Sequence record: PV946933.1
Reading direction: 5' to 3' (one strand)
Length of the DNA: 64,000 bases
From: a phage
Part shown: piece after piece, positions 1 to 64,000 of the stretch
How positions within the stretch are numbered: the first letter of the stretch is position 1
How the letters are laid out: every line of letters starts with the position of its first letter
Position numbers and translations under genes: made by a program
Notes under the pieces: model-generated
Told to the model about the DNA's origin: nothing
Database searches by the model: none
Seen by the model: only the letters and a program-made list of their open reading frames with translations

Positions 1-717
1 GAGGAACAACTTCGCTATCGACAGATTCAAAAACACCTTCACCATCAGGCAAATCTCTTGTATTGGCGTGAAAATCTGTATAAGTAGTACGAATTAATCC
101 TTCTGCATCATCTACCGGAGGATACATCCATCCATTTACTTCAAATGTTAGTGACCATTCAATTCTACGACGAGATAAATTATCTCCATCTATAGATTCG
201 TCTATAGCAGCAGACATCAGTACAATTTTAATATCCCTTTTAAATGGAATATCATTTCCAAACTGTTCGTACATAGTTGTATTAAAATGAGGCTGAAAAT
301 ATGGAAGAATTTGTTCAACTATTTGAAACATATCATCCTCATAGCGAGTAAATATACTCAATTCATAAATCATTTTAATAGGAGATGGATTATACTGTGA
401 TACTACAGAAGTTGCGCCTTTTTGCAGTAAATTTTGATTCAAAATGTTTGTTTTAAATGGAGCATTATAGCTAAAATCAACTAAATGTAAATTTATACGA
501 GGTAGAATAGTTTCAACTTTAGCCACATCTTCCTGTGAATTTATCGATGTCCATTTATTTAATTTCATCATGAAGTGTTCCTTTGATGCATACGTAATAG
601 GAACACGTATAAACTTATCACCAGATTCTAACTGACGTTTGATTTGGATATTTGAAAACAAATCGCCCATCAAGGTAGCATATCGTCTAAAAGACGAATT
701 ATAAAAATAACCAAACA
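1..717 (-). CDS. 15: Tail sheath stabiliser/tail terminator gp15 (partial; C-terminus lies beyond window start)
   Basis: Minus-strand frame from ATG (plus 715-717) to window edge; N-terminus MFGYFYNSSFRRYATLMGDLF recognised as T4 gp15; synteny next to 14. Confidence 0.8.
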
Positions 718-759
718 TGATTTCTCCTAATCTGGGCTTTAATTAGTTTATAATATTTA

Positions 760-2461
<1,702 letters not shown>

Positions 2462-2474
2462 TTAAAAATCCTTT

Positions 2475-2490
2475 GGGGCCTTGCGGCCCC
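2475..2490 (-). terminator. GC-rich hairpin GGGGCC-TTGC-GGCCCC between wac and 13 (RNA stem-loop, partial terminator or stabiliser)
   Basis: Perfect 6-bp GC stem with 4-nt loop in the 32-nt wac-13 intergenic spacer; no clean U-run. Confidence 0.3.
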
Positions 2491-2493
2491 ATG

Positions 2494-3951
2494 TTATGCT
2501 GGTGATAAAAAGGTAGAAAGTAGTACCCATTCGCCGTCTTTACGAACGTAAGCTTGGCCATCTTTTGGAGCTTCAGGGATATAACCTGCTTCCTGTAAAG
2601 TCTGAACATCCCCCTGTAATGAAGATACATTACTTTTAATACTACGCATTTCTTGATTAATAGAAGAAATGTTAGTTTCATTAGCTTTTATTGAATTAGT
2701 TAATCCGCGCTCTTCTACCGTTGAACCATTTGGATTTGTGCCGCTTACTAGTTTATTTAGTGCAACAACTTGGCCTTTAATTCCAGTAGTGTTATTACCA
2801 ATTTCAACTTGTAAGTTTTGAACATCATTGTTCAGTCTATTAACTGAAGTTTCAACAGTTGAAACCCTATTTAAAAGAGACCCAGGAGGAGAAGGCTGAC
2901 CTCCACTAGAATCAGTTCCAACGATTTGGTTTAGCCATGAAACGTTTGCTCGTAGTCCAGATGAAGTGTTTTCACCAACAATTCCATTTAAAAACTCAAT
3001 TGATGTGGTATTATCTTTAATTCTACCTTTAATACTAGAAGGAATATCATCTGAGCCAATTGACGTTTCAATGACAGTCAATCGTTGTTTAATACCTCCG
3101 CTTTTATTTAGTTCATCATTTAAAGCTGAAACTTCTCGTGTATTAGTGTTAACATCTGTGATTATTGAAGTATTTCCTGGATATCCAATAGAAGTTTTGA
3201 TAGATTTAATTTCGGAACTAAGATTAATCTGCGATTGATCTAAATTATGAACACGTGAATATATGCTTTCACTGAATGAAGATGGTCTTTGTCCAAGTTC
3301 TTGTCTAAGATTTCCGACTTCAATTGTCAGTGAACCTACATCAGATTCAATAAATTTTTCTTCCAAATCACTTAGACGTATTCCTTGGGAAGTTATAGCA
3401 TCTGTATTATTAATGATGCGGTGCTTCATACCCGTGCTGCTATTTCCTACAACAGGAAGACCATTAATGTCTTGCCCAGCATATTGTCCTAATTCTCTTT
3501 TAATCCATAACAAATCATTTCTAATCGTTCTATAAACTGAATTTGCTTGCGAATTAAATGGACCAATATCAGAAAGAATATTATCAACCGTAGTATTTGT
3601 GCCATTTAATATATCAGTGTGTTCATTCGTGAGTGTCTTTAAATTTGATATATCATTTTTATTAATGCTGATCTGTGATAGCGCTTCTATATCTCCTGAT
3701 ACATCTAAAATGCCTTGAATGGTTTTAATATCTTCCTGAGATGTTTCAATGGCAGTTTTAAGAATTCCTACATTTTCGTCGAGAACCTCGACATTTTTAA
3801 ACACGGAAACAGTTGGTCTATTCATTGACCCATCGTTTCCATACTTAGTACTAGCTCCTAATATTTCTTCACCATTTTTAATCCATGAAATACGTTCCTG
3901 ACCTTCGCCAGGAACGCTATCAACAAAAGGTAACTCTTTTAATTCAATCAT
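2494..3951 (-). CDS. wac: Fibritin (whisker antigen control), trimeric coiled coil with C-terminal foldon
   Basis: ORF track 485 aa; C-terminus [27 protein letters not shown] is the T4 fibritin foldon; heptad-rich body. Confidence 0.9.
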
Positions 3952-3960
3952 TTGTAATCC

Positions 3961-5511
3961 TTAGTAATGAACTTTAATAATATAGTTTAATGATATATTC
4001 CATGGTCTAGTTTCATAACCAATTAATCCTTCACGATTAAGTGTACCATGAGCATCTCTCGGTCCACCTAATTCAAATCCATCATTAGTGAAGTATGAAG
4101 CATTATCCCAGTCGGAATATTTTCTAGTTCCAAGATATCCTTGATAAACTGACGCGCCAAATGGGCCTTCACTTCTGTTATATTCACCCCAACCACCAGC
4201 ATGTTTATGGTATGACATTTGTTGTGCCTGAACACCACCAACATGCATTCCGTCACATCCTACACCAAGTCTATCCTTCCCATAGCCATCTTGTCCTCGT
4301 TGATTTAAAATATGACCGCCCGTGCCAGCTCCTCTGACGAAAAGACCTCGCATATCAGGAATGCCAGGGTTATTCCAATCACCACCAAATCTTGTTCCAA
4401 CTGTGTTTCTATAATCAGGATATTGATCTCCTGACACGGTTCCGCCGTGGCACATAATCCAACCCGGAGGTGCTGAATCACCCGCAAACATCATAATAGT
4501 TCCAACTGGAACTCTTTCGGACGCATATCTTTCAGTGGCAACAGGTTGATCGCCATTTTTCCACATACCGCCGCGTGACCAAATTCCGTTTGCTGTAAGA
4601 TGGTCTAAATTTAAAGAACCATTAATAGTTTGTCCACCACGAGTATTAATTACATCTGCGTTCCATGCTAATGCTCCAGAGCTATCACCCTCGGGGGCAA
4701 TACCGGCTTGCGTCGTTAATTTTACCACCCCACGCATAGAACCAGTAGCTCCTCGACCATTTAGTGTTTCACCTGTTACTGCAACATCTCCTAAATTACT
4801 GTTAATTTCCGATTGTGTTCCTAAACGTATAACACCCTTATATTCTTGTGTTGCAACAGAATTCATAAAGGTATACGGAGAAATTGCATATCCTTCGCGG
4901 AGAGTTCCTTGACGAGTTTGCGCAACAGTAGATAATTGAACTACACCTCTCACAGATTCTGATGCAGTATCTTCGGAAGGAGCTATTTGTGAAATTAATT
5001 TTATTGCAAGTTTTTGCGTTTTTAATGGAGTCATTGCCGTAGTATCATCAACTCCAGCTAAAGCTGCAGGTGTTGATGATATTTTAATAACCCCGTTTGA
5101 TGACTCAGACGAATATCTATTTTGGAACACATCGTCAGTATGGTATTTCAGTTTTTGCGGCGTTATTGATGAATTATTATCTGAGCCTTCTAATGTTTCT
5201 TCATTTGTTGAATAGCGCGTTAAACCATACTTAGTTTCAGTAGCATTTGGATACAATAATCTTGTTGCTAATGTAGCTGGTGTAACGATTTTAGAATTAT
5301 TAGTTCCATCTAAAACCTCTTGCTCTGACGCAATCATTGCTATTCCTTTAACTTCCATAGTTGCATCAGGAATACCATTTACGCCGATATTACTTATTTT
5401 TGATAATGCAGACTGCACTGTCGTGACAGTGTCAGGAAAATTCGATCCTACTGGATCGAATTTAACATATTTTGATTCATTTGATACGTGCTGATATGTA
5501 TTGTTACTCAT
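3961..5511 (-). CDS. 12: Short tail fibre protein gp12
   Basis: ORF track 516 aa; position between wac and 11; size close to T4 gp12. Confidence 0.85.
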
Positions 5512-6167
5512 GCTATTCTCTCAAAATAATAAAATACCGTAGGTTGTGTGTGACTATCTAGCGTGACAGTTTGCGCACCTAATAATTGCCAAGTTCCGTA
5601 TCCAGGTTTAGAAGGAGAAATTATTTCTTGTTTGAAAGTAATTCCTTTATCAGAGTATTGTTCTAAGATATGTTCTTGGTTATCTAAATACTTAACTTGT
5701 ATTTTATTTCCTATGGTAGGATGGTCTTCAAATGAATCAATTGCAATAAATTTTGCAACCATTTCCTGCAGAGCTGTTCTAACGGCACTGGTAAATTCTA
5801 TTGAAGTCATTCCATTAGTAGCTTTAACAGGAATGCCAAACATGTTAACAATAACTGGGTCACCTGGTTTGGCTGAAGTATCATTGACAGTTCCTTCAAA
5901 TGACCAATAGTCTGTTTGCTGCACGCCAGTAGGAGATACGCCACTTATATTAACTAATACAGCTCCAACCTGTTGCTCTGCCATATTTCTAACATCATTA
6001 ATAGCAGATTCTACATTTGGGTCATAAAACCCTTTTGCTATTTGTGAAATTGTTACAGCACCTACTGGCTGATTATTCATAACCGAAATATCATTTTTCT
6101 TAGTTCTAAAACCAAGAAAATCTGCTAAGCGGGAAATAACTCCCGCTTTATTATTAAGTAAACTCAT
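5508..6167 (-). CDS. 11: Baseplate wedge protein gp11 (short tail fibre attachment)
   Basis: ORF track frame; start refined to [20 protein letters not shown] (219 aa) with TAATG overlap to gene 10 stop. Confidence 0.85.
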
Positions 6168-7972
6168 TATGCAATCCTTATCCAACGGTATACAGTAATA
6201 GACGGTTGAATATTACTAATATTAGCAGGAGGAGTATGTGAAGAGTTTGTTGTTGCGTAGTCTTCACGATATTTTGTATATATAGGACCAGTTTCATCTG
6301 GGTCATATTGGCAACCTCCAATAATAACTGATCCGTTTTCGTCTTCAATTAAAACTCTTTCGTCGGTTTTAGTTGCAGGAAGATTTGCGTTTTCAAGTGT
6401 CACCGTTGTTGTTCCAACTGTTCCACCGGCAGTATGTGAAGGATTTCCGCTAGAATCTAAATCATTATTGTTTAAAGCAAAGTTTGGATCCGTAACATCA
6501 TCATTCCATCCTACTAAAACTTGTCCTTTACCAAATAATTTCCATGAACCAAATCCCATATAAGTCACCGGATTATTTGGATTTATAGCATTTTCATAAA
6601 TTGAACCAACAGGATAAATGCTATCGAAAATAGATGATATTGAATTATACGTTCTAGTATAAGAATCAACTTTTTCAACATTTGGCCAACCGATTTTATC
6701 AAAATCGGTTAAGGCTACATCACCAGTAACTTCGGTAGATGATCCTTTGCTAACATAACGGTCATCCGTTAATTCAATAATGTCATCTTTTTCTAAAAGA
6801 GTTCCTAAATCATTATTGAACCATGTTATAACGATAATGTCGCCGGATTCAAATTTTCTATCAAATAAAAGACTGATAGGTTTTCCGTCTTCATATTCTA
6901 TAGAATAATCCGTGTTTGATTCTTTCCATTCGCCACCAAGAGATATACATCCTTCTTGCGTATCTGAATTAGCGCCTTCACACAAAAACAGAGGATATCC
7001 AGCTGTTCCAGCCTGCTGCTGTAAAATTCCATTAAAACGAACCTCAAGAGAGTTAGGATTAATAGGTTCACCAGGAATTAATCCAAATGCAGAAAATGGA
7101 ATTGATTTCATCGCCGATAAATCAGTAACATAAATGCTTCCTTCTAAAGAAGTCTTTGATGTTAGTTTTGAATCTAGTACTTTTATTTGGCGTCTTGTAT
7201 ATGAACTTCTCCATTGTGATACACCATCCATAAATGTTTCAATTTGAACGGTGTCACCAATATTACATGGCTGTCTTAGCCTAATATTAAATCCATCAAG
7301 AGGAACTAATTCGCCTTCATTTTCGCCCGGAGAGCCAAAGTCACTGTTTTCGCTAAATACATCACCGTAATACAATTCGTTACCACGATGTTTTACTCTG
7401 ATGTTATTGACATTATAACTAGTTCCATTGAAAACATCTAAAAAGTCAGTTTGTCCTTGAACTTCAACTAAAAATTCTTTGCGAGCTACATTACTAATAT
7501 CTGAACTAACAATTTTGTCAATTTGTTTGTTTTTGACATATTCCCAACGTCCTGGAGCGCAATAAACGAGCTCTAAATCACTAAATTGAATATTAATTTC
7601 AACTGACGATGACGACCCTTTAATTGTATCTCCGGAAGCAGCTACTAAAGTAACTGGATTGATGTTCCATGTAGCGAATACGTCTCTAGCTCTAATTACC
7701 TTGTTGTAATCATTAACAGTTCCTTTAGGAAGTTGTAGAGTTACTCTTCCAGACGAAGTATTAATGGCATATGATTTTCCCCATTCTGCCGTTAGTGTTT
7801 GTCCAGATGAAGCATCATAAGTTTTCCAGGCACCGGCTGAATATGGAACATCTCCATCACCAAGTTCATAATAAAGTTCATCAAAGTTTTCATTTATTTT
7901 TATACCACCTTTACGCAGGTAGTCACCGGTACCATCATCAACAACATTACCGATATTAATATTTTGTTTCAT
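6167..7972 (-). CDS. 10: Baseplate wedge protein gp10
   Basis: ORF track 601 aa; synteny 9-10-11; size matches T4 gp10. Confidence 0.85.
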
Positions 7973-8838
7973 TATTGAGCCACCCCGATTTTCTGCGTAG
8001 CGATAACTTTAACTGCTGCTCTCATACCGACAGTTGAAGAACTTATAGTCGCCGTTACATAATTTTCTTTAATACTAAATGCAATATTAGCGATTTCGTC
8101 TTCTTCGGTTTCATTCCCAACCCGCATGACAGCATATTCAGAAGAAATGACCGTTGAATTAACAGTATCTACAAGAATATTTATTTCTGCCGTTTTAATT
8201 TTTCTTCCATCTACCGATTGACAAGTAACTAGCAATTTAGCCATATTGTATTCAGTACGATGAAATAATGGAATGTCAACTGATCCAGATGTAGAAATAT
8301 TCCATGTACCTTCGGCAGGTGATTCCTTTTGGCCAAACATACTTTCAATAGAATAATTCCAAACTGACGTAGAATTATCAGATGAAATACAGCGCAAAGT
8401 TACTTTACTATATGGGCTAGTTACTACCAAATTACCCGAAACACCTTTAATTGAATCAATGGCTTGAATTGTTAAAGGATTAGTAACTGATATCGATCCA
8501 TTAGAATTAATGAATTCAACACAGTCGCCGAGTTCTCCTCTTTCAATGATAACTTTAACACCAACAGCAGAGGTATCAATATCATGTCTAGTGCCAACTT
8601 TTACTGGAGTTGCGTACTCTGTGATAGAATGCTTTTGATAATATCCAGTAGCATGGATAATTTGGCCGTCAGCACCAGTACCATTTGCTACTGCCATTTT
8701 ACGTTGATCGCCAAACGCGTTATAAATTGCATTAAAATCACTATTAATTTTATTACCACCGTCGAATAAGATATCACCAGTAGAAGCGTTACCAATTTCG
8801 CCGGTATCAATCAATTTCTTTGGTTCTTGAATGAACAT
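7972..8838 (-). CDS. 9: Baseplate wedge protein gp9 (long tail fibre socket)
   Basis: ORF track 288 aa, same length as T4 gp9; synteny. Confidence 0.85.
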   Translation of the reverse strand: MFIQEPKKLIDTGEIGNASTGDILFDGGNKINSDFNAIYNAFGDQRKMAVANGTGADGQIIHATGYYQKHSITEYATPVKVGTRHDIDTSAVGVKVIIERGELGDCVEFINSNGSISVTNPLTIQAIDSIKGVSGNLVVTSPYSKVTLRCISSDNSTSVWNYSIESMFGQKESPAEGTWNISTSGSVDIPLFHRTEYNMAKLLVTCQSVDGRKIKTAEINILVDTVNSTVISSEYAVMRVGNETEEDEIANIAFSIKENYVTATISSSTVGMRAAVKVIATQKIGVAQ

Positions 8839-8862
8839 AGCGGTTTCCTTATGAGTTTATAG

Positions 8863-8870
8863 TATTTATA
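8863..8870 (-). promoter_or_regulatory. T4-type late promoter (TATAAATA on minus strand) upstream of gene 9
   Basis: Plus-strand TATTTATA = minus TATAAATA about 25 nt upstream of gene 9 start codon. Confidence 0.5.
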
Positions 8871-8878
8871 AAGAAAAA

Positions 8879-8896
8879 GGGAGCCCATGGGCTCCC
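8879..8896 (-). terminator. Perfect 18-nt palindrome GGGAGCCCATGGGCTCCC (hairpin) downstream of gene 8
   Basis: Palindrome seen in 8-9 intergenic spacer, immediately upstream (in transcription direction) of the gene 9 late promoter. Confidence 0.4.
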
Positions 8897-8901
8897 TTAA
8901 T

Positions 8902-9906
8902 TTAAAATGTAAACAGAATATTGATTTCTTCTGTTTGATCCATTGCCATAATAATAGGTGGCCTATTTTCCATATAAATCATTTCGCCCGAATGCCTCAT
9001 TAAATCTTCCGGATCATAGTAATCCTTTTCAGCTTTAACGTTTGGGTCATTTGGATGAACTTTAGCTTCAAGAGGATTCGTGATTATCGATATTTGTCTA
9101 AATCCTTTATTTCCTGGCAATGCAGCTTCAGGAAAATACACTGAATCTAAGTATGCTTTAAAACGAATAGTATTTGCCTTAACCCGGTAAATTAATCCAA
9201 AATCATCTTGCTGCCAGGTGAGGTTATCTTCATACCCCCATCTAGTTGGGTCTTCTTTTAATTCCTCAGGCCAAGGAACTACGATATATTCATTTGTGCA
9301 TCTGTTTATAGATACATCAGGCGGAATCTCAAAAAGATATTCCCATACATACCCGTCTCCAGGTTCGATTGTTCCTTCCGCGTCTCCTCGACCTTCAGGA
9401 GGAGTCATTGACCTAACAGAAGGAGTCCATTTTCCACCTAGCTTAAGGCATTCATCCTTATTAGTTAAAGACTCAATTGAGCACATTCCAGTATCAGGAA
9501 CATCTAAACAACGATATACTAACCAGCCTGCGCCTGATTCGGTAGCGTTGTAAGGAGCTGAGTTACACACTACAATATCGTTAATTCTAAATGTGTATGG
9601 ATCCGGATATCTAGTATCTCCCCAATCTCGACGAGGAATAACTGCATCAAGCATAGATGGAAGAACCTTCACGGTTCCCATCATATGAGTCCACATGTCA
9701 GTTACACCTAACACAGAATCGGTGGGATAAGGTGGGGCAAATCCCACCTCATTTTCGTTTGATGACCACGGTTCTGATCTTCCAAATGTAATAAAGATAG
9801 TGTTTTTATCCGGACCACTTCCAATTGAATTATAAAAATTCAACATTTTTTCTGTTCTAAATTTTGAAGTAACTATCGCACGATAGATAACACTTGAATC
9901 ATTCAT
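8902..9906 (-). CDS. 8: Baseplate wedge protein gp8
   Basis: ORF track 334 aa, same length as T4 gp8; synteny. Confidence 0.85.
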   Translation of the reverse strand: MNDSSVIYRAIVTSKFRTEKMLNFYNSIGSGPDKNTIFITFGRSEPWSSNENEVGFAPPYPTDSVLGVTDMWTHMMGTVKVLPSMLDAVIPRRDWGDTRYPDPYTFRINDIVVCNSAPYNATESGAGWLVYRCLDVPDTGMCSIESLTNKDECLKLGGKWTPSVRSMTPPEGRGDAEGTIEPGDGYVWEYLFEIPPDVSINRCTNEYIVVPWPEELKEDPTRWGYEDNLTWQQDDFGLIYRVKANTIRFKAYLDSVYFPEAALPGNKGFRQISIITNPLEAKVHPNDPNVKAEKDYYDPEDLMRHSGEMIYMENRPPIIMAMDQTEEINILFTF

Positions 9907-12900
9907 CTATTTTAACCTGTGTTGGATTTTCAGGGTCTCTTGGATTTCCTATATTATCTTTTAGACGTTTATTAACTAAATCCCTAAATTGCGCAAATGT
10001 TGTTCCAGATGCATCAAATAGAGGACTCATTAACTTGCGTCGTTCAGAAGGCAATCGACCTTGAAATATTGAATTATTATTTTCAGCATTATAGTCATCA
10101 GGAAGAGGATATTCTACACCAGCCATTGGGCCAGGTTCATAAATTGCTTCGCCTGTTACTGAGTCATGCTCAATTTCGCCGGTTGGAGTTAATTTAGCTA
10201 CTCTATCAGCATATTCAGTAGGCAATCCAGAATCCCATTTATAGTTTTTGTATTTATTAATTATAGTCTCTGTATGTTTAAGAGTTAAACCGACATTAAT
10301 AAACATTGTTAAAAGAGTAATTGCTATAAATCCAAATCCTACTGGATGAACAAAACGAATAACGTCAGATTTCCAGCGGGAAGAAGGTAAATTGGATTTA
10401 ATTTTCATTACATAATATGATCTACTTCTATTAATATAGTCTATATTATTTTGAAGCAAATCCTTTCCTTTAACCCCGCGAATAATTTCGCCTTCGAAAC
10501 TAGGGAGTCTTTCTGCTTTAACTTCTTGACCGGCAATTAATCTTCCCAAAAGATTATGAATAGTTACGGTCCATTGCAATTTACCATTAGAATAGCTTCT
10601 TTCTATATAAGTAACATTACATCTTCCTGTAGCTGTATAAATCGTTTGTCCTACTAAATCTTCAGTCAAAGAATCAGATTGAACGATTATATCATATTCA
10701 GTACCAGCCCCAGACTCAATTTCAATTTCAACCTCTTCATTATAAAGAACTTTAAAAAGAAATTTGTATGATGCTTCAATTCCTTTAGTAGAATAAAAAT
10801 CATAGCTACGTGATTCGAAAAATCTTGCAACAGCATCGCGTTTGTCAGCATTTAAATAAATGTTTCTTTTATATATCTCTGACCACAAATATTCCCATGC
10901 ATGCTCTTCTCGTGGATATTTGTTACGAATTAAATTTCGTAAATTGTTATACTGAGTTCCATATCCATCAGAAAGATACTGAATATATGCTTCGCAAAAT
11001 GCCTCAAAATTCGAATCCTGTAGCAAATAAGAATCAGGCATCATTGTGCCAATCAATGGTCTTAAATCAGGGTCAGCTAATCCATGCTCTTCTTCAGGCG
11101 ACCAAGGAGTTTCATGCTCTTGGTTTTGTAAAAATGCTTTTAAAAATATTTCAGTTGGCTTCCAAATTATTTCAACCGTGTCTCTAACACGATAGTTAAA
11201 ATCATAGTAAGAAATTATTTCACCAGAAGACTTATAAAAAAGCATCCCAGATGCGTATTTTTTAAATCCCGTGAATTTAACATTTGGCATTACTATAGTA
11301 CAATCGCCATCATCCCAGTATTCATGAACTAATCTATCTGGTGATGTTTCAGGAATATTTTCTATAACTTTAGTGTATTTTAAATCAGCATAAACTACTA
11401 CAGCTCTGTCAGAGTTGTTTATCCAACAACGTGTGTTAGATTTTTTAGACCAGTTAAAGAATGGTTCTGCATAGTATTTCATCGGCTGAGGAGTAAAAGT
11501 TTCCCAATCAGACTTTTCATCTGCTATAAATGCCATCATATGATAATGCTTATCAGCTAACCATTCACGAGGAAATTCATATTTAACAGCACCGATTAAC
11601 TGATATTTTACTGCAGTTTCAGGGTCATTAACAACATTATCACTTAAAAATTTAAAATTGCTCGATGATAGAGAAACTAATTTACCATCAGTTGACATAT
11701 TCGCATACCCTGGTTGAATACGTCTTCTTTCTTCTTCAGTGTTGCCAAAAACTCTTTTCCATGTTTTCGTGGCATGATTTAAAACATATATTCCTTTATC
11801 GGCAGAATCAATTATTTTTGATGTTCTAGGATTAGCATTTAATGTTTCAACTTCTCCGATAATAAGAGCAAAAACTTTATCACCAATAGAATCCATTTTA
11901 TAACATACTGCTTTAGGATTTCCGGTTATAGTCATCGTATCAGGTTCAAATAGCCGTTCCGAATATGTTGGAGATAATGGGTCAGAATCTATAGGTGCAT
12001 TACTCGTTTTTATGTATCTAACTTTGTCTCTGGCGACAACGTAAATGTAATCATCAGTGCAAGTAATAGCTTCTGCAATGCGATATACATTAGCTGGCAA
12101 AGTCGCGTAAGTGGCAAAAATTTCTACATCAAATCCTAGATGTAATTGGTCGCCAAGTTTAGCAAATGTTATATCCTGCGAACTAAATCTGACATCATCA
12201 GCTGACCATCTAACATCAGTAGATTTGCGGCCATAGAAAATCTTGTCGTATCCTAGAACGTATGTTGTGTTTGCAGATTGGTAATATACAGTCTTAGATA
12301 AAGGATATCCTACACGGTCATTGAAGAGCTTTACAGCTTTCCAGGTTTGTCCTTTATCATTAGATACTTTAACTACAGGTTGATAACGCTCAAAAAGATA
12401 TAGAATCCCTTCTGATTCCATCAAATAAACTCGGTTAATATCCTTACATACTTGCTGAATAGAACCTTGTATTTCATGATACTCATTTTCACCAATAATA
12501 AAATTACTTATTGATGAAACATCAACATATGATGGGCTGAATTGAAACGATTCATTCATCAATGCAGCCATTATAGTGTCATTGTTAAAATTGACATAGT
12601 CAGAATTATTAAGAGTAAATTTTTCCTGAATGAATTTATTAGCTAATTGCATTTCAATCATGTTTTGAAATGTATAAGCGTTTGTAGCAAAAGTTTCAAA
12701 CTCTTCAGTATAAATCCAATCAGACTGCTCAAAATCCTGCGCAGCTGTAGCTACTCTAATAATGTACGATGTCAATGGATTAGCATTATCAAAAAAGAAG
12801 CTGTTATTTGCAGTATATCCTAAGTTAATCCATCTGTATTGATTACTCGGGAGATTTTCCCCCGAGTTTGTTTTTGTCTCAGCGATTTCTACAAAATAGT

Positions 12901-12997
12901 AGAAATTAGCACCAACGTCATCCCAGCGTACTTGCACCTGATTTGCGGATAACTTGGAAATTCTGAGACTAGTGACTGAAGGTGCTTTTACTGTCAT
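9899..12997 (-). CDS. 7: Baseplate wedge protein gp7
   Basis: ORF track 1032 aa, same length as T4 gp7; synteny. Confidence 0.9.
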   Translation of the reverse strand: MTVKAPSVTSLRISKLSANQVQVRWDDVGANFYYFVEIAETKTNSGENLPSNQYRWINLGYTANNSFFFDNANPLTSYIIRVATAAQDFEQSDWIYTEEFETFATNAYTFQNMIEMQLANKFIQEKFTLNNSDYVNFNNDTIMAALMNESFQFSPSYVDVSSISNFIIGENEYHEIQGSIQQVCKDINRVYLMESEGILYLFERYQPVVKVSNDKGQTWKAVKLFNDRVGYPLSKTVYYQSANTTYVLGYDKIFYGRKSTDVRWSADDVRFSSQDITFAKLGDQLHLGFDVEIFATYATLPANVYRIAEAITCTDDYIYVVARDKVRYIKTSNAPIDSDPLSPTYSERLFEPDTMTITGNPKAVCYKMDSIGDKVFALIIGEVETLNANPRTSKIIDSADKGIYVLNHATKTWKRVFGNTEEERRRIQPGYANMSTDGKLVSLSSSNFKFLSDNVVNDPETAVKYQLIGAVKYEFPREWLADKHYHMMAFIADEKSDWETFTPQPMKYYAEPFFNWSKKSNTRCWINNSDRAVVVYADLKYTKVIENIPETSPDRLVHEYWDDGDCTIVMPNVKFTGFKKYASGMLFYKSSGEIISYYDFNYRVRDTVEIIWKPTEIFLKAFLQNQEHETPWSPEEEHGLADPDLRPLIGTMMPDSYLLQDSNFEAFCEAYIQYLSDGYGTQYNNLRNLIRNKYPREEHAWEYLWSEIYKRNIYLNADKRDAVARFFESRSYDFYSTKGIEASYKFLFKVLYNEEVEIEIESGAGTEYDIIVQSDSLTEDLVGQTIYTATGRCNVTYIERSYSNGKLQWTVTIHNLLGRLIAGQEVKAERLPSFEGEIIRGVKGKDLLQNNIDYINRSRSYYVMKIKSNLPSSRWKSDVIRFVHPVGFGFIAITLLTMFINVGLTLKHTETIINKYKNYKWDSGLPTEYADRVAKLTPTGEIEHDSVTGEAIYEPGPMAGVEYPLPDDYNAENNNSIFQGRLPSERRKLMSPLFDASGTTFAQFRDLVNKRLKDNIGNPRDPENPTQVKIDE

Positions 12998-14976
12998 TGT
13001 GATATAGGCTCCAAATCGATAGTTAAGTATTGTGGACGTAAATCATTTTCAAATACAATCAGTGAACCATCGCGTGTGAAAATAACATCGTCTATTGGAT
13101 CAGAATATAGCTCAATAGTCTGAACCTCAAATTTATCGGATGTTAAATTAATTTTAGCGATATTCCAATAAATCATGTCAGCTGGATAATTTATTTCACC
13201 GATAACGTAGTATTTGTCGCGTCCATCGGAACTTGCTAATTTATTAAAATCATTGCCTGTATATGGCTGAATGTTTTCATTTTCTGTAACATCACCCGAA
13301 GCAAATGGACCAATAATAACTTTACCAATTCCTTTAGAATCTCGGTCTGTTGATACTATACGAACGTCATATAATACATCTTCTTCTAAGCCAGTATCAG
13401 GATTTACAACCTTTCGTCCGGAATTAAATGAAAACGTATTAGATTCCATAGAACGATCTTTTATTTGATTATTGTATTTAATACCTGCTTCAGGCGTTTT
13501 ATAGAAGTTTTGTACTTCACGAACCATTTGAATTGTCGCGGATGAGCCAATGATAGAATGATCTGCATCATCTACGTATGTCAACATCTTAGATTTAGCA
13601 AAAGATGAGTTAAAAATTTCTACATCTTCGGTATAATAACGATCAATTTTATCAATTATTTGACCTTCTAGCCACTGTTCTGATTCTTGCAGCTTATTTA
13701 AAGCATATGTGACTTTTAAATTAGTCTTAACAAAAAGATAATTAGGAGAAATAATTGATGGTGTAATAGGAGCTAAATTATAATCTTTGAGATAATTTTT
13801 AATATCTTCACGTTGTACAGTAGTTAAATATAGTCCTGATTTAGGTTTAGCAGCAATAAATGCATAACCAGGTTTAGTAGAATCAGTGAAAGTCTGAACC
13901 GCTTGAATAATAGAACCGAATCTTTCTGAAACGAATGTATCATAGTCGGTTGCAGTTACGCAGCGTTGCTGGGTTTCGCGTTTAATAGTGCCCAATTCGC
14001 GAATACGCTCAATATCTTCTGGATCGCCGCCGCCATCTGCCCCAACAAAATCTGGGTCATCGTTTGGGTTTTCGTTAATATTGATGACAGTTATATTTGT
14101 TAATGTATCTGCGTATGAAAATCCGACTGCGCCATTCGCATCTGCACCGTTAGTACTGATGTACTCAATAACAATCGTAGAGTTCTGAGTAGGTTTAAGA
14201 CCTCCAATATAATTAGCGGTCAATGCTCCTTCTGCCGCGTTAACAGAAATCTCACCTTCACCAAAATAAAATTCAGTATTTCCATCAATAGTTTCACGCA
14301 TGTAGTAAATTGTTGATGTAGAACCAGCATGAACCATTGACTTTCTTGTCCAGTTAATCCATTCTGCTCCATCAACGTATAGTTTAACTTGGTTTCTATC
14401 TATATTTTTGTCATAAATGATAATAGGTGTTAATTTATCATAAATGATTTCAGTTCTTACTATACGCCCCTGGGCTAATTTTAAACGCGGAAAATATTGG
14501 TTATTTTTATCGCGAATAGCAATAACATCTTCGGTAGATACAAAGTTGTAAGGATTAACGGAAGTATCTTTTGCATATGCTAAAAAGCGAGTACCACGAG
14601 GAATAGTAATGTAATTTCTATTCAATGCGTCTGTGCAAGTTAGCATAATTTCAGTTTGAGCAGCTGATTTTGAAGTAGGTAAATATCCATTATCTTGTGC
14701 CGCTTGAACTACTGAACTACGTAAGTTAGCAGTACGCATAAAGCTTTCATATACGGCAGCATTACCAAACTGCTGAATGTATAATGTATTATAAGCTAAA
14801 AGGTCACACAGAACGTTTAATCTTGAGCCTTCAAAATCATAATCCAAAAATTCATTTTGACCATTAAGCCATTCAATGAGGTTTTGTTTTATTTCAGCAA
14901 ATGTACCCCCGACGAATATCTCGGGAATAGCATTTGCTGTTCTTGTTAATTGATAATTTACAGGGGTATTTGCCAT
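12994..14976 (-). CDS. 6: Baseplate wedge protein gp6
   Basis: ORF track 660 aa, same length as T4 gp6; synteny. Confidence 0.9.
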   Translation of the reverse strand: MANTPVNYQLTRTANAIPEIFVGGTFAEIKQNLIEWLNGQNEFLDYDFEGSRLNVLCDLLAYNTLYIQQFGNAAVYESFMRTANLRSSVVQAAQDNGYLPTSKSAAQTEIMLTCTDALNRNYITIPRGTRFLAYAKDTSVNPYNFVSTEDVIAIRDKNNQYFPRLKLAQGRIVRTEIIYDKLTPIIIYDKNIDRNQVKLYVDGAEWINWTRKSMVHAGSTSTIYYMRETIDGNTEFYFGEGEISVNAAEGALTANYIGGLKPTQNSTIVIEYISTNGADANGAVGFSYADTLTNITVININENPNDDPDFVGADGGGDPEDIERIRELGTIKRETQQRCVTATDYDTFVSERFGSIIQAVQTFTDSTKPGYAFIAAKPKSGLYLTTVQREDIKNYLKDYNLAPITPSIISPNYLFVKTNLKVTYALNKLQESEQWLEGQIIDKIDRYYTEDVEIFNSSFAKSKMLTYVDDADHSIIGSSATIQMVREVQNFYKTPEAGIKYNNQIKDRSMESNTFSFNSGRKVVNPDTGLEEDVLYDVRIVSTDRDSKGIGKVIIGPFASGDVTENENIQPYTGNDFNKLASSDGRDKYYVIGEINYPADMIYWNIAKINLTSDKFEVQTIELYSDPIDDVIFTRDGSLIVFENDLRPQYLTIDLEPISQ

Positions 14977-14984
14977 TTTGAATC

Positions 14985-15278
14985 CTATTTAATGAATACT
15001 TTAGATGATGCCTGAGCCACAGTATCACCGCATGATATTGGATCAGCCATTTGAACAGCTTTCTTTCCAGTGACATATACTTTAGAAGTTCTAGGTTGTG
15101 TCACTCCGCCATGTGTTTCATATGGTTTTTTAATTTCTGTATGTTCTGTAATTGGATCACCTGCCACGAGAACAGCAATTCCTCCAGTGAATACTTTACT
15201 TTGTGTAGCATTCACAACTGTTGGAGGCCATGCTTCATGGCCAGCAGTAACACACTTATCATAACTTAATCCTGACAT
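14985..15278 (-). CDS. 5.4: PAAR-repeat spike tip protein gp5.4
   Basis: ORF track 97 aa; small protein between 5 and 6 matching T4 gp5.4 in size and position. Confidence 0.75.
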
Positions 15279-15836
15279 TTATTGCCTCTCATACACGTAG
15301 CTTCTTAATTTATTAGCCCAACGACTCCAATTTCCAACTATAGTTTTTGTATAATTTTTAACAAGGGTTTTTCTTATTGGAGCAGGAGGATCCGTTGGTT
15401 CAGTAGTATCAGAAGATGACCTAGAATTACTGCCAGAACCTCCAGATTCACTTTGTTCTTGATAGTCATATATTAATGTTACTTCATAAGTGAATGTCTT
15501 CTGGAGGTTTTGAGGAGCTTTCCATAGATATAACTGAGTATTAGAATCAGTTGGAAGGTCTTCCCATGAAGCAGCAGTTTTAAATTCATTATCTAAACGA
15601 TATTTCAATGCGTCATTTCCAAATCCAAATACAGATTCATACGTTCCATATAAACGATTTTCTTCTACTAAAACCCCAGGAGTTTCTTCGTAACTAGTTA
15701 TATTTATAGATACTAACGTTTCACCTGTTTCTAATTGAGCGGTAAAGGTGACGTCGATAGAAGAACCTTCCATGGATTCTCCTAAATCAGCGCTCATTGG
15801 AAGTATATTAGCCAATGTCAATCCTCGATCCATCAA
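15279..15836 (-). CDS. Hypothetical baseplate-region protein (gene 5.1-like); start uncertain, overlaps gene 5 end
   Basis: ORF track 185 aa between 5 and 5.4; acidic Ser/Gly-rich segment. Confidence 0.55.
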
Positions 15837-17535
15837 TTGTGTATTGACCAGATGAAATAGAACTCATAGATGCCATTTTTTCTGTCCAATCACCACCAAC
15901 GTCCCAATCAACTGTCCCAGCAACTTTCCAAGAAAGATTTCCATTTACTGTATTAGTCTGATTTCCTTCAACTAAAGTGGTAGCATCCCCTTTAACTGTA
16001 ATGTCAGCATTACCTTCAACTACAATAGTAACATTGCCTTTAACTAGGATAGTTCCATTACCTTCAACTGTCTTAGTTTCATCGCCACGCACAAATATTG
16101 TGTTGCTTCCATCTATTTGGTGAAGACGATTATCCATGTTGTAATAAATTTCTGATCCACCGACGTTAGTCTTTTTATCGCCAGCTACCAAAAAATTACC
16201 GTCAGCATTTGTTATATCATACAAATTATCAACAGTTTTTCTCGTTCTTCTTCCTGATGGTGATACTTCCTCATACGTTCCAGTCGGATGAACTAATCTG
16301 TATCGTTCTTGCCCAGGGGTATCATCAAATTCCTGAATATGACCGCTTTCAGTTTCCATTGTGTGAACATACGGATATTCACCTTTATATGAAGAAACAG
16401 GTTCTTTGAATAAAATTCTCGAATCATTCGGAATAGGAGGGTCAGCCGGGTCAGAAGACTTTGCTACAGTAGCAGCCATTGCTGACAAAGACCTAGCTGG
16501 TGTTTTAACTTCAATACCGTATGATTCCAAATTACCTGTAAGAATAATCATGGTAACACGGGATGCACGGCCTTTTGTTTGTTGATACCATAATGAATCA
16601 CGACCGGCTTTGTATGCTTTTTCCCAATCTCCGGCTAACATAGCAGTTAACATTGTGTTAAATTTAGCTACACCGCCAACACCCATCTGAAATGCCATAT
16701 TTTCTAATGCCATTTGACGAGAACGATTAACTGCTTTCCAAACTGGGCCAACTTTAGAATGTGATTTAATGTCACGTTGCATATCAGCTAAATCACGTTC
16801 AAATAAAGTTACCGCTTCTTCCATTGTAATAGAACCTGGATTTCCGGTAATTTCACGACCAACTTGTTTTGATAAAACTTTATTAATTTGGGCCATATCA
16901 CGAACTGGTTGCTTCATGATAAGATGACCAATACCAATTGTCGGATATCCTTCTGTATCCCAATAAACTTTTAGTCTTAATCCTTCATCACGGCGAAGCA
17001 TTTCAGCCATTGACATATTTGGATTATCATCAGTTGGAATCTCTGATAGCGGTCTATCATCAGGATTTATCGCAGTGTCTAGATTGCTATCTTGGATAAT
17101 GTTAGAAGACGAATCATATCCTACTTCTCCGCCTTGGTTTAATACGTTAGTATCATTTCCTAGACGTCTAGGATACTGCCCAGTTGGGTCAGAAAATCCT
17201 TCAAGTCTATTAGGTTTTTCGCGAACTATCCCACCATACGTGCCAAGGACAATTCCGTTAGTTTTCCATTTGTCTAAAAAATGACCATAAACTCTAGTTC
17301 CTTCTACTGGTCCTGTAACAGAACCTCCAATTCCAGACATTGCTGCAGAAGTTATCGGTTGAATAACTGACATCCATGGCAATTTATCGGTTGGAATACC
17401 CATTACATCGCCTTGCGCTCTTTGGGGTGGATGCAGACCAACCACACGAACACGAACGCGACCTAATTTTAATGGGTCCATTCTATCTTCAACAACACCA
17501 ACAAACCAGTTGAGGTTATTACTTATCATTTCCAT
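15808..17535 (-). CDS. 5: Baseplate hub and tail lysozyme gp5 (cell-puncturing device)
   Basis: ORF track 575 aa, same length as T4 gp5; internal lysozyme domain LRRDEGLRLKVYWDTEGYPTIGIGHL paralogous to gene e; C-terminal VxGxxxxxV beta-helix repeats. Confidence 0.9.
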   Translation of the reverse strand: MEMISNNLNWFVGVVEDRMDPLKLGRVRVRVVGLHPPQRAQGDVMGIPTDKLPWMSVIQPITSAAMSGIGGSVTGPVEGTRVYGHFLDKWKTNGIVLGTYGGIVREKPNRLEGFSDPTGQYPRRLGNDTNVLNQGGEVGYDSSSNIIQDSNLDTAINPDDRPLSEIPTDDNPNMSMAEMLRRDEGLRLKVYWDTEGYPTIGIGHLIMKQPVRDMAQINKVLSKQVGREITGNPGSITMEEAVTLFERDLADMQRDIKSHSKVGPVWKAVNRSRQMALENMAFQMGVGGVAKFNTMLTAMLAGDWEKAYKAGRDSLWYQQTKGRASRVTMIILTGNLESYGIEVKTPARSLSAMAATVAKSSDPADPPIPNDSRILFKEPVSSYKGEYPYVHTMETESGHIQEFDDTPGQERYRLVHPTGTYEEVSPSGRRTRKTVDNLYDITNADGNFLVAGDKKTNVGGSEIYYNMDNRLHQIDGSNTIFVRGDETKTVEGNGTILVKGNVTIVVEGNADITVKGDATTLVEGNQTNTVNGNLSWKVAGTVDWDVGGDWTEKMASMSSISSGQYTIDGSRIDIG

Positions 17536-18109
17536 AAGATTTCTCCATTATACGTATAAGGTCGTTCATAAATGAATTGATGTCTGATTTTGCTATTATT
17601 TTTATTTGACGAAGTTTTTCATTTTCAAGAACAGCAGCTTCATACGTATCAACAGCAGCAAGTGCTCCTTCATATTGAGGATATTTTCTAGCTTTATCGC
17701 CTTTGTCATACCAAACATATGGATTATCATCGTATGATATTAAATTATAAAATTTTTCACCATTCTCATTCACATGATATACTATTTGGTCTCCACCTAC
17801 ATTTTTGTATTTTTGTATAGATGCTTGATAAGCAGCTTCTTGCGAAGTAATCCATCCATAATACGGATCATAATTATCATTACACATCAATAAAACCCAA
17901 TACAACTGCGGATTTCCATATATAGCATTTGCTAATTCTTCCGGGCGTGGTGAACCTTTAATATAATAAGTACGTAAGCGGTATCCCGCAAGAGCGCGTT
18001 TGAAATAGTCTTTATAGTTTCTAAAAATATCTGTCATAGGAATAGTCGGCGCGTTTTTATTCACCGTTTTGGCCGCATATTCAATCGGATCAAAAAATGT
18101 AAAGAGCAT
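17519..18109 (-). CDS. 53: Baseplate wedge protein gp53
   Basis: ORF track 196 aa, same length as T4 gp53; synteny. Confidence 0.85.
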   Translation of the reverse strand: MLFTFFDPIEYAAKTVNKNAPTIPMTDIFRNYKDYFKRALAGYRLRTYYIKGSPRPEELANAIYGNPQLYWVLLMCNDNYDPYYGWITSQEAAYQASIQKYKNVGGDQIVYHVNENGEKFYNLISYDDNPYVWYDKGDKARKYPQYEGALAAVDTYEAAVLENEKLRQIKIIAKSDINSFMNDLIRIMEKSYGNDK

Positions 18110-18122
18110 GGGCCCTCCTGTT

Positions 18123-18130
18123 TATAAATA
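18123..18130 (+). promoter_or_regulatory. T4-type late promoter TATAAATA for gene 4
   Basis: TATAAATA about 27 nt upstream of gene 4 ATG in the 47-nt divergent 53/4 intergenic region. Confidence 0.55.
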
Positions 18131-18137
18131 TATTATC

Positions 18138-18145
18138 TATTTATA
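18138..18145 (-). promoter_or_regulatory. T4-type late promoter (minus-strand TATAAATA) for gene 53
   Basis: Plus TATTTATA about 29 nt upstream of minus-strand gene 53 start. Confidence 0.5.
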
Positions 18146-18156
18146 AGGAGAATCCA

Positions 18157-18609
18157 ATGGCATATTCTGGAAAATGGGTTCCTAAAAATATATCAAAATA
18201 TAGAGGTGACCCTAAAAAAATTACGTATAGATCAAATTGGGAAAAATTCTTTTTTGAATGGTTAGATAAAAATCCAGAAATTATTGCATGGGGTAGTGAA
18301 ACAGCAGTAATTCCTTATTTTTGTAATGCAGAAGGGAAAAAACGTAGATACTTCATGGATATTTGGATGAAAGATTCTTCTGGACAAGAATTTTTTATTG
18401 AAATAAAACCTAAAAAAGAAACACAACCGCCGGTTAAACCAGCACATCTAACAACCGCAGCGAAGAAAAGATTTATGAATGAAATTTATACATATTCTGT
18501 TAACACTGATAAATGGAAAGCAGCACAATCTTTAGCTGAAAAGCGTGGAATAAAATTTAGAATTCTAACAGAAGATGGATTACGAGCTCTTGGCTTTAAG
18601 GGGGCATAA
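18157..18609 (+). CDS. 4: Head completion protein gp4
   Basis: ORF track 150 aa, same length as T4 gp4; synteny 53/4/2. Confidence 0.85.
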
Positions 18610-19433
18610 TGGCTATTTTTCAAATAATTAATGAAAGCACTCCCCAAGTTCCAAAGGTTAAGCAATCATTAAACGAAAAGAAATGGATTCAGATAGGTCT
18701 TGAATACAAAAAGGCCAAAGCAAAAGGAATGACAGGAAAGCAATTTGCTGAAGAAAGAGGAATCAAATACTCTACGTTTACTTCGGCAATGTCAAAATAT
18801 GCTTCAGGAATTAAAACAGCTGAAAAGATTCAAAAGCTTGAATCAAAACCAATGAATAAACTCAATAAGCAAGAAAGACAACTGCTTATGATAAATTCAT
18901 TCAGGCAAACATTGCGTGATAAAATTCGCAATGAAGGTGCAGCAATTAATAATAAAACCAGAAAGTGGTTTGCTGAAACTATTAAGCAGGTAAAAGGACA
19001 TAAAGTTGTTCGCCCGCAGCCGGGACGAATATATGCTTTTGCTTACGATGCTAAACACAAGGAAACTCTTCCTTATTGGGATAAATTTCCTTTGATAATT
19101 TACCTCGGTTTAGGTAAACACAATTTAATGTACGGATTGAACTTGCACTATATTCCACCTAAAGCTCGTCAGCAATTTCTAGAAGAGCTTTTAAAGCAAT
19201 ATTCAAATACACCTACTATTACTAATAAAACGAAATTAAAAATTGATTGGAGTCAAGTGAAAGGATTTAGAGGTGCAGACCAAATGATTAAGGCATATAT
19301 ACCTGGTAATATCATGGGTAGCCTTGTTGAAATCGCCCCGAAAGACTGGGCGAACGTTGTGTTAATGCCACTTCAGCAGTTCGTTTCAAAAGGAAAACGT
19401 TTCTCTGCAAACAAAGTCTGGTCAAATATCTAA
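18609..19433 (+). CDS. 2: DNA end protector protein gp2
   Basis: ORF track 274 aa, same length as T4 gp2; synteny. Confidence 0.85.
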
Positions 19434-19539
19434 TTCTATTATCTTCCATTCTTTTCTATTGTTTGTTCTAATTGGAATTGAATGGAAGGGACTTAGACCC
19501 ATTATACCACCAACATTTATAAAGCATTATGAGGAATAT

Positions 19540-20070
19540 ATGTCACAAGCTCTGCAACAAATTTTTAACCAAGCAAATACAACTAACTTTGTAGTATCAA
19601 TACCACATAGTAATACTACATCTGCTTTTACTTTAAATGCTCAGTCAGTTCCTATTCCGGGAATTAGGATACCTGTTACTGATACCGTGACTGGGCCGTT
19701 TGGACTAGGCCGAGCACAGCGTCCAGGAGTTACATTTGAGTACGACCCACTCATTGTGAGATTTATAGTTGATGAAGAGCTTAAGTCGTGGATAGGAATG
19801 TATGAATGGATGCTAGGAACTAGTAACTATCTTACAGGCGAAAATACTGCCCAAAAAACAGGTCCTGAATACATTACGCTTTACATTTTAGATAATAGTA
19901 AAACTGAAATCGTGATGTCAATAAATTTTTATAAGCCCTGGGTTTCTGACCTGTCTGAAGTAGAATTTAGCTACACAGAAGATTCAGACCCAGCCTTAGT
20001 ATGCACAGCAACGATTCCTTATACGTATTTTCAAGTAGAAAAAGATGGAAAAATTATAGCAGAAGTTTAA
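19540..20070 (+). CDS. 3: Tail completion/sheath stabiliser protein gp3
   Basis: ORF track frame 19459..20070; start moved to internal ATG (MSQALQQIFN) giving 176 aa as in T4 gp3. Confidence 0.8.
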   Translation: MSQALQQIFNQANTTNFVVSIPHSNTTSAFTLNAQSVPIPGIRIPVTDTVTGPFGLGRAQRPGVTFEYDPLIVRFIVDEELKSWIGMYEWMLGTSNYLTGENTAQKTGPEYITLYILDNSKTEIVMSINFYKPWVSDLSEVEFSYTEDSDPALVCTATIPYTYFQVEKDGKIIAEV

Positions 20071-20094
20071 TGCTTCAGTTTCATGTGTTATAAT
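20069..20094 (+). promoter_or_regulatory. Candidate MotA-dependent middle promoter for gene 1 (MotA box aaTGCTTcA plus TATAAT)
   Basis: TGCTT box followed 11 nt later by TATAAT in the 3/1 intergenic region. Confidence 0.3.
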
Positions 20095-20119
20095 CTTAAC
20101 TAAATTTGAGGAGAAACAT

Positions 20120-20832
20120 ATGAAACTAATCTTTTTAAGTGGTGTAAAGCGTAGTGGAAAAGATACTACTGCAGATTTTATTATGAATAATTATTCTGCA
20201 GTTAAATATCAACTTGCTGGTCCTATTAAGGATGCATTGGCTTATGCATGGGGTGTATTTGCAGCAAACACTGACTATCCTTGTTTAACTCGTAAAGAGT
20301 TTGAAGGAATTGACTATGATCGTGAAACTAATTTAAATCTGACTAAATTAGAAGTAATTACGATTATGGAACAAGCATTTTGCTATCTTAATAGTAAAAG
20401 CCCAATTAAAGGTGTGTTTGTTTTTGATGACGCAGTTAATTTCGTAGCATTTAACAAGATTGCTGACGTTATAAATAATATTGAAGATCAATGGTCAGTC
20501 CGTCGTCTGATGCAAGCCCTAGGTACGGATTTGATTGTTAATAACTTCGACCGCATGTATTGGGTAAAATTATTTGCTTTAGATTATCTTGATAAATTTA
20601 ACTCAGGTTATGATTATTATATCGTTCCTGATACTCGTCAAGATCATGAAATGGATGCGGCTAGGGCGATGGGTGCTACAGTAATTCATGTAGTTCGTCC
20701 TGGTCAAAAATCCAATGATACTCATATTACAGAAGCTGGATTGCCAATTCGTGATGGCGATTTAGTAATTACAAACGATGGTTCTCTTGAAGAACTTTTT
20801 TCTAAAATTAAAAATACACTAAAGGTACTATA

Positions 20833-20833
<1 letters not shown>
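20120..20833 (+). CDS. 1: Deoxynucleoside monophosphate kinase gp1
   Basis: ORF track 237 aa; P-loop-like GVKRSGKDT near N-terminus; position between 3 and 57A. Confidence 0.85.
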
Positions 20834-21530
<697 letters not shown>

Positions 21531-21542
21531 TTTCACAAAGTT

Positions 21543-21572
21543 GTTTACACGTTGATGAGGTAGTGATACTAT
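21543..21572 (+). promoter_or_regulatory. T4-type early promoter (GTTTAC, 18 nt, TACTAT) with 9-bp inverted repeat bracketing the -10
   Basis: GTTTAC...TGATACTAT; GATGAGGTA/TACCTCATC inverted repeat flanks the -10. Confidence 0.5.
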
Positions 21573-21602
21573 TACCTCATCAAAATTAATTAGGAAAATA
21601 AA

Positions 21603-21875
21603 ATGAAAACTTTCAAAGAGTTTATCGTTGAATCTGCTCTTAATGAAGAAGTAAAAATTAGCAAATCTGTTAAGACTATGATTGATAATATAAATCATCT
21701 TTATAACATTGATTTGACGAATCATGTAACGTTAGGAAATAAACGAAACTTTTTTGTATTTGATATTTCAGAACTTGATCAGAATCAAATTAATAATATT
21801 GAACGCTTTGCTAATGAAAAAGGTCTGCGTCACGAGACGGCTGGTTATAAAAAATATGCAATTTATTTAAAATAA
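21603..21875 (+). CDS. Internal protein (IPI-locus) with capsid-targeting leader
   Basis: ORF track 90 aa; N-terminus MKTFKEFIVE matches the T4 internal-protein capsid-targeting sequence; position of ipI next to 57B. Confidence 0.7.
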   Translation: MKTFKEFIVESALNEEVKISKSVKTMIDNINHLYNIDLTNHVTLGNKRNFFVFDISELDQNQINNIERFANEKGLRHETAGYKKYAIYLK

Positions 21876-21878
21876 ATT

Positions 21879-21908
21879 GTTTACACGGTGGTTTAGTTGT
21901 GATACTAT
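21879..21908 (+). promoter_or_regulatory. T4-type early promoter
   Basis: GTTTAC, 18 nt, TACTAT upstream of next IP gene. Confidence 0.5.
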
Positions 21909-21942
21909 TACCCTATCAAAACAAAACTAAATGGAAATCAAA

Positions 21943-22251
21943 ATGAAAACATATCAAGAATTTATCAATGAAGCGGCTGCACCAAAGACATTCGTTATTA
22001 ATACTCAGGCGAGTCTTGATGATGAGTACGCGGAGGCAATTCTGAGGTCACTTGCTAAGAACGGCGTTGAAGTAATCGCCTCGGACTTTAAGAAAGGGGC
22101 TTCCGAGATGTTTATTTCTATAACTAAAGGATCTAAAGCTAAAATCAAATCATCATTCGGTGTTGCTCGTACCGATCAAATCGACAATCATGACTTTAAA
22201 CAAACTGGTGTTAAACGGCAGAACACAATTGCATCACGCGGAATAAAATAG
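21943..22251 (+). CDS. Internal protein (IPII-like) with capsid-targeting leader
   Basis: ORF track frame, start at second ATG giving MKTYQEFINE leader; paralogous to ORF 30753..31055. Confidence 0.7.
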   Translation: MKTYQEFINEAAAPKTFVINTQASLDDEYAEAILRSLAKNGVEVIASDFKKGASEMFISITKGSKAKIKSSFGVARTDQIDNHDFKQTGVKRQNTIASRGIK

Positions 22252-22263
22252 TTTATAAAAACA

Positions 22264-22293
22264 GTTTACTTTTAGATGGGGTAGTGATACTAT
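22264..22293 (+). promoter_or_regulatory. T4-type early promoter with inverted repeat bracketing -10
   Basis: GTTTAC, 18 nt, TACTAT; GATGGGGTA/TACCCTATC imperfect inverted repeat. Confidence 0.5.
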
Positions 22294-22321
22294 TACCCTA
22301 TCAACTACTGAGGAGAATAAA

Positions 22322-22507
22322 ATGAAACGTTGTGAATTAATTCGAAATGTTGCTATTGCAATTTCTGCTTCCGCTTTTAGTTTTTCAATGTTTGTTGGAT
22401 TTATATGCGGATTATTAACTACAGCAGAAAATGTTTTTTCACTTGTAGTAGCATTTTTAATTGGTTTAATCGCTATTGTTATGGATAAAATTTCTAAAGG
22501 TGAATAG
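22322..22507 (+). CDS. Small hydrophobic membrane protein
   Basis: ORF track 61 aa; two predicted TM helices; GAGGAG RBS upstream. Confidence 0.5.
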   Translation: MKRCELIRNVAIAISASAFSFSMFVGFICGLLTTAENVFSLVVAFLIGLIAIVMDKISKGE

Positions 22508-22508
22508 A

Positions 22509-22886
22509 ATGTATAAAGTGTACGCGGATTATCAGGCTAATCCATCTAAAAAGCCAAGCTGTCAAATAGGATGGGCTCATGATACTTTGCTTGAAGCAGT
22601 AGATGCTGCTCAAAAATTGGGATATAAATATGTAGAGATTGTTCAACTACCATCAGGAAAAGTTATTACTCTTGAAGAGTTCAATAATATTAAACCAAAC
22701 TTTTTACTTTTTGCAGGTGATAATTATTATCCTCGTGGTGGATATGATGATTTGATTGCGTATGCTGAAACAGAAGATGAATTACGCCAAATTATTGAAG
22801 ACAATAAATCAAAACGATTTGGCGATAGTTTTGACTGGTGGCAAATCGTAAATGCCCATACACATACTATTGTTGATAAAGGTTAA
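22509..22886 (+). CDS. Hypothetical protein
   Basis: ORF track frame 22476..22886; start moved to ATG after AAAGGTGA RBS (MYKVYADYQ). Confidence 0.55.
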   Translation: MYKVYADYQANPSKKPSCQIGWAHDTLLEAVDAAQKLGYKYVEIVQLPSGKVITLEEFNNIKPNFLLFAGDNYYPRGGYDDLIAYAETEDELRQIIEDNKSKRFGDSFDWWQIVNAHTHTIVDKG

Positions 22887-22888
22887 TA

Positions 22889-23176
22889 ATGATTCTTTAT
22901 GCGAAAGTATCATCCATTGAAAATGGATATAAATATGATCAAGAAGCAGCTAAAGCCTTGATTGATGATTATGGCATTTTAACATGTTTTGAAGTTGAAA
23001 AGGTTTACATTGACCGTTCATCTTCTCAAGTTAAATTAGTGAAGGAAGACCGTAAATTTAATACAGTAAATTTTGATTTCTTTATTGAAACAGAAAAAGG
23101 TCCTCTTGAATATGATATTTTCAAGAATCCTTTGGGTCTTGAATGCATCGTAAATATGTATTATCATAAATGGTAA
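22889..23176 (+). CDS. Hypothetical protein
   Basis: ORF track 95 aa; tightly packed after previous gene. Confidence 0.5.
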   Translation: MILYAKVSSIENGYKYDQEAAKALIDDYGILTCFEVEKVYIDRSSSQVKLVKEDRKFNTVNFDFFIETEKGPLEYDIFKNPLGLECIVNMYYHKW

Positions 23177-23273
23177 ATATGCTTTAAGAATTATTTGTTA
23201 TTATTAACTCATATCGCACTGATTAATACCCTCTATCATCAAGGGTTCTTGTTTGAGAGCCTTTGTTAATAAT

Positions 23274-23346
23274 TGGGAATTAGCCAAGTTGGTAAGGCAT
23301 AGCATTTTGACTGCTAGATGCAAAGGTTCGAGTCCTTTATTCCCAG
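23274..23346 (+). tRNA. tRNA-Gln (anticodon UUG)
   Basis: Cloverleaf readable: acceptor tgggaat/attccca, anticodon stem tagca/tgcta, loop ttTTGac, T-arm GGTTCGAGTCC; CCA not encoded. Confidence 0.8.
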
Positions 23347-23347
23347 C

Positions 23348-23434
23348 GCGAGAATGGTCAAATTGGTAAAGGCACAGCACTTAAAATGCTGCGGAATGAT
23401 TTCCTTGTGGGTTCGAGTCCCACTTCTCGCACCA
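23348..23434 (+). tRNA. tRNA-Leu (anticodon UAA)
   Basis: Acceptor gcgagaa/ttctcgc, loop ctTAAaa, long variable arm, T-arm GGTTCGAGTCC, CCA encoded. Confidence 0.8.
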
Positions 23435-23439
23435 AATTT

Positions 23440-23513
<74 letters not shown>

Positions 23514-23523
23514 ATTTAATTTA

Positions 23524-23597
23524 CTCCGTGTAGCTCAGTTTGGTAGAGCGCCTGATTTGGGATCAGGAGGTCCAAGGTTCAAATCCTTGTATGGAGA
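23524..23597 (+). tRNA. tRNA-Pro (anticodon UGG)
   Basis: Acceptor ctccgtg/tatggag (two GU pairs), anticodon stem cctga/tcagg, loop ttTGGga, T-arm GGTTCAAATCC; CCA not encoded. Confidence 0.75.
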
Positions 23598-23599
23598 CT

Positions 23600-23689
23600 G
23601 GAGGCGTGGCAGAGTGGTTTAATGCACCGGTCTTGAAAACCGGCAGTCGCTCCGGCGACTCATAGGTTCAAATCCTATCGCCTCCGCCA
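23600..23689 (+). tRNA. tRNA-Ser (anticodon UGA)
   Basis: Acceptor ggaggcg/cgcctcc, anticodon stem ccggt/accgg, loop ctTGAaa, long variable arm, CCA encoded. Confidence 0.8.
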
Positions 23690-23694
23690 GTTTT

Positions 23695-23770
23695 GCTGAT
23701 TTAGCTCAGTAGGTAGAGCAACTCACTTGTAATGAGAAGGTCGGCGGTTCGATTCCGTCAATCAGCACCA
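23695..23770 (+). tRNA. tRNA-Thr (anticodon UGU)
   Basis: Acceptor gctgatt/aatcagc, loop ctTGTaa, T-arm GGTTCGATTCC, CCA encoded. Confidence 0.8.
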
Positions 23771-23771
23771 A

Positions 23772-23846
23772 GGCCCTGTAGCTGGAAGGTTCAAGCAAGC
23801 GACTCATAATCGCCAGATGGTGGTTCAATTCCACCCAGGGCCACCA
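23772..23846 (+). tRNA. tRNA with CAU anticodon (most likely tRNA-Ile read as AUA after C34 modification, as in T4; tRNA-Met not excluded)
   Basis: Acceptor ggccctg/cagggcc, loop ctCATaa, T-arm GGTTCAATTCC, CCA encoded. Confidence 0.7.
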
Positions 23847-23859
23847 AATTAAGAATTAA

Positions 23860-23946
23860 GGGGAGTTATCCCGTAGAGGTAGCGGTGTGGACTGTAAATC
23901 CATTGTCATTGCGACTCGGGTGGTTCGACTCCATCACTCCCCACCA
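23860..23946 (+). tRNA. tRNA-Tyr (anticodon GUA), class II with long variable arm
   Basis: Acceptor ggggagt/actcccc, anticodon stem gtgga/tccat, loop ctGTAaa, variable stem-loop, T-loop ttcgact, CCA encoded. Confidence 0.7.
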
Positions 23947-23950
23947 ATTT

Positions 23951-24025
23951 GGATGTGTAGCTCAATGGCAGAGCGATCGCCTGTTAAGCGATTGGTTATA
24001 GGTTCGAATCCTATCACGTCCGCCA
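23951..24025 (+). tRNA. tRNA-Asn (anticodon GUU)
   Basis: Acceptor ggatgtg/cacgtcc, D-stem gctc/gagc, anticodon stem atcgc/gcgat, loop ctGTTaa, T-arm GGTTCGAATCC, CCA encoded. Confidence 0.75.
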
Positions 24026-24029
24026 AATC

Positions 24030-24105
24030 CGAGGCATAGCTCAGAAGGAAGAGCAAGGACCTTCTAAGTCCTGGGTCGTAGGTTCGATCCCTACTGCCTC
24101 GACCA
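24030..24105 (+). tRNA. tRNA-Arg (anticodon UCU)
   Basis: Acceptor cgaggca/tgcctcg, anticodon stem aggac/gtcct, loop ctTCTaa, T-arm GGTTCGATCC, CCA encoded. Confidence 0.8.
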
Positions 24106-24121
24106 ATTAAGTGAGGAAAAT

Positions 24122-24472
24122 ATGAAAGGTAATGTTTATTTAGTAGTTCATGATTTAACATTCTATTTTAATCACAATGACACTGTTATTTCTGAACGTG
24201 TAATTAATTTACTTTATCAGCATGCAGATTATGTTTATGTCGAAAACGAATACGGTCATTGGCAATTTCTCAAAAATCGTTCATTTGGTTTAGATGGTTA
24301 CGAATACTTTGAACGTAAAGACCTTTTAGATAAAATTCCATTATCTACACAATATCAAAATCACAAGTCTTTATATAAATGCCGTCCAATTCGAAATGCT
24401 GAATCTGCGTATGAAGTAATTGATTTATGGCGTAAACGTCGTGGACAGGTTGATGCTTTAAAAGAATACTAA
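24122..24472 (+). CDS. Hypothetical protein
   Basis: ORF track 116 aa; GAGGAAAA RBS directly after tRNA-Arg. Confidence 0.5.
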   Translation: MKGNVYLVVHDLTFYFNHNDTVISERVINLLYQHADYVYVENEYGHWQFLKNRSFGLDGYEYFERKDLLDKIPLSTQYQNHKSLYKCRPIRNAESAYEVIDLWRKRRGQVDALKEY

Positions 24473-24570
24473 GAAACCGGGTCGCTATCGGTAAGTCGTC
24501 GGACTGATGTTCCCTGGAGTATAGTTTCTCCCACAGTTTTACTGTGTTCTGATTCTTTACTATCACAGCA

Positions 24571-24727
24571 GAAACGGCGCATCAAATTATCGATTCGAGG
24601 AAATATCTTTGCCGTAAGCCGAGTAGCGTTTTTGACGGAACGTTCGGATATGGTCGAGATATGGCCTTTTAAAAATATTAAGTAGCGTCAACTGCTTAAT
24701 AACCGGGTTCGAATCCCGGCGTTTCGT
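24571..24727 (+). ncRNA. Candidate stable structured RNA with tRNA-like 3' domain (possible analogue of T4 stable RNAs C/D); boundaries approximate
   Basis: About 380 nt without a credible ORF; T-arm-like CCGGGTTCGAATCCCGG followed by CGTTTCG able to pair with GAAACG about 150 nt upstream; several local hairpins; strong terminator follows. Confidence 0.25.
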
Positions 24728-24779
24728 ACAAACACTTGCCTTAGCAGGTGGAACCCCGACAAGGTTGCCGCAAGGCTTA

Positions 24780-24806
24780 GCCCCGACCGAAAGGTTGGGG
24801 CTTTTT
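24780..24806 (+). terminator. Rho-independent terminator (GCCCCGACC-GAAA-GGTTGGGGC + T5)
   Basis: GC-rich stem, GAAA loop and U-run; near-identical copy at 25338-25364. Confidence 0.6.
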
Positions 24807-24808
24807 AG

Positions 24809-24816
24809 TATAAATA
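24809..24816 (+). promoter_or_regulatory. Candidate late promoter TATAAATA upstream of internal-protein gene
   Basis: Exact TATAAATA about 40 nt upstream of ATG 24856. Confidence 0.4.
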
Positions 24817-24855
24817 TAGTAGTGTATTAAATCACGAATTAAAACAGGAAATAAG

Positions 24856-25329
24856 ATGAAATCATATGCTCAATTTTTAAATGAAGTGGTGTTAAATGAA
24901 GCATCCGCTTCAGATGTTCGCGCTGTAGCAACTGCTGCTATTAAAGCTGGTAAATATTCTTATAAAGATGCTTCTGACGAATCCCGGTACAAGTTCTACG
25001 ACGATATGAGAGCTGAAGGCTTTGTGGGTAACTATGTTACCACCGCCTGGAAAAGTCTGGTTGCTACTGGTGCGGCTTTCGAAAAACCTTCCGGTAAACC
25101 TGCTCCTAAAGCAGATCCTAAAGCTGCACAAGAAAAAAATATTGTTAAAGGAATTATCGCTAAATATGAAGCTATCCTTAAAGAGCTTTTAGTAATTAAA
25201 ACCGAAGGCCAAAAATTAGCCCGTGCCTATAGTTTCAAAGATAATCCACATGCTCATGACCTAGAGTATGTTGAAGATCTCCAAAAAATCATCAAAGACC
25301 GCATTTGGTCTGCTAAACAAATCAAATAA
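24856..25329 (+). CDS. Internal-protein-like protein with capsid-targeting leader
   Basis: ORF track 157 aa; N-terminus MKSYAQFLNE fits CTS pattern; flanked by repeated terminator hairpins. Confidence 0.65.
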   Translation: MKSYAQFLNEVVLNEASASDVRAVATAAIKAGKYSYKDASDESRYKFYDDMRAEGFVGNYVTTAWKSLVATGAAFEKPSGKPAPKADPKAAQEKNIVKGIIAKYEAILKELLVIKTEGQKLARAYSFKDNPHAHDLEYVEDLQKIIKDRIWSAKQIK

Positions 25330-25337
25330 CATTCTTA

Positions 25338-25364
25338 GCCTCGACCGAAAGGTTGGGGCTTTTT
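25338..25364 (+). terminator. Rho-independent terminator (GCCTCGACC-GAAA-GGTTGGGGC + T5)
   Basis: Near-identical repeat of the hairpin at 24780-24806. Confidence 0.6.
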
Positions 25365-25454
25365 AGTTTGAATCGCATAGAGAATGCTGTTACGGATAAT
25401 AACAAAGTAATAAATAATTAATAACTGACCGATAAATTATTTCAAGGATTTTAA

Positions 25455-26018
25455 ATGAAAACCTATGCCGAATTTTTAACCGAAGCAGCAAAATTACCAT
25501 CTGAAGCAGAACTTACTAAAGTATTCTTCCAATTGGACCCAAAAGACCGTGGCGATTTTCTTAAGTGGAAAGCTAAAGCTATTGAAATGTATAACATCGA
25601 TAATAGTTCTTTTACGATGAGTCAAGAAAATAAATTCAATAAAGCATTTTTCAAAATTTCTAAGAAATTAGCATCTGGCGCTCAGGTTCCTAAATCTGCA
25701 TTAGCTACTCCTGAACGTGCACCTGTTAAAATTTCTAAGAATATGTTCGACACTAAAAAATACGTTAATGCTTTGAATAAAGCTCTTGATGCATTGGATG
25801 ATGCAAAGAAGGCAGCCCGTGATCTTCAAGACGTGTACACCGATTTTGATCGTAAAACTAAAGGTTCTATTTCAAATAGCGAACGCAATAGTGTAAGTGT
25901 TTATTCTGATAGCCTTGATGTTCTTGGCGATGCGTATACTGAAATTAAAAATCGTATTAACACCGCATCTAAGCTAAAAGCTGCCGTAGAAGCTATAATA
26001 ACTAAACTAGGTAAATAA
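25455..26018 (+). CDS. Internal-protein-like protein with capsid-targeting leader
   Basis: ORF track 187 aa; N-terminus MKTYAEFLTE fits CTS pattern. Confidence 0.65.
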   Translation: MKTYAEFLTEAAKLPSEAELTKVFFQLDPKDRGDFLKWKAKAIEMYNIDNSSFTMSQENKFNKAFFKISKKLASGAQVPKSALATPERAPVKISKNMFDTKKYVNALNKALDALDDAKKAARDLQDVYTDFDRKTKGSISNSERNSVSVYSDSLDVLGDAYTEIKNRINTASKLKAAVEAIITKLGK

Positions 26019-26026
26019 TTTTAAAT

Positions 26027-26051
26027 CCCTATCTAAATGATAGGGCTTTTT
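26027..26051 (+). terminator. Rho-independent terminator (CCCTATC-TAAAT-GATAGGG + T5)
   Basis: 7-bp stem, 5-nt loop, followed by CTTTTT. Confidence 0.55.
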
Positions 26052-26185
26052 GATATCTAGGCCTTTCTGGACCTCTCTAAGAATCATTTAGTTTCTACCC
26101 TTTATAATATATTATCCTATCCTTTAATTGCCCCTCCCTGTCCTAGAATTCCCTAAAACTTTTTAAAAAATTTTTTCACAAAACT

Positions 26186-26215
26186 GTTTACATCCCCGTT
26201 CTTCCATGGTACTAT
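26186..26215 (+). promoter_or_regulatory. T4-type early promoter with conserved leader (shared with promoters at 40538 and 41977)
   Basis: TTTTCACAAAA-GTTTAC...TGGTACTATACAACTATCAACT conserved in three copies. Confidence 0.5.
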
Positions 26216-26259
26216 ACAACTATCAACTACTGATACAGAAAAACAACTTGGAGAATGAA

Positions 26260-26523
26260 ATGGATAATTACGGCGAACTGTTCAACTTCTTTATGAAATG
26301 CGTTTCAGAAGATTTCGGTCGTACAGTGAATGATATTAAAGTCATCGGTCCTGACCATCCGATGTTTGAAACTTACGCAGTAATGGGTAATGAAGACGGT
26401 CAGTGGTATACTGTAAAAGTTGTGATTAATATGTTCACTGCTGAAGGTTATGTTAAACTGTCTTCTAAAGTTTATCATGATAATGATGAAATCGCAGAAG
26501 AATATTTCAATAATATGAAATAA
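26260..26523 (+). CDS. Hypothetical protein
   Basis: ORF track frame 26206..26523; start moved downstream of the promoter -10 to ATG after GGAGAA RBS (MDNYGELF). Confidence 0.55.
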   Translation: MDNYGELFNFFMKCVSEDFGRTVNDIKVIGPDHPMFETYAVMGNEDGQWYTVKVVINMFTAEGYVKLSSKVYHDNDEIAEEYFNNMK

Positions 26524-26591
26524 TTGTGTACAAACACCAAGGACGGTGTTATTATAGACTTATCAAAACAAACACAGAAACGGAGAAATAA

Positions 26592-26768
26592 ATGACTACT
26601 TTAATTATTTGGTTCGACGAAAATGAAGAAACATACTGCGTGAACATTGATGAAAGTCCAATGCCTGACTTTGAATCTTCAGATAAGAAGTCGGTTATAT
26701 CTTGGGCTGAAGGTTATAAAGCAGCAAAAGGCGATGTTAAAATAGTTTATAAACTCTTTGAAATATAA
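26592..26768 (+). CDS. Small hypothetical protein (58 aa, below ORF-track cutoff)
   Basis: Hand-translated: MTTLIIWFDENEETYCVNIDESPMPDFESSDKK...; ACGGAGAAATAA RBS; coordinates +/-1. Confidence 0.35.
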   Translation: MTTLIIWFDENEETYCVNIDESPMPDFESSDKKSVISWAEGYKAAKGDVKIVYKLFEI

Positions 26769-26811
26769 TATTCTCACGGATTTTAAATCTTAATCAACCT
26801 AAGGAAATACT

Positions 26812-27405
26812 ATGAACACACTGAAGAAAATTGTTGAGTTTATTCGCACTAAACTTGGTTCTGCTATGGCTAAGAATCTATCTGTTGAAGAACAGTATAC
26901 TGCTGCAGCAGCAAAACTGCTTGATAAAATTAAAGACCTAAAAACTGCTTCTGTTAAATCTATTAATGAAGAAAAACGTATTCGTGAACTTGTTATCGAA
27001 AAGAATCGACAAGCCGAATCAAAAGAGCGTGAAATTCGTAAACTTCTTTCCGAAGGTCAAGATGTAACATTGCACGCTAAACTCGGTTTACTATATCGTC
27101 GAACAGCTGAGCAGTTGACTACTAAAGCTGATGGTTATGCTGAAATGCGAATTGAAATCGCCAAGAAAGTAGTTGAGTTAGATGATGCTCGCCAAGAACT
27201 TGCAGTTAAATTGGAATATATTCGTGAAACTCGTGCGGCAAATGCCCTTGGAATTAGTACTGCCGATGATGTAGTTGAAATTGCAGCATTGACTAAGGTT
27301 GATATTGAAGATACCCTTGCTCGAGTTGAAACCTTTAACGGTAATATTTCTGGGGTTGAAACCACTTCTGCCGATGTTCAGGAATACATTAATTCTCTGA
27401 AATAA
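26812..27405 (+). CDS. Hypothetical alpha-helical coiled-coil protein
   Basis: ORF track 197 aa; heptad-rich, charged. Confidence 0.55.
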
Positions 27406-27410
27406 TGATA

Positions 27411-27426
27411 AGGGGCTTCGGCCCCT
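27411..27426 (+). other. C(UUCG)G tetraloop hairpin AGGGGC-TTCG-GCCCCT
   Basis: Perfect GC stem with UUCG tetraloop just after stop codon; no U-run. Confidence 0.5.
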
Positions 27427-27445
27427 ATTACTGGAGTAAATAGGA

Positions 27446-28054
27446 ATGAGAATGCAAAATGATTTCAATTCAATGTTTGAAGAGTTCCAAAGACAGGTTG
27501 ATGTTCCAGACCAATTACTAAATGCTCTTAAACGTATGGCAGAAGGACGTAATTATTATTGGGGTTCTTCATATGAAACTGATGAAAGTCTTTCTGGAAG
27601 ATTTTCCAGAGGTAAAAAGTCTTTAATACGTCCTGGAATACTTATTAACAGTATTGAATCAATTCATTCATTGACGTGTGATTTTGATGTTGAATTTACT
27701 GATTTCATTTCTCCTGAATGGACAGTTTGTTATTTAAACGACGATTTTGATTATCTCGGTGTTTATAGTTTAAGTGACGCATGGTTTAAACGTAACTTAC
27801 AAAAGTCAAATTTATTCTATATTGATACTACAGTAAAATTTCAGGGAAAGAAATATTTCTTTACTCTTATAGTTGATTCTGAAACGAAGCATGAAAATAA
27901 ACGTATTCTTAGTAAAAGAAATATCTTGAATATTGTTGATGATCTTTTTGATAAATTAGTGGAAAATCCTAATTTTGAAAGTGATTTATTACTAGAAAAA
28001 TTTGTTAAGGAATGTAGAGAATATGTCAAAGCCATCACTATACCTTCCAAATAA
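27446..28054 (+). CDS. Hypothetical protein
   Basis: ORF track 202 aa. Confidence 0.55.
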   Translation: MRMQNDFNSMFEEFQRQVDVPDQLLNALKRMAEGRNYYWGSSYETDESLSGRFSRGKKSLIRPGILINSIESIHSLTCDFDVEFTDFISPEWTVCYLNDDFDYLGVYSLSDAWFKRNLQKSNLFYIDTTVKFQGKKYFFTLIVDSETKHENKRILSKRNILNIVDDLFDKLVENPNFESDLLLEKFVKECREYVKAITIPSK

Positions 28055-28415
28055 ACCTTTGAAGTATGAATTAAAGCGCCAGCTAATTCCTACTGATGTA
28101 TTAATAGGTCCTGTTATACTCATATCATTTGTAATTCTATTGATTATTGGAGGTGTTTTAGATGTTATGACTGATATTGATTCTGGCGAAATACTTGTGT
28201 TAATGCTAATTCTTCCATTAATAGTTCCACTTTTATTAGTACCTGTAAATTGGGTAGGATACTGGTATCAAGGAAGGCATTATCGTAAACGCGTACGCGA
28301 TTGGAAAGCACAGTGTAAAAAGATTAAAAAGGAACATCAGCTTAAACTTGCTGCGTATGAATTTAATGAAATTATGAAATTTGTTAAGGAATCACGATGC
28401 AAAAGCCAAAATTAA
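28023..28415 (+). CDS. Hypothetical membrane protein (start uncertain)
   Basis: ORF track frame 28002..28415; internal ATG chosen; hydrophobic TM segments (LIGPVILISFVILLIIGGVL). Confidence 0.4.
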   Translation: MSKPSLYLPNKPLKYELKRQLIPTDVLIGPVILISFVILLIIGGVLDVMTDIDSGEILVLMLILPLIVPLLLVPVNWVGYWYQGRHYRKRVRDWKAQCKKIKKEHQLKLAAYEFNEIMKFVKESRCKSQN

Positions 28416-28755
28416 ATAAAGTCAAATATTCGTTTTCTGAGTCATTTTTAATTTTTGCTGTGGCGTTGGCTGCAGCTCTTGCGGGTAGTCTTTTTGGATT
28501 GTTAATTGACTGTCTTATTTTAAACATCGACGGCACAGTAAATATAACAGAAGTTTGGAGTGAGCTTTGTTATACTAAAATTATTTCATTATTTTCATTC
28601 TTTGGTATCATTTTATATTTTCATTATGATAACTTTAAAATAAATTGGCAAAGAAAAAAGGATTACAAAATACAATTAAAAGAATATAATAGCTACATTT
28701 CTTATATTGAAAATGAAGCAATGAAAGAGTTTGTGAGTGATTGCAGGAAATTAAA

Positions 28756-28759
<4 letters not shown>
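28397..28759 (+). CDS. Hypothetical membrane protein
   Basis: ORF track 120 aa; predicted TM helices. Confidence 0.45.
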
Positions 28760-29728
<969 letters not shown>

Positions 29729-29732
29729 AGTT

Positions 29733-29762
29733 GTTTACTTTCTCCTAGAACTGTGATAGTAT
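29733..29762 (+). promoter_or_regulatory. T4-type early promoter
   Basis: GTTTAC, 18 nt, TAGTAT upstream of ATG 29800. Confidence 0.45.
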
Positions 29763-29799
29763 ATTCATAGTTACTAATTAAAATATTTAAAGGAACCAT

Positions 29800-30117
29800 A
29801 TGAAAACGTTTAAAGAATTTATTGCAGAATCTGCCCAAGGACAACGTGTAGAAGGCGGTTATATCTGGATTGAACAAGTTGAGCCGCCAAGTCGCACTTC
29901 TACAGGTAAATGGAAAATCACTGTTGATGGTCCTGGTGGTAAACGTAGGACTCTTAAAGAAATTAACGGGTACTATGAAGAAGCTCTTTCTGACGCGGGT
30001 ACTTATATGATGCAAATCATGATTAAAAACCCAGAAAATCGTTTTGCGGCTAGAGTTTTCCGCCGTATTGGAAATAAGCTTTATGATGCATATTCTAAAA
30101 ACTTCCCTAAAGAATAA
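29800..30117 (+). CDS. Internal-protein-like protein with capsid-targeting leader
   Basis: ORF track 105 aa; N-terminus MKTFKEFIAE. Confidence 0.65.
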   Translation: MKTFKEFIAESAQGQRVEGGYIWIEQVEPPSRTSTGKWKITVDGPGGKRRTLKEINGYYEEALSDAGTYMMQIMIKNPENRFAARVFRRIGNKLYDAYSKNFPKE

Positions 30118-30132
30118 AAATAAAGGAAATAC

Positions 30133-30711
30133 ATGAAAACCTATAAAGAATTTATCGCTGAAGCTTCTGTAGTAAAGGCCAAAGGCATTAATAAAGATGA
30201 GTGGACTTATCGTGGCGGAAACGGCTTTGACCCTAAAACTGCTCCACTTGAACGATATCTAGCCACAAAAGCTTCTGATTTTAAAGCCTTCGCCTGGGAA
30301 GGACTTCGCTGGCGTAACGATCTAAATATTGAAGTTGACGGACTTAAATTTGCTCATATTGAAGATGTTGTTGCTAGTAACTTAGACGCAGCTTTTGTTA
30401 AAGCCGACAGTGATCTTCGTCGCTGGAATTTAAAACTGTTCTCTAAACAAAAAGGCCCGAAGTTTGTGCCTAAAGCCGGTAAATGGGTCATTGATAATAA
30501 ATTAGCTAAGGCTGTCAACTACGCTGGTCTTGAATTCGCCAAGCACAAATCATCATGGAAAGGTCTTGATGCAATGGCTTTCCGTAAAGAATTTGCCGAT
30601 GTTATGGCTAAAGGCGGCTTTAAGGCAGAAATAGATACCTCTAAAGGTACGTTTAAGGACGCTAATGTTCAGTACGCTTATGCCGTTGCTAATGCAGCCC
30701 GTGGTAATTAA
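30133..30711 (+). CDS. Internal protein III-like protein with capsid-targeting leader
   Basis: ORF track 192 aa; N-terminus MKTYKEFIAE; size and position (next to e) as T4 ipIII. Confidence 0.65.
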   Translation: MKTYKEFIAEASVVKAKGINKDEWTYRGGNGFDPKTAPLERYLATKASDFKAFAWEGLRWRNDLNIEVDGLKFAHIEDVVASNLDAAFVKADSDLRRWNLKLFSKQKGPKFVPKAGKWVIDNKLAKAVNYAGLEFAKHKSSWKGLDAMAFRKEFADVMAKGGFKAEIDTSKGTFKDANVQYAYAVANAARGN

Positions 30712-30713
30712 TA

Positions 30714-30731
30714 AGGCCTATACTTAGGCCT
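30714..30731 (+). terminator. Hairpin AGGCCTA-TACT-TAGGCCT after IPIII-like gene
   Basis: 7-bp perfect stem directly after stop codon, followed by ATTT. Confidence 0.4.
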
Positions 30732-30752
30732 ATTTACATTTAAAGGAAACAT

Positions 30753-31055
30753 ATGAAAACATTTAAAGAATTTATCACTGAAGCAAAAGCCCCGAAGGTT
30801 TTTCAAATTTGTTCACAAGGAAATTTAGACAAAGAATACGTTGACGCCATCGTAGCAAGCATTGTCAACCAAGGCGTGCAAGTAGATGCAGTTGAATTTA
30901 CCAAAGGCCCTACCTTTAATATCGTTGTATCTAAGGGTTCTTTGGCTAAAATTAAAAAGGCCTGGGGTGTTATGAGAGCTTACCAAGTAGATGATTCTGC
31001 TCCCGGGCCGAAAGTACGAATGAATACCCTTAAGGGAGGCCGTGAATACGTTTAG
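30753..31055 (+). CDS. Internal protein II-like protein with capsid-targeting leader
   Basis: ORF track 100 aa; N-terminus MKTFKEFITE; paralogue of 21943..22251. Confidence 0.65.
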   Translation: MKTFKEFITEAKAPKVFQICSQGNLDKEYVDAIVASIVNQGVQVDAVEFTKGPTFNIVVSKGSLAKIKKAWGVMRAYQVDDSAPGPKVRMNTLKGGREYV

Positions 31056-31133
31056 GCCTATTGTCTATACTTATTAGAATATTATACGGACTACCATGTG
31101 CCACGGAATGGCCCAACCTAAAAGAGAAACTAA

Positions 31134-31673
31134 ATGAGAACATTTTTAACTGGTCCTTATCTATCCCTGATGAATGCTTTTACACACCATTCTGATGCTA
31201 GAGTAGAAGAAATTTGTAAAAACGATTATATCCCACCATTTGAAGACTTACTCAAACAGTATTGCACACTTCGACTAGATGGTGGACGTCAATCCGGTAA
31301 ATCAACTGCAATAACTAATTTTGCCGCTAATTGGTTATATGATGGTGGAACAGTTATTGTTCTTTCTAATACTTCAGCTTACGCTAAAATTTCTGCGGGC
31401 CACATTAAAAAAGAGTTTTCTCGTTATTCTAGCGATGATATTCGATTCCGCTTATTTACCGATTCTGTCCGTAGTTTTATCGGTAATAAAGGAAGCAAGT
31501 TCAGAGGTTTATCGCTTTCGCGGATTTTGTATATAATCGATGAGCCTGTTAAATCTCCTGATATGGATAAAATTTACGATATTCATATTGAAACTGTGCA
31601 CCACTGTTGCAATAGTAAATGCTGCATTGGTGGTATTACTCGTCCACAGTTTTTCATAATCGGAATGCAATGA
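31134..31673 (+). CDS. Hypothetical P-loop NTPase
   Basis: ORF track 179 aa; Walker A GGRQSGKST and Walker B-like ILYIIDEP. Confidence 0.5.
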   Translation: MRTFLTGPYLSLMNAFTHHSDARVEEICKNDYIPPFEDLLKQYCTLRLDGGRQSGKSTAITNFAANWLYDGGTVIVLSNTSAYAKISAGHIKKEFSRYSSDDIRFRLFTDSVRSFIGNKGSKFRGLSLSRILYIIDEPVKSPDMDKIYDIHIETVHHCCNSKCCIGGITRPQFFIIGMQ

Positions 31674-31999
31674 TGACAGACACGCAACTTTTCGAATATC
31701 TTTATTTTTCGCCAAAAACTATTAAAAATAAATTGGTGAATCATTTTGAAATTTTGGCAAATAACAACGTCTTGAGCGAATTTTATCCTAAGCAATACAA
31801 ATTACAAAAAGGCGTATTCAAAGGATGCAGAGTTTTGTGCACTGCTCCTAATGCAAGATTAATGAATAAAATTCCATATTTTACCATGGAATTTATTGAT
31901 GGACCTTTTAAAGGACTAATCACCCAAAGTTTAATGGCATATGATTCTGAGCCATTTTTAATTAAAGAGCAATCTTGGATAAATTTATTTTCTAATTGA
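31670..31999 (+). CDS. Hypothetical protein
   Basis: ORF track frame 31619..31999; start at ATG overlapping upstream stop (ATGATG). Confidence 0.45.
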
Positions 32000-32007
32000 G
32001 AGGTTAT

Positions 32008-32370
32008 ATGAAAGCATATCAAATTCTTGAAGGCACGCATAAAGGTACTATTTATTTTGAAGATGGTATTCAAGCACGAATTATTGTCTCTAAAACTTTT
32101 AAAGAGGACTCTTTTGTAGACCCAGAAATTTTCTATGGTTTGCATGCCCGTGAAATTGAAATTGAAACACAGCCTACAGTTAAAATTGAGGGTGGTCAAC
32201 ACCTGAACGTAAACGTTCTGCGTCGTGAAACTCTGGAAGATGCAGTTAAGCATCCGGAAAAATATCCGCAGCTGACCATCCGTGTATCCGGTTATGCAGT
32301 TCGCTTTAACTCTCTGACTCCGGAACAGCAGCGCGACGTTATCGCTCGTACCTTTACTGAGAGTTTGTAA
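32008..32370 (+). CDS. Autonomous glycyl-radical cofactor protein (GrcA/YfiD-like)
   Basis: C-terminal [60 protein letters not shown] matches the E. coli GrcA glycyl-radical domain; start at MKAYQ after GAGAGG RBS. Confidence 0.8.
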
Positions 32371-32591
32371 TGGCAAAGATAATTATTGAAGGTTCTGAAG
32401 ATGTGCTAAATGCTTTCGCCGAGTGGTTTAGTAATTCAGGCGAACAGCAATTTAATGAAGCGTGGAACATGGGTGATATTAATGGAATTTATCCTACGAC
32501 AGAAATTTCTGTTCAAGGATATGGCATTCATGAACCTATTCGTTTAGTTGAATATGATTTGGGAACAGGTGAGGAAGTAAAATATGATTGA
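32370..32591 (+). CDS. Hypothetical protein
   Basis: ORF track 73 aa; acidic. Confidence 0.45.
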   Translation: MAKIIIEGSEDVLNAFAEWFSNSGEQQFNEAWNMGDINGIYPTTEISVQGYGIHEPIRLVEYDLGTGEEVKYD

Positions 32592-32850
32592 AGACATTAA
32601 AGGCTATAAGCCACATACTGACGATAAAATCAGTAAAGTGAATGCTATCAAAGATGCTGAAGTTCGTTTAGGACTTATCTTTGATGCTTTATATGATGAA
32701 TTCTGGGAAGCGCTAGATAATTGTGAAGACTGTGAATTCGCGAAGAATTATGCTGAAAGTCTCGATCAGTTAACTATTGCTAAAACGAAACTCAAAGAAG
32801 CCAGTATGTGGGCTTGTCGTGCTGTGTTCCAACCAGAGGAAAAATATTAA
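32584..32850 (+). CDS. Hypothetical protein
   Basis: ORF track 88 aa. Confidence 0.45.
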
Positions 32851-33128
32851 TGGCTCAATTAAGCGCAGGGTTTGGTTATGAGTATTATACTGCCCCTCGT
32901 CGTGTATCTGTTGCTCCTAAGAAAATTCAAAGTCTTGATGACTTCCAGGAAGTAGTTCGTAACGCTTTCCAGGACTATGCACGTTATCTTAAAGAAGATT
33001 CACAGGACTGTCTCGAAGAAGATGAAATTGCTTACTATGAGCAGCGTCTTGAACAGCTTAAAAACCTACATGAGGTTCGTGCAGAAGTTACAAAGTCTAT
33101 GAATAAATTGATTAGATTTAAAGAATAA
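32850..33128 (+). CDS. Hypothetical protein
   Basis: ORF track frame 32808..33128; start moved to ATG after GAGGAAAA RBS (MAQLSAGF). Confidence 0.45.
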
Positions 33129-33130
33129 CT

Positions 33131-33160
33131 GTTTACTTTTCCTCTTGACTGTGGTATAAT
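33131..33160 (+). promoter_or_regulatory. T4-type early promoter (GTTTAC, 18 nt, TATAAT)
   Basis: Consensus -35/-10; CCTCTTGACT/AGTTAAGAGG inverted repeat brackets the -10. Confidence 0.5.
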
Positions 33161-33187
33161 TTTTCTATCAGTTAAGAGGAGAATAAC

Positions 33188-33649
33188 ATGACTATCAACA
33201 CAGAAGTTTTTATCCGTCGAAATAAACTCCGTCGTCACTTTGAGTCGGAGTTTCGTCAAATTAACAATGAGATTCGTGAGGCATCAAAAGCAGCAGGAGT
33301 CTCATCGTTTCATCTAAAATATTCTCAACATCTTCTTGATCGTGCAATTCAACGGGAGATTGATGAGACATATGTTTTTGAATTATTCCATAAAATAAAA
33401 GACCATGTTTTAGAAGTTAATGAATTCCTGAGTATGCCTCCACGCCCTGACATTGACGAGGATTTTATTGATGGGGTTGAATATCGTCCTGGGCGTTTAG
33501 AAATCACTGATGGAAATCTTTGGCTTGGATTTACAGTTTGTAAACCTAATGCGAAGTTCAAAGACCCGTCACTTCAGTGCAGGATGGCAATTATCAACAG
33601 TCGTCGTTTACCAGGAAAGGCTTCTAAAGCAGTAATTAAAACTCAATGA
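33188..33649 (+). CDS. regB: Probable RegB-like site-specific endoribonuclease
   Basis: ORF track 153 aa (same length as T4 RegB); position upstream of tk; assignment from memory and synteny. Confidence 0.55.
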   Translation: MTINTEVFIRRNKLRRHFESEFRQINNEIREASKAAGVSSFHLKYSQHLLDRAIQREIDETYVFELFHKIKDHVLEVNEFLSMPPRPDIDEDFIDGVEYRPGRLEITDGNLWLGFTVCKPNAKFKDPSLQCRMAIINSRRLPGKASKAVIKTQ

Positions 33650-33656
33650 GGTAAGC

Positions 33657-34202
33657 ATGAGAAAAGCACTACTCGCTGGTCTATTGGCCATTTCTATGAT
33701 GGCACATAGCTCCGAGCATACTTTCAGTAATGTCCAACTCGATAACATGCGTTACGCGTATCAATTCGGGGAACAATTTTCTAAGGATGGAAAATATAAA
33801 ACACATAAAAATATCCACAAGAGCGGATTAGGTCATATAATGGCTGCTATTTTATGGCAAGAAAGCTCTGCCGGAGTTAATTTAAAATCTAAACCAAAGC
33901 ATCATGCCTATGGAATGTTCCAAAATTATTTGCCGACCATGCGAGCAAGAGTTAAGGAACTTGGTTATAATATGACCGATGCCGAAATAAAAAGAATGTT
34001 GAATAAACGGTCCAATTCAGCTTCCTGGGCGTACATTGAACTTTCTTATTGGTTAAATATACATAAGGGCGATATAAGAAAGGCAATATCCTCTTATAAT
34101 TCGGGATGGAATGTTAAAGCAGGTTCTAAATATGCTTCTGAAGTCCTAGAAAAGGCTAACTACCTTAAAAATAATAAACTACTGGAAATAGTAAATGACT
34201 AA
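33657..34202 (+). CDS. Secreted lytic transglycosylase (SLT domain)
   Basis: Signal peptide MRKALLAGLLAISMMAHS; SLT motifs ILWQESSAG, AYGMFQ, SYNSGWN. Confidence 0.65.
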   Translation: MRKALLAGLLAISMMAHSSEHTFSNVQLDNMRYAYQFGEQFSKDGKYKTHKNIHKSGLGHIMAAILWQESSAGVNLKSKPKHHAYGMFQNYLPTMRARVKELGYNMTDAEIKRMLNKRSNSASWAYIELSYWLNIHKGDIRKAISSYNSGWNVKAGSKYASEVLEKANYLKNNKLLEIVND

Positions 34203-34536
34203 AATTTTGGTTTTATGTGTAGGATTAATTTCATTTTCTGCGTTAGCAGATATATCATATTCTGAAGTTAGAGAGTATGTAAACCGTACTGCCGCGGATT
34301 ATTGCGGGAAAAATAAAGCATGCCAAGCTGAATTTGCGCAGAAATTAATATATGCATATAAAGACGGAGAAAGAGATAAATCAAGCAGATACAAAAATGA
34401 TACTTTATTAAAACGATATGCTAAAAAGTGGAATACCTTAGAATGTTCAGTTGCGGAGGAGAAAGATAAAGCCGCTTGTCATTCAATGGTTGACCGTTTG
34501 GTAGATTCTTATAATCGAGGATTGAGTACTAGATGA
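34195..34536 (+). CDS. Small secreted/periplasmic protein
   Basis: ORF track 113 aa; signal peptide MTKILVLCVGLISFSALA; four Cys. Confidence 0.5.
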   Translation: MTKILVLCVGLISFSALADISYSEVREYVNRTAADYCGKNKACQAEFAQKLIYAYKDGERDKSSRYKNDTLLKRYAKKWNTLECSVAEEKDKAACHSMVDRLVDSYNRGLSTR

Positions 34537-35012
34537 TTGTAAAATATATCAAGGGCGATATTGTCGCCCTATTTCTTCAAGGTAATATTATTGCGCACGG
34601 GTGCAATTGCTTCCACACAATGGGCTCTGGCGTAGCAGGTCAATTAGCAAAAGCCTATCCCAAAATTTTAGAAATAGATAAAACCACTACCGAGTACGGT
34701 TCTCGTGATAAATTAGGCGATATGTCTATTGTTTTTAAACACAGTCCTATAGGATTTGGTATATGCTATAACCTTTATACGCAATACGAACCGGGTCCTA
34801 ATCTTGATTATGGTGCTTTAGTAAACTGCATGATAGAATTAAATCTACAGGCAGAGACCCTTTTGTTTAAACCAGTAATTTATATTCCACGCATAGGTTG
34901 CGGTATTGCTGGCGGCGATTGGGATAAGGTTTCTAAATTAATCGACATGTTTACTCCTGATATTGATTTAATAGTGGTGGATTATGAAAGTACATTACCC
35001 GCATCCGTTTGA
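34533..35012 (+). CDS. Macro-domain (ADP-ribose binding/processing) protein
   Basis: Motifs GDIV...IIAHGCN...MGSGVAGQLAKAYP and IPRIGCGIAGGDW parallel macro-domain GDIT...VNAAN...GGGGVDGAI and AFPAISTGVYGYP. Confidence 0.5.
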   Translation: MIVKYIKGDIVALFLQGNIIAHGCNCFHTMGSGVAGQLAKAYPKILEIDKTTTEYGSRDKLGDMSIVFKHSPIGFGICYNLYTQYEPGPNLDYGALVNCMIELNLQAETLLFKPVIYIPRIGCGIAGGDWDKVSKLIDMFTPDIDLIVVDYESTLPASV

Positions 35013-35196
35013 TCCTAAAAACAAAGCAGAAATTATTCGTCAATGGGAACGCATTTGCCGTACTAAATGCCCAATTAATAGTTCTCATGATGTAGATAAA
35101 GACTATATTGGAACATTCGTTGAATATACCTTTATTGATAGGAAAGGTCGTAAACAACATGTAGAAGAATATTGCTTAAAGGTTACATGGTTATGA
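34984..35196 (+). CDS. Hypothetical protein
   Basis: ORF track 70 aa. Confidence 0.4.
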   Translation: MKVHYPHPFDPKNKAEIIRQWERICRTKCPINSSHDVDKDYIGTFVEYTFIDRKGRKQHVEEYCLKVTWL

Positions 35197-35378
35197 GTCT
35201 GAGTAAAGAACAAAAAGATAAATTGTTTGAGCTTATCCATGAACTTCTAGATGAGCATACAGAAGCAAACACCTTTTATGATGAATACGGCCCGCTATCT
35301 CCCGAACAGCAAGAAGAATTTGCTGATCGGTTTGATAAGAAAGAAAATGAATTAATAGCTTATGTGAATACGCTTTAA
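35172..35378 (+). CDS. Hypothetical acidic protein
   Basis: ORF track 68 aa. Confidence 0.45.
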   Translation: MLKGYMVMSLSKEQKDKLFELIHELLDEHTEANTFYDEYGPLSPEQQEEFADRFDKKENELIAYVNTL

Positions 35379-35387
35379 GAAGGTGAT

Positions 35388-35969
35388 ATGGCGAGTTTAA
35401 TTTTTACTTATGCAGCAATGAATGCTGGAAAATCTGCTTCTCTTTTGACTGCTGCACATAATTATAAAGAACGCGGAATGAGTGTATTAGTTCTTAAGCC
35501 TGCTATTGATACTCGCGATTCTGTCTGTGAAGTCGTTTCTCGCATTGGAATTAAACAGGAAGCGAATATTATCACGGATGATATGGATATTTTTGAGTTC
35601 TATAAATGGGCTGAAGCACAAAAAGATATTCATTGCGTATTTGTAGATGAAGCCCAGTTTTTAAAAACTGAACAGGTACATCAATTAAGCCGAATTGTCG
35701 ATACATATAATGTTCCTGTTATGGCTTATGGTCTAAGGACTGATTTCGCCGGAAAATTATTTGAAGGTTCTAAAGAACTTTTGGCGATTGCGGATAAACT
35801 TATTGAACTAAAGGCAGTTTGTCATTGCGGTAAAAAAGCGATTATGACAGCTCGATTAATGGAAGATGGAACACCAGTTAAAGAAGGTAATCAAATCTGT
35901 ATTGGTGATGAAATTTATGTTTCTTTGTGTAGAAAACATTGGAACGAATTAACTAAAAAGCTCGGTTAG
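35388..35969 (+). CDS. tk: Thymidine kinase
   Basis: ORF track 193 aa; P-loop AMNAGKSASLL; recognised as T4 Tk. Confidence 0.95.
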   Translation: MASLIFTYAAMNAGKSASLLTAAHNYKERGMSVLVLKPAIDTRDSVCEVVSRIGIKQEANIITDDMDIFEFYKWAEAQKDIHCVFVDEAQFLKTEQVHQLSRIVDTYNVPVMAYGLRTDFAGKLFEGSKELLAIADKLIELKAVCHCGKKAIMTARLMEDGTPVKEGNQICIGDEIYVSLCRKHWNELTKKLG

Positions 35970-35978
35970 TGCAAAAGT

Positions 35979-35986
35979 TATAAATA
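35979..35986 (+). promoter_or_regulatory. Candidate late promoter TATAAATA upstream of the rI region
   Basis: Exact TATAAATA about 25 nt upstream of ATG 36012. Confidence 0.35.
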
Positions 35987-36011
35987 GGTTTATCTAACTA
36001 AAGGGGTATAT

Positions 36012-36224
36012 ATGCTACAATTAACTGAAAAGCAACTTCGCAATCTTACTGTTCTTCAATTAGATGAAATTCGTAGGGAAGTTGGAAATATCATTTCAGC
36101 TTTGCGTCGAGAAGTATCACTCAACCAATCTCCGGCAGACTATACTAGATTGCGAAATTTTGAAAAATACCTTGATAAAGTTAAGGCCGTGCATCGGCAT
36201 AAAGTAAATACAGGACAAAAATGA
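36012..36224 (+). CDS. Hypothetical protein (rI.-1 position)
   Basis: ORF track 70 aa. Confidence 0.5.
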
Positions 36225-36236
36225 TAGGAGGCCTTT

Positions 36237-36530
36237 ATGGCCTTAAAAGCAGCGGCACTATTCGCCATGCTAGGATTAGCGTTTGTTTTATCTCCGCCGA
36301 TTGAAGCGAATGTCGATCCTCATTTTGATAAATTTATGGAATCTGGTATTAGGCACGTTTATACACTTTTTGAAAATAAAAGCGTAGAATCGTCTGAACA
36401 ATTCTATAGTTTTATGAGAACGACCTATAAAAATGACCCGTGCTCTTCTGATTTTGAATGTATAGAGCGAGGCGCGGAGATGGCACAATCATACGCTAGA
36501 ATTATGAACATTAAATTGGAGACTGAATGA
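36237..36530 (+). CDS. rI: Lysis inhibition regulator RI (periplasmic antiholin)
   Basis: ORF track 97 aa; signal-anchor MALKAAALFAMLGLAFVLS; recognised as T4 RI. Confidence 0.85.
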   Translation: MALKAAALFAMLGLAFVLSPPIEANVDPHFDKFMESGIRHVYTLFENKSVESSEQFYSFMRTTYKNDPCSSDFECIERGAEMAQSYARIMNIKLETE

Positions 36531-36913
36531 AATTCAGCGACTTTTCACAAAGTGGAAAACCTTCAAAGGCAGATGAATACTTAGGTTTATTAATGGCTGC
36601 ACAAGCTTATTTTCATTCTGCACATTTTGAAACTAAAAGTTATGCTAGACACAAAGCATACGATTTTATTTTTTCCGAGTTGCCAGATTTGATTGATAAA
36701 TTTGGTGAGCAATATTTGGGGTATTCTGGTAGAAAATACACACCTTCAATTCCAGATGCTAGTAAACTTCCTACCGACACAATTAAAATGATTGATCGTA
36801 TACTAGACCAATCTAACAGCATTTACAAAGAAATGCCTCCAGCCATTCAAAGCACGATAGATGATATTACTGGAATGTTTTATCAAAGTAAGTATCTTCT
36901 TTCCCTCGAATAA
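36527..36913 (+). CDS. Hypothetical protein (rI.1 position)
   Basis: ORF track 128 aa. Confidence 0.55.
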
Positions 36914-36918
36914 CATTA

Positions 36919-36940
36919 GTCTCCTTCGGGAGACTTTTTT
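36919..36940 (+). terminator. Rho-independent terminator with C(UUCG)G tetraloop (GTCTCC-TTCG-GGAGAC + T6)
   Basis: Perfect hairpin followed by TTTTTT. Confidence 0.65.
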
Positions 36941-36950
36941 CATTTTACCG

Positions 36951-36980
36951 GTTTACTTTCCATTTGAGCTGTGATACTAT
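36951..36980 (+). promoter_or_regulatory. T4-type early promoter
   Basis: GTTTAC, 18 nt, TACTAT. Confidence 0.5.
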
Positions 36981-37008
36981 ACAACCATCGGATAAAGAGG
37001 AGAACATC

Positions 37009-37197
37009 ATGAAAATTGAAGCACTTAATCAAGAAGGAAATATCTACGTCATCATTAATGGTGATTTTTTCGTCGACATGGATGAAGTTACCAGTGAAGA
37101 ACTTGAAGAACTTCTTAAGAAACGTTATGATATGTGTGATGAAGCTGCAACTCACATGGCGTGTGCAATATTCTCTCTTTCATATGTGGTAGAATAA
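37009..37197 (+). CDS. Hypothetical acidic protein
   Basis: ORF track frame 36964..37197; start downstream of promoter at ATG after AGAGGAGAA RBS. Confidence 0.45.
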
Positions 37198-37400
37198 TGA
37201 TTAGTATCGAACAAGCAGATAAAATTAAAGAATTGGTAGCTTTAATTCGCAAAGCAGACGAGGAACTTAGTGACTTTGCTTGGTTTTCGGCAGGCATTGC
37301 AAATAAAGGCGCTGAAGAACTTGAAGCTAAAGTTGATAATGCTGTAGAAGCTTTAGATATGTTTCTTGATGAAATTATCGATCATAATACGAGAGTTTAA
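37197..37400 (+). CDS. Hypothetical protein
   Basis: ORF track frame 37161..37400; ATG overlapping upstream stop (TAATGA). Confidence 0.45.
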   Translation: MISIEQADKIKELVALIRKADEELSDFAWFSAGIANKGAEELEAKVDNAVEALDMFLDEIIDHNTRV

Positions 37401-37402
37401 GT

Positions 37403-37597
37403 ATGCTGACATGCGAACAGTTTGAAAAAATCATTAAATTAGTACGTGATGTTGAAATAGATTCATATCAATTAGCAGTTGAGCATTGTGAAGGATATTC
37501 ATACGAAGGTATAGCAGCAGCTAAAAGGGATTTGGATAAATCTAAAGCTAAGTTAGTTCAATATCTTGAAATGATTAGGTGGAATAATGAAAACTGA
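37403..37597 (+). CDS. Hypothetical protein
   Basis: ORF track 64 aa. Confidence 0.45.
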   Translation: MLTCEQFEKIIKLVRDVEIDSYQLAVEHCEGYSYEGIAAAKRDLDKSKAKLVQYLEMIRWNNEN

Positions 37598-37760
37598 AAA
37601 GCAGATGTTTTTAATGAAGCTAATTGAAGAATATGCTAATGCAGTTTCTGACTATGAGTGTTCTTCTCGGGAAAGAGGTACAGCTTTCGCAAAGGAAGAA
37701 ATGAAAATCATGGTTGATGCTCACACAAAGCTTCAGAATTTTATTGAAAACGTCATTTAA
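37587..37760 (+). CDS. Small hypothetical protein (57 aa, below ORF-track cutoff)
   Basis: Hand-translated MKTEKQMFLMKLIEEYANAVSDYE...; start overlaps upstream stop; coordinates +/-1. Confidence 0.35.
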   Translation: MKTEKQMFLMKLIEEYANAVSDYECSSRERGTAFAKEEMKIMVDAHTKLQNFIENVI

Positions 37761-37762
37761 TG

Positions 37763-37792
37763 GTTTACAAGTTGGCAAGGTTATGGTATAGT
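37763..37792 (+). promoter_or_regulatory. T4-type early promoter with 9-bp inverted repeat bracketing -10
   Basis: GTTTAC, 18 nt, TATAGT; GTTGGCAAG/CTTGCCAAC flanks the -10. Confidence 0.45.
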
Positions 37793-37927
37793 AATCTTGC
37801 CAACTGCCAAGGAGAAGAGAATGAAAGTTTTGTTTGTTGTGTATGTGATGATTCAATATAATTACCCAATGTTTACTTATAATCTGGTGAACAACATTAT
37901 TGATATTATTCAAAGGAGTATGTAATT

Positions 37928-38485
37928 GTGAGTGAGTCGAAGAGAATCAATATGAAACGATTAGTATTAGAAGTTAGTTCACTTTTTGGTGAATTGGCTA
38001 TAGAAAAAGTAAATAATATGTATCGTTTGACGCAAGAAGACGATATGCTATATTTTACGCCTAGTGAAATCATTCATTTAACCCAAATTGAAAATCCTTA
38101 TACTGATAAAATTGTAAGCATTAATGATGAGCATAAAATTCATTTTTATTCTTCATGCCCAGGATTTAATATTAAAAGTGAGTCAATGTGTTTATCAGTT
38201 ATTCATTGGGATAGTTTTATAGCTAAGATTAAATATTTTTATTATTCTAATGAAAGAAAACATAGTTTAAAATGGCTTAAAAATTGCAATGCTATTATTA
38301 CTAACGATTGCAATCAGAATGATGAAACTCTTTTAAATGTATCAAAATGTTATGAAGAAGGAGATGTCTTAACTATTCGTCAAATTGACGATTTTCGATC
38401 ACATATTGTCACATTTACCAAAGACGAAGCTATTGCGCTAAAGACTTATCTTGATTCTGTCATTCCAACTATGATTTCAAAGTGA
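37928..38485 (+). CDS. Hypothetical protein (GTG start per ORF track; paralogue of next gene)
   Basis: ORF track 185 aa; AGGAG RBS 9 nt upstream of GTG; C-terminus EAIALKTYLDSVIPTMISK resembles C-terminus of 38492..39010. Confidence 0.45.
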   Translation: MSESKRINMKRLVLEVSSLFGELAIEKVNNMYRLTQEDDMLYFTPSEIIHLTQIENPYTDKIVSINDEHKIHFYSSCPGFNIKSESMCLSVIHWDSFIAKIKYFYYSNERKHSLKWLKNCNAIITNDCNQNDETLLNVSKCYEEGDVLTIRQIDDFRSHIVTFTKDEAIALKTYLDSVIPTMISK

Positions 38486-38491
38486 GGAAAT

Positions 38492-39010
38492 ATGTTTATT
38501 TCAAGTGAAAGTGGTTTAATTCGTGTTGAATTTAAAAATGACATCTTCCTTATTCAAGGAGATGATATTATTAAAATGAGTTATGACGAAATCAAGAAAA
38601 TTTGCCGTGCTCTTGAAAGTCATGGAAAAGTAAATGCTGTTATTGACATCGGTGATTTATGGGTGACACTTTATGAAGTATCCGAAGGATTTAACATTGA
38701 AGATGAAAATAACATCTTAGCTATTGATAAAAGAAGTGATTTGTTTGATGTATTAAAAGTTTATGAACAGTCAAACGGTGGAAGAAAAGCCGTATTGATT
38801 TATCAAAAACCACATTCATGTGGAACTGCTTCAATTATTTCAAATATTGAAGATGAAACTGATACTTATATGTGTGTTTTGAAAGCGGGCGGTGACCGTC
38901 ATCCGGATTTTATTTCTATTCGTCAAAACAATGGAGAAATTTCATTATCAAAATCAGAAGCTGAAGCTATGATTAAGTATTTAACAACTGTTACACCTTC
39001 AATGAAATGA
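38492..39010 (+). CDS. Hypothetical protein (paralogue of previous gene)
   Basis: ORF track 172 aa; C-terminus EAEAMIKYLTTVTPSMK. Confidence 0.5.
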   Translation: MFISSESGLIRVEFKNDIFLIQGDDIIKMSYDEIKKICRALESHGKVNAVIDIGDLWVTLYEVSEGFNIEDENNILAIDKRSDLFDVLKVYEQSNGGRKAVLIYQKPHSCGTASIISNIEDETDTYMCVLKAGGDRHPDFISIRQNNGEISLSKSEAEAMIKYLTTVTPSMK

Positions 39011-39477
39011 TAATTATGATTATTAATGAAAACTCTTGGCACTATAAATTATTCAAAATGTTTAATGATGAATGGAAACGACCTAAGACACTGTGTGCAT
39101 ACTTTTGGTCTATTGTCATTCCTACATTCTTCGTTTCTTTTTTCGGATGTACTATACTCGCAGGTCTAACTATCATCTGCGCAGAAATCATGCAGAAATG
39201 GCTTATTTTTGGTAGTTTATGGACTCTTATTCCATCAGCATTTATACTTGCCATTTTGCTTGTTTTACTTATTATCGGTTCATTTGTTATTCCTGCACAT
39301 TTGCGTGAAAAATATAAAGATTATAAATGGAAAAAGGATTATGCTTTACATGTAGAAAATATTGATAGGGCGTATAAAGGTTTACCTCCTATTCAACCCA
39401 AGAAATCTATTATCGTCGAATTTTTAAAAACGCGTAAAGCTAAAGTATGTCCTGTTATTGAATATAAGGCTAAATGA
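39007..39477 (+). CDS. Hypothetical membrane protein
   Basis: ORF track 156 aa; multiple TM helices. Confidence 0.5.
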   Translation: MIIMIINENSWHYKLFKMFNDEWKRPKTLCAYFWSIVIPTFFVSFFGCTILAGLTIICAEIMQKWLIFGSLWTLIPSAFILAILLVLLIIGSFVIPAHLREKYKDYKWKKDYALHVENIDRAYKGLPPIQPKKSIIVEFLKTRKAKVCPVIEYKAK

Positions 39478-40487
39478 TGAAAACAGTAATGAAAAGCTAT
39501 TTCGGTAGTCATCTTTATGGAACTTCTACTCCAGAATCTGATGTAGATTTTAAAGAAATCTTTGTTCCTCCTGCTCGTGATATTCTTATCGGAAATGTTA
39601 AAGAGCATATGAGCAAAAACACTAACAACACATCATCTAAAAACACTAAAGATGATATTGACCATGAACTATACAGTCTTAAGTATTTCTTTAAATTAGC
39701 AGCAGATGGTGAAACCGTAGCATTGGATATGCTCCACACTCCACCTGAACTGGTAGTTAAATCTGATTTGCCTGATGTATGGAAGTTTATTCAAGACAAT
39801 CGTTCTCGTTTTTATACGACTAGCATGAAATCCTATTTAGGATATGTCCGCAAGCAAGCTTCTAAATATGGTGTTAAGGGTTCTCGTTTGGCCGCATTAC
39901 GTGATGTATTGAAAGTAGTTAATCAAATCCCCGATCAGTGGGTTGATTACCGAGAAGATGGAACACAAGGACAACGTCGTACTAAAGTTGAAGATATTAA
40001 GCATCGTCTTCCAGAGAACGAATTCTGCGAATGGGTATTCCATAATCATGAGAAAACAGGCCCGCAGACGTTCTATACTGTGTTGGGTCGTAAATATCAG
40101 ACTACACTTTCTCTTATTGAGCTTAAGCAGTCTTTGAATAAACTTGATGCTGAATATGGTGAACGTGCTCGTAAAGCTGAAGCGAATGAGGGTATTGACT
40201 GGAAAGCACTGAGTCATGCTTGCCGCGGTGGACTCCAATTGTTGGAAATTTACAAAACTGGTGACTTAGTCTATCCACTCCAAGACGCTCCATTTATTCT
40301 CGACGTGAAGCTGGGTAAACATCCATTTAAAACGGTTCAAGAGTTTTTGGAAGATGTGGTCGATCAAGTAGAAGCAGCATCAATTGAAGCTTCTAAGAAC
40401 GGTATGCAGCAAAAAGTAGACATGGGTTTCTGGGATGACTTCCTTGAGAGGGTGTATCTCGAAAACCACCGAAGTTATTATAAATGA
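39474..40487 (+). CDS. Predicted nucleotidyltransferase-fold protein
   Basis: N-terminal SYFGSHLYGTSTPESDVDFK fits the pol-beta-type NTase G[GS]...D.D motif; 337 aa. Confidence 0.5.
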   Translation: MMKTVMKSYFGSHLYGTSTPESDVDFKEIFVPPARDILIGNVKEHMSKNTNNTSSKNTKDDIDHELYSLKYFFKLAADGETVALDMLHTPPELVVKSDLPDVWKFIQDNRSRFYTTSMKSYLGYVRKQASKYGVKGSRLAALRDVLKVVNQIPDQWVDYREDGTQGQRRTKVEDIKHRLPENEFCEWVFHNHEKTGPQTFYTVLGRKYQTTLSLIELKQSLNKLDAEYGERARKAEANEGIDWKALSHACRGGLQLLEIYKTGDLVYPLQDAPFILDVKLGKHPFKTVQEFLEDVVDQVEAASIEASKNGMQQKVDMGFWDDFLERVYLENHRSYYK

Positions 40488-40489
40488 TA

Positions 40490-40513
40490 GGGAGCCTTCG
40501 GGCTCCCTTTTTT
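40490..40513 (+). terminator. Rho-independent terminator with C(UUCG)G tetraloop (GGGAGCC-TTCG-GGCTCCC + T6)
   Basis: Perfect 7-bp GC stem, UUCG loop, U-run. Confidence 0.7.
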
Positions 40514-40537
40514 ATTTCAAAAATTTTTCACAAAACG

Positions 40538-40567
40538 GTTTACAAGCATAAAGCTTTATGGTACTAT
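40538..40567 (+). promoter_or_regulatory. T4-type early promoter with conserved leader
   Basis: GTTTAC, 18 nt, TACTATACAACTATCAACTGATACAGA, shared with 26186 and 41977 modules. Confidence 0.5.
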
Positions 40568-40601
40568 ACAACTATCAACTGATACAGATTTGGAGAATAA
40601 A

Positions 40602-41570
40602 ATGAAAACTGTAACTATCAATAAGGGTATCTACTTCGGTAAAGAAATCTCTGGAACTTTTGAGCTCTTAGGCGAATGGTTCCCAGATAATGCTCCAGTA
40701 GATGCACAAGGAGATGGTAAAGTTTTTGTTGAAATTGACGGTAAACGTCGCGGTGTTTGGGTTTACAAATCAGATATTTCATATGATGGTGTAAAAGTTG
40801 AAGAAGTTAAAGAATCATATGAAGATATGAAAACCCGCATTAATAAAAGATTTAATGTTATGGGAATGATGACGAATGGTATTATTAATGGAAATATTCG
40901 TTCATTAATTATCTCTGGCGCAGCAGGTATTGGTAAAACGTATTCTTTAGATAAAGCTTTAAATAAAGCAAATGATAATGGATACATTGAATATAAAAGC
41001 ATTAATGGTAAAATCTCTGGTATTGGTCTTTATGAACAGCTTTGGAATAATCGTGAAGAGAATTCTGTGCTTTTGATTGATGATGTGGATGTTTTCTCTG
41101 ATATGGACATTCTTAATCTTCTGAAAGCTGCTCTGGACACTGGAGAGACCCGTAAAGTTTGCTGGAGCACTGCATCTTCTTACTTAGAAGAAAAAGGCAT
41201 TGACCGTGAGTTTGAATTTAAAGGAACGATTGTTTTTATCACAAACGTTGACATTGACCGCGAATTAGACCGTGGTACTAAACTTGCTCCACATTTACAA
41301 GCATTAGTGTCCCGCTCAGTTTATTTAGATTTGGGTGTTCACACTAATGAAGAAATTATGGTCAGGGTTGAAGATGTTATTCTTTCAACCGACATGATGC
41401 AAAAGCGCGGTCTTTCTGATGAAGAAACTTATAAAGCATTATCATGGATGAAAGTCAATGTTAATCGTTTACGCAATGTTTCACTGCGTACTGCTCTTTA
41501 TCTTGCTGACTTTATTATGACCGACAAAAACGGTTGGGAAGAAATTGCTGAGGTTACTCTTCTGAAATAA
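40602..41570 (+). CDS. AAA-type P-loop ATPase
   Basis: Walker A GAAGIGKT, Walker B VLLIDDVD; ORF track frame with start at MKTVTINKG after GGAGAA RBS. Confidence 0.6.
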   Translation: MKTVTINKGIYFGKEISGTFELLGEWFPDNAPVDAQGDGKVFVEIDGKRRGVWVYKSDISYDGVKVEEVKESYEDMKTRINKRFNVMGMMTNGIINGNIRSLIISGAAGIGKTYSLDKALNKANDNGYIEYKSINGKISGIGLYEQLWNNREENSVLLIDDVDVFSDMDILNLLKAALDTGETRKVCWSTASSYLEEKGIDREFEFKGTIVFITNVDIDRELDRGTKLAPHLQALVSRSVYLDLGVHTNEEIMVRVEDVILSTDMMQKRGLSDEETYKALSWMKVNVNRLRNVSLRTALYLADFIMTDKNGWEEIAEVTLLK

Positions 41571-41671
41571 TTCATAAGAGGACTTCTATGACAAAAAGGC
41601 AGTTCAGAAATAGATTATATGGACTGCCATCAAAAAGATGACTAGAATTAAACTGGTAAATGGAGGTAGTG

Positions 41672-41974
41672 ATGTTATACTCAAAGGCTCGTGAAATTTA
41701 CGAAACTAAGATTAAAGAAGCTGTATTTCAATTCGCAACGACAATGCGATGGACAAATGACTGGGAGTATTCAAAAAATCATAAGAAGCCCATGGTGACA
41801 AGAAAGGCTCATATGTTAGTGTTAATAGACCGTGAGCAGATTAAAGCCCGAGAAGCCCTCCAGAATCATAAAAAGGCTGCCTTTGAATGGTTTATGGATA
41901 ACACTGCTCCTGAGACTAAGAAAGCGGTAAGCGCATGGTTCAGTGGAAAAAATTGTGAAAGAAGTTTCTTTTAG
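41672..41974 (+). CDS. Hypothetical protein
   Basis: ORF track frame 41660..41974; start at ATG after GGAGG RBS. Confidence 0.45.
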   Translation: MLYSKAREIYETKIKEAVFQFATTMRWTNDWEYSKNHKKPMVTRKAHMLVLIDREQIKAREALQNHKKAAFEWFMDNTAPETKKAVSAWFSGKNCERSFF

Positions 41975-41976
41975 TG

Positions 41977-42006
41977 GTTTACAAGACTGTTCCTCTGTGG
42001 TACTAT
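41977..42006 (+). promoter_or_regulatory. T4-type early promoter with conserved leader
   Basis: GTTTAC, 18 nt, TACTATACAACTATCAACTACGGAGG. Confidence 0.5.
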
Positions 42007-42034
42007 ACAACTATCAACTACGGAGGAACACAAA

Positions 42035-42562
42035 ATGAACGCTAAAGATATTTTCAACTTGGTAAATTACAACGATGGTAAATTTAAATCTGAAGCACAA
42101 AGTAAGTTCTTTAATGACATCTCAATCGGAGGTGAAATCACAGTTGATGGAGGACAAATTTACAAATCCCGCTGGAATTGGATCGTTATTATTGATGAGA
42201 TCGGTATTGTAGAAATTTACAAGAATACGAATAAAAATCGTACATTACACTGGTCTCGTGATACTAACGAACAGTACAAAAAGGATAAAGCATCTAAATT
42301 ATCTCGTGTAACTCAAGAAGATATTGAGTTCATCAAGAAAGATATTTTAATGTATGATAATTTAATTGCTGAAGAGCAAGCTGTTATTGATAAATTTGAT
42401 GAGATTAAAGCTTCTCGTGAAATTCCTGATTTTATGAAAGAATCAGTAAATGAACGATACACTCTCATTTCAGAGCGTATTGAAACTTACAAAAAGCAAA
42501 GAGCTGAACGCCAAAATACTCTTCGGAAGTTTGAAGAACGGTTAAAGACGGTACTCGCATAA
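42035..42562 (+). CDS. Hypothetical protein with C-terminal coiled coil
   Basis: ORF track 175 aa. Confidence 0.5.
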   Translation: MNAKDIFNLVNYNDGKFKSEAQSKFFNDISIGGEITVDGGQIYKSRWNWIVIIDEIGIVEIYKNTNKNRTLHWSRDTNEQYKKDKASKLSRVTQEDIEFIKKDILMYDNLIAEEQAVIDKFDEIKASREIPDFMKESVNERYTLISERIETYKKQRAERQNTLRKFEERLKTVLA

Positions 42563-42617
42563 CCGCTTTATACCAAGGATGGTATAATAGTTCTAAGCCC
42601 TTTTAATTGAGATTATT

Positions 42618-43019
42618 ATGAAACGGTTGATAATTAAAAGATTGAATTTATTGATATGTTGTTTATGTGTAGTAGTTGCATACGGTTATTACGCAATTAA
42701 TGATTATATGCATTATAAAGATTATGATGTTACTGTAGTTAATACTATTACAGGAACACAAGGAAAGGGGTCTAGTTTATCGTTTATTGCTGTATATGAA
42801 CTCAAAGACGGTTATAGATTTAGTGAATATATTTCCCCAGAGATGTATTCTTCAATAGAAAAAGGTGATAATATTACTGTAAGTTTACGTCCTTTCGACG
42901 TAAAACAGACATGGTTTGATAATATTGTTTGGTTCTTTGGAATGGCATTAGTTCAATCTATATGTGGTACTTATATAGTCTGTTCAATCTTATTCCACGT
43001 AATTAGTAAAATTGAGTGA
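42618..43019 (+). CDS. Hypothetical membrane protein
   Basis: ORF track 133 aa; N- and C-terminal TM helices. Confidence 0.5.
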   Translation: MKRLIIKRLNLLICCLCVVVAYGYYAINDYMHYKDYDVTVVNTITGTQGKGSSLSFIAVYELKDGYRFSEYISPEMYSSIEKGDNITVSLRPFDVKQTWFDNIVWFFGMALVQSICGTYIVCSILFHVISKIE

Positions 43020-43082
43020 GGAAAATATGTCAGTAGTAATTAATAATGTCAATGCAGTAATTAAATCTTTAGTTAATAAAAA

Positions 43083-43916
43083 ATGATGAATGAATGGACT
43101 GTATTTCGTCGTGGAGAGCCAGATAAATTTTTTCATAGATTTAACCCAACTTTGGATTTGAATGTTATTGACAGAGATGTTCATGCCGAAATTTTAGATA
43201 AGTTTAAAGTTGATATTGGCTTTGGATTAGAAAAACATTTACAGCGAACAAGCGGATCTGGAATGAGTTTATCTAATCGCATTATGAAAGCCCTTAATAA
43301 AATTGGAGCGTTGTCTCGCATTAATGCGAGTGAAATCCTTCGTAATTATAATAAAGGATATGACCTTTATGGTCGACTAATGCCGAAGTTATCATTTGAC
43401 CAAATGATTGCAGATTTGTGGGAAAATCAGCGACGATTATTAGCATTAGGCGCTCGATTAGCTAAAGGTCTAGATAAACAAATGATTTTTAAGACCAATA
43501 ATACAGAAGACCTTAAATGCTTTAAATTTAGTATTCGTGGAGATGATTATTACATCAGAGCTCACTCTACAGATTATGTTAATATGGGGCATCATCTCTG
43601 TTTAGCTTTTGAAGTTTTAAAAGAAGCTGGAACGTTAGAATATTCATCTGGTGCTAAATGCCCGATTGGTTCAAATTGTATTTTGATTTATCGCCCGGAT
43701 GAATCCAGTTCAACTAAATTGCCTACGAAACCTGTACCAGTTCGTAGTAATGAAAAACATTCTGAACAAATTGATTATTTTAATAAGCAAATTGAAGAGC
43801 TGAATATTTCTATTCAACAGTATGACGATGAAATTTTCAGACTATCTGGATTGAGTAGTAAAGCTAAATCTGAGCGTGAAAAGTTAATTAAAATTGTTGA
43901 TTTACTTAAATCTTAA
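43083..43916 (+). CDS. Hypothetical protein with C-terminal coiled-coil tail (paralogue family member)
   Basis: ORF track 277 aa; C-terminal amphipathic helix. Confidence 0.5.
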   Translation: MMNEWTVFRRGEPDKFFHRFNPTLDLNVIDRDVHAEILDKFKVDIGFGLEKHLQRTSGSGMSLSNRIMKALNKIGALSRINASEILRNYNKGYDLYGRLMPKLSFDQMIADLWENQRRLLALGARLAKGLDKQMIFKTNNTEDLKCFKFSIRGDDYYIRAHSTDYVNMGHHLCLAFEVLKEAGTLEYSSGAKCPIGSNCILIYRPDESSSTKLPTKPVPVRSNEKHSEQIDYFNKQIEELNISIQQYDDEIFRLSGLSSKAKSEREKLIKIVDLLKS

Positions 43917-43924
43917 GGAACACC

Positions 43925-44953
43925 ATGAAAACTCGTTCTCAAATTGAAGATATGGTTCGTACTGCCAGTGATACTCGTAATGTTATGACATTTTTGTGTG
44001 AAAATAATTTAGACCCTGATAAAGTTAATCGTGCTATTCATCACTTTAAATATCTGAACAGCAGCGAATGGGTGCGTAATTTTAGCGAAGCGGGGTATAT
44101 TACACAAATGACGGCTCGTGAGCAGCTCACCGATTTCTGTAAAACTATTGATTATAAAAATCCTCTATTTGTTCAAGGCGTTGGTCAAAGTAAGGTCGAT
44201 TTATCATCTGGATTTTTCAATCCAAATCATTATCGTATTGAATGGAGATTTATTGCTCTGTTCCGTAGACAATTAAAGCAAATTTTATCAACTGCGAGTC
44301 GATTAAAAGGTTCTGATATTAACTTAAAGAATCTGAAATTTGATGGTTATACTCTTCAGATGGAAGTAAGACCATTAAAAGAAAATAATAGAACTGCACG
44401 AATTAGCTTTAAACCTAATACAAAAAATTCTCTTTCAATTTGCGAATGCCTTAAATCGCAGTTGACAGAAGCATTTAAGTATATGGATGTTGTTGCCGCT
44501 GTTCAGTCTAAGATTTTACCTCGTTTTGAGCGATTTAAATTAGACACAACAACATATGAACTTGATATGATCGTTTCATTTAAATACGATTTTTTGAGAA
44601 AGGACGAAGTCCCGCAAGAGAAAAAGCAGGAAGTGCAAGATAACTTAAATTTAAATTTATCCAATTACTCATCAAACGATCCTAAATTTTGGATGTATAG
44701 CTCAGGTAATGAAGATGCATGGAAATTCAATAAAGTGAATTTTCTTCCTGTTGAAAATCCGAGTCTTAAACCTGTTGAAAAATGGCATGCAGATGCGATT
44801 GAGAAGTCTCTTAAAGCAGTAGATGATGAACTCGTTAAAGCAACTAATGAAATGTTAGAAGTTGAAAAGGCGCTAGAAAAAGCTCAAGAAAAAGTCAAAA
44901 ATCTCACGAAGCAACGTTCTAAACTGAACAATGCACTAAATGCACTGAACTAG
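43925..44953 (+). CDS. Hypothetical protein with C-terminal coiled-coil tail (paralogue family member)
   Basis: ORF track 342 aa; C-terminus EVEKALEKAQEKVKNLTKQRSKLNNALNALN. Confidence 0.55.
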   Translation: MKTRSQIEDMVRTASDTRNVMTFLCENNLDPDKVNRAIHHFKYLNSSEWVRNFSEAGYITQMTAREQLTDFCKTIDYKNPLFVQGVGQSKVDLSSGFFNPNHYRIEWRFIALFRRQLKQILSTASRLKGSDINLKNLKFDGYTLQMEVRPLKENNRTARISFKPNTKNSLSICECLKSQLTEAFKYMDVVAAVQSKILPRFERFKLDTTTYELDMIVSFKYDFLRKDEVPQEKKQEVQDNLNLNLSNYSSNDPKFWMYSSGNEDAWKFNKVNFLPVENPSLKPVEKWHADAIEKSLKAVDDELVKATNEMLEVEKALEKAQEKVKNLTKQRSKLNNALNALN

Positions 44954-44982
44954 TTTACTTTGCCACAAGGATGTGGTATAAT
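44953..44982 (+). promoter_or_regulatory. T4-type early promoter (GTTTAC, 18 nt, TATAAT)
   Basis: Consensus -35/-10 upstream of ATG 45011. Confidence 0.5.
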
Positions 44983-45010
44983 GTTCTTACTTTCTACTGA
45001 GGAGATTAAT

Positions 45011-46012
45011 ATGACTCGTAACGAATATATCAAATCATTCAATAGCGTTATTGATGATAAAGCTATACCGATGTTTGGTCAAAATAGCGTTATTTCTATT
45101 ATCAATCAATGGCTCAATAGTGTTGACGCAAGTATTGTTTCTTCTGTTAAATTTATTCATGAAATTCGTAAAATTTCTAGCCGTGTAGATAAAGATGTTA
45201 TCAAGAAAACCTTTAAAGAGTCTCGTCTTCTTTCATATTTGGTTAATCGGGATATTCTTGGTAATTTTGGGAAAGAAATTAAACGAACCAAAGATGTAGT
45301 AGGATATAATTGGTTCGGTGATGTTAATTCTTATCATCTTAATAATAAAGAAGACCCTGAGAATATTTTTACTCGTCGTTGGATTAGTAATTTCAGGCTT
45401 TTCAAAGGACAGATTCTAAAATCAGCTTCTAAATTATGTTATGGCGATTATCGTCAAATTCATCCTTTGGCTTCTGATATGATCATCATAAAAGAATATG
45501 AACTTGATAAAAATAAAGTAGCTATTTTTGTGAATTATGGATTTTTTACACCAGAAACTAACCAAAAGAACATTAATAAATTTTTCTCAATTGCTAGCAC
45601 TATAACTCGTCAATTAGAAACCGCATTACTTTGTATGGAAACAGTAGAAAATATTCATACGTATCCTTTTAAGAATATATGCGGTTGGGAAGGATATAAA
45701 ATTGTAGTTAGTCTTCGTGAAGTGAAATGTGCTTATTCATTAACTGATAAAGAAATTTATCAACAAAAATGTGAGGAAATTGTGAATACTCCTAAAGAAG
45801 AAACTACACTTGAGGAACTAATGGATAATCTTGACGATTCGCCTGAACCAGTAGAAATTCGTCCAGAAGTTATTGCACTAGAAAAAGCTTATAAAGAAGC
45901 TCTAGAAATTTCTAATAAAGCGCAGAAAGAATATGAGCAGGCTAAAAGGATTTGGGAAGAATCTGTTAATCGTCTGGATCGTCTTGAACAAGCTTTACAG
46001 TTAATTAAGTAA
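45011..46012 (+). CDS. Hypothetical protein with C-terminal coiled-coil tail (paralogue family member)
   Basis: ORF track frame 44960..46012; start downstream of promoter at MTRNEYIKSF after GAGGAG RBS. Confidence 0.55.
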   Translation: MTRNEYIKSFNSVIDDKAIPMFGQNSVISIINQWLNSVDASIVSSVKFIHEIRKISSRVDKDVIKKTFKESRLLSYLVNRDILGNFGKEIKRTKDVVGYNWFGDVNSYHLNNKEDPENIFTRRWISNFRLFKGQILKSASKLCYGDYRQIHPLASDMIIIKEYELDKNKVAIFVNYGFFTPETNQKNINKFFSIASTITRQLETALLCMETVENIHTYPFKNICGWEGYKIVVSLREVKCAYSLTDKEIYQQKCEEIVNTPKEETTLEELMDNLDDSPEPVEIRPEVIALEKAYKEALEISNKAQKEYEQAKRIWEESVNRLDRLEQALQLIK

Positions 46013-46064
46013 TTTAAAGCCAAGGATGGCTCGGAGTATAAATCATTAACCAAGTGAGAAGAAC

Positions 46065-46994
46065 ATGAAAACTCGTAAACATTATATTGATTATTTTGAC
46101 AGTCTTATTACTAAACATCGTAATTATCAGATCGGACACAGAGCAGTAATCAATAATATTCTTCGTGATTTCCTTCAATATGTTGGCCAGGAAAATCATA
46201 TCTGTAAAGATACTCAAAACGCCTATTCTCATTCATTAGGCAATTTGCTTCAATGGTTTAAACGTTCTCGTCTGTTATCTTCTACTGTAGCTCGTGATAA
46301 CATTGAAAACTTTATGAAGCCGAGCTTCATTAAATCTACGACATCTATAACCGATTTGGTTGAATTTACTATTGTTAACGATGTTAAAAAGACCCATTTG
46401 GCTGATTGGTTATCTACCATTCCTGAAACTAAATTTGCTGATAAATTCGCCTGTCAATTCAATGACCAAGTGAATATGCTTTTTAAGCATGCTCGCAAAC
46501 TGTTTACCGCGGGTGATGACCGTACAAATACAGTTCATGTTAAGGACTGGGTTATTGCTGATGAAGTAACACACAAGCCAGGTGGTTCATCAGTATTAAT
46601 TAATATCCAGGTTCCTTATTATTACTCACGTAATCTCGGCACCATGACAGCTAGAGAAATTAATAAGCACAACAAAACTATTCGTTCGTTGTCTTATAAA
46701 CTCCGCATGATGCTAAAAATTATGGATGTAGTGGAAATGTATGATGAAACCGAAGATAATGGTTCAATGCTGTACAGTTCACGCATTCTAATTAAACTGA
46801 AGAACCCTAATACGTATAAGCCAGTTGTAAAAGAACCTAAAGTAGAAAAGGTTGATAACTTGAGCGAAGAACGTGAATATCTCAATGCTCGTTTGATTGA
46901 AGTTGAAGCCCAGATTGCCGAACACACTAAATTGTTAAAAGCTCTTAATGCAAAAGCAAATGGTTTACGTAATGCTATTGAGGTATTGAAATGA
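46065..46994 (+). CDS. Hypothetical protein with C-terminal coiled-coil tail (paralogue family member)
   Basis: ORF track 309 aa; C-terminus [31 protein letters not shown]. Confidence 0.55.
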   Translation: MKTRKHYIDYFDSLITKHRNYQIGHRAVINNILRDFLQYVGQENHICKDTQNAYSHSLGNLLQWFKRSRLLSSTVARDNIENFMKPSFIKSTTSITDLVEFTIVNDVKKTHLADWLSTIPETKFADKFACQFNDQVNMLFKHARKLFTAGDDRTNTVHVKDWVIADEVTHKPGGSSVLINIQVPYYYSRNLGTMTAREINKHNKTIRSLSYKLRMMLKIMDVVEMYDETEDNGSMLYSSRILIKLKNPNTYKPVVKEPKVEKVDNLSEEREYLNARLIEVEAQIAEHTKLLKALNAKANGLRNAIEVLK

Positions 46995-47308
46995 AAAAGC
47001 GCTTATTAGAAGATATTGCAGCTTCAAGTAATTCCAGTCTAATTAAAATTATTATGGCTGGTGAAGAAGACGATCTAGAAATGCGTGGAAAGATTCATGG
47101 TTGTGACGATCTAGACTTTAAACCTCCTGCTTGGGATGCCATTATGGCTATGGTTGAACGTCGCGAAAGGGCTTCTAAAAACGTTCCTAATTGTCCTGAA
47201 TGCGGTACTGAACAGGTTCAATTAGTCCATTGGCAGACTAGTAATCTTCGTTATAAATGCCGTCATTGCAAACACCGATTTAACCGAGAAGAAAATGACA
47301 AAGCGTAA
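46991..47308 (+). CDS. Hypothetical zinc-ribbon protein
   Basis: ORF track 105 aa; CPECG...CRHC four-Cys motif. Confidence 0.5.
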
Positions 47309-47537
47309 AGAATATATGGAGACTGCTGAAAAGGCAGTCCGTGAATTAGCAATAGCGTATTATAATGAACACGGTAAATTTCCTGATAGATATAGCGTGC
47401 TTAAATCTGCTTTAACTCGTTCATATAAAAATATGCTATCAGAAGTAAGTGATATTATATACAAACATAAAGAACAAACGGGCCAAAGTCTTGATTACGA
47501 CGAGACTTTTAAACAAGTACTAGGAATTAAGGAATAA
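47295..47537 (+). CDS. Hypothetical protein
   Basis: ORF track 80 aa. Confidence 0.5.
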
Positions 47538-47538
47538 C

Positions 47539-47802
47539 ATGTTTAAAGTATATGGTTATGATAGCAACATCCACAAATGCGTGTATTGCGATAATGCAAA
47601 ACGTCTCTTGACTGTGAAGAAACAGCCGTTTGAATTTATCAACATTATGCCAGAAAAAGGTGTTTTTGATGATGAGAAAATCGCTGAGCTTCTGACTAAA
47701 CTGGGTCGTGATACTCAAATTGGTTTGACGATGCCTCAGGTATTTGCTCCTGATGGAAGTCATATTGGTGGATTTGACCAATTGCGGGAATACTTTAAAT
47801 GA
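47539..47802 (+). CDS. nrdC: Thioredoxin (glutaredoxin-like) NrdC
   Basis: ORF track 87 aa; CVYC active site; recognised as T4 NrdC. Confidence 0.9.
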   Translation: MFKVYGYDSNIHKCVYCDNAKRLLTVKKQPFEFINIMPEKGVFDDEKIAELLTKLGRDTQIGLTMPQVFAPDGSHIGGFDQLREYFK

Positions 47803-48014
47803 TGCTTGAAGGAACTGATTATATCCATGACTACCGCGGAAGCGCGGTATATGTAGGTGATGAGGTTGCAGTTTATTACGGGTATGGAACTTTGATGACA
47901 GCAAATGTTATTCAAATTAAAAATGGCCGCGCTAAACTCGAAGTTTATTATTCTAACGGTGAAAAGTCTATTTCTAAATGGAAATATGGCGATTGTATGG
48001 TCAAACTGGGGTAA
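47799..48014 (+). CDS. Hypothetical protein
   Basis: ORF track 71 aa; ATGA overlap with nrdC stop. Confidence 0.45.
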   Translation: MMLEGTDYIHDYRGSAVYVGDEVAVYYGYGTLMTANVIQIKNGRAKLEVYYSNGEKSISKWKYGDCMVKLG

Positions 48015-48016
48015 AT

Positions 48017-48325
48017 ATGATTTACGATGTTGATGCAGTTCTGAGTGAAATCATTGAAGACCATGATGCATTTTCAGAAAACTATGATTTCGATTTTTCC
48101 GATTATCTTAAACCTATCGAAATAGAAGACTGGGTGCAAGACGGCAAATGTCAATATCGGCAGTGTGTTTATTTTAGCCCAAAACATAATGTACATGTTT
48201 CCGTAAATGAATGCCGTTCAGGTTCTTACCATTCTGACTGGTATTATGCAGTTCCGACTGTTGAACTAGTCGAGCCCCGTGAACGTGTAGTAACTCAGAC
48301 AATACGAGAATGGATTACGCTATAA
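48017..48325 (+). CDS. Hypothetical protein
   Basis: ORF track frame 47978..48325; start at ATG after GGGG RBS (MIYDVDAVL). Confidence 0.45.
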   Translation: MIYDVDAVLSEIIEDHDAFSENYDFDFSDYLKPIEIEDWVQDGKCQYRQCVYFSPKHNVHVSVNECRSGSYHSDWYYAVPTVELVEPRERVVTQTIREWITL

Positions 48326-48448
48326 AACCTTGGTGGGCGGCTAGATGGGAAACAGTAGAGCCAGAGCCGGAAGAACCGGTTTACACTGATGAAGAAACAG
48401 TATATAATGAACCTACAATAAATGACTTAATTGATATGGAGATGGGAC

Positions 48449-48895
48449 ATGATTACAGTAGATAAGTGGTTTAGAATTAATCGTGCTGATAAAGGGCTGT
48501 GTAATTATTGGTCGGAACTTAGTGCAGGTACTGTCTTTAAAGTTCGTGAACTTGCAAAAGAATGCGAAGATGACATAGAACCTGATACTGGAATTATTGA
48601 AATTGAACTTTCTGACGGAAAGGTTATTAATATCTACGATAAGCCAATTACGTATTGGTGCTTGTGGAATACTGAATCAGTAGAAAATGGCGAAATTGAA
48701 GAAGTTGTAGAACGAGTTGATCAAGCTATTCATAAACCTAAAGCCGCTTTTCAAGGTGAACGCATTTCATATGCATTAGCTAAATTAGCTGCACAAGAAA
48801 ATAACGATGGTTATGAAGGAAATTTGATGCAAGCTGCGGCAGAATATATTGAATGGCTTGAAACTCAAATTTCTTTTTCTGACCGAGCGTTTTAA
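48449..48895 (+). CDS. Hypothetical protein
   Basis: ORF track frame 48431..48895 (TTG); first ATG chosen (MITVDKWFRIN). Confidence 0.45.
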   Translation: MITVDKWFRINRADKGLCNYWSELSAGTVFKVRELAKECEDDIEPDTGIIEIELSDGKVINIYDKPITYWCLWNTESVENGEIEEVVERVDQAIHKPKAAFQGERISYALAKLAAQENNDGYEGNLMQAAAEYIEWLETQISFSDRAF

Positions 48896-49071
48896 TGAAA
48901 ACTGAATTGGTTTATACTGAAAAGTTAAATGGTGGTAAGGTTTGGAAACTTTTTATTAAAGGAAGTCCTACCGACTCTAATATGACCACTTGTGTAGGAA
49001 CTTGTTCTCGTCCTACTAAAAAGATGATTCGGCAATATAAGCGATTGCATCGAATGTTTTACAATACTTGA
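48895..49071 (+). CDS. Small hypothetical protein (58 aa, below ORF-track cutoff)
   Basis: Hand-translated MKTELVYTEKLNGGKVWKLFIKGSPTDSNMTTCVGTCSRPTKK...; TAATG overlap; coordinates +/-1. Confidence 0.35.
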   Translation: MKTELVYTEKLNGGKVWKLFIKGSPTDSNMTTCVGTCSRPTKKMIRQYKRLHRMFYNT

Positions 49072-49082
49072 AAATAATAAAT

Positions 49083-49112
49083 ACCCTTATCTATTTAAGG
49101 TAAGGGTTTATT
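49083..49112 (+). promoter_or_regulatory. RBS-sequestering hairpin upstream of gene 49 (ACCCTTA pairs with TAAGGGT containing the Shine-Dalgarno), with late-promoter-like AATAAATA
   Basis: 7-bp inverted repeat ends 6 nt before the ATG; ATAAATACC motif resembles the gene e late-promoter region. Confidence 0.45.
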
Positions 49113-49586
49113 ATGTTATTGACTGGCAAATTATACAAAGAAGAAAAACAAAAATTTTATAATGCACAAAACGGTAAATGCTTAATTTGCCAACGAGAAC
49201 TAAATCCTGATGTTCAAGCTAATCACCTTGACCATGACCATGAATTAAATGGACCGAAAGCTGGAAAGGTACGTGGGTTGCTTTGTAATCTCTGCAATGC
49301 TGCAGAAGGTCAAATGAAACATAAATTTAATCGTTCTGGTTTAAAGGGACAAGGTGTTGATTATCTTGAATGGTTAGAAAATTTACTTACTTATTTAAAA
49401 TCCGATTACACCCAAAATAATATTCACCCTAACTTTGTTGGAGATAAATCAAAGGAATTTTCTCGTTTGGGAAAAGAGGAAATGATGGCTGAGATGCTTC
49501 AAAGAGGATTTGAATATAATGAATCTGACACCAAAACACAATTAATAGCTTCATTTAAGAAGCAGCTTAGAAAGAGTTTAAAATGA
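49113..49586 (+). CDS. 49: Recombination endonuclease VII (Holliday junction resolvase)
   Basis: ORF track 157 aa; MLLTGKLYKEEKQKFY...CLICQRELNPDVQANHLDHDHELNGPKAGKVRGLLCNLCNAAEG zinc-binding H-N-H-like core; recognised as T4 gp49. Confidence 0.9.
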   Translation: MLLTGKLYKEEKQKFYNAQNGKCLICQRELNPDVQANHLDHDHELNGPKAGKVRGLLCNLCNAAEGQMKHKFNRSGLKGQGVDYLEWLENLLTYLKSDYTQNNIHPNFVGDKSKEFSRLGKEEMMAEMLQRGFEYNESDTKTQLIASFKKQLRKSLK

Positions 49587-51400
49587 CAATTGAAAAAGAA
49601 ATTGAAGGATTGATTCATAAAACTAATAAAGACCTTTTAAACGAGAATGCTAATAAAGATTCTCGTGTTTTTCCAACTCAACGGGACCTTATGGCTGGTA
49701 TTGTGTCTAAACACATTGCCAAAAATATGGTCCCGTCTTTTATTATGAAAGCGCATGAAAGCGGAATTATCCATTTCCACGATATTGATTATTCCCCTGC
49801 TCTTCCATTTACTAATTGTTGTTTAGTAGATTTAAAAGGAATGCTTGAGAACGGATTTAAGCTCGGTAATGCACAGATTGAAACTCCTAAATCAATCGGC
49901 GTTGCTACTGCAATTATGGCACAAATTACTGCGCAGGTTGCTTCTCATCAATATGGTGGAACGACTTTTGCGAATGTAGATAAAGTACTTTCTCCTTATG
50001 TTAAACGCACCTATGCAAAACATATTGAGGATGCAGAAAAATGGCAAATCGCTGATGCGTTGAATTATGCCCAATCTAAAACAGAAAAAGACGTATACGA
50101 TGCATTCCAAGCTTATGAATATGAAGTAAATACTCTCTTTAGTTCAAACGGACAAACGCCTTTTGTAACAATTACATTTGGTACGGGAACTGACTGGACT
50201 GAACGGATGATTCAGAAAGCAATTCTGAAAAATCGTATTAAAGGTCTCGGTCGTGATGGGATAACTCCTATTTTCCCTAAACTTGTTATGTTCGTTGAAG
50301 AAGGTGTTAATCTTTATAAAGACGATCCGAACTATGATATTAAGCAGCTTGCTCTAGAGTGTGCAAGCAAAAGAATGTATCCTGACATCATTTCGGCTAA
50401 GAACAATAAAGCTATCACAGGTTCATCTATTCCTGTTTCTCCAATGGGTTGCCGTAGTTTCTTGAGCGTATGGAAAGATTCGACTGGTAATGAAATTCTT
50501 GATGGACGTAATAATCTTGGCGTTGTAACACTGAATCTTCCTCGCATTGCGTTAGATTCTTATATTGGAACACAATTCAATGAACAGAAATTTGCCGAAT
50601 TGTTCAATGAACGAATGGATTTATGTTTTGAAGCATTGATGTGTAGAATAAGTTCCTTAAAAGGAGTTAAAGCGACTGTTGCTCCTATTCTTTATCAAGA
50701 AGGTGCATTCGGGGTTCGTCTTAAACCTGATGACGATATAATTGAGTTATTTAAAAACGGTAGAAGTTCAGTGTCCCTAGGATACATTGGTATTCACGAA
50801 TTGAATATTCTTGTCGGTCGTGATATTGGACAAGAAATTTTAACTAAAATGAATGCTCGTCTTAAGCAGTGGACTGAAAGAACCGGATTTGCTTTTAGTT
50901 TGTATTCTACTCCTGCTGAAAACCTGTGCTATCGCTTCTGTAAACTTGATACCGAAAAATATGGAAGTGTAAAGGATGTTACTGATAAAGGCTGGTACAC
51001 TAACAGTTTCCACGTTTCAGTAGAAGAAAATATTACTCCGTTTGAAAAGATTTCTCGCGAAGCCCCGTATCATTTCATTGCAACAGGTGGTCACATTTCT
51101 TATGTTGAACTTCCTGATATGAAAAATAACCTAAAAGGTCTTGAGGCTGTATGGGATTATGCTGCACAACATTTAGATTATTTTGGTGTTAATATGCCAG
51201 TAGATAAATGTTTTACATGCGGAAGTACCCATGAAATGACTCCTACTGAAAACGGATTTGTTTGTTCTATTTGTGGAGAAACTGATCCTAAAAAGATGAA
51301 CACCATAAGAAGAACTTGCGGTTATTTGGGAAATCCGAACGAGCGCGGATTTAATCTTGGCAAAAATAAAGAAATCATGCATAGGGTTAAACACCAATGA
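49583..51400 (+). CDS. nrdD: Anaerobic ribonucleoside-triphosphate reductase NrdD (intron-less)
   Basis: ORF track 605 aa single frame; C-terminal glycyl-radical motif RRTCGYLG and Zn ribbon CFTCG...CSICG. Confidence 0.95.
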   Translation: MTIEKEIEGLIHKTNKDLLNENANKDSRVFPTQRDLMAGIVSKHIAKNMVPSFIMKAHESGIIHFHDIDYSPALPFTNCCLVDLKGMLENGFKLGNAQIETPKSIGVATAIMAQITAQVASHQYGGTTFANVDKVLSPYVKRTYAKHIEDAEKWQIADALNYAQSKTEKDVYDAFQAYEYEVNTLFSSNGQTPFVTITFGTGTDWTERMIQKAILKNRIKGLGRDGITPIFPKLVMFVEEGVNLYKDDPNYDIKQLALECASKRMYPDIISAKNNKAITGSSIPVSPMGCRSFLSVWKDSTGNEILDGRNNLGVVTLNLPRIALDSYIGTQFNEQKFAELFNERMDLCFEALMCRISSLKGVKATVAPILYQEGAFGVRLKPDDDIIELFKNGRSSVSLGYIGIHELNILVGRDIGQEILTKMNARLKQWTERTGFAFSLYSTPAENLCYRFCKLDTEKYGSVKDVTDKGWYTNSFHVSVEENITPFEKISREAPYHFIATGGHISYVELPDMKNNLKGLEAVWDYAAQHLDYFGVNMPVDKCFTCGSTHEMTPTENGFVCSICGETDPKKMNTIRRTCGYLGNPNERGFNLGKNKEIMHRVKHQ

Positions 51401-51867
51401 ATTACGATAGATTTTATCCCTGCGATTTTGTAAATGGCCCTGGATGCAGGGTCGTTCTTTTCGTTACGGGGTGTTTGCATAAATGTGAAGGGTGTTATAA
51501 TAAATCAACATGGAATGCTAGAAATGGCGTTCCATTCACTGGTGAAACACTAGAACAATTAATTGAATGTTTGAATAATGATTATATAGAAGGATTAACT
51601 ATAACTGGAGGAGACCCTCTTTATCCTGATAACCGAGATGCTGTTCATTGCATTGTTCAAACGGTAAAAAATCTTTATCCAAATAAAAGCATTTGGTTGT
51701 GGACAGGGTACAAGTTTGAAGATATTAAACAACTAGAAATGCTTAAATATGTTGATGTTATTATTGATGGGAAGTATGAGAAAAATCTTCCGACCAAAAA
51801 GCTGTGGCGAGGTTCAGATAATCAGCGACTTTGGTCAAATACCGATGGGGTGTGGAAACATGATTAA
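51397..51867 (+). CDS. nrdG: Anaerobic ribonucleotide reductase activating enzyme NrdG (radical SAM)
   Basis: ORF track 156 aa; CxxxCxxC (CLHKCEGC); ATGA overlap with nrdD stop. Confidence 0.9.
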   Translation: MNYDRFYPCDFVNGPGCRVVLFVTGCLHKCEGCYNKSTWNARNGVPFTGETLEQLIECLNNDYIEGLTITGGDPLYPDNRDAVHCIVQTVKNLYPNKSIWLWTGYKFEDIKQLEMLKYVDVIIDGKYEKNLPTKKLWRGSDNQRLWSNTDGVWKHD

Positions 51868-51981
51868 ACTGAATTATATTATTGATACTATAAATGATAT
51901 GATTTTTCATTTTGGTCCAGAATTTTATTCGCAGTATAGTTTAGTACTTATCAATGCTTGGTTAATCAATTAAGGGTAAAT

Positions 51982-52197
51982 ATGTATAAATTTCGTAAAG
52001 GTTTAGCTGATTTTCTTACAACTGTAACGTTCTTTTTGTTTATGGCAGTTGGAGCTATTTTCCTTATTCCTTTTATTGCTATATTTTTCGTGATTAGCTT
52101 AATTTCTCCAGAAAAAGGCTTATCTTCTAGTGAGTTCAATGAGCGTCTGGATAAAATTACTAACAAACTGAATGCTGTTCTTGATAAAAAGGCTTAA
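51982..52197 (+). CDS. Small membrane protein
   Basis: ORF track frame 51958..52197; start at ATG after AAGGG RBS; TM helix TVTFFLFMAVGAIFLIPFIAIFFVISLI. Confidence 0.45.
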   Translation: MYKFRKGLADFLTTVTFFLFMAVGAIFLIPFIAIFFVISLISPEKGLSSSEFNERLDKITNKLNAVLDKKA

Positions 52198-52199
52198 TT

Positions 52200-52511
52200 G
52201 TGATTAGTTTTGAGCGGTATGTGGTAGAGAGTTGGAAGGGTTTTGATATGTTCGGTAATGACTATTATTTCTATGAATGTAGTCTAAATCCTAGTTTTTG
52301 GGCTGGACGAGAACGAGAACTTGAAGAAATTAATAACCGTGCTGAATTGTTAGGTGAATTACCTACGGTTTATTTTACCTTTGATGCATCTGGATTTGTT
52401 ATCCAGGTTTATTTTCCTGAAGAAAATTCTGGCGATGATTCTGTTAACCCGCCATACTGGGCTTATCAAGGAATTATTTCTCGTGGAACAAAACTCGAAC
52501 TTAAAGAATAA
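52200..52511 (+). CDS. Hypothetical protein (start uncertain: GTG at 52200 or internal ATG at 52248)
   Basis: ORF track 103 aa; overlaps start region of nrdH. Confidence 0.45.
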   Translation: MISFERYVVESWKGFDMFGNDYYFYECSLNPSFWAGRERELEEINNRAELLGELPTVYFTFDASGFVIQVYFPEENSGDDSVNPPYWAYQGIISRGTKLELKE

Positions 52512-52806
52512 GATTGAAGTCTATGGAATTCCAGATGAAGTAGGTCGTTGTCCTGGATGTCAATCAGTTACAAAACTTCTAAAGGAGCTCAATGCTCCTT
52601 TTACTTTCTATAAAGTTCTTACAAATAATGGTAAGATTGAGTATGATCGCCCACTGATTGTATCTCTTGCTAAACGTGCTGGATTCACATCTCTTAACAT
52701 TCGTTATCCAGTCATTTTCATCAATGATTCTAGACAAAAGAACATTAAACACTTCAAAGAAACTCTCATTTCACTTGGATATGATAGAGATATCATAGAA
52801 GACTAA
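52483..52806 (+). CDS. nrdH: Glutaredoxin-like protein NrdH; no in-frame ATG, start provisionally GTG at 52483 (alternative ATT at 52513)
   Basis: ORF track frame 52354..52806; redoxin core KIEVYGIPDEVGRCPGCQSV with CPGC active site; no ATG precedes the redoxin domain without a long overlapping extension. Confidence 0.6.
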   Translation: MEQNSNLKNKIEVYGIPDEVGRCPGCQSVTKLLKELNAPFTFYKVLTNNGKIEYDRPLIVSLAKRAGFTSLNIRYPVIFINDSRQKNIKHFKETLISLGYDRDIIED

Positions 52807-52810
52807 GACG

Positions 52811-52830
52811 GGCCCTCTGGGCCTTTCTTT
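52811..52830 (+). terminator. Terminator-like hairpin GGCCC-TCT-GGGCC followed by T-rich run
   Basis: GC stem directly after nrdH stop followed by TTTCTTTCTC. Confidence 0.4.
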
Positions 52831-52904
52831 CTCATATTCTGTATATTACCATTCTAAGCTATCGTTCCCTTCTTATCATTCCCTAAAATAATTTTCACAA
52901 AGTT

Positions 52905-52934
52905 GTTTACAAGAAGTTTAAACTGTGGTATTAT
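52905..52934 (+). promoter_or_regulatory. T4-type early promoter
   Basis: TTTTCACAAAGTT-GTTTAC, 18 nt, TATTAT; upstream pyrimidine-rich block resembles the one before promoter 26186. Confidence 0.45.
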
Positions 52935-52964
52935 TAACATATAAATTGCCTTTGAGGATTTAAT

Positions 52965-53147
52965 ATGGTTGTGGTTGATAAAGAAATTAAAAAGGGACAA
53001 TATTATTTTATTAATGGTAATGTTGTTCGTGTTACTTATGTAAACGGTTTTGAAGTTTATTATCTTATACTCAAGTTACATAAACAGATGATTTGTGACC
53101 GTGCTGTATTTAGTTCAGTTGCTAAGGAAATTAAACTCCATGGGTAA
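52965..53147 (+). CDS. Hypothetical protein
   Basis: ORF track 60 aa; GAGGA RBS. Confidence 0.45.
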   Translation: MVVVDKEIKKGQYYFINGNVVRVTYVNGFEVYYLILKLHKQMICDRAVFSSVAKEIKLHG

Positions 53148-53433
53148 AACGTATCGTCGTAAAGATTTAAAAGTGCGTGATTATGACTATTTCGGAAAGC
53201 GTAAAGCTCCTGATGGTGTAAGTCATAAAGATATGGTTGAAAACATTTTTCGCTCAGATAAATGGCGTAGAATGAAAGGCATTGATTCAGAAGTTAAAGA
53301 TGAGTTAAATCGTCAATTACGTGGTGAAGTAAGAAAGTTGAAAAAATCAGTTTACATTGACGATGATTTTGATTACAATACTTCTCAACGAGTTGCTAAG
53401 CGTAAATCAAACGAGTGCTATCGTTACAGCTGA
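53140..53433 (+). CDS. Hypothetical highly basic protein
   Basis: ORF track frame 53095..53433; start at ATG after AAGGAAA RBS (MGKTYRRKDLKVRDY...). Confidence 0.45.
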   Translation: MGKTYRRKDLKVRDYDYFGKRKAPDGVSHKDMVENIFRSDKWRRMKGIDSEVKDELNRQLRGEVRKLKKSVYIDDDFDYNTSQRVAKRKSNECYRYS

Positions 53434-53440
53434 GGAAAAT

Positions 53441-53572
53441 ATGAATATCAAACGCATGCTTTTTAAACAAGGATTATACACTTTAAATGTTGCTCCAAAA
53501 GGCGATACGACCAAGTGGTTAGTAAATGACTGGATTAAATTCATTGATGAAAACGGTAACTGGAAAATTTAA
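53441..53572 (+). CDS. Small hypothetical protein (43 aa)
   Basis: ORF track frame 53357..53572; ATG after GAGGAAAA RBS. Confidence 0.3.
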   Translation: MNIKRMLFKQGLYTLNVAPKGDTTKWLVNDWIKFIDENGNWKI

Positions 53573-53773
53573 ATGAATCCTGAATCTAAATTATCGCAAC
53601 GAATTGCCGAAGCTCGTCGTCAGTTCTTTGAAAATATGATAGCCCAAGGTATTGATGACGAAGTTTTTCTGAACTGGTTTTGGAATCACAAATATTCAAG
53701 CTGTTCAGGGGCAATATTAATATCAGCCGCAATGATGTATGAAGGCTGGAAAGGTGCCAAACAGTTTAGCTAA
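53573..53773 (+). CDS. Hypothetical protein
   Basis: ORF track 66 aa. Confidence 0.45.
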   Translation: MNPESKLSQRIAEARRQFFENMIAQGIDDEVFLNWFWNHKYSSCSGAILISAAMMYEGWKGAKQFS

Positions 53774-53790
53774 GGGCTTCGGCCCTTTTT
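53773..53790 (+). terminator. Rho-independent terminator with C(UUCG)G tetraloop (AGGGC-TTCG-GCCCT + T5)
   Basis: Hairpin plus U-run directly after stop codon. Confidence 0.6.
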
Positions 53791-53825
53791 GGATAATAAA
53801 ATTTTAACGCAATTGAGGATAATGT

Positions 53826-54152
53826 ATGACTATTCAAATTAAAAACGCCATCAATTCTTATGCATATGATAAAGTAGTTTCTCTGCTAGAAAAAGGCGAT
53901 ATTGTAACTCCTCAAATTTTGGATAAATGGGAAAAAGAGCTTCATCAGACGATGAAACAGAATGATCAGAAGATTGGACGAAATACTGTCCGTGAATTGA
54001 TGGTTCAATATATCTTGTCAGAATTTGATGTTAAAGCTTTTGGTGTAGAATCTAAAGCTTATCAAAAGCATGAAATTTCTGATAAAACTATTCGTCGTAT
54101 GAAAAATCAACGCAAGAAAAAATTTGCTGACCTGAAAATTACTAAGGTATAA
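53826..54152 (+). CDS. Hypothetical protein
   Basis: ORF track 108 aa; GAGGATAA RBS. Confidence 0.5.
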   Translation: MTIQIKNAINSYAYDKVVSLLEKGDIVTPQILDKWEKELHQTMKQNDQKIGRNTVRELMVQYILSEFDVKAFGVESKAYQKHEISDKTIRRMKNQRKKKFADLKITKV

Positions 54153-54154
54153 TT

Positions 54155-54370
54155 ATGAACGAAGCTCTTATTAACGATTTACGTCTTGCCGGATATGAAG
54201 TAAATACAAACGGCATTGGTTTAACTCAAATTGAAGGAAACGGATTCATCCTTGAGTATGAATTTAGCCAATGGTGGTTATATGCCAATTACGGTAAACT
54301 GATTGAATATGTTGACCAATTTGATTCACTAGATGCAGCTCTTGAAGCGGCTAAGTTGATGAATGTATGA
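54155..54370 (+). CDS. Hypothetical protein
   Basis: ORF track 71 aa. Confidence 0.45.
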   Translation: MNEALINDLRLAGYEVNTNGIGLTQIEGNGFILEYEFSQWWLYANYGKLIEYVDQFDSLDAALEAAKLMNV

Positions 54371-54636
54371 AATTTATTAATATTTCTATTACTATTGAAA
54401 ATTATGGAATTTTCTATGTTGACCAATATATGAAAATTTCATTTTTCCCAAATAAGACTGGTGTTGGATATTGGGAAAGCCATGTTTCTGAATTAAATGA
54501 AAGCGAATATGTTAGCACACATGAAAAGTTTTTAGACTTTTTATATCATGCTGATTTAACTAGTCATTACATAGATATTCATGAATTTAAAAAGATGATG
54601 GAGAAAGTGTTCCAAGCATACTGTTTACTTAGATAA
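54367..54636 (+). CDS. Hypothetical protein
   Basis: ORF track 89 aa. Confidence 0.45.
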   Translation: MKFINISITIENYGIFYVDQYMKISFFPNKTGVGYWESHVSELNESEYVSTHEKFLDFLYHADLTSHYIDIHEFKKMMEKVFQAYCLLR

Positions 54637-54714
54637 CTGATATCCTCTATGCTTTAAGATAGATCTTCAAATATTATGATATAATAGATCTATGAATTGA
54701 GCTAAGAGGTGAAA

Positions 54715-55272
54715 ATGTCAGAAACTAAGCCTAAATATAATTACGTAAACAATAAAGAGCTTTTACAAGCTATTATTGATTGGAAAACAGAATTAGCAAA
54801 TAATAAAGACCCAAATAAAGTAGTTCGTCAGAATGATACTATCGGATTAGCCATTATGCTTATTGCAGAAGGCTTATCTAAACGTTTCAACTTTTCAGGA
54901 TACACCCAGTCTTGGAAACAAGAAATGATTGCAGATGGTATAGAAGCTTCTATTAAGGGGCTTCATAATTTTGACGAAACGAAATATAAAAACCCACATG
55001 CATATATAACTCAAGCTTGTTTTAATGCATTCGTCCAACGTATTAAAAAAGAGCGTAAGGAAGTTGCAAAGAAATATAGTTACTTCGTTCACAATGTCTA
55101 TGACAGTCGTGACGACGATATGGTTGCGTTAGTAGATGAAACTTTTATTCAAGACATCTACGATAAAATGACGCATTACGAAGAATCAACCTATAGAACA
55201 CCGGGGGCTGAAAAGAAAAGTGTTGTAGACGATTCTCCTAGTTTGGATTTTTTATATGAGGCTAACGATTAA
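54715..55272 (+). CDS. 55: Late-transcription sigma factor gp55
   Basis: ORF track frame 54709..55272; start at [17 protein letters not shown] (185 aa) after GAGGTG RBS; recognised as T4 gp55. Confidence 0.9.
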
Positions 55273-55474
55273 CCTCTCCGGATTCTTGGAAGAAATACCT
55301 GAAGTTGAAGCTATTCCCTATTTACTTAAAATGTATCTCAGGGAAGTTTTAGCTCTTGACATTGATATTGATCCAGAAAATCCGTATGATACCGCTTTTA
55401 AATCTAATGGTGTAGAATTAAACTATCGGTATCATTTAACAGATGATGATTTTTATTTTATATTAGAGAAATAA
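55256..55474 (+). CDS. Hypothetical protein (55.x position)
   Basis: ORF track 72 aa. Confidence 0.4.
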
Positions 55475-55475
55475 T

Positions 55476-55793
55476 ATGACTGATAAACCCGAAATTAATG
55501 ATGAAGTGGAAAAGCTTATTTCTTCTATTGAAGAAAAGAACCGTCTTGAAGCAGAAAGAAAAGCAAATAAGTTATTGTCTAAAAATAAACGCGAACTGAA
55601 CCGTCTTTATAAGCACGCTCAGATTGCAGCTGAAAACAATAATTTTGCTCAATACGAATATGCTATCAAGAAAAGTCGGGATATTCTAAAACAGCCATAT
55701 AACGATGAACTCATTAGTATTCTTTGGAAGACTACTAGATCGCAGATTGAGGATATGATTGATGCTTACACACGTAAAATTCAAGCGTCTTAA
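55476..55793 (+). CDS. Hypothetical protein (55.x position)
   Basis: ORF track 105 aa. Confidence 0.5.
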   Translation: MTDKPEINDEVEKLISSIEEKNRLEAERKANKLLSKNKRELNRLYKHAQIAAENNNFAQYEYAIKKSRDILKQPYNDELISILWKTTRSQIEDMIDAYTRKIQAS

Positions 55794-55965
55794 AATTAAT
55801 GCAGGATTTACTGAATCTTTGAACGGTCATCTTTGTGTGAAAATTTCTGAAAAAGAATACCATGATAGTTCAATTAAAGAAGTTAATCCTCCTATTGTAA
55901 GAGCAGACCCTAATATGAAAGTGTGGGTTGATTCTTATCAAGTCAAAAAATGGTGGCAATTGTGA
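55759..55965 (+). CDS. Hypothetical protein
   Basis: ORF track 68 aa. Confidence 0.4.
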   Translation: MMLTHVKFKRLKINAGFTESLNGHLCVKISEKEYHDSSIKEVNPPIVRADPNMKVWVDSYQVKKWWQL

Positions 55966-55968
55966 AAG

Positions 55969-56142
55969 ATGAACACCCAGACTTCCGAAATAGATTATAA
56001 TAAAATTCGTTCCTCTAAAGTAGAAATGATGAGACGCTTTAAAGAGGCTCACGATAAAGCTAAAGCAGAAGGAACTATAACATATAAGCGCATAAAATTT
56101 AGAAGCTCTAACGAGCCTTTGTATGGCGTATTATGCGGATAG
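55969..56142 (+). CDS. Small hypothetical protein (57 aa, below ORF-track cutoff)
   Basis: Hand-translated MNTQTSEIDYNKIRSSKVEMMRRFKEAHDKAKAEGTITYKRIKF...; ends in the UUCG hairpin; coordinates +/-1. Confidence 0.3.
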   Translation: MNTQTSEIDYNKIRSSKVEMMRRFKEAHDKAKAEGTITYKRIKFRSSNEPLYGVLCG

Positions 56143-56156
56143 GAGCTTCGGCTCCT
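56141..56156 (+). other. C(UUCG)G tetraloop hairpin AGGAGC-TTCG-GCTCCT
   Basis: Perfect stem with UUCG loop between small ORF and a-gt. Confidence 0.5.
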
Positions 56157-56208
56157 ATATTGCTTTATAAATTTTTGGTAAAATAAACCAAAACAATGAG
56201 GATATTAA

Positions 56209-57411
56209 ATGAAAGTATGTATTTTTATGGCTCGAGGTCTTGAAGGTTGCGGTGTAACTAAATTTTCTCTTGAGCAGCGTGATTGGTTTATTAAAAATGG
56301 TCATGAAGTAACTTTGGTTTATGCTAAAGATAAATCATTTACTCGTAATTGCGCGCATGATTATAAATCATTTTCAATTCCGGTTTTATTGGCAAAAGAA
56401 TACGATAAAACGCTTAAGCTGGTAAATGATTGTGATATTCTAGTTATCAATTCAGTTCCTGCTACTTCAGTCGAAGAAGACACAATTAATAACTATAAAA
56501 AAATTATTGATAACATTAAACCTTCGGTTCGTGTTGTAGTTTATCAGCATGACCATTCTTCTCTTTCTTTGCGTCGAAATTTGGGATTAGAAGAAACTGT
56601 TCGTCGAGCTGATGTTATTTTTAGCCATTCTGATAATGGTGACTTTAATAAAGTTTTGATGAAAGAATGGTATCCGGAAACTGTTTCTCTGTTTGATGAT
56701 ATTGAAGAAGCACCGACCGTATATAACTTTCAGCCTCCTATGGATATTGCGAAGGTTCGATCAACCTACTGGAAAGATGTTTCTGAAATTAACATGAATA
56801 TCAACCGTTGGATTGGTCGTACTACTACATGGAAAGGCTTTTATCAGATGTTTGATTTTCATGAAAAACATCTTAAACCTGCAGGACTAAGTACTATTAT
56901 GGAAGGTCTGGAACGTTCTCCAGCGTTCATTCCTATTAAAGAAAAAGGAATTCCATACGAGTATTATCGTCTTCATCAAGTAGACCAAATTAAAATTGCT
57001 CCTAATTTGCCGACGCAAATTCTTGACCGTTATGTAAATAGCGAAATGCTTGAACGCATGAGTAAATCCGGATTTGGTTATCAGCTGAGTAAGTTGGACA
57101 AAAAATATCTACAGCGTTCTTTAGAATACACTCATCTCGAGCTTGGTGCATGTGGAACAATTCCAGTATTTTGGAAATCTACTGGCGAAAATTTAAAATT
57201 CCGTGTTGATAATACTCCATTAATTTCACACGATAGCGGTATCGTTTGGTTTGATGAAAATGACATGGAATCAACATTTGAACGTATTAAAGAACTGTCA
57301 TCTGACCGAGCTCTTTATGATCGCGAACGCGAAAAAGCTTATGAATTTTTGTATCAGCATCAAGATTCAAGCTTCTGCTTTAAAGAACAGTTTGACATTA
57401 TTACAAAATAA
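56209..57411 (+). CDS. a-gt: DNA alpha-glucosyltransferase (hydroxymethylcytosine glucosylation)
   Basis: ORF track 400 aa; MKVCIFMARGLEGCGVTKFSLEQRDWFIKNGHEVT... recognised as T4 alpha-glucosyltransferase. Confidence 0.9.
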   Translation: MKVCIFMARGLEGCGVTKFSLEQRDWFIKNGHEVTLVYAKDKSFTRNCAHDYKSFSIPVLLAKEYDKTLKLVNDCDILVINSVPATSVEEDTINNYKKIIDNIKPSVRVVVYQHDHSSLSLRRNLGLEETVRRADVIFSHSDNGDFNKVLMKEWYPETVSLFDDIEEAPTVYNFQPPMDIAKVRSTYWKDVSEINMNINRWIGRTTTWKGFYQMFDFHEKHLKPAGLSTIMEGLERSPAFIPIKEKGIPYEYYRLHQVDQIKIAPNLPTQILDRYVNSEMLERMSKSGFGYQLSKLDKKYLQRSLEYTHLELGACGTIPVFWKSTGENLKFRVDNTPLISHDSGIVWFDENDMESTFERIKELSSDRALYDREREKAYEFLYQHQDSSFCFKEQFDIITK

Positions 57412-57426
57412 AGGGCTTCGGCCCTT
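57411..57426 (+). other. C(UUCG)G tetraloop hairpin AAGGGC-TTCG-GCCCTT after a-gt
   Basis: Perfect stem with UUCG loop overlapping the a-gt stop codon. Confidence 0.5.
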
Positions 57427-57450
57427 TAGCTTTATACGGAGTTTGATATA

Positions 57451-57591
57451 ATGATATTTCTTGGATATGTGATACTTTTTCTAGCGTTTTATCTATTCAC
57501 TAGAGCATGTTGGATTGGGTTCTTTAGCACTCCAGATGGATTTATTTCAATAATTTTATTTTGCATTTCAATGACGGTTCTTGATATATGA
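57451..57591 (+). CDS. Small hydrophobic protein (46 aa, below ORF-track cutoff)
   Basis: Hand-translated MIFLGYVILFLAFYLFTRACWIGFFSTPDGFISIILFCISMTVLDI; ATGA overlap with gene 47 start; coordinates +/-1. Confidence 0.3.
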   Translation: MIFLGYVILFLAFYLFTRACWIGFFSTPDGFISIILFCISMTVLDI

Positions 57592-58607
57592 AAATTTTAA
57601 ATTTAGGTGATTGGCATTTAGGCGTTAAAGCTGATGATGAGTGGGTTCAATCAATCCAGTTGGATGGAATTAAACAGGCGATAGAATATTCTAAGAAAAA
57701 TGGAATTACTACATGGATTCAATACGGCGATATTTTTGATGTGCGAAAAGCAATCACGCATAAAACTATGGAGTTCGCCCGTGAAATAGTTCAAATGCTT
57801 GATGATGCTGGTATTACCCTGCATACTGTTGTAGGAAACCATGATATGCACTTTAAAAATACTTTAACTCCAAATGCTTCTACTGAGCTTTTGGCTAAAT
57901 ATCCTAATGTTAAAGTATATGATAAGCCTACTACAGTAGATTTTGACGGGTGCTTAATTGATTTAATTCCTTGGATGTGTGAAGAAAATACCGGTGAAAT
58001 TCTTGAACATATTAAAACTTCATCTGCTTCTTTTTGTGTTGGTCACTGGGAACTGAATGGATTTTATTTTTATAAAGGAATGAAATCTCACGGCCTTGAA
58101 CCTGATTTCCTTAAGACTTATAAAGAAGTGTGGTCTGGTCACTTCCATACTATCTCTGAGGCTGCTAACGTCAGATATATTGGGACACCATGGACACTAA
58201 CTGCAGGTGACGAGAATGACCCTCGTGGGTTTTGGATGTTTGATACAGAAACAGAACGAATGGAATTTATTCCAAACAACACTACCTGGCATCGTCGAAT
58301 TCAATATCCATTTAAGGGAAAAATTGACTATAAAGATTTTACAAATCTGTCAGTACGTGTTATAGTAACTGAGGTAGACAAAAATCTAACGAAGTTCGAA
58401 TCTGAACTAGAAAAAGTTGTGCATTCATTACGAGTTGTGTCAAAGATTGATAACTCTGTCGAGTCAGATGATAGTGAAGAAGTTGAAGTTCAATCTCTTC
58501 AGACATTGATGGAAGAATACATTAATGCAATTCCAGACATCACTGATTCTGATCGCGAAGCACTTATTCAATATGCAAATCAGCTATATGTAGAGGCAAC
58601 ACAATGA
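57588..58607 (+). CDS. 47: Recombination nuclease subunit gp47 (Mre11-like phosphoesterase)
   Basis: ORF track 339 aa; calcineurin-like motifs GDWH, GDIFD, GNHD; synteny with 46. Confidence 0.9.
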   Translation: MKILNLGDWHLGVKADDEWVQSIQLDGIKQAIEYSKKNGITTWIQYGDIFDVRKAITHKTMEFAREIVQMLDDAGITLHTVVGNHDMHFKNTLTPNASTELLAKYPNVKVYDKPTTVDFDGCLIDLIPWMCEENTGEILEHIKTSSASFCVGHWELNGFYFYKGMKSHGLEPDFLKTYKEVWSGHFHTISEAANVRYIGTPWTLTAGDENDPRGFWMFDTETERMEFIPNNTTWHRRIQYPFKGKIDYKDFTNLSVRVIVTEVDKNLTKFESELEKVVHSLRVVSKIDNSVESDDSEEVEVQSLQTLMEEYINAIPDITDSDREALIQYANQLYVEATQ

Positions 58608-58867
58608 CTTTTGATGAATTTAAAAATGATATGATGAGTCAGCATTTTGAATGCGAAGTAAAAGATGATATTGGTCATAAAGAAATTATTGAATACTGGT
58701 TTGAACCACTAGAGGTTGAAGATAATTGTATTAAAAAGGTCACGGTCTGCACTGACTGGGCTGTATCTTTTAACTTCAACATTTTAGATAATGACACACC
58801 TAAATCATTACAAGATATGGCTGTATCTTGTATTAAGGATGCATACTGTGAAGTTTTCGACATTTGA
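58604..58867 (+). CDS. Hypothetical protein (46.2 position)
   Basis: ORF track 87 aa; ATGA overlap with gene 47 stop. Confidence 0.45.
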   Translation: MTFDEFKNDMMSQHFECEVKDDIGHKEIIEYWFEPLEVEDNCIKKVTVCTDWAVSFNFNILDNDTPKSLQDMAVSCIKDAYCEVFDI

Positions 58868-59054
58868 CATTAACGATGAATTCATAGCAAATATTGAATA
58901 CACCGAAGAAGATTCTAGATATGTTGGAATAATTTATATCACATCAAAAGCAGCACAAGGTGTTGTTTGCATGGCTGAATTTGATGAATACTTTTTAGAT
59001 TATGATGATATGATAGAATGGTCTAAAAGATACGTTAAAAGGAATCTTTTGTGA
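58839..59054 (+). CDS. Hypothetical protein (46.1 position; start uncertain)
   Basis: ORF track frame 58791..59054; internal ATG chosen. Confidence 0.3.
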   Translation: MHTVKFSTFDINDEFIANIEYTEEDSRYVGIIYITSKAAQGVVCMAEFDEYFLDYDDMIEWSKRYVKRNLL

Positions 59055-60733
59055 AGAATTTTAAACTAAACCGAGTTAGGTATCAAAATATAATGTCAGT
59101 AGGCGGAAATCCTATTGACATTCAACTAGATAAGGTTCAAAAAACTCTTATTACTGGACGAAATGGCGGTGGTAAGTCTACTATGTTAGAAGCCATCACA
59201 TTTGGGCTTTTTGGCAAGCCATTTCGTGATGTAAAGAAAGGTCAATTAATAAACAGCACAAATAAGAAAGAACTTTTAGTTGAACTGTGGATGGAATATG
59301 ATGAGAAAAAGTACTATATCAAAAGAGGACAAAAACCAAACGTTTTCGAAATCACCGTTAACGGTACACGTCTTAATGAATCTGCCAGCAGTAAAGATTT
59401 CCAAGCAGAATTTGAACAGCTTATCGGAATGTCATATGCCAGTTTCAAGCAGATTGTTGTCCTTGGTACAGCAGGGTATACCCCTTTCATGGGTTTGTCG
59501 ACCCCTGCGCGAAGAAAGCTTGTGGAAGACCTGCTTGAGGTAGGAACATTAGCTGAAATGGATAAGCTTAATAAAGCACTAATACGTGAATTAAATTCAC
59601 AAAACCAAGTGCTTGATGTTAAAAAAGATAGTATTATCCAACAAATTAAAATATATAATGATAACGTTGAACGCCAGAAAAAATTAACTGGTGATAACCT
59701 TACTCGTCTGCAGAATATGTATGATGATTTGGCGAAAGAAGCTAGAACGTTAAAATCGGAAATAGAAGAAGCTAATGAAAGATTAGTTAATATTGTTTTG
59801 GATGAAGACCCGACTGATGCATTTAATAAAATCGGTCAAGAAGCATTTTTAATTAAATCAAAAATTGACTCGTATAATAAAGTCATTAATATGTATCACG
59901 AAGGTGGATTATGTCCAACCTGTTTGTCACAATTAAGTTCCGGTGATAAAGTTGTTTCTAAAATTAAAGATAAAGTTTCTGAATGTACGCATTCATTTGA
60001 ACAGCTTTCAACGCATCGTGATAATTTAAAAGTTCTTGTTGATGAATACCGAGATAATATTAAAACCCAGCAGACGTTGGCGAATGATATTCGCAATAAA
60101 AAGCAATCCTTAATCACGACGGTAGATAAAGCTAAAAAAGTTAAAGCAGCTATAGAAAAAGCATCATCCGAGTTTATTGACCATGCTGATGAAATAGCAC
60201 TGCTTCAAGAAGAACTTGATAAAATTGTTAAGACAAAAACTAATTTAGTAATGGAAAAATACCATAGAGGAATTTTGACTGACATGCTCAAAGATTCTGG
60301 TATTAAAGGTGCTATTATTAAAAAGTACATTCCATTATTTAATAAGCAGATTAACCATTATCTTAAAATAATGGAAGCGGATTATGTGTTTACATTAGAT
60401 GAAGAATTTAATGAGACAATTAAATCCCGTGGTCGTGAAGATTTTAGTTATGCTTCATTTAGTGAAGGTGAAAAAGCACGAATCGATATTGCTCTTTTAT
60501 TTACTTGGCGTGATATTGCTTCTATCGTATCTGGTGTTAGTATTAGTACATTAATTCTTGATGAAGTGTTTGATGGGTCATTTGATGCCGAAGGTATTAA
60601 AGGTGTAGCGAATATTATAAATTCAATGAAAAATACTAATGTTTTTATAATTTCGCATAAAGACCATGACCCGCAAGAATATGGTCAGCATCTTCAAATG
60701 AAGAAAGTTGGTCGATTTACTGTAATGGTTTAA
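59051..60733 (+). CDS. 46: Recombination ATPase subunit gp46 (Rad50/SbcC-like)
   Basis: ORF track 560 aa; Walker A GRNGGGKST, central coiled coil with CPTC zinc hook, C-terminal ILDEVFDGSFD; GTG start with AAGGA RBS. Confidence 0.9.
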   Translation: MKNFKLNRVRYQNIMSVGGNPIDIQLDKVQKTLITGRNGGGKSTMLEAITFGLFGKPFRDVKKGQLINSTNKKELLVELWMEYDEKKYYIKRGQKPNVFEITVNGTRLNESASSKDFQAEFEQLIGMSYASFKQIVVLGTAGYTPFMGLSTPARRKLVEDLLEVGTLAEMDKLNKALIRELNSQNQVLDVKKDSIIQQIKIYNDNVERQKKLTGDNLTRLQNMYDDLAKEARTLKSEIEEANERLVNIVLDEDPTDAFNKIGQEAFLIKSKIDSYNKVINMYHEGGLCPTCLSQLSSGDKVVSKIKDKVSECTHSFEQLSTHRDNLKVLVDEYRDNIKTQQTLANDIRNKKQSLITTVDKAKKVKAAIEKASSEFIDHADEIALLQEELDKIVKTKTNLVMEKYHRGILTDMLKDSGIKGAIIKKYIPLFNKQINHYLKIMEADYVFTLDEEFNETIKSRGREDFSYASFSEGEKARIDIALLFTWRDIASIVSGVSISTLILDEVFDGSFDAEGIKGVANIINSMKNTNVFIISHKDHDPQEYGQHLQMKKVGRFTVMV

Positions 60734-60788
60734 TTTATAAGAGATTATGCTTTAATTTATTAGAGTATAATCTCTATGGAGGAAAAAC

Positions 60789-60977
60789 ATGGAATATTCA
60801 ACTGGACAGCATCTATTAACTATTCCTGAAATAAAACGATATATTCTGAGAAATAATTTTTCTAATGAAGAGCATATAGTTACTGAATCTATGCTTAAGA
60901 ATGCATTTAAAGCAGAATATACGAAAATAATGTCCAACAGAAATGAAGCTTGGACTGTTATTGATTATTATGACTAA
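60789..60977 (+). CDS. Hypothetical protein (45.2 position)
   Basis: ORF track 62 aa; GGAGGAAAA RBS. Confidence 0.55.
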   Translation: MEYSTGQHLLTIPEIKRYILRNNFSNEEHIVTESMLKNAFKAEYTKIMSNRNEAWTVIDYYD

Positions 60978-60986
60978 AGGTGTATT

Positions 60987-61376
60987 ATGACTAAAATTAC
61001 TGTGAATTATACTGTTGATGTAAAAGATATTCAGCCAAAACACGTGCGTTCTGAATCAAATCCACAAAACCAAAATAAAATTCGTCGAGCATGGGTTTTG
61101 TCTCTTTCTGATAATGCGATGGAAGTTATTCAGAGCAAAATTAAATCTGCACCTGCTCGTCATGCGTATTATGAAGCTATCGATCGTGAAGTGAGTGATA
61201 AATGGATTGAACTGATGCGCAAACATACGGCAGAATCTCTAAATGCTGGTGCTAAATTTATTATGACTTCATGCGGTGAACGCCTTGAAGATAATTATTG
61301 CGGTAATGCAGATGAACGTCTAATTGTTGCTGCTCAAATTGTTGCGGAAACAATTGCTGCTGATTTTAATCGTTAA
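60987..61376 (+). CDS. rpbA: RNA polymerase binding protein RpbA (by size and position)
   Basis: ORF track 129 aa immediately upstream of gene 45. Confidence 0.6.
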
Positions 61377-61431
61377 TTGCTTTATTAAATTAGTTATAAA
61401 ATTAAATCTCATTTGAATTGAAGGAAATTAC

Positions 61432-62118
61432 ATGAAACTGTCTAAAGATACTACTGCTCTGCTCAAAAATTTCGCTACTATTAACTCCGGTATTATGCTT
61501 AAATCCGGTCAATTTATTATGACTCGCGCGGTTAATGGTACAACTTATGCAGAAGCAAATATTTCTGACACTATTGATTTTGATGTAGCAATTTACGATT
61601 TGAACGGTTTTCTCGGTATTCTGTCTCTAGTTAATGATGATGCAGAAATTTCCCAGTCAGAAGATGGTAATATTAAAATTGCTGATGCCCGTTCAACAAT
61701 TTTTTGGCCAGCAGCCGATCCGAGTACAGTAGTTGCTCCTAATAAACCAATTCCATTCCCGGTAGCATCTGTTGTTACTGAAATTAAAGCTGAAGACCTT
61801 CAACAGCTGTTGCGTGTATCTCGTGGTCTGCAGATTGATACAATCGCTATCACAGTAAAAGAAGGTAAAATCGTAATTAACGGTTTTAATAAAGTAGAAG
61901 ATTCTGCTTTGACCCGTGTTAAATATTCTTTGACTCTTGGTGATTATGATGGTGAAAATACATTTAATTTCATTATCAATATGGCAAATATGAAAATGCA
62001 ACCAGGAAATTATAAACTTCTGCTCTGGGCAAAAGGTAAACAAGGCGCTGCTAAATTTGAAGGTGAACACGCGAATTATGTAGTAGCTCTTGAAGCTGAT
62101 TCTACCCACGACTTTTAA
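61432..62118 (+). CDS. 45: DNA polymerase sliding clamp gp45
   Basis: ORF track 228 aa; MKLSKDTTALLKNFATINSGIMLKSGQFIMTRAVNGTTYAEA... recognised as T4 gp45. Confidence 0.95.
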   Translation: MKLSKDTTALLKNFATINSGIMLKSGQFIMTRAVNGTTYAEANISDTIDFDVAIYDLNGFLGILSLVNDDAEISQSEDGNIKIADARSTIFWPAADPSTVVAPNKPIPFPVASVVTEIKAEDLQQLLRVSRGLQIDTIAITVKEGKIVINGFNKVEDSALTRVKYSLTLGDYDGENTFNFIINMANMKMQPGNYKLLLWAKGKQGAAKFEGEHANYVVALEADSTHDF

Positions 62119-62121
62119 TAG

Positions 62122-62135
62122 AGGGCTTCGGCCCT
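62122..62135 (+). other. C(UUCG)G tetraloop hairpin AGGGC-TTCG-GCCCT after gene 45
   Basis: Perfect stem with UUCG loop in the 45/44 intergenic region. Confidence 0.5.
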
Positions 62136-62169
62136 TTATAATTTACACTAAAACTTGAATGAGGAAATT

Positions 62170-63129
62170 ATGATTACTGTAAATGAAAAAGAACACATTC
62201 TTGAACAGAAATATCGTCCATCTACTATCGATGAATGTATTCTTCCCGCCTTTGATAAAGAAACCTTTAAATCTATTACAAGTAAAGGTAAGATTCCACA
62301 TATTATTCTTCATTCTCCTTCTCCAGGAACAGGTAAAACAACCGTAGCAAAAGCATTGTGTCATGACGTAAATGCTGATATGATGTTTGTGAATGGGTCA
62401 GATTGTAAAATTGATTTCGTTCGCGGTCCTTTGACCAATTTTGCTAGTGCAGCTTCATTTGATGGTCGTCAAAAAGTAATCGTCATTGATGAATTTGACC
62501 GTTCAGGATTAGCAGAGTCTCAGCGACATCTTCGTTCCTTTATGGAAGCTTATAGTTCAAACTGCAGTATTATTATTACTGCTAACAATATTGATGGTAT
62601 TATTAAACCGCTTCAGTCACGCTGCCGAGTTATTACATTCGGTCAACCGACCGATGAAGATAAAATTGAAATGATGAAGCAGATGATTCGTCGATTGACT
62701 GAAATCTGTAAGCATGAAGGAATTGCTATAGCTGATATGAAAGTTGTAGCAGCTTTGGTTAAAAAGAATTTTCCTGATTTTCGTAAAACTATTGGCGAGC
62801 TTGATAGTTATTCATCTAAAGGTGTTTTGGATGCTGGTATTTTATCACTGGTTACTAACGATCGTGGTGCTATTGATGATGTTCTTGAATCTCTCAAAAA
62901 TAAAGATGTTAAACAGCTCAGAGCTTTAGCGCCAAAATATGCAGCTGATTATTCGTGGTTCGTAGGTAAACTTGCCGAAGAAATTTATTCACGTGTAACT
63001 CCGCAAAGTATTATTCGTATGTATGAAATTGTTGGTGAAAATAACCAGTATCATGGAATTGCGGCTAATACTGAATTACATTTAGCATATCTTTTCATTC
63101 AATTAGCGTGTGAAATGCAGTGGAAGTGA
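62170..63129 (+). CDS. 44: Clamp loader large subunit gp44 (AAA+ ATPase)
   Basis: ORF track frame 62155..63129; start at [17 protein letters not shown] (319 aa); Walker [11 protein letters not shown]; recognised as T4 gp44. Confidence 0.95.
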
Positions 63130-63130
63130 T

Positions 63131-63694
63131 ATGAGCTTATTTGAAGATGATATTCAATTAAACGAGCATCAAGTTGCTTGGTATTCAAAAGATTGGACAG
63201 CTGTCCAATCTGCTGCTGATTCTTTTAAAGAAAAAGCTGAAAATGAATTTTTTGAAATAATTGGAGCTATTAATAATAAAACTAAATGCTCTATTGCTCA
63301 AAAAGATTATTCAAAATACATGGTTGAGAATGCATTATCACAATTTCCGGAGTGCATGCCAGCTGTATATGCTATGAATTTAATTGGATCAGGTTTAAGC
63401 GATGAAGCCCATTTTAATTATCTGATGGCTGCTGTTCCTCGGGGTAAAAGATATGGTAAATGGGCAAAACTGGTTGAAGATTCTACTGAAGTATTGATTA
63501 TTAAGTTACTTGCTAAGCGGTATCAAGTTAATACAAATGATGCAATTAACTATAAATCAATTCTTACTAAAAATGGAAAACTTCCTTTAGTATTAAAAGA
63601 ACTAAAAGGTTTAGTCACGGATGATTTTTTGAAAGAAGTGACTAAGAATGTAAAAGAACAGAAACAACTTAAAAAACTAGCATTGGAATGGTAA
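63131..63694 (+). CDS. 62: Clamp loader small subunit gp62
   Basis: ORF track frame 63110..63694; start at [22 protein letters not shown] (187 aa); recognised as T4 gp62. Confidence 0.9.
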
Positions 63695-63695
63695 A

Positions 63696-64000
63696 ATGAT
63701 TGAAATTACTCTTAAAAAACCTGAAGATTTTCTGAAAGTTAAAGAAACTTTGACTCGTATGGGAATTGCTAATAATAAAGATAAAGTTCTGTATCAGTCC
63801 TGTCATATTCTTCAGAAAAAAGGACTATACTATATCGTTCATTTTAAAGAAATGCTTCGTATGGATGGTCGTCAAGTTGAAATGACAGAAGAAGATGAAG
63901 TTCGTCGTGATTCGATTGCATGGCTGTTAGAAGATTGGGGACTGATTGAAATCGCTCCAGGTCAAAGAACTTTTATGAAAGATTTAACTAATAACTTCCG
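63696..64000 (+). CDS. regA: Translational repressor RegA (partial; 3' end beyond window)
   Basis: Hand-translated MIEITLKKPEDFLKVKETLTRMGIANNKDKVLYQSCHILQKKGLYYIVHFKEML... runs off window end; recognised as T4 RegA. Confidence 0.85.
   Translation, partial: MIEITLKKPEDFLKVKETLTRMGIANNKDKVLYQSCHILQKKGLYYIVHFKEMLRMDGRQVEMTEEDEVRRDSIAWLLEDWGLIEIAPGQRTFMKDLTNNF

Follow-up and report, generated by a model that had tools for sequence, protein, structure and literature searches.

Early promoters nested in inverted repeats in a T4-like phage genome: a candidate hairpin of read-through RNA at regB and nrdC.8

Introduction

The early promoters (Pe) of phage T4 were reportedly described by Liebig and Ruger in 1989 and by Wilkens and Ruger in 1996. 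In 1994, Repoila et al. (EMBO J 13:4181) are said to have found a sequence of about 70 bp in which an inverted repeat overlaps a T4 early promoter, at the internal-protein (IP) loci only, and to have proposed recombinational shuffling. The T4 early promoters have been reviewed (PMC2988021), and the regB promoter has been termed a typical early promoter (PMC3014915). A further element is the promoter-early stem-loop (PeSL; Arbiol et al., 2010, PMC2839356; Comeau et al., 2014, PMC4122927), in which the promoter and its AT-rich region are immediately preceded by a stem-loop with terminator function (PMC2839356; PMC4122927, legend to Figure 3). Cassette shuffling has been proposed for the T4/PST elements, which have the promoter consensus TTTACW-N17-TAYWAT (PMC4122927). 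Promoters inside a hairpin that gates translation have been described for the T4 genes e, soc, 49 and I-TevI, and for segB and mobE of Aeh1 (PMC3014915, section 29; PMC2988022). All genes known to be gated in this way are late genes (PMC2988022).

Here we describe the early promoters in a 64,000-nt stretch of phage DNA (the window; sequence record PV946933.1), five of which are nested in an inverted repeat.

Results

The early promoters are of the T4 type

A motif scan of the whole window for GTTTAC-N18-TAYWAT yielded 12 exact matches, all on the plus strand, versus 0.09 expected, and 0 of 100 shuffles reached this number. An earlier note on this DNA had claimed at least 12 such plus-strand sites, and the matches lie at the positions it had listed. 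Judged from its sequence, the window is a segment of a Tequatrovirus (T4-like) genome with sites orthologous to T4 promoters, and the motif is the already known classical Pe. The previous assignment to early promoters of T4-type phages is supported by T4 orthology, strand and consensus. Like T4 Pe, the promoters have GTTTAC at -35, TGn, a TAtAAT-type -10 and an AT-rich UP region, and they are located on the early-gene strand directly before a Shine-Dalgarno sequence and ATG. Several are positional orthologues of T4 promoters, and the promoters themselves do not differ from T4 Pe. The extended -10 (TGn) together with an AT-rich UP region upstream of -35 is present at 13 sites. With these parts (UP region, -35 GTTTAC, TGn and -10), the recurring Pe would be read by the unmodified host sigma-70 RNA polymerase.

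Three promoters with one mismatch belong to the set (26526, 29733 and 37763). The last had been counted among the motif sites; it stands as a promoter, but its -10 is not a strict match. Conversely, two of the 12 strict matches, 48379 and 53350, carry the motif, but are doubtful as promoters because they lie inside ORFs and lack TGn and the AT-rich upstream region; they are probably not promoters. The site at 20065 has a MotA box and resembles a middle promoter. The 22-nt leader TGGTACTATACAACTATCAACT occurs exactly three times (26207, 40559 and 41998), with no occurrence expected by chance, and belongs to the promoters 26186, 40538 and 41977, respectively, so that the extended leader previously ascribed to these three was found as exact copies at all of them. 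It is shared because the Pe-conserved bases continue beyond the -10, as they do in T4 (..C-T-A-T-C-A-A..).

Five promoters are nested in predicted hairpins

Five of about 13 credible early promoters are nested in a hairpin (21543, 22264, 33131, 37763 and 41977; Table 1). The inverted repeats of the first four had been reported in the earlier note and are all present, while the fifth had been missed. The repeats are not at background frequency: compared with dinucleotide shuffles, the RNA folding z of the five promoters ranges from -2.8 to -5.8 (21543, -4.6; 22264, -2.8; 33131, -5.8; 37763, -5.2), versus -2.3 to +1.4 for the eight other early promoters. The duplexes between spacer and leader reach -14 to -22.5 kcal at the hairpin promoters, versus a cross-partner mean of -7.5, and in the cross-partner test none of the other promoter spacers of the window paired equally well with these leaders. 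The classical hairpin of gene e, with late promoters in its loop, is present at 29198-29238 (z -4.55), is built in the same way and served as a positive control.

At all five promoters the left arm is located in the spacer, upstream of the -10, and the right arm downstream of it. In Type I the right arm abuts the -10 (21543, 22264 and 37763); in Type II it is located on the Shine-Dalgarno sequence (33131, regB; 41977, nrdC.8), and the arms are 17-21 nt apart. The repeats had been described as flanking the -10, which is correct for 21543, 22264 and 37763, but not for 33131. In the window, about 16-20 nt separate the Type I right arm from the AUG, so that neither Shine-Dalgarno sequence nor AUG is within the helix at these three sites; in most of the wider set the distance is 15-22 nt. 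With the predicted start sites, assumed to lie 7 nt after the -10, the geometry fits a start inside the hairpin in all five cases.

Table 1. Early promoters, nested hairpins and terminator-promoter composites in the window
Feature	Position	Strand	Remarks
Pe before first IP-type ORF (21603-21875); -35 GTTTAC, -10 TACTAT at 21567-21572	21543..21572	+	
Type I hairpin, arms 21552-21562 TTGATGAGGTA / 21573-21583 TACCTCATCAA	21552..21583	+	z -4.57
Early promoter before second IP-type ORF (21943-22251)	21879..21908	+	z -0.09
Early promoter before trna.4-like ORF (22322-22507)	22264..22293	+	
Type I hairpin, arms 22275-22283 GATGGGGTA / 22294-22302 TACCCTATC, one G.T	22275..22302	+	z -2.78
Early promoter with the shared 22-nt -10/leader block, without embedded hairpin	26186..26215	+	z -1.6
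Early promoter, GTGTAC (one mismatch), at left boundary of cassette replaced versus T4	26526..26555	+	
Early promoter (-10 TAGTAT) before IP-type ORF (29800-30117)	29733..29762	+	
Early promoter of regB (33188-33649)	33131..33160	+	identical to T4 promoter at 62797
Type II hairpin, left arm 33137-33151 in spacer, right arm 33169-33183	33137..33183	+	z -5.82
Terminator-like hairpin 36918-35 (AGTCTCCTTCGGGAGACT + T-run), then Pe 36951; true PeSL-type composite	36918..36980	+	
Early promoter (-10 TATAGT) before mobD.2-like ORF of 34 aa (37821-37925)	37763..37792	+	T4 57990
Type I hairpin, arms 37770-37782 AGTTGGCAAGGTT / 37793-37805 AATCTTGCCAACT, one G.T	37770..37805	+	z -5.21
Terminator-like hairpin 40489-40508 + T-run, then Pe 40538 before nrdC.10; PeSL-type composite	40489..40567	+	
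Early promoter of nrdC.8 (42035-42562)	41977..42006	+	orthologue T4 53943
Type II hairpin, left arm 41988-41998 TGTTCCTCTGT, right arm 42020-42030 ACGGAGGAACA over Shine-Dalgarno	41988..42030	+	z -5.11
Early promoter before ORF starting at 45011; small hairpin inside spacer/-10	44953..44982	+	z -2.3
Consensus match at ORF junction, doubtful promoter	48379..48408	+	no TGn, no AT-rich upstream region
Early promoter before ORF 52965-53147, without hairpin	52905..52934	+	z +1.4
Consensus match inside ORF 53095-53433, doubtful promoter	53350..53379	+	no TGn; conserved in T4 (41261)

The nested hairpins differ from PeSL elements, which they had been said to resemble. In PeSL the stem-loop precedes the AT-rich region and the -35, whereas here both arms are part of the promoter and leader, with the discriminator/start region or the Shine-Dalgarno sequence as the right arm. 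The terminator scan detected no terminator-like hairpin upstream of 21543, 22264, 33131, 37763 or 41977; it does not list the embedded hairpins, which are followed by A/C-rich sequence and not by a T-run. The T4/PST consensus is a point of likeness to PeSL, an enrichment in plastic regions may be another, and only two composites in the window, 36918-36980 and 40489-40567, are PeSL-like. These real combinations of terminator and promoter had not been picked out. The latter has the same arrangement at T4 55384, and the spacer of its promoter contains the palindrome CATAAAGCTTTATG. At 29733 the complementarity between spacer and leader is weak (p 0.006; folding z -1.1).

The regB, nrdC.8 and mobD.2 hairpins

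The regB hairpin (-22.5 kcal) has the core 33141-33151 CCTCTTGACTG / 33169-33179 CAGTTAAGAGG with one G.T. Its right arm covers the Shine-Dalgarno sequence AAGAGGAG, and its loop contains the -10 and the predicted start site. The predicted unpaired probability of the region from Shine-Dalgarno sequence to AUG is 0.53 in the promoter's own transcript versus 0.14 in read-through RNA. The regB Shine-Dalgarno sequence is masked in six genus-level lineages by different distal arm sequences, and the complementarity extends beyond it into lineage-specific flanks (TGACTG/CAGTTA, TAGTTG/CAACTA, TGTAAG/CTTACA and ATTTG/CAAAT). RNAalifold found no regB consensus structure across the lineages because the arms shift register between them; therefore, the covariation is seen lineage by lineage and not column by column. 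In phage VR7 the regB hairpin is absent.

At nrdC.8 (-20.8 kcal) the corresponding unpaired probabilities are 0.57 and 0.31. Other lineages have different arms at this gene, or a Type I hairpin. This interchange of types suggests that the hairpin as such, rather than the masking of the Shine-Dalgarno sequence, may be the selected property. The mobD.2 hairpin has a stability of -19.6 kcal, and its stem contains a series A-T, G.T and G-C among T4, L121, ime09 and the window. Predicted accessibility from Shine-Dalgarno sequence to AUG did not drop on read-through RNA at 21543 and 37763; at 22264 it drops from 0.83 to 0.56 (150-nt read-through fold), with arms that do not touch the Shine-Dalgarno sequence.

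The IP locus

The promoter 21543 is orthologous to the T4 ipI promoter. Its hairpin (-16.4 kcal, shuffle p 0.002) has a 10-nt loop that is the extended -10, the predicted start site is in the right arm, and orthologues have a G.T variant. At 21879, folding compared with shuffles gave no significant hairpin in this phage despite the same right-arm sequence; relatives have TAGGGT/ACCCTA at this site. For the 22264 site (-14.4 kcal) a relative has GATAGGGTA, a perfect stem. The arm pairs GGTCT/AGACC, GGGCT/AGCCC and AGGCT/AGCCT surround the same GTGATACTAT loop, and all three promoters share the -35, GTGATACTAT and TACCyyATCAA. The ORFs 21603 and 21943 start with MKTFKEFI and MKTYQEFI. Between 21624 and 22284 the homology to T4 is interrupted, and both end points are inside promoter cassettes.

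The earlier proposal of modular shuffling fits the IP locus only, where the three promoters are homologous repeats flanking a cassette replaced versus T4. The features of the repeat of Repoila et al. are also found: an early promoter with an overlapping inverted repeat is present on both sides (21543 and 22264; 21879 lacks the inverted repeat) of ORFs with the capsid-targeting leader MKT(F/Y)(K/Q)EFI.

The design recurs among T4-type early promoters

In T4, 9 of 26 early promoters have the same design (empirical p <= 0.017, 650 cross-partner pairs). Among 214 distinct T4-type promoter-leader sequences, which are related and not independent, 54 had an inverted-repeat score >= 8, versus 2.6 in spacer shuffles, and about two thirds of early promoters lack such a hairpin. 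Different promoters of the same genome have unrelated arm sequences, and the arms at a given locus covary. The stem mismatches in this survey comprise 19 G.U, 3 A.C and 6 others; counted by arm family the G.U excess is weaker (10 families G.U, 3 A.C, 4 other). In 32 of 36 cases, stability is higher for the sense hairpin than for its antisense counterpart.

Discussion

The promoters are textbook promoters, and the nested hairpin is the part that could matter. Starting from the repeats, which exceed chance, are conserved with changes in the arms and show a G.U bias on the sense strand, we infer an RNA hairpin that forms on read-through transcripts only and masks the Shine-Dalgarno sequence at regB and nrdC.8, a reading that we hold to be somewhat more probable than its opposite. 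In the spacer, the variable stretch (about -28 to -16) would have evolved complementarity to the sequence downstream of the -10. As the left arm is upstream of the transcription start, the hairpin cannot exist in the promoter's own RNA, and it would form only in sense-strand RNA reading through the promoter from upstream; this RNA, like the start sites and every effect on translation or stability considered below, is predicted. With the Type II right arm being the Shine-Dalgarno sequence, translation of read-through transcripts would be inefficient, and the GGAG would be protected against cleavage by RegB. Since the Shine-Dalgarno sequence would be masked on read-through RNA, translation would be tied to the gene's own early promoter, and translation of regB and nrdC.8 would stop once the early promoters are shut off. 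RegB synthesis has been described as early and tightly regulated (PMC3014915). In Type I the Shine-Dalgarno sequence would stay free, and the hairpin would occupy the only positions that a 60-nt intergenic promoter leaves free; our guess is that it is an intercistronic insulator, a processing hairpin or a 3'-stabiliser.

The inverted repeats could instead belong to mobile promoter cassettes (PeSL or IP-flanking repeats) and act mainly at the DNA level, as homology or as a structure-specific target, e.g., a cruciform cut by endonuclease VII, for swapping the flanked ORFs. The IP locus, with its homologous promoters and its homology breaks inside promoter cassettes, is in agreement with this idea, homology to T4 also breaks at 26523 and 29832, exactly such swapping has been proposed for T4/PST (PMC4122927), and PeSL-like elements at T-even IP loci were mentioned by Arbiol et al. 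(PMC2839356). However, we regard it as unlikely, as the same hairpin design is present at regB, mobD.2 and nrdC.8 in T4-collinear blocks, and at regB across six genera. These three of the five hairpins precede conserved genes, contrary to the former claim that they front the most variable ones. The arms differ between promoters and hence offer no homology for recombination; the homology is that of the promoter consensus and not of the inverted repeat. Furthermore, of the 30 breakpoints in the T4 alignment only 4 fall within -60 to +100 of an early promoter, where 1.5 were expected (P = 0.066); these four belong to the IP and e.7 cassettes, and only two are near hairpin promoters. The stem-loop is not at the place that defines PeSL, and the G.U bias, like the difference between sense and antisense hairpins, argues for one strand.

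The latter observations also bear on a role of the palindromes as double-stranded control sites of the promoter, either as the operator of a dimeric phage or host protein or as a supercoil-dependent cruciform, which could help to turn off the early promoters. According to reviews the shut-off of these promoters is not understood (PMC2988021; PMC3014915), and the dyads at 21543, 22264 and 37763 are indeed centred on the -10. Yet arms that are unrelated within a genome and covary within a locus exclude one sequence-specific binding protein, sense-strand G.T mismatches would correspond to A.C mismatches in the opposite strand of a cruciform, the Type II arms are 17-21 nt apart with the ribosome-binding site as right arm, and only about one third of the early promoters have repeats, so that we consider this role quite improbable. 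Least probable, and already disfavoured by the survey and the cross-partner results, is chance complementarity, or a by-product of separate constraints on a pyrimidine-rich spacer and a purine-rich Shine-Dalgarno sequence. Several spacers are CT-rich, Shine-Dalgarno sequences are GA-rich, and the top 5-1% of cross-partner duplexes have -13 to -17 kcal. However, no cross-partner spacer in the window forms as stable a duplex as those observed, the T4 duplexes have empirical p <= 0.017, the survey gave 54 cases versus 2.6 in shuffles, the complementarity extends past the Shine-Dalgarno sequence into lineage-specific flanks, and Type I stems do not involve it at all.

If the read-through hairpin is real, it would offer a simple, testable reason why RegB-type proteins are made only in the first minutes, despite continued transcription from upstream middle and late promoters. 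It would also set apart two ideas that are merged in the PeSL literature, namely, promoter repeats as recombination substrates and a stem-loop function at the RNA level. For annotation, complementarity between spacer and leader could be used at low cost to mark transcript-specific translation in genomes of Straboviridae.

The scope of Repoila et al. was the IP loci, whereas the same architecture is found here also at regB, nrdC.8 and mobD.2, and in T4 at dmd, motB.2, alc, alt.-3 and ndd.4; these non-IP sites and the RNA-level evidence go beyond that study. In the e-type gate of T4 a helix masks the Shine-Dalgarno sequence or AUG on long transcripts, while the transcript of the embedded promoter lacks the 5' arm and is translated; masking is likewise predicted at 33131 and 41977, and the own transcripts at the window sites are predicted to lack the arm and be translated. 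We tentatively consider it possible, with less confidence than the masking at regB and nrdC.8, that about one third of the T4-type early promoters are built into a sense-strand hairpin that exists only on read-through RNA. With the right arm on the Shine-Dalgarno sequence (regB and nrdC.8; T4 motB.2, alc, alt.-3 and ndd.4) it would be a general, unrecognised early-only gate and RegB shield, and with arms bracketing the -10 (ipI, dmd and mobD.2) a second, functionally distinct intercistronic RNA element. The classic mechanism of a promoter inside a hairpin that masks the ribosome-binding site would then be extended from late to early genes, and, since the genes known to be gated by such hairpins are all late (PMC2988022), the view of how T4 limits early proteins to the first minutes would have to be revised. 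The e-type gate embeds a late or middle promoter and makes expression late-only, whereas the promoter embedded here is early and would make it early-only; because the promoter is early and RegB is an early protein, the arrangement is a variant of the e-type gate rather than a member of it.

Early promoters and their genomic setting

The recurrent module pointed out in the earlier note, GTTTAC-N18-TAYWAT, indeed has 12 exact matches in the window, exclusively on the + strand (0.09 expected). It is the classical, already known T4 early promoter, with UP region, GTTTAC, TGn and -10. T4 early promoters have been described as unusually complete sigma-70 promoters with further conserved positions (PMC2988021), and the T4/PST promoter consensus of Comeau et al. 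is TTTACW-N17-TAYWAT (PMC4122927). Promoter features are absent from the T4 GenBank record, and orthology to mapped promoters was assigned by sequence and from reviews. A relaxed motif scan yielded 23 plus-strand and 4 minus-strand matches, including three credible promoters with one mismatch (Table). Two strict matches are doubted because they are located within or between ORFs and have neither TGn nor an AT-rich upstream region. The motif GTTTAA..TATAAT before gene 1 overlaps with a MotA box (AATGCTT..N..TATAAT) and is more likely the middle promoter of this gene than an early promoter.

The "extended leader" proposed for three promoters corresponds to a 22-mer, TGGTACTATACAACTATCAACT, that is found exactly three times, at promoters 26186, 40538 and 41977, and it is the conserved -14..+8 stretch of the early-promoter consensus. 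The 22-nt block, plus a longer leader, also occurs at several unlinked T4 promoters. The early promoters Pe26186 and Pe40538 share the longer leader ..CAACTACTGATACAGA..TTGGAGAAT..ATG, which is common to five unlinked T4 promoters (27080, 55384, 70696, 163673, 167086). Their own transcript, from the predicted start, would begin AUCAACUACUGAU.. and could, judged from its sequence, form a small 5'-terminal hairpin, UAUCA/UGAUA.

A megablast search with window positions 21000-42000 retrieved 1208 phage records, nearly all T4-like, and the best matches were Tequatrovirus phages with about 96% identity over about 95% of this query. The gene order on the + strand, taken from the annotation of phage ime09 and T4, is 4, 2, 3, 1, 57A, 57B, internal-protein (IP) locus, trna.x, tRNAs, e.x, nudE, e, IP genes, denV, vs.x, regB, vs, tk, rI, mobD.x, nrdC.11 through nrdC, 49, nrdD and further genes. 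This is the order of T4 and ime09, and therefore the + strand is the T4 early-gene strand. The GC skew changes its sign at about 18 kb, coinciding with the switch of gene orientation. Two other ORFs replace the T4 homing-endonuclease gene mobD. The window also lacks a T4 stretch of about 1 kb inside nrdD that, according to the annotation of T4, overlaps with the I-TevII gene. After the tRNA region, two near-identical strong terminator-like hairpins, AGCC(C/T)CGACCGAAAGGTTGGGGCT followed by a T-run, lie 560 bp apart.

Table. Features of the window. Promoters are given by the first base of the -35 element; their energies are those of the spacer-leader duplex.
Feature	Position	Type	Energy	Folding z-score
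IP-locus promoter	21543	I	-16.4 kcal/mol	-4.6
IP-locus promoter	22264	I	-14.4 kcal/mol	-2.8
regB promoter	33131	II	-22.5 kcal/mol	-5.8
mobD.2-like promoter	37763	I	-19.6 kcal/mol	-5.2
nrdC.8 promoter	41977	II	-20.8 kcal/mol	-5.1
Credible one-mismatch promoters	26526, 29733, 37763
Doubted strict matches	48379, 53350
Motif before gene 1	20065-20094
Longer leader, Pe26186 and Pe40538	26207-26262, 40559-40604
Palindrome in Pe40538 spacer	40547-40560
Pe44953 helices	44961-45010
Gene e (lysozyme)	29234-29728
Gene e hairpin	29198-29238		-14.9 kcal	-4.55
Gene e late promoters	29205, 29218
Terminator-like hairpin + Pe36951	36918-36935 + promoter to 36980
Terminator-like hairpin + Pe40538	40489-40508 + promoter to 40567
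Near-identical terminator-like hairpins	24779-24802, 25337-25360
T4 homology lost, IP locus (stop-restart)	21624-22284
T4 homology lost, IP set	29832-30121, 30728-31095
Further T4-homology breaks	26523, 29832
ORFs with IP capsid-targeting leader	21603, 21943, 29800, 30133, 30753
ORFs in place of mobD	38510-39473
Missing nrdD stretch	50118-50121

Hairpins nested in early promoters

The inverted repeats noticed earlier at 21543, 22264, 33131 and 37763 are present. Each spacer (-33..-13) was paired with its own leader (-6..AUG) at fourteen sites, i.e., thirteen credible early promoters and 20065, and the own duplex was outstanding at five of them: these four and 41977, a fifth hairpin promoter that had been overlooked. 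Within the window, the spacers of other promoters never paired as well with these five leaders (mean -7.5), and the folding z-scores of the eight remaining promoters range from -2.3 to +1.4. Promoter 29733 was not counted (duplex p 0.006, but z -1.1 for the full fold).

Two geometries can be distinguished. In Type I, the right arm begins directly 3' of the -10 and extends to about +3 to +6 relative to the predicted start; the extended -10 forms the 10-nt loop. In Type II, the right arm is the Shine-Dalgarno (SD) sequence, and a loop of 17-21 nt contains the -10 and the predicted start. The left arm is located 5' of the predicted start in both types, so that folding is possible only for RNA arriving from upstream.

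Pe44953 has a 7-bp hairpin entirely within spacer and -10, GCCACAAGGATGTGGT, and a second helix of UUCUUA just 3' of the -10 with the SD (z -2.3), which may represent a third geometry or chance. The spacer of Pe40538 is filled by a perfect 14-bp palindrome, CATAAAGCTTTATG, kept at the T4 promoters 55384 and 146875; it is unlike the nested hairpins because it lies entirely upstream of the -10.

Conservation with changing arms

In three T4 segments covering 130 of 169 kb, the same complementarity was found at 9 of 26 early promoters (empirical p <= 0.017 versus 650 cross-partner duplexes), assigned by position to motB.2, dmd, nrdC.8, mobD.2, regB, ipI, alt.-3, alc and ndd.4. A strand-neutral inverted-repeat score of at least 8 was reached by 54 of 214 distinct promoter-leaders from T4, ime09, the window and IMG/VR contigs, compared with 2.6 after spacer shuffling. 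The stems scoring at least 7 in a first pool of 156 promoter-leaders comprised 25 distinct arm pairs of Type I and 16 of Type II.

Masking of the SD at the regB promoter is seen in six genus-level lineages, whose distal arms all differ, and VR7 was the only examined phage in which the hairpin is missing.

Arms of the regB promoter hairpin.
Lineage	Left arm	Right arm
Tequatrovirus	CCTCTTGACTG	CAGTTAAGAGG
IMG/VR lineage, RegB 77% identical (L008-L010)	CTCCTCTAGTTG	CAACTAGAGGAG
Moonvirus	CTCCTGTAAG	CTTACAGGAG
Gelderlandvirus	TTCTCCTCT	AGAGGAGAA
Winklervirus	ATCCTCATTTG	CAAATGAGGAT
Karamvirus (around inner GGGCTAT / ATAGCCC)	TCTCC	GGAGA

When eight regB promoter-leaders were aligned with MAFFT, RNAalifold did not find a consensus structure, because the arms are in different registers between genera; folds and shuffles were therefore done per lineage, and the evidence is lineage by lineage. 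For nrdC.8, one lineage has the arms CTCCAGTAG/CTACTGGAG and another a Type I stem, AGGTCTAT/ATAGACCT. One pair of the mobD.2 stem is A-T in T4, G.T in ime09 and the sequence L121, and G-C in the window. The same loop, GTGATACTAT, occurs with the unrelated arm pairs GGTGTAGGAGC/GCTCCTACAC, GGTAGAAGAC/GTCTTCTACC and CCGGAAGT/ACTTCCGG, and also with the series GGTCT/AGACC, GGGCT/AGCCC and AGGCT/AGCCT.

RNA hairpin, DNA element or recombination module

Inverted repeats at a promoter could also be a protein operator, a cruciform or an intrinsic terminator. An operator was rejected, as the arms are unrelated between promoters. Termination was rejected as well; the nested hairpins have no T-run and are unlisted in the terminator scan. 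When stems were defined with a symmetric mismatch penalty, the internal mismatches were 19 G.T/T.G (+ strand), 3 A.C/C.A and 6 others, or 10, 3 and 4, respectively, by crude arm family, and in 32 of 36 cases the sense RNA hairpin exceeded its antisense counterpart in stability (Wilcoxon p ~1e-5); these numbers are suggestive but no proof, because the sequences are related. The observations speak for sense-strand pairing, with RNA as the simplest form, rather than for a cruciform or an operator.

The earlier note had likened the repeats to the promoter-early stem-loop (PeSL) modules proposed for gene shuffling. What holds is that the promoters are known early promoters and that the promoter repeats at the IP locus bound a replaced cassette, in agreement with the account of Repoila et al. 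(1994) in Arbiol et al. (PMC2839356). The PeSL layout does not hold: in a PeSL the stem-loop is upstream of the promoter and acts as terminator, and none of the hairpin promoters is built in this way. That layout is found at two other sites of the window, where terminator-like hairpins with T-runs precede early promoters by 16 and 30 nt, and at four T4 composites, with the hairpin end 28-31 nt before the -35. The nine nested-hairpin and four upstream-terminator promoters of T4 do not overlap, which says little, since only about 1.4 overlaps would be expected. An inverted repeat that overlaps a promoter of the IP locus was probably described already by Repoila et al. in 1994. Breakpoints versus T4 are near an early promoter in 4 of 30 cases (P = 0.066), and regB, mobD.2 and nrdC.8 are inside conserved blocks collinear with T4. 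Recombination via the promoter consensus repeats and an RNA function of the arms can be compatible.

Five window ORFs start with the IP capsid-targeting leader MKT(F/Y)(K/Q)EFI, and the IP set is unlike ipI/ipII/ipIII of T4.

Putative roles of the two types

The Type I hairpins leave the SD untouched, and its predicted accessibility is not lowered at 21543 and 37763. At 22264 it decreases from 0.83 to 0.56, only in a longer read-through fold and by extra pairs outside the hairpin. No T-run follows the Type I stems. IP proteins are needed late, so that translation from long transcripts must stay possible. We tentatively infer that Type I might be an intercistronic insulator, a processing hairpin or a 3'-stabiliser, which would occupy the only unconstrained positions of a full 60-nt intergenic promoter. 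The interchange of types at nrdC.8 may indicate that the selected feature is the hairpin as such.

For Type II, SD..AUG is predicted to be less often unpaired in read-through RNA than in the own transcript, with probabilities of 0.14 versus 0.53 for regB and 0.31 versus 0.57 for nrdC.8. Co-directional promoters, including the gene e late promoters, are located upstream with no strong terminator between. RegB is tightly regulated, its early promoter is shut off after 2-3 min, and its transcript is cut in its own GGAG (PMC3014915). The hairpin would silence regB on later long transcripts and hide the regB GGAG, which, as a model, fits this described regulation.

A full-text literature search, with older primary literature outside its reach, did not find nested hairpins at T4 early promoters. 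The design of an early promoter within a hairpin at conserved genes is supported, on the level of sequence, by the excess over shuffles, the conservation with changed arms and the strand bias. The window also retains the classical hairpin of gene e, which served as positive control: the late promoters, TATAAATA, lie in and before its loop, and the helix masks SD and AUG. Type II has the same architecture as this late gate; the regB hairpin would be its early-only version, and the early promoter in a hairpin at conserved genes appears to be a new variation on a known T4 mechanism.

Follow-up and report, generated by a model that had tools for sequence, protein, structure and literature searches.

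Orthologues of the T4 stable RNAs rnaD and rnaC, with covariation-supported folds, very probably form the distal end of a T2-type phage tRNA transcription unit

Introduction

Bacteriophage T4 carries two stable RNAs, rnaC (species 1 RNA) and rnaD (species 2 RNA), both of which have been known since the 1970s. In the annotated T4 genome, tRNA-Arg is followed by rnaD (119 nt), which a 6-nt spacer separates from rnaC (139 nt). Both RNAs behave as late RNAs that are visible on Northern blots (PMC3014915, PMC9697503, PMC12685909), with RNAC and RNAD having been detected in this way in T4 (PMC9697503), and a convergent SNP in rnaD arose in adaptation to the host ECOR34 (PMC12685909), which points to selection that depends on the host. 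Reviews and papers from 2010 to 2025 still call the function of both RNAs unknown (PMC3014915, PMC9697503, PMC12685909). For T2L, the record of the tRNA cluster (AJ880101) lists the trna.2 ORF, an rnaD of 116 nt and an rnaC of 140 nt, and its rnaD entry bears the note 'predicted by 5'- and 3'-end homology with T4 species II RNA'. The T2L cluster contains two extra ORFs and extra tRNAs according to the SegB paper, and its primary transcript ends after the species I gene (PMC2330249).

Here, we analyze a stretch of 64,000 nucleotides of phage DNA (record PV946933.1), in the following called the window. A preliminary description, made from the letters alone, had pointed out an ORF-free region behind the tRNA genes and proposed a stable RNA of about 380 nt, possibly analogous to the two T4 RNAs. 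The feature itself is already known, as it is annotated in T4, T2L and RB phages. Our analysis adds covariation-supported folds, a corrected acceptor pairing of rnaC, a candidate kissing loop and a wider rnaD family.

Results

Identity and layout of the locus

Ten tRNA genes were located by ARAGORN and Rfam at 23274-24105. Within 24473-24855 neither program found a match, because neither rnaC nor rnaD has an Rfam family. A permissive Rfam search of 24100-25450 returned sub-threshold noise only, the best alignment being tRNA-Sec-like (24635-24727, 17.3 bits against a threshold of 47) and driven by a T arm.

A BLAST search with a 431-nt query around the feature matched 812 phage records. Nearly all of them were T4-like phages of Escherichia, Shigella, Yersinia and Salmonella, with Salmonella phage GRNsp7 as the top match (99.1%). 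The window is T2-type Tequatrovirus sequence. In RB5, the matching DNA is annotated as rnaD (species II RNA), then rnaC. T4 rnaC maps to 24590-24728 by pairwise alignment with 136 of 139 positions identical, the three substitutions changing nothing of substance, and the rnaC of RB18 and others is 100% identical to the window copy. T4 rnaD aligns at about 24469-24583; its ends are conserved, but the centre diverges. The T2L annotation, when mapped to the window, places the ORF at 24122-24472, rnaD at 24469-24584 and rnaC at 24591-24730, and its layout agrees with that of the window base for base; as annotated in T2L, the rnaD start at 24469 overlaps the last 4 nt of the upstream ORF, including its stop codon. 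Window, T4 and T2L thus share orthologous sequence, the same order, the terminator and the position at the end of the tRNA cluster.

With the RNA ends in this phage predicted by homology, 24469-24807 divides into rnaD, a 6-nt spacer, rnaC, a trailer and a terminator:

24469-24584, plus strand: predicted rnaD (species 2 RNA) orthologue of T2 type, 116 nt, from the T4/RB5 alignment, the T2L mapping and covariance model R2
24590-24730, plus strand: predicted rnaC (species 1 RNA) orthologue, from the T4 and T2L mappings and covariance model R1
24733-24776, plus strand: trailer of three small hairpins, behind rnaC and ahead of the terminator
24779-24807, plus strand: intrinsic terminator of the tRNA/stable-RNA unit, a hairpin at 24779-24802 followed by TTTTT
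24809-24816, plus strand: TATAAATA, which fits the late-promoter consensus of T4, ahead of the ORF at 24856-25329 and outside the RNAs

The rnaC model R1 scored 159.7 bits, its sole match in the 64 kb window, and the rnaD model R2 scored 119.5 bits at 24470-24585; the window sequence was among the training sequences of both. Identity to T4 rnaC and these scores lie far beyond chance. Very probably, 24469-24807 is the distal end of a tRNA transcription unit that encodes orthologues of T4 rnaD and rnaC, then a terminator, with the biogenesis proposed below. The stable-RNA reading of the preliminary description is hence supported, with two RNAs plus trailer and terminator in place of a single RNA of about 380 nt, and the suspected analogue of T4's two stable RNAs is in fact an orthologue of both, as it aligns to rnaD and rnaC of RB5, T4 and T2L. 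For the stable transcript that it had asked for, the T4 orthologues provide the Northern blot detection (PMC9697503).

At this locus, the window differs from T4 in two respects. The centre of its rnaD is of T2 type, and an ORF of 116 aa (24122-24472) separates tRNA-Arg from rnaD, as in T2L and Mosigvirus. This ORF is a layout variant and no ground for excluding the rnaD identity.

No ORF longer than 38 aa was present on either strand of 24473-24855, which bears out the earlier statement that the region holds no credible ORF. Small protein-coding genes could nevertheless hide there, given ORFs of 21-38 aa on both strands and several GenBank records that place hypothetical proteins under the rnaC match. 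We assign this a negligible likelihood: close relatives differ by one-base indels within rnaC and rnaD, which likewise argues against the conserved small protein named in the preliminary description as a refutation, substitutions are paired stem changes and not third-codon-position changes, and most records annotate nothing at the site.

Transcription signals and trailer

The terminator consists of a 10-bp stem with 7 G-C pairs and a GAAA loop, and is thus a G+C-rich hairpin followed by a U run. The preliminary description had already recognized a strong terminator at the end of the region; the T run extends to 24806. A terminator scan yielded 6 terminator-like sites, where shuffled sequence led us to expect 1.9, and phage fPS-65 has an annotated terminator at the corresponding position. 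Folding of 24729-24812 gave -36.5 kcal/mol (z = -3.9). The trailer is 100% conserved with RB5, and in Dhakavirus it lies directly 3' of rnaD.

TATAAATA was read from the sequence by comparison with the established T4 late-promoter consensus; in fPS-65, the homologous site is likewise annotated as a predicted late promoter. No convincing promoter was found in the stretch from the tRNAs to rnaD, and the sole sigma-70-like site would initiate inside rnaD. A MotA box of a T4 middle promoter before rnaD was considered on inspection and rejected, since TGCTT at 24454-24458 is too near any -10 element.

Secondary structure of rnaC

We compiled 19 distinct rnaC sequences from the Tevenvirinae genera Tequatrovirus, Moonvirus, Karamvirus, Gelderlandvirus, Kanagawavirus, Winklervirus and Mosigvirus, and from viral contigs. 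RNAalifold on 17 of them yielded 41 pairs, 23 of which showed compensatory changes. As a control, pairings were counted in the same alignment with the partners slid. With the loop-loop helix described below included, 98.3% of cells were paired in the 17 sequences against 36-48% in the slid controls, with 23 double changes against 3-5; for all 19 sequences, the values were 97.0% against 37-49%, with 27 double changes against 3-7. The window rnaC had a minimum free energy of -50.1 kcal/mol (z = -4.1), and its single-sequence fold is the consensus structure, in which four helices meet at a junction:

24591-24597, plus strand: 5' strand CGAUUCG of the predicted acceptor-like stem, pairing with CGUUUCG at 24720-24726
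24598-24667, plus strand: predicted long arm in the D-arm position, about 20 bp with internal loops and the apical loop UUGACG at 24632-24637
24676-24701, plus strand: predicted 10-bp arm with the 6-nt loop CGUCAA at 24686-24691, 8 of 10 stem pairs covarying
24703-24719, plus strand: predicted T arm CCGGG-UUCGAAU-CCCGG, its middle stem pair covarying as G-C, U-A and A-U

The acceptor-like stem spans 7 bp, with five Watson-Crick pairs around two U.U mismatches. Its third pair, 24593/24724, is A-U in 6 and G-C in 13 sequences; the other four are invariant. The long arm (helices 2-5) has 16 of 20 pairs changed on both sides, and an A-rich linker separates it from the 10-bp arm. The acceptor 3' strand adjoins the T stem without a gap, and therefore the tRNA-type 12-bp acceptor/T stack is reproduced.

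The preliminary description had seen the T-arm-like CCGGGTTCGAATCCCGG (24703-24719) followed by CGTTTCG (24720-24726), and both are present, as are its several local hairpins upon folding. It had, however, let CGTTTCG pair with a GAAACG about 150 nt upstream. This GAAACG does exist (24571-24576) but is part of the rnaD 3' end and not the partner of CGTTTCG; the strand that covaries with CGUUUCG lies at 24591-24597 (CGAUUCG). The rnaD strand CGGCGC (24575-24580), which overlaps GAAACG, forms a helix with G[U]CGUCG at 24495-24501. Another acceptor pairing, ACGGAACG/CGUUUCGU, was suggested by the weak tRNA-Sec alignment and rejected, since Karamvirus and Moonvirus have an A.C mismatch there and its 5' strand is missing in the Gelderlandvirus, Kanagawavirus and KaAlpha types.

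Like canonical tRNAs (RF00005, clan CL00001), rnaC has a 7-bp acceptor-like stem that continues into a T stem of 5 bp, closed by the loop UUCGAAU. It thus displays a T loop of the GTTCRANYC type with a stacked acceptor stem, and one acceptor and one T-stem pair covary. Its location in tRNA arrays is tRNA-like as well, and it likely shares their processing enzymes. In contrast to canonical tRNAs, it is 139 nt long, has two U.U acceptor mismatches and lacks D arm and anticodon loop; the cloverleaf with D arm, 5-bp anticodon stem and 7-nt loop was not found in rnaC, nor was it detected by a tRNA model. The predicted fold hence makes rnaC a tRNA mimic in which the acceptor-like stem and T arm are kept and the D arm and anticodon arm are replaced. 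In Winklervirus Kc304, the T loop of rnaC is degenerate, and T-loop recognition may thus not be essential.

One might instead take rnaC for an unusual but genuine decoding tRNA, e.g., with large insertions or an intron. Its acceptor-like stem, canonical T arm and position inside tRNA arrays would suit this, as would the weak tRNA-Sec-like match of 17 bits. We find this scarcely credible, since neither ARAGORN nor the Rfam tRNA model called rnaC, 70 nt replace the D arm and the encoded 3' end is ACA. Furthermore, a 7-nt anticodon loop is missing; the only candidate has 6 nt, is near-invariant and is complementary to another loop.

A candidate loop-loop contact in rnaC

This other loop caps the long arm. 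Its UUGACG (24632-24637) and the CGUCAA of the 10-bp arm (24686-24691) are exact complements, for which we calculate a chance of about 1 in 4,000 per pair of 6-nt loops. Both loops are invariant in 17 sequences while their flanking stems vary. The two further copies L161 and L162, which scored 92-98 bits with the covariance model, have UUGGCG and CGCCAA, i.e., one double change from A-U to G-C, so that 6 of 6 pairs form in 19 of 19 sequences. We hence propose a kissing-loop pairing between the long arm and the 10-bp arm. As the compensatory change is a single evolutionary event, support for this contact is suggestive and not strong. If the contact is real, the anticodon-like loop would be sequestered and rnaC therefore could not decode.

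Secondary structure of rnaD

Compared with T4, the 5' 48 nt and the 3' 25 nt of rnaD are conserved, whereas the centre is replaced by the T2 type. Thermodynamically, the fold in this phage is no more stable than that of shuffled sequence (z = -0.94); despite this, rnaD is conserved and covarying. In 17 sequences, 93% of cells were paired against 30-53% with slid partners, and for 32 distinct sequences aligned to the model the values were 92.6% against 30-49%. Over the two alignments, 11-14 pairs had double changes. Independently, RNAalifold yielded a 5' hairpin, a long-range helix, a second helix and a variable tip:

24476-24492, plus strand: predicted first hairpin ACCGG/UCGGU with loop GUCGCUA, 96% paired in 32 sequences
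24495-24501, plus strand: 5' strand G[U]CGUCG of the predicted long-range helix with bulged U 24496, from RNAalifold and covariation
24575-24580, plus strand: 3' strand CGGCGC of the predicted long-range helix, pairing with 24495-24501
24509-24511 and 24567-24569, plus strand: predicted second helix GUU/AGC, from covariation
24532-24546, plus strand: predicted central hairpin CACAG-UUUUA-CUGUG of T2 type, from folding

The stem of the first hairpin covaries among the variants ACCGG/CCGGU, ACAGG/CCUGU and AUAGG/CCUAU, and some members carry an insertion of 50-70 nt in this hairpin. The long-range helix is 100% paired in the 32 sequences, its last pair being G-C in 21 and C-G in 11. For the second helix we found GUU/AGC, GCC/GGC, GGU/ACC, GCU/AGC and AAU/AUU. 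Between these two helices lies the conserved internal loop GACUGAU/AGAAA. With the compensatory changes in both rnaC and rnaD, structure is conserved across homologues, as the preliminary description had asked to see.

Several other readings were tried and dropped. On inspection, CUGAUG...GAAA in rnaD looked hammerhead-like, but these motifs oppose each other across a two-way internal loop with a single closing helix; a three-way junction is lacking, and the sequences show no conservation at the position equivalent to A9. The internal loops were also read as K-turns, but the canonical tandem G.A arrangement was not found. A pairing CGCUA/UAGCG between a loop of rnaD and rnaC was dropped, given that either RNA is found in phages that lack its counterpart.

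We also considered whether rnaD, with its hairpin followed by AAG-U-C, could be related to the core of RNase P RNA or imitate it in miniature, with resemblance to P3, J3/4, P4 and J2/4. As in the RNase P RNA P4 core, rnaD has a long-range helix with a bulged U beside AAG and an A-rich joining strand: the bulged-U helix after AAG and the CAGAAA before the 3' strand recall CR-I and CR-V of E. coli M1 RNA, and rnaD lies in a tRNA-cluster context. In Smith-Waterman alignments, however, conserved rnaD segments matched E. coli rnpB no better than shuffled sequence (p = 0.27-0.95), i.e., the similarity is not above chance, and only one of the eight best alignments fell on the P4 strands. No match to the families RF00010 and RF00011 appeared even at E <= 10. 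All other RNase P domains are missing from rnaD, including the specificity domain, P15 and P18, in an RNA of only 116 nt. T4 tRNA maturation depends on the host RNase P, which further speaks against such a relative. We thus regard an RNase P origin as highly improbable.

Distribution of rnaC and rnaD

Conservation of rnaC exceeds 95% in about 680 records. Outside Tequatrovirus and Mosigvirus, rnaC lies within tRNA arrays with tRNA-like spacers of 5-6 nt, usually flanked by tRNA-Trp and tRNA-Gly (Karamvirus, Gelderlandvirus), or between tRNA genes in Moonvirus. Its 3' flank is UACA in the window, and nearly all copies have ACA-A after the discriminator U; the two exceptions are L161 and L162 with UCCA, i.e., CCA-A after the discriminator. 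The prevailing UACA flank weighs against a tRNA-like CCA end of rnaC, which would be no more than possible. Metagenome matches to the loose pattern TTCGAGGA...GGTTCGARTCC were nearly all due to chance. Among the first 100 of these loci the rnaC model recovered one true copy (L115), among the other 20 none, and two weak matches of the model in metagenome loci turned out to be tRNA-Ser genes.

According to BLAST and pattern scans, rnaD occurs without rnaC in Dhakavirus and Gaprivervirus, and rnaD-like RNAs are found in tRNA clusters of Phapecoctavirus, Certrevirus and Mosugukvirus. The covariance model detected weaker rnaD copies in Moonvirus, Karamvirus and Kanagawavirus that are distant from rnaC. 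The central hairpin of T2-type rnaD is common to Phapecoctavirus and Certrevirus members and is not that of T4-type rnaD. A scan for the rnaD core motif in representative genomes of 185,579 bacterial and archaeal species gave no genuine match; two hits were due to chance, located inside high-GC coding DNA with no tRNAs nearby. As judged from these occurrences, rnaC and rnaD appear as independent modules.

Conservation of this kind also bears on the question of whether the two RNAs are functionless leftovers of tRNA-precursor processing, i.e., structured spacer fragments that accumulate. Location in the tRNA operon fits with passive release by processing of the neighbouring tRNAs, our literature search found 50 years without a reported function, and T4 deletions of the tRNA region are viable. 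We nevertheless consider this unlikely. Many helices in both RNAs are maintained by compensatory changes, the unpaired motifs UUGACG/CGUCAA, GAGGA, GGCCUU and AAGUCGUC are invariant across genera, rnaD-like RNAs are kept in three unrelated phage groups, and rnaC is conserved to the degree given above.

Discussion

For rnaC, the tRNA-like domains of the non-decoding tmRNA, of the bacterial Y RNA YrlA and of the TLS of plant viruses offer an analogy, as they carry an acceptor/T-arm mimic on a non-tRNA body and are recognized by tRNA enzymes. In contrast to these, rnaC lacks G3.U70, a tag ORF and a Ro-binding helix; at position 3:70 it has A-U or G-C where tmRNA would require G.U. ARAGORN called no tmRNA, and Rfam gave no match to the tmRNA, YrlA and TLS families, for tmRNA at E <= 10.

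Biogenesis of both RNAs may be envisaged in analogy to tRNA processing. rnaD and rnaC would be transcribed by read-through from the tRNA cluster, across the 116-aa ORF. RNase P would cut 5' of C24591 owing to the acceptor/T-arm mimic. 3' exonucleases would then trim rnaC back to the stem, possibly with addition of CCA, and rnaD would be freed as an upstream structured piece that is shielded by its long-range helix.

On function we can only offer a guess, and a tentative one. rnaC may be a non-decoding decoy or sponge for a tRNA-binding factor of host or phage, and rnaD, which has a conserved internal loop, may bind a protein. With its would-be anticodon loop sequestered, rnaC would offer only an acceptor end and a T loop, and could therefore act as such a decoy; it is this architecture that suggests the role. 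Since some phages carry rnaC but not rnaD and others rnaD but not rnaC, both RNAs would act independently. Slightly more doubtful is a reading in which rnaC, as a closed-ring mimic whose would-be anticodon arm is locked by the kissing loop to an expanded D-arm substitute, would be a decoy for a tRNA-targeting host defence nuclease or a processing or modifying enzyme, and rnaD a minimal member of a phage-restricted class of trans-acting RNAs. This class would have no Rfam family and be located in tRNA clusters of Tevenvirinae, Phapecoctavirus and Certrevirus.

To find rnaD and rnaC in one more T2-like genome is routine. The value of the present work is modest and lies in the covariation-backed folds, in a corrected acceptor stem and a testable loop-loop contact for rnaC, and in the evidence for the independence of the two modules. 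Rfam families for both RNAs would be justified and would stop pipelines from calling hypothetical proteins at these sites. Not bacterial genomes but unrelated large enterobacterial phages are reached by rnaD-like RNAs, and our results supply concrete mutations and pull-down baits for studies of the function of both RNAs.

Genes flanking the two RNAs

The tandem ORFs downstream of rnaC, the species 1 RNA orthologue, both match PHROG 2280, and despite this common assignment they are little alike past their first 10 residues.

24779-24802, rnaC terminator, hairpin
24856-25329 (+), first tandem ORF
25337-25360, hairpin/terminator after the first tandem ORF
25455-26018 (+), second tandem ORF

The two terminators are near-identical (AGCCTCGACCGAAAGGTTGGGGCT versus AGCCCCGACCGAAAGGTTGGGGCT). 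The arrangement suggests duplication of a gene-plus-terminator cassette.

Two features stand out upstream of rnaD, the species 2 RNA orthologue.

23772-23846 (+), tRNA called by ARAGORN as 'Met', anticodon CAT
24122-24472 (+), 116-aa ORF between tRNA-Arg and rnaD, PHROG 3355 match

The tRNA is probably an isoleucine tRNA reading via a modified C34, because it fills the slot directly after tRNA-Thr in which T4 annotates tRNA-Ile. The stop codon of the 116-aa ORF overlaps the rnaD start. Its counterpart is named trna.2 in the annotation of phage T2L, and the ORF is present in T2L and Mosigvirus, as in the window, but absent from T4 and RB5. Over rnaC itself, several GenBank phage records, e.g. 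PV648363 (T2), MZ234037 and ON528737, carry a 'hypothetical protein' CDS, probably because automated annotation mistook a non-coding RNA gene for a coding one.

Variation and absence of rnaC

Variant rnaC copies were found in loci of other phages or viral contigs (L-numbers).

L161, 1728-1868 (-), divergent rnaC
L162, 12189-12328 (-), divergent rnaC
L143, about 334-472, rnaC homologue of Kosakonia phage Kc304

In L161 and L162, the acceptor stem is followed by an encoded UCCA, whereas every other copy has UACA, and the proposed kissing loop (UUGACG/CGUCAA in the window) shows a compensatory change to UUGGCG/CGCCAA. Kc304 combines an intact T stem with the T loop UGCAUUC instead of UUCGAAU, which suggests that a canonical T loop is not strictly needed by rnaC in all lineages.

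Dhakavirus dhaeg and Gaprivervirus VR20 (L147 and L146) retain rnaD without rnaC. In dhaeg, rnaD is directly followed by the trailer and terminator that come after rnaC in the window, the arrangement one would see after a precise excision of rnaC or if it had never been inserted there.

rnaD-like RNAs beyond the T4 relatives

Phages of 142-155 kb that are not related to T4 (Phapecoctavirus, Certrevirus and relatives) also carry rnaD-like RNAs in their tRNA clusters; we found no Rfam family for these RNAs.

L148, 499-615
L155, 302-417
L152, 229-392
L153, 230-392
L170, 10639-10806
L158, 2779-2926
L164, 1933-2106

In several of them, the first hairpin is enlarged by a 50-70 nt insertion holding D-loop-like CCAAGCUGGUAA and AGCCCAGAUGG. 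The T2-type hairpin, CCCACAG...CUGUGUUCU, also occurs separately.

24529-24551, within rnaD of the window
L161, about 8700-8760 on the reverse strand (+ strand about 1980-2040), separate copy
L154, about 590-660, separate copy

In both L161 and L154, it stands apart, a few hundred nt 3' of the rnaD-like RNA and immediately before a tRNA; the T2-type hairpin may be an independent module.

Follow-up and report, generated by a model that had tools for sequence, protein, structure and literature searches.

Near-identical terminator repeats flank a putative late gene module at the rnaC-e.8 site of a T4-like phage

The phage DNA analyzed here (64,000 nt; PV946933.1; hereafter the window) carries, between the small stable RNA gene rnaC and e.8, a single short gene (gene 1) bracketed by two near-identical copies of a 34-nt hairpin element. 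The site is built of modules and occurs in related phages in four states, whose junctions lie at the terminator in the loci examined. Another gene occupies the same bracket in another genus, and the two copies co-vary within genomes. The favored reading, to which we assign a probability of roughly 0.7, is that the terminators would insulate transcription and at the same time supply a short homology for the gain, loss, and stacking of modules. From the junctions, we infer that recombination at the repeat produced the variants.

The repeat reads CTTAGCC(C/T)CGACCGAAAGGTTGGGGCTTTTTAGT. The initial annotation described two copies flanking the gene at 24856..25329; the second (25334-25367) was placed exactly, and the first, given as 24775-24808, lies one base further on, at 24776-24809. 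The copies are identical at 33 of 34 positions. No third copy was found on either strand of the 64 kb with up to 3 mismatches, and the number expected by chance is 0 (100 shuffles). They differ at 25341, where T replaces C; U-G pairing there takes the place of C-G and keeps the hairpin stem intact. The GC stem, GAAA loop, and U-run attributed to each copy were recovered on folding, with the same 10-bp stem (6-7 G-C pairs) and UUUUU in both. Folded as 34-mers, copy 1 (T1) and copy 2 (T2) have energies of -20.3 and -17.3 kcal/mol and z scores of -5.2 and -4.8, with no equally stable sequence among 200 shuffles. A terminator scan also recovers both, and the element is, by its sequence and fold, a predicted rho-independent terminator. 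Identity between T1 and T2 reaches the unpaired bases beyond the stem, CTT on the 5' side and AGT on the 3' side. A 71-nt extension proposed by a repeat finder (76% identity) was rejected, as it holds only the 34-nt core plus AT-rich sequence of about chance similarity. Rfam, searched at a permissive threshold over 22000-27000, returned tRNAs and weak chance matches only, with no family over the terminator, the trailer, or rnaC/rnaD.

Across 26 variants of the stem, pairing is kept in 86% of cells. Many of these variants were gathered by a search in which the 3' arm was fixed, and the invariance of this arm is in part a matter of ascertainment. In 5 sequences, one pair is swapped from C-G to G-C; several C-G pairs become U-G, and the two innermost variable pairs of the TTCC variant are unpaired. 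A sibling hairpin is present at the uvsY/uvsW junction. Contigs of about 38 kb from unrelated phages share the same 20-nt hairpin core, so part of the likeness among such terminators could be convergence.

Table 1. Features of the rnaC-e.8 site and its flanks (window coordinates)
Feature	Position	Strand	Remarks
rnaD-like small stable RNA gene (species 2 RNA homologue)	24471..24583, approximate	+	By eye against T4 annotation and sequence
rnaC-like small stable RNA gene (species 1 RNA homologue)	24590..24728, approximate	+	Aligned to T4 rnaC
Structured 3' trailer, rnaC to terminator	24729..24775	+	Small hairpins predicted
Terminator repeat copy 1 (T1)	24776..24809	+	Stem 24779-24788 / 24793-24802, loop GAAA 24789-24792, T-run 24802-24806
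T4-type late promoter motif TATAAATA	24809..24816	+	39 nt 5' of gene 1 ATG, intergenic
Shine-Dalgarno AGGA, gene 1	24846..24849	+	Read from sequence
Gene 1, 157 aa, leader MKSYAQFLNE	24856..25329	+	ORF and translation; phrog_2280
Terminator repeat copy 2 (T2)	25334..25367	+	Stem 25337-25346 / 25351-25360, U-G replaces C-G
AATAAATA, possible weak late promoter for gene 2	25409..25416	+	38 nt 5' of gene 2 ATG; suggested by sequence
Gene 2, 187 aa, leader MKTYAEFLTE	25455..26018	+	phrog_2280; distant relative of gene 1
T3, different terminator-like hairpin	26027..26051	+	CCCTATC-TAAAT-GATAGGG, then C + TTTTT
Conserved flank leading into e.8 (26260-26523)	26052..26259	+	Early-type promoter 26187-26215

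The neighbors of the locus are tRNAs, a 116-aa ORF without known function, rnaD/rnaC, and e.8. T1 stands 3' of rnaC plus its trailer, the end of a transcription unit. The segment 24480-24775 shows 93% identity to T4 rnaD/rnaC over 98% of its length (T4 rnaC is annotated at 70908-71046). T1 is 97% identical to the terminator that follows rnaC (species 1 RNA) at the end of the T4 tRNA gene cluster, in the equivalent position, and the homologous site is annotated as a terminator in the G50 record. T1 is the resident terminator of the tRNA/rnaD/rnaC unit and lies outside any mobile unit. In T4, the terminator is single and leads into the e.8 flank, whereas here it is duplicated behind the inserted late gene. 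Trailer and terminator lie directly 3' of rnaD in IME08 and 3' of a leader-bearing gene in VR20, and the trailer moves together with the terminator in other genera.

The gene 1 module is 558 bp long and comprises TATAAATA, a ribosome-binding site, the ORF, and a terminator copy that begins 4 nt past the stop codon. The 157-aa ORF (MKSYAQFLNE...) is as first described, and TATAAATA does directly follow the upstream copy, its first base being the last base of copy 1 (24809). This terminator-TATAAATA junction is common to loci of Tequatrovirus, Mosigvirus, Dhakavirus, Gaprivervirus, and Jiaodavirus, and the form GGGGCTTTTT(A/T)GTATAAATA was seen repeatedly in five genera. As a bare 8-mer, TATAAATA is no more frequent in the window than chance predicts (11 occurrences against 10.5). 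A promoter scan of the + strand from 24776 to 24856 found no sigma-70-type -35/-10, and the late TATAAATA is the sole recognizable motif there. Its position and its conservation in other phages give it credibility as a promoter, and gene 1 would then be transcribed late.

In the gene 1 protein, the leader precedes a helical N-terminal domain of variable sequence, which a Pro/Ala/Lys linker joins to a conserved helical hairpin at the C-terminus. The leader departs from the motif MKT[YF]xEF[IL]xE at S3 and Q6 (both conservative), and alleles elsewhere begin with MKTYNEFLNE. The N-terminal domain falls into three sharply different classes, and the C-terminal half is nearly invariant. No Pfam match was found for gene 1 or for a 205-aa Dhakavirus relative. 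In PHROGs, both gene 1 and the adjacent gene 2 belong to phrog_2280 (‘unknown function’). A large protein search with gene 1 returned 11 clusters, every one unnamed or ‘hypothetical’; homologues were found in 512 matching records, and the best 60 of the 512 are all ‘hypothetical protein’ or unannotated. An AlphaFold model from an 8-sequence alignment (pLDDT 73, pTM 0.47) predicts three helices in the N-domain, followed by a disordered linker and a helical hairpin. Searches of BFVD and PDB with this model (Foldseek) retrieved its own homologues and nothing else below E = 0.6.

Gene 2 follows T2 and ends in a different hairpin, T3. In L006, L007, p000y, and ST2, AATAAATA stands where TATAAATA would be, 5' of gene 1. 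The 3' end of T3, GGGCTTTTTG(A/G)TATCTAGG, matches the 3' end and flank of the terminator (T) in phages without gene 2, and in T4 the same flank lies directly 3' of the rnaC terminator. The right boundary of the gene 2 module has only about 10 nt in common with T (GGGCTTTTT), so not every junction carries the long repeat. The only Pfam match of gene 2, to Cytochrome b562, is below threshold.

That genes 1 and 2 are paralogues left by a decayed tandem duplication of a gene-plus-terminator unit, with the repeats as leftovers, might be suggested by their common phrog_2280 membership, by the leader / N-domain / basic linker / helical C-terminus layout of both proteins, and by the 25-27% identity of each to the Dhakavirus 205-aa protein. 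As an origin of the repeat, this is largely refuted, and we consider it highly improbable. Gene 1 is the only gene enclosed by the near-identical pair T1/T2, gene 2 is followed by a different hairpin, and T4 carries T1 without any gene. Compared directly, the two proteins share only the 10-residue leader, a divergence far older than the 97% identity of the repeats. Moreover, single-gene states of both kinds occur.

Alignment of the locus over T4-like genomes, the check proposed at the outset, revealed a conserved repeat, varying content between and after the copies, and breakpoints at the terminator. Four states of the site were seen over about 730 genomes of related phages: empty, gene 1 only, gene 2 only, and both genes. 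In T4, T6, and RB3, nothing follows the terminator; gene 1 alone is found in G8-type phages and gene 2 alone in Shfl2-type phages. Both genes were found in 126-129 records, the range over three record searches. Junction-specific counts are confounded, as pieces up to about 557 nt apart were joined and junctions split by the 558-bp module may therefore be counted. Arrangement frequencies were instead taken from 60 records sampled at even spacing out of 732 matching phage records; about 10 had both genes, about 21 had gene 1 alone, 3 had gene 2 alone, and 5 had neither. Record spans in this sample differ by 558 and about 690 bp, the lengths of the modules. A scan of IMG/VR with the e.8 protein yielded 10 loci only.

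In every junction examined, the breakpoint lies at the terminator (T-run). The rnaC trailer leads via T into the gene 1 leader (window, G50, L004), the gene 2 leader (Shfl2), or the e.8 flank (T4), and the 3' end of gene 1 leads via T into the gene 2 leader (window) or the e.8 flank (G8, L004). In the Dhakavirus phages JS98 and IME281, the repeat is found again (T'), and the order is T'-TATAAATA-184-aa DUF7338 gene-T'-TATAAATA-205-aa leader-bearing gene. The bracketed 184-aa gene is an unrelated one and is present or absent as a unit, IME08 lacking exactly the 624-bp bracketed unit of JS98/IME281. The locus had been read as a footprint of cassette exchange, and the terminator junctions support this, with qualifications. 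The upstream copy is not mobile, and recombination is deduced from the junctions. Within Tequatrovirus, gene 1 is present or absent and shows allelic mosaicism; a different gene was seen in its place only when genera were compared. The same gene without the repeats, named beforehand as an observation that would count against the idea, does occur to a degree: the gene 1 relatives of QL01, vB_EcoM_005, and Klebsiella phage KP1 end with shorter or different hairpins, so identity over 34 nt is not obligatory for the gene.

The two copies also resemble each other within genomes. The 24-nt stem-loops differ at a mean of 1.4 positions within a genome versus 2.9 between genomes (permutation p = 0.0006, uncorrected for phylogeny), a comparison that is confounded by shared ancestry. 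Lineage-specific variants common to both copies include GACC, TTCC, and the compensatory GGCCC..GGGCC. Identity between phages falls inside gene 1 (86-89%) and not at T1, which indicates that some exchange takes place inside the gene; the leader just 3' of T1 is still 95-98% identical in several phages.

An alternative is that T1 and T2 are two ordinary terminators, alike by descent or hairpin constraint, and that occupancy differs through exchange in the rnaC/e.8 flanks. The upstream copy is indeed the ancestral operon terminator, the hairpin core recurs in unrelated phages and a sibling stands at uvsY/uvsW, and the flanks, 93-98% identical between phages, would be enough for recombination alone. 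We nevertheless consider this unlikely. The 33/34 identity covers the unpaired CTT and AGT outside the stem, lineage-specific variants are common to both copies within genomes, and the junctions match exactly those expected from crossovers within T. Exchange in the flanks shuffles existing alleles and cannot convert one of the four states into another. Against the favored reading, ordinary double crossovers in the extended homologies of rnaC and e.8 would likewise transfer whole alleles between phages, with no need of the 34-nt repeat.

Under the favored reading, in which terminators serve both transcription and exchange, T1 would keep early and middle tRNA transcripts out of the late gene, and T2 would terminate the late transcript. 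A near-identical direct repeat of 34 bp, combined with very active phage recombination, could let modules loop out, duplicate, stack, or change places while the phage replicates or in mixed infections. For example, a single unequal crossover in the terminator, between one genome with gene 1 only and another with gene 2 only, would yield the two-gene arrangement of the window as well as the empty arrangement of T4.

A dedicated enzyme might also move the modules, with the hairpin as a site-specific recombination or nuclease target (integron attC-like or a homing site). Breakpoints are tightly limited to the hairpin and T-run across genera, and the T4 tRNA region carries the homing endonuclease SegB, which is reported, as cited in PMC4122927, to cause that region to be inherited preferentially. 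In the window, no gene for an integrase, recombinase, or homing endonuclease lies in or adjoining the locus, and no dedicated recombinase was found in RB49 or phi1 by the authors of the PeSL studies either (PMC2839356). This is the least probable of the explanations considered. The likeness to integron cassettes, an analogy also drawn by the PeSL authors (PMC2839356), lies in single promoter-dependent ORFs that are bounded by a conserved hairpin element and stacked at one site. Unlike integrons with their attC sites, the present locus has no integrase and no attI, each module has its own promoter, and the hairpin is a terminator. A speculative extension, which we hold doubtful, is that the junction of terminator and late promoter is a portable, integron-like docking site, with late-expressed modules of promoter, ORF, and terminator that excise as mini-circles, re-insert at any terminator copy, and cross T-even genera. 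The phrog_2280 proteins here would then be a third, unrecognized set of injected counter-defense proteins, with the variable N-domain tracking host restriction systems as Ip1-3 track GmrSD variants.

The closest known systems are the promoter-early and promoter-middle stem-loops (PeSL/PmSL) of T4-like phages (Arbiol et al. 2010, PMC2839356; Comeau et al. 2014, PMC4122927), cassettes of terminator and promoter through which indels and mini-circles arise, and the arrangement described here is best read as a late-promoter analogue of PeSL elements. As in PeSL, a stem-loop lies directly 5' of promoter, Shine-Dalgarno, and start codon (here T1, TATAAATA at 24809, AGGA at 24846, and ATG at 24856), copies surround small variable ORFs, and indels between relatives coincide with the element. 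The PeSL ORFs are small, non-essential, and located in plastic regions, and the mechanism proposed for them is homologous recombination, including mini-circle excision. Unlike the early sigma-70-like or middle Mot type promoters of PeSL/PmSL, the promoter here is of late type (TATAAATA), and the phrase ‘late promoter’ is absent from the main text of PMC2839356 and PMC4122927. Also unlike PeSL, the conserved repeat is the 34-nt terminator alone and not the promoter, and one copy terminates a stable-RNA operon. The stem departs from the PST/T4 consensus stem-loops (AGNA-loop-TCNT). The idea of regulatory elements as recombination handles would extend to late-gene modules and to a stable-RNA operon terminator. 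In the laboratory, T4 amplifies and deletes segments via short repeats (Srikant et al. 2022, bioRxiv 10.1101/2022.04.14.488369). There too, segments were gained or lost by recombination at short direct repeats, the internal-protein gene ipIII was among the losses, and host range was affected; those events used microhomologies of a few bases, whereas here the repeat is a 34-nt functional element and the alleles are natural.

Gene 1 had been called an internal-protein gene. A leader of the capsid-targeting type is present, and it is the one feature behind that name; going by it, the protein is probably packaged and injected with the DNA. Polymorphic IP loci of T-even phages (Repoila et al. 1994, as described in PMC2839356, PMC4122927, and PMC12373910) are, in those accounts, similar in their small genes with a common capsid-targeting leader, varying in number, order, and identity and flanked by conserved regulatory motifs. 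The classical loci named there are ipI (57B-trna.4) and ipII/ipIII (e-denV), and the rnaC-e.8 site would be a third, in addition to the two that these sources name. These sources describe two because the reference phage T4 is empty at the third site. Gene shuffling of this style is known in T4-like phages; here it is seen at a site that T4 leaves empty.

Of all phage products, internal proteins reach the host cytoplasm first, and in T4 the proteins Ip1, Ip2, and Ip3 neutralize one GmrSD-type restriction enzyme each, a different one in every case (PMC12373910). A leader-bearing gene stands at the rnaC-e.8 site in at least 512 sequenced relatives, and the locus yields a concrete, testable list of candidate injected anti-defense proteins. 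In the window, the classical loci lie at 21603-22251 (ipI) and 29800-31055 (ipII/ipIII). A search with the IP leader motif MKT[YF]xEF[IL]xE (about 10 residues, with a prohead-protease site L/I-x-E) also finds five genes at these two loci. The flanks of the ipI locus hold early-promoter motifs that are only 72-77% alike.

The repeat-bearing region between the rnaC small stable RNA gene and e.8 matches 732 phage records, nearly all of them Tequatrovirus (T4-like) from Escherichia, Shigella and Yersinia hosts. The top matches are 97-98% identical, and the window's plus strand is equivalent to the minus strand in T4. The repeat, CTTAGCC(C/T)CGACCGAAAGGTTGGGGCTTTTTAGT, is present as two 34-nt copies (T1 and T2, or T in general) with a start-to-start distance of 558 bp. 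These are its only two matches on both strands of the 64-kb window with up to three mismatches, and it occurred zero times across 100 dinucleotide-preserving shuffles. The pair reported in the initial annotation is thus confirmed, although its first interval (24775-24808) was placed one base too low; the second was exact. Folding likewise bore out the reported GC stem, GAAA loop and U-run, as each copy has a stem of 10 bp, closed by a GAAA tetraloop and followed by five U, at energies of -20.3 and -17.3 kcal/mol that no shuffle equaled. The sole difference between T1 and T2 turns C-G into U-G, and pairing is therefore kept. From the hairpin and U-run, both copies are predicted to be terminators. 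The enclosed 157-aa gene and the late promoter motif said to follow the upstream copy were also found in place (see the table).

Features of the rnaC-e.8 region and of the other leader-gene loci (window coordinates)
Feature	Coordinates	Remarks
ipI locus	21523-22304	Two leader genes adjoining 57B
Leader gene	21603-21875	90 aa
Leader gene	21943-22251	102 aa
trna.4, trna.3, trna.2 homologues		Ahead of the tRNA cluster in gene order
tRNA genes	23274-24105	Ten, including Met, Tyr and Asn
116-aa ORF	24122-24472	Between tRNA-Arg and rnaD; stop codon abuts the rnaD start
rnaD and rnaC homologues	24480-24775	Small stable RNAs; 93% identical to T4
T1 (copy 1)	24776-24809	Predicted terminator
TATAAATA	24809-24816	T4-type late promoter motif; overlaps copy 1 by its first base
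Gene 1	24856-25329	157 aa, leader MKSYAQFLNE; starts 39 nt past TATAAATA, behind AGGA
T2 (copy 2)	25334-25367	Predicted terminator
Gene 2	25455-26018	187 aa, leader MKTYAEFLTE; downstream of copy 2
Third hairpin	26027-26051	CCCTATC-TAAAT-GATAGGG, then C and TTTTT
Early-promoter motif	26187-26233	Ahead of e.8; similar to the ipI-locus motifs
e.8, e.7, e.6, e.5		After the gene 1/gene 2 region
ipIII/ipII locus	29800-31055	Three tandem leader genes between e and denV
Leader gene	start 29800	105 aa, phrog_3966
Leader gene	start 30133	192 aa, ipIII-like
Leader gene	start 30753	100 aa, ipII-like

In T4, rnaC is followed by a 57-nt trailer, the same terminator (TTAGCCCCGACCGAAAGGTTGGGGCTTTTT), immediately by GGTATCTAAGCCTTTCCAGACC... 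and then by e.8, with neither gene 1 nor gene 2. Compared with T4, the window has two inserted modules, one with gene 1 and one with gene 2, which separate the rnaC terminator's T-run from the e.8 flank. Because T4 has the rnaC terminator and neither gene, copy 1 is the resident terminator of the tRNA/rnaD/rnaC unit and no part of an inserted element. The third hairpin, after gene 2, differs from T1 and T2 and is weaker, and GATATCTAGGCCTTTCTGGACC... starts right after it. The 116-aa ORF (phrog_3355, no assigned function) has counterparts in G50, Shfl2, F26 and others, and none in T4. The window tRNA cluster lacks the segB homing endonuclease; the T4 cluster has eight tRNAs plus an inserted segB, and G50 has an eleventh tRNA, tRNA-His.

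The initial annotation had proposed cassette exchange and an alignment of the locus across T4-like genomes; in the comparison made, the terminator is kept, the enclosed content varies, and the junctions read fall at T. Since junction-count searches were confounded by the piece-joining rule for matches, the census was based on 60 records, taken at even spacing from the 732 that match query 24600-26330, and on about 25 loci read in detail. The sampled records fall into discrete classes: both genes (about 10 of 60; full coverage, span about 1720 bp), 558 bp missing (3 of 60; 70%, about 1170 bp), about 690 bp missing (about 21 of 60; 61%, about 1040 bp), and both units missing (5 of 60, including T4T, T6 and RB3; 29%, 484 bp), the rest being more distant phages with partial coverage and varying span. 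In the whole collection, at least 80% of the query was covered in 126 records. The T4-type empty state is a minority (about 8% of the sample) and plausibly represents a loss.

Junctions can be coded by the left side (A, rnaC trailer; B, end of gene 1) and the right side (X, TATAAATA and the gene 1 leader; Y, the gene 2 leader, AGTTTGAATC...; Z, the e.8 flank). Five of the six possible combinations were found in the loci read (L-numbers), and the joint was the terminator every time: A-T-X (window, G50, ZN18, L004, L012, F26), B-T-Y (window, G50, ZN18, L006, L012, F26, ST2), A-T-Y (Shfl2, with gene 2 only and the 558-bp unit missing to the base), B-T-Z (G8 and L004, with gene 1 only), and A-T-Z (T4, and G2285 in Mosigvirus). 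F26 (L014) illustrates how the site can decay and undergo local duplication, with gene 1 shortened to 111 aa by a frameshift (858-1193) and about 350 bp, including the e.8 start, duplicated (2258/2608). Record OM982647.1, 'Escherichia phage ST2' (L020), has the taxonomy line Guernseyvirinae; Kagunavirus, and is probably misclassified because its 171-kb sequence has the T4-like tRNA/rnaC/gene 1/gene 2/e.8 order.

Other genera carry further arrangements. In the Dhakaviruses JS98 (L010) and IME281 (L008), the order is a variant terminator T' (AGGCCCTTCCGAAAGGTTGGGCCT), TATAAATA, a 184-aa gene, T', TATAAATA and a 205-aa leader gene; the 184-aa protein is unrelated (DUF7338, PF24027), has no leader and appears membrane-associated. 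IME08 lacks exactly the 624-bp T'-bracketed unit, a single T' linking an rnaC-type trailer to the leader of the 205-aa gene. In QL01 and vB_EcoM_005, T' is followed by gene 1, then by a hairpin of reduced length (GCCCC-GTCT-GGGGC), the 184-aa gene and a further T'. Bracket contents thus differ in gene from phage to phage. In Mosigvirus, HX01 and ZQ3 have T-TATAAATA and a 206/208-aa leader-like gene, p000y has T-gene 1-T with a TTAC loop, and G2285 has an empty site. In Gaprivervirus, VR20 has T-TATAAATA-184-aa gene-other hairpin, and DCP80 joins T directly to sequence found past the second hairpin of VR20. Klebsiella phage KP1 (Jiaodavirus) differs in its hairpin at the syntenic position (GCCCCGTC-TTCG-GACGGGGC) but shares the junction GGGGCTTTTTAGTATAAATA. 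Its 177-aa leader protein (L066, 1983-2516) combines a gene-1-type N-domain (63% identity over residues 13-75) with a different C-terminal part, which indicates domain shuffling within the family. These arrangements mark the small-RNA-terminator site as an old and widespread home of accessory genes that are mostly leader-bearing and predicted to be late. The place of rnaC is taken in VR20 (L024, 3599-3982, minus strand) by a gene for 127 aa that begins leader-like (MLTYAEFLNRN) and has its own TATAAATA. Behind it stand the trailer and terminator found after rnaC elsewhere, so that trailer and terminator together act as a single 3' module of about 85 nt. In IME08 (L065, 300-500), rnaD runs directly to the trailer and terminator, and rnaC is seemingly missing.

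Over the 24-nt stem-loop, T1 and T2 differ at a mean of 1.4 positions within a genome and 2.9 between genomes (permutation p = 0.0006, uncorrected for relatedness). The inner-stem variant GACC is found in both copies in six genomes, TTCC in both copies in ST2 and p000y, and in Dhakavirus the two copies share the compensatory GGCCC..GGGCC form. Inheritance of T1-gene 1-T2 as a block accounts for part of the within-genome signal but leaves the same double change in both copies unaccounted for. Gene conversion between the copies and repeated integration at T would both fit the matching, and each entails recombination at the repeat. A sibling hairpin lies between the convergent uvsY-side genes and uvsW (L060, 1120-1160; L067, T4, 3440-3475). 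It reads GGCCCTTCC-TTTTT-GGTTGGGCC in T4 and GGCCCTTCC-GAAA-GGTTGGGCC in Dhakaviruses, where stem and loop equal their two rnaC-site copies; this suggests that dispersed terminators may be homogenized within a genome. The exact 20-mer CCGAAAGGTTGGGGCTTTTT, inside GCCCC(G/T)GCC-GAAA-GGTTGGGGC, also occurs once each in unrelated viral contigs (L021, L022, L025, L027, L029-L031, L036, L037, L047-L049, L051, L054, L057, L061, L063), several of about 38 kb and with a common context unlike the T4-like one. Either convergence on a favored terminator or an old shared element could explain this, and hairpin likeness alone is therefore weak evidence for shared origin.

We infer recombination at the repeat, termination, late transcription and packaging from sequence. 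In the proposed mechanism, terminators would act as insulators of the modules and would also supply short, portable homology. If a gene-1-only genome and a gene-2-only genome recombined by one unequal crossover inside T, the products would be the 'both' and 'empty' arrangements. The principle, in which leader-bearing genes are shuffled like cassettes at conserved regulatory motifs, has reportedly been recognized since 1994, and this class of mechanism since 2010. Promoter-early and promoter-middle stem-loops (PeSL/PmSL) of T4-like phages combine a terminator stem-loop with an early or a middle promoter; they flank variable ORFs, coincide with RB49/phi1, PST/T4 and nt-1/KVP40 indels, and have been demonstrated to excise as mini-circles (PMC2839356, PMC4122927). 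T4 also amplifies and deletes segments, ipIII included, via short repeats (bioRxiv 10.1101/2022.04.14.488369). A promoter scan found no -35/-10 candidate between T1 and the gene 1 ATG, so the window element, unlike PeSL, is without the defining early promoter. The phrase 'late promoter' is absent from the main texts of PMC2839356 and PMC4122927, and the bare TATAAATA motif is not statistically enriched in the window. By analogy, the element may be regarded as PeSL-like in its working and as a late-promoter counterpart.

A search for capsid-targeting leaders found seven genes at three places in the window. The five at 57B and e-denV belong to PHROG internal head/virion protein families or their relatives, and genes 1 and 2 are both in phrog_2280, labeled 'unknown function'. 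Compared directly, these two have only the leader in common; each shows 25-27% full-length identity to the 205-aa Dhakavirus protein of the same PHROG, which makes them distant relatives. A Pfam search of gene 1 gave no domain, and its family is narrow (11 clusters in a protein search, all unnamed or 'hypothetical'). In its structure model, of moderate confidence, a disordered Pro/Ala/Lys linker joins a three-helix N-domain to a helical hairpin, and a structural search gave no neighbors beyond its own family. Gene 1 has tblastn matches in 512 phage records; each of the 60 listed either carries the label 'hypothetical protein' (or a similar placeholder) or lacks a named feature. In a set of 11 alleles, nearly no variation is seen at residues 80-157, also across genera, residues 11-80 form three classes, and leader variation is independent of class. 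Nucleotide identity is 86-89% for gene 1 in phages that agree at 95-100% in their flanks and in gene 2.

Recent work has found that Ip1, Ip2 and Ip3 each block a different GmrSD restriction enzyme (PMC12373910). Silas 2025 speaks of 'the two Ip loci in T-even phages', but the rnaC-e.8 genes lie at neither, and by sequence definition they would count as internal-protein genes. The main interest of the locus is that it may point to a third, unannotated set of candidate injected proteins. Prior mention of genes 1 and 2 in Repoila 1994 or in the PST/T4 supplementary tables is possible. At the ipI locus, a 61-nt early-promoter motif (GTTTAC...TGATACTAT) stands before and after each leader gene. Its three copies resemble the PeSL-like elements credited to Repoila 1994; they are 72-77% alike, in contrast to the terminator repeats at rnaC-e.8, which are nearly identical to each other. 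At the ipIII/ipII locus, the three genes are separated by gaps of 15 and 41 nt, and T4 has two genes there.

Follow-up and report, generated by a model that had tools for sequence, protein, structure and literature searches.

An allele of T4 tk.4/adfM in a T-even phage encodes a predicted macrodomain that probably reverses DarT2 modification of phage DNA

Introduction

On which ADP-ribosylated substrate does the small macrodomain protein encoded between vs and tk of a T-even phage act, and does it do so in the manner of its T4 counterpart? The window analyzed here, 64,000 nucleotides of sequence record PV946933.1, comes from a Tequatrovirus (T4-like) genome and carries at 34533..35012 an ORF in which a sequence-only reading had recognized two macro signature segments, both of which are present as described. 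Three roles had been put forward for its product: reversal of host ADP-ribosylation-based immunity, degradation of an ADP-ribose-derived signal, and editing of the phage's own ADP-ribosylation marks. Only the first has published evidence, which concerns the 58% identical T4 orthologue and the DarTG2 system; nothing that we found speaks for action on a Thoeris signal or on the marks that the phage itself sets.

A HIDEN-SEQ preprint of November 2025 describes a transposon-library screen of T4 on a host with DarTG2, from which tk.4 emerged as the single conditionally essential gene (bioRxiv 10.1101/2025.11.20.689424). The deletion experiment against DarTG that had been suggested as a check has thus been published for the T4 orthologue: a clean tk.4 knockout sensitized T4 to DarTG2, and the authors gave the gene its new name, adfM. 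That T4 Tk.4 takes ADP-ribose off DNA was proposed there by analogy, without an assay (bioRxiv 10.1101/2025.11.20.689424). T4 and T2 lacking both adfA and adfN stay resistant to DarTG2, and a further factor was predicted from that work (PMC11825919). A 2026 Cell Reports study describes PhiKZ gp104, likewise named AdfM, which strips DarT2-made ADP-ribose off DNA in vitro (PMC13309987).

Results

Genomic setting and orthology

The gene order regB-vs.1-vs-tk.4-tk.3-...-tk is identical in the window and in phage T4, and the slot between vs and tk.3 in T4 (NC_000866) is that of tk.4, labelled 'phosphatase; contains A1pp phosphatase motif'. The features of this block are as follows.

31996-32370, + strand: GrcA-like glycyl-radical protein, first gene in this order
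33188 (start), + strand: regB
33657-34202, + strand: vs.1, with SLT domain
34195-34536, + strand: vs, directly before the macrodomain ORF
34533..35012, + strand: tk.4/adfM-type macrodomain gene, ATG start, 159 aa, coordinates including the stop codon
34533..34536, + strand: ATGA overlap of the tk.4 start codon (34533) with the vs stop codon (vs ORF end, 34536)
34984 (start), + strand: DUF7202 ORF in the tk.3 slot, directly after the macrodomain ORF
35172 (start), + strand: DUF7438 ORF, between the DUF7202 ORF and tk
35388 (start), + strand: tk, followed by rI.1, rI and rI.-1

The window protein aligns with all 155 residues of T4 Tk.4 (NP_049723) at 58% identity and with 0 gaps (E 4e-70), is four residues longer, and shares with it both the syntenic slot (vs, then tk.4, then tk.3 and on to tk) and the invariant site residues, including Gln84. 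The window gene is the orthologue of T4 tk.4, now adfM (anti-DarT factor, macrodomain). We count it as already known because the macrodomain has long been annotated in T4, GenBank holds copies that are 99% identical, and a role has been published for the orthologue. Identity to Escherichia phage REP4 is 98.5% over a 2.4-kb stretch spanning the ORF, for which 755 phage records give matches, and a homologue is encoded in 2,791 phage records by tblastn, under labels that include phosphatase, macro domain protein, O-acetyl-ADP-ribose deacetylase, Poa1p-like and Tk.4.

Through the ATGA overlap tk.4 is likely to be translationally coupled to vs, and at its 3' end it overlaps tk.3 by 29 nt, compared with 4 nt in T4. 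It would be expressed together with the co-oriented regB-vs.1-vs-tk.4-tk.3-tk block. Synteny with T4 is the ground for the label 'early gene', since a promoter scan of the window gave no enrichment of sigma-70-like promoter sites over shuffles.

Several neighbors deserve mention in their own right. The product of 31996-32370 is an autonomous glycyl-radical cofactor with an RVSGYAV motif (Pfam Gly_radical, E 2e-18) and 98% identity to T4 Vs.6. In the slot of T4 vs.5, a 73-aa ORF (32370-32591) matches T4 Vs.5 over 18 residues only and is, judging from this comparison, probably another small variable gene of the block. The vs.1 orthologue (33657-34202) goes by 'hypothetical protein' in GenBank/RefSeq; its N-terminus is hydrophobic and resembles a signal peptide, and Pfam detects an SLT lytic-transglycosylase domain in it (E 5e-5). 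Further upstream, at the position of T4 e.1/NudE, a NUDIX hydrolase ORF (28741-29196; Pfam NUDIX, E 7e-14) adjoins the lysozyme gene (29234-29728). T4 NudE hydrolyses ADP-ribose, and by analogy the product of this ORF could dispose of ADP-ribose made by the macrodomain.

Macrodomain fold and class

The macrodomain assignment holds by sequence, by profile and by predicted structure. Pfam PF01661 (Macro) matches with 31.1 bits against a gathering cut-off of 22 (E 2.5e-7), covering model positions 2-117 of 118, and PHROG 335 'phosphatase' matches with E 6.6e-72. A non-macro fold, which had been named as grounds for abandoning the assignment, was not seen: the predicted model has the macro fold, with a mixed beta-sheet alternating with helices. 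Its nearest structural neighbors form the ALC1-like / TARG1-DarG-Poa1p-SCO6735 class and lie clearly apart from the MacroD, viral and PARG types; coronavirus, alphavirus and MacroD-type domains come next, with scores of at most 13.6. Sequence searches of the PDB returned the same set, with Bt_1257 as the best match, and the N-terminal half of the window protein closely resembles yeast Poa1p, a phosphatase that acts on ADP-ribose-1''-phosphate. It is the phosphatase activity of Poa1p that underlies the 'phosphatase' annotation of the phage protein, which is a homology transfer.

DarG is the best NCBIfam match and the only PADLOC match, in both cases through its macro half. From the structural neighbors, the PDB searches and a DarG score far below cut-off, we place the window protein in the ALC1-like/TARG1-DarG-SCO6735-Poa1p class of macrodomains, of which it is a member without itself being a DarG.

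Conservation of the active site

To locate the site residues we aligned the window protein with T4 Tk.4, SCO6735, Bt_1257, TARG1, two DarG macrodomains and PhiKZ gp104, using reference macrodomain sequences recovered from PDB alignments and a published paper; SCO6735 residue numbering was checked against the 5E3B chain. Conservation was scored over a set of 117 full-length homologues. Three elements stand out.

34596..34640, + strand: first ADP-ribose-binding loop, residues 22-36 (HGCNCFHTMGSGVAG); H22, G23, N25, C26, G33 and A35 invariant, 117/117
34782..34784, + strand: Gln84 codon CAA at the catalytic position, read in the sequence and placed by profile-to-PDB alignment; Gln in 117/117
34887..34922, + strand: second, glycine-rich diphosphate-binding loop, residues 119-130 (PRIGCGIAGGDW); P119, G122, G124 and W130 invariant or nearly so

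Across the 117 homologues, D49, N80, Y82 and Q84 join H22, G23, N25, C26, G33, A35, P119 and W130 as invariant positions, and G122, G124 and G127/G128 are invariant or nearly so. Loss of binding-loop residues, the other finding that would have counted against a macrodomain, was therefore not observed. The invariance of twelve site residues in this set points to an enzyme that is catalytically active and of the Gln type. Within the second loop the two T-even alleles differ, with GCGIAGGDW in the window protein and GAGIGKGNW in T4 Tk.4.

The catalytic column separates the reference proteins. In the window protein and T4 Tk.4 alike, Gln84 shares its column with SCO6735 Gln85 and the Gln of Bt_1257, while the same column holds Lys84 in TARG1, the 'FPTK' Lys in DarG (Lys80 in T. 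aquaticus) and the 'FPTK' Lys in PhiKZ gp104. The Lys84/Asp125 dyad of TARG1/OARD1 is replaced by Gln84/Ala126, with Ala126 standing in place of Asp125; Asn25 aligns with N23 of PhiKZ AdfM, and Gly23 takes the place of SCO6735 Val25. Mutational data are available for two of these positions, as Q85A abolishes the activity of SCO6735 (PMC9411070) and N23A lowers the activity of PhiKZ AdfM (PMC13309987). The loop that follows Gln84 has the DarG/TARG1 length and is 5-6 residues shorter than in SCO6735 and Bt_1257; eight residues lie between Q84 and Y93 in 89 of the 117 homologues, and 10-12 in the remainder.

Comparison with DarG, PhiKZ AdfM and SCO6735

Identity with DarG was considered and rejected. 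The DarG model NF048014 scores 28.1 bits against an equivalog cut-off of 250 and aligns at positions 2-142 of 338 only; the 159-aa window protein has no C-terminal DarT-binding domain, has Gln84 in place of the catalytic Lys, and has no adjacent darT, its neighbors being vs and tk.3. The DarG macrodomains of T. aquaticus and M. tuberculosis (PDB 5M31/5M3E/5M3I) are 19-21% identical to it. No DarT family match was recorded among the neighbors of one bacterial homologue, on a Pelagimonas chromosome and on a shorter copy of that locus in a sequencing-run assembly; this homologue is a stand-alone gene, which speaks neither for nor against an orphan-antitoxin origin.

PhiKZ gp104 resembles the T4-type protein in being a stand-alone phage macrodomain that counters DarTG2 and in its conserved loop-1 Asn (N23, corresponding to N25). 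It differs in keeping the 'FPTK' Lys where the window protein has Gln84, and in being imported into the phage nucleus of a chimallivirus. Equivalence of the two was rejected, as BLASTP finds two short local matches, the better one with E 0.001 over 23 residues. Because gp104 is of the DarG type, matching M. tuberculosis DarG at E 9e-25 (the window protein matches DarG at 2e-4), yet barely matches the window protein, the T4-type and PhiKZ AdfM proteins are separate lineages within one class.

SCO6735, the characterized enzyme closest to Bt_1257, removes DarT-made thymidine-linked ADP-ribose and needs Gln85 to do so (PMC9411070). Together SCO6735 and Bt_1257 (PDB 5E3B, 2FG1/2AFC) are 26-28% identical to the window protein and have the Gln at the catalytic position in common with it. 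Membership of the SCO6735 subclass is nonetheless tenable only in part, as the window protein has the Gln but lacks Val/Ile25 and the mobile loop, which in SCO6735 is about 5 residues longer than in DarG/TARG1. That loop, which bears Lys residues, has been credited with DNA binding (PMC9411070), and since the loop after Gln84 is shorter in the window protein, the Lys-bearing stretch is absent from it. Whereas the surface of SCO6735 is electropositive (PMC9411070), the window protein is acidic, with a calculated pI of 5.0.

An allelic cassette in near-identical genomes

Comparison with T4 along the locus locates a sharp break in identity within tk.4.

34592..35009, + strand: divergent allelic cassette, the tk.4 body; sliding DNA identity to T4 43-78%, flanks 87-100%
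34552..34570, + strand: hairpin (AGGGCGATATTGTCGCCCT) with a GC-rich stem of 8 bp and a T-rich tract behind it, in codons 7-13 of tk.4; a terminator-like scan match

Sliding DNA identity to T4 is 100% until the start of tk.4, 88% over its first 60 nt and 78% over the next 60, then 43-62% across 34652-35009, and returns to 87-93% from 35010. The encoded proteins follow the same pattern, with identities to T4 of 99.3% for RegB, 99.4% for Vs.1, 93.9% for Vs, 91.4% for Tk.3, 99.5% for Tk and 100% for RI.1, and of 58% for Tk.4. Because the drop in identity is confined between near-identical flanks and neighboring proteins, the tk.4 body is taken as an exchanged allelic cassette. The T-even relatives VR5 and EcWhh-1 carry alleles that are 74-76% identical to the window type, closer than that of T4. 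In the phage collection, the window-type allele (at least 95% identity) is found in 276 records and the T4 type in 221. T2, likewise resistant to DarTG2, carries an allele identical to that of T4, so the published DarTG2 phenotype covers only the T4-type allele.

The hairpin has a stem identical to that of T4 and sits just where identity to T4 begins to drop, and a terminator is annotated near it in at least one GenBank record. Since its folding energy is ordinary (z -1.2 in the window, -1.5 in T4), it was not accepted as a genuine terminator or as an unusual RNA structure. Divergence from T4 recurs in a second patch, at 35190-35380 in the region of tk.2 and tk.1; here the product of the ORF at 35172 and T4 Tk.2 share just 54% identity. 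Over 35196-35388 the interval from tk.4 to tk is about 373 bp shorter than in most close relatives, with one small ORF fewer than in pSe_SNUABM_01 and without a counterpart of T4 tk.1.

Discussion

The fold, class, conserved site and orthology documented above lead us to regard the window protein as probably a DNA glycohydrolase, made up of a macrodomain alone, that acts on thymidine-linked ADP-ribose and so frees phage DNA of the marks set by DarT2. In the proposed mechanism, host DarTG2, once triggered, would act as published, with DarT2 ADP-ribosylating thymidines in TNTC motifs of phage ssDNA and thereby blocking replication. The phage macrodomain would then bind ADP-ribose in the cleft between loops 22-36 and 119-130, with the invariant Gln84 positioning the distal ribose as Gln85 does in SCO6735, and would hydrolyse the thymine-ribose bond, releasing ADP-ribose and restoring the base, so that replication could continue. 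By analogy, the 58%-identical window allele would do the same job as T4 Tk.4, and would do it enzymatically. We count against this proposal the lack of the DarG/TARG1 Lys, of the SCO6735 Val/Ile25 and of the Lys-bearing mobile loop, the pI of 5.0, and the proximity of the N-terminal half to the Poa1p phosphatase.

These differences, together with the presence of two or more tk.4/adfM cassettes (about 58% identical) in near-identical T-even genomes, allow a variant of the proposal that we consider unlikely but not negligible. The window-type allele could differ in specificity from T4 AdfM, being directed at another DarT2 clade, at another ADP-ribosyltransferase defense or at uracil-ADPr on RNA; or the family could represent a third subtype of thymidine-ADPr hydrolase, in which an SCO6735-like Gln is set on a short-loop, acidic, DarG/TARG1-like scaffold.

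Somewhat less probable still is the processing of soluble small ADP-ribose derivatives, namely ADP-ribose-1''-phosphate, O-acetyl-ADP-ribose or Thoeris-type ADPr immune signals. The 'phosphatase' label and a published study (PMC9503650) point in this direction, but the phosphatase and deacetylase names are homology transfers rather than assays, the orthologue's sole genetic phenotype is confined to DarTG2, which modifies DNA, and SCO6735, the closest characterized enzyme of the Gln type, prefers DNA substrates (PMC9411070). Reversal of RNA ADP-ribosylation, such as uracil-linked ADPr, as the main activity or beside that on DNA, would accord with the removal of uracil-ADPr from ssRNA in vitro by TARG1, DarG and, efficiently, SCO6735 (PMC13036486). 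We nevertheless hold it to be very unlikely, as no bacterial anti-phage system making U-ADPr is described in the literature we found, and the T4 phenotype maps to DarTG2, a DNA modifier.

T-even phages encode ADP-ribosyltransferases, and a macrodomain could in principle remove either the phage's own Alt/ModA/ModB marks or those of host transferases from proteins. The Alt and Mod enzymes, however, target arginine, and no macrodomain of the TARG1 class is known to cleave the arginine-ADPr linkage. Although Glu/Asp-linked ADPr on proteins is a further substrate of TARG1 and SCO6735 (PMC9411070), the TARG1 dyad for protein substrates is absent here and no phenotype supports such a role, which makes it highly improbable. 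Equally hard to credit is neutralization of DarT2 mainly through toxin binding or sequestration: inactive mutants of SCO6735, DarG and TARG1 retain inhibition of DarT in vitro, that by SCO6735 being the strongest (PMC9411070), and rapid allelic divergence of the tk.4 body would fit a protein-protein interface under selection, but the DarG C-terminal toxin-binding domain is missing and the strict invariance of the active site in 117 homologues argues for catalysis. None of these last four alternatives, from soluble ADPr derivatives to DarT2 binding, has direct support.

The window gene by itself adds nothing new, being 99% identical to deposited, annotated genes. Small points of note are the Gln in place of the DarG Lys, the lineage apart from PhiKZ AdfM, and the two divergent alleles of about equal frequency. 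In the literature that we found on tk.4/AdfM, we did not find the invariant Gln84 in place of the Lys of DarG, TARG1 and PhiKZ AdfM, the separate ancestry of the T4-type and PhiKZ AdfM proteins, or the sharply bounded tk.4 cassette. Counter-defense by phage macrodomains that strip ADP-ribose from DNA has only recently been recognized (AdfM, 2025-2026), and with T-even phages among the candidates for therapy, the tk.4 allele of a given phage is worth knowing.
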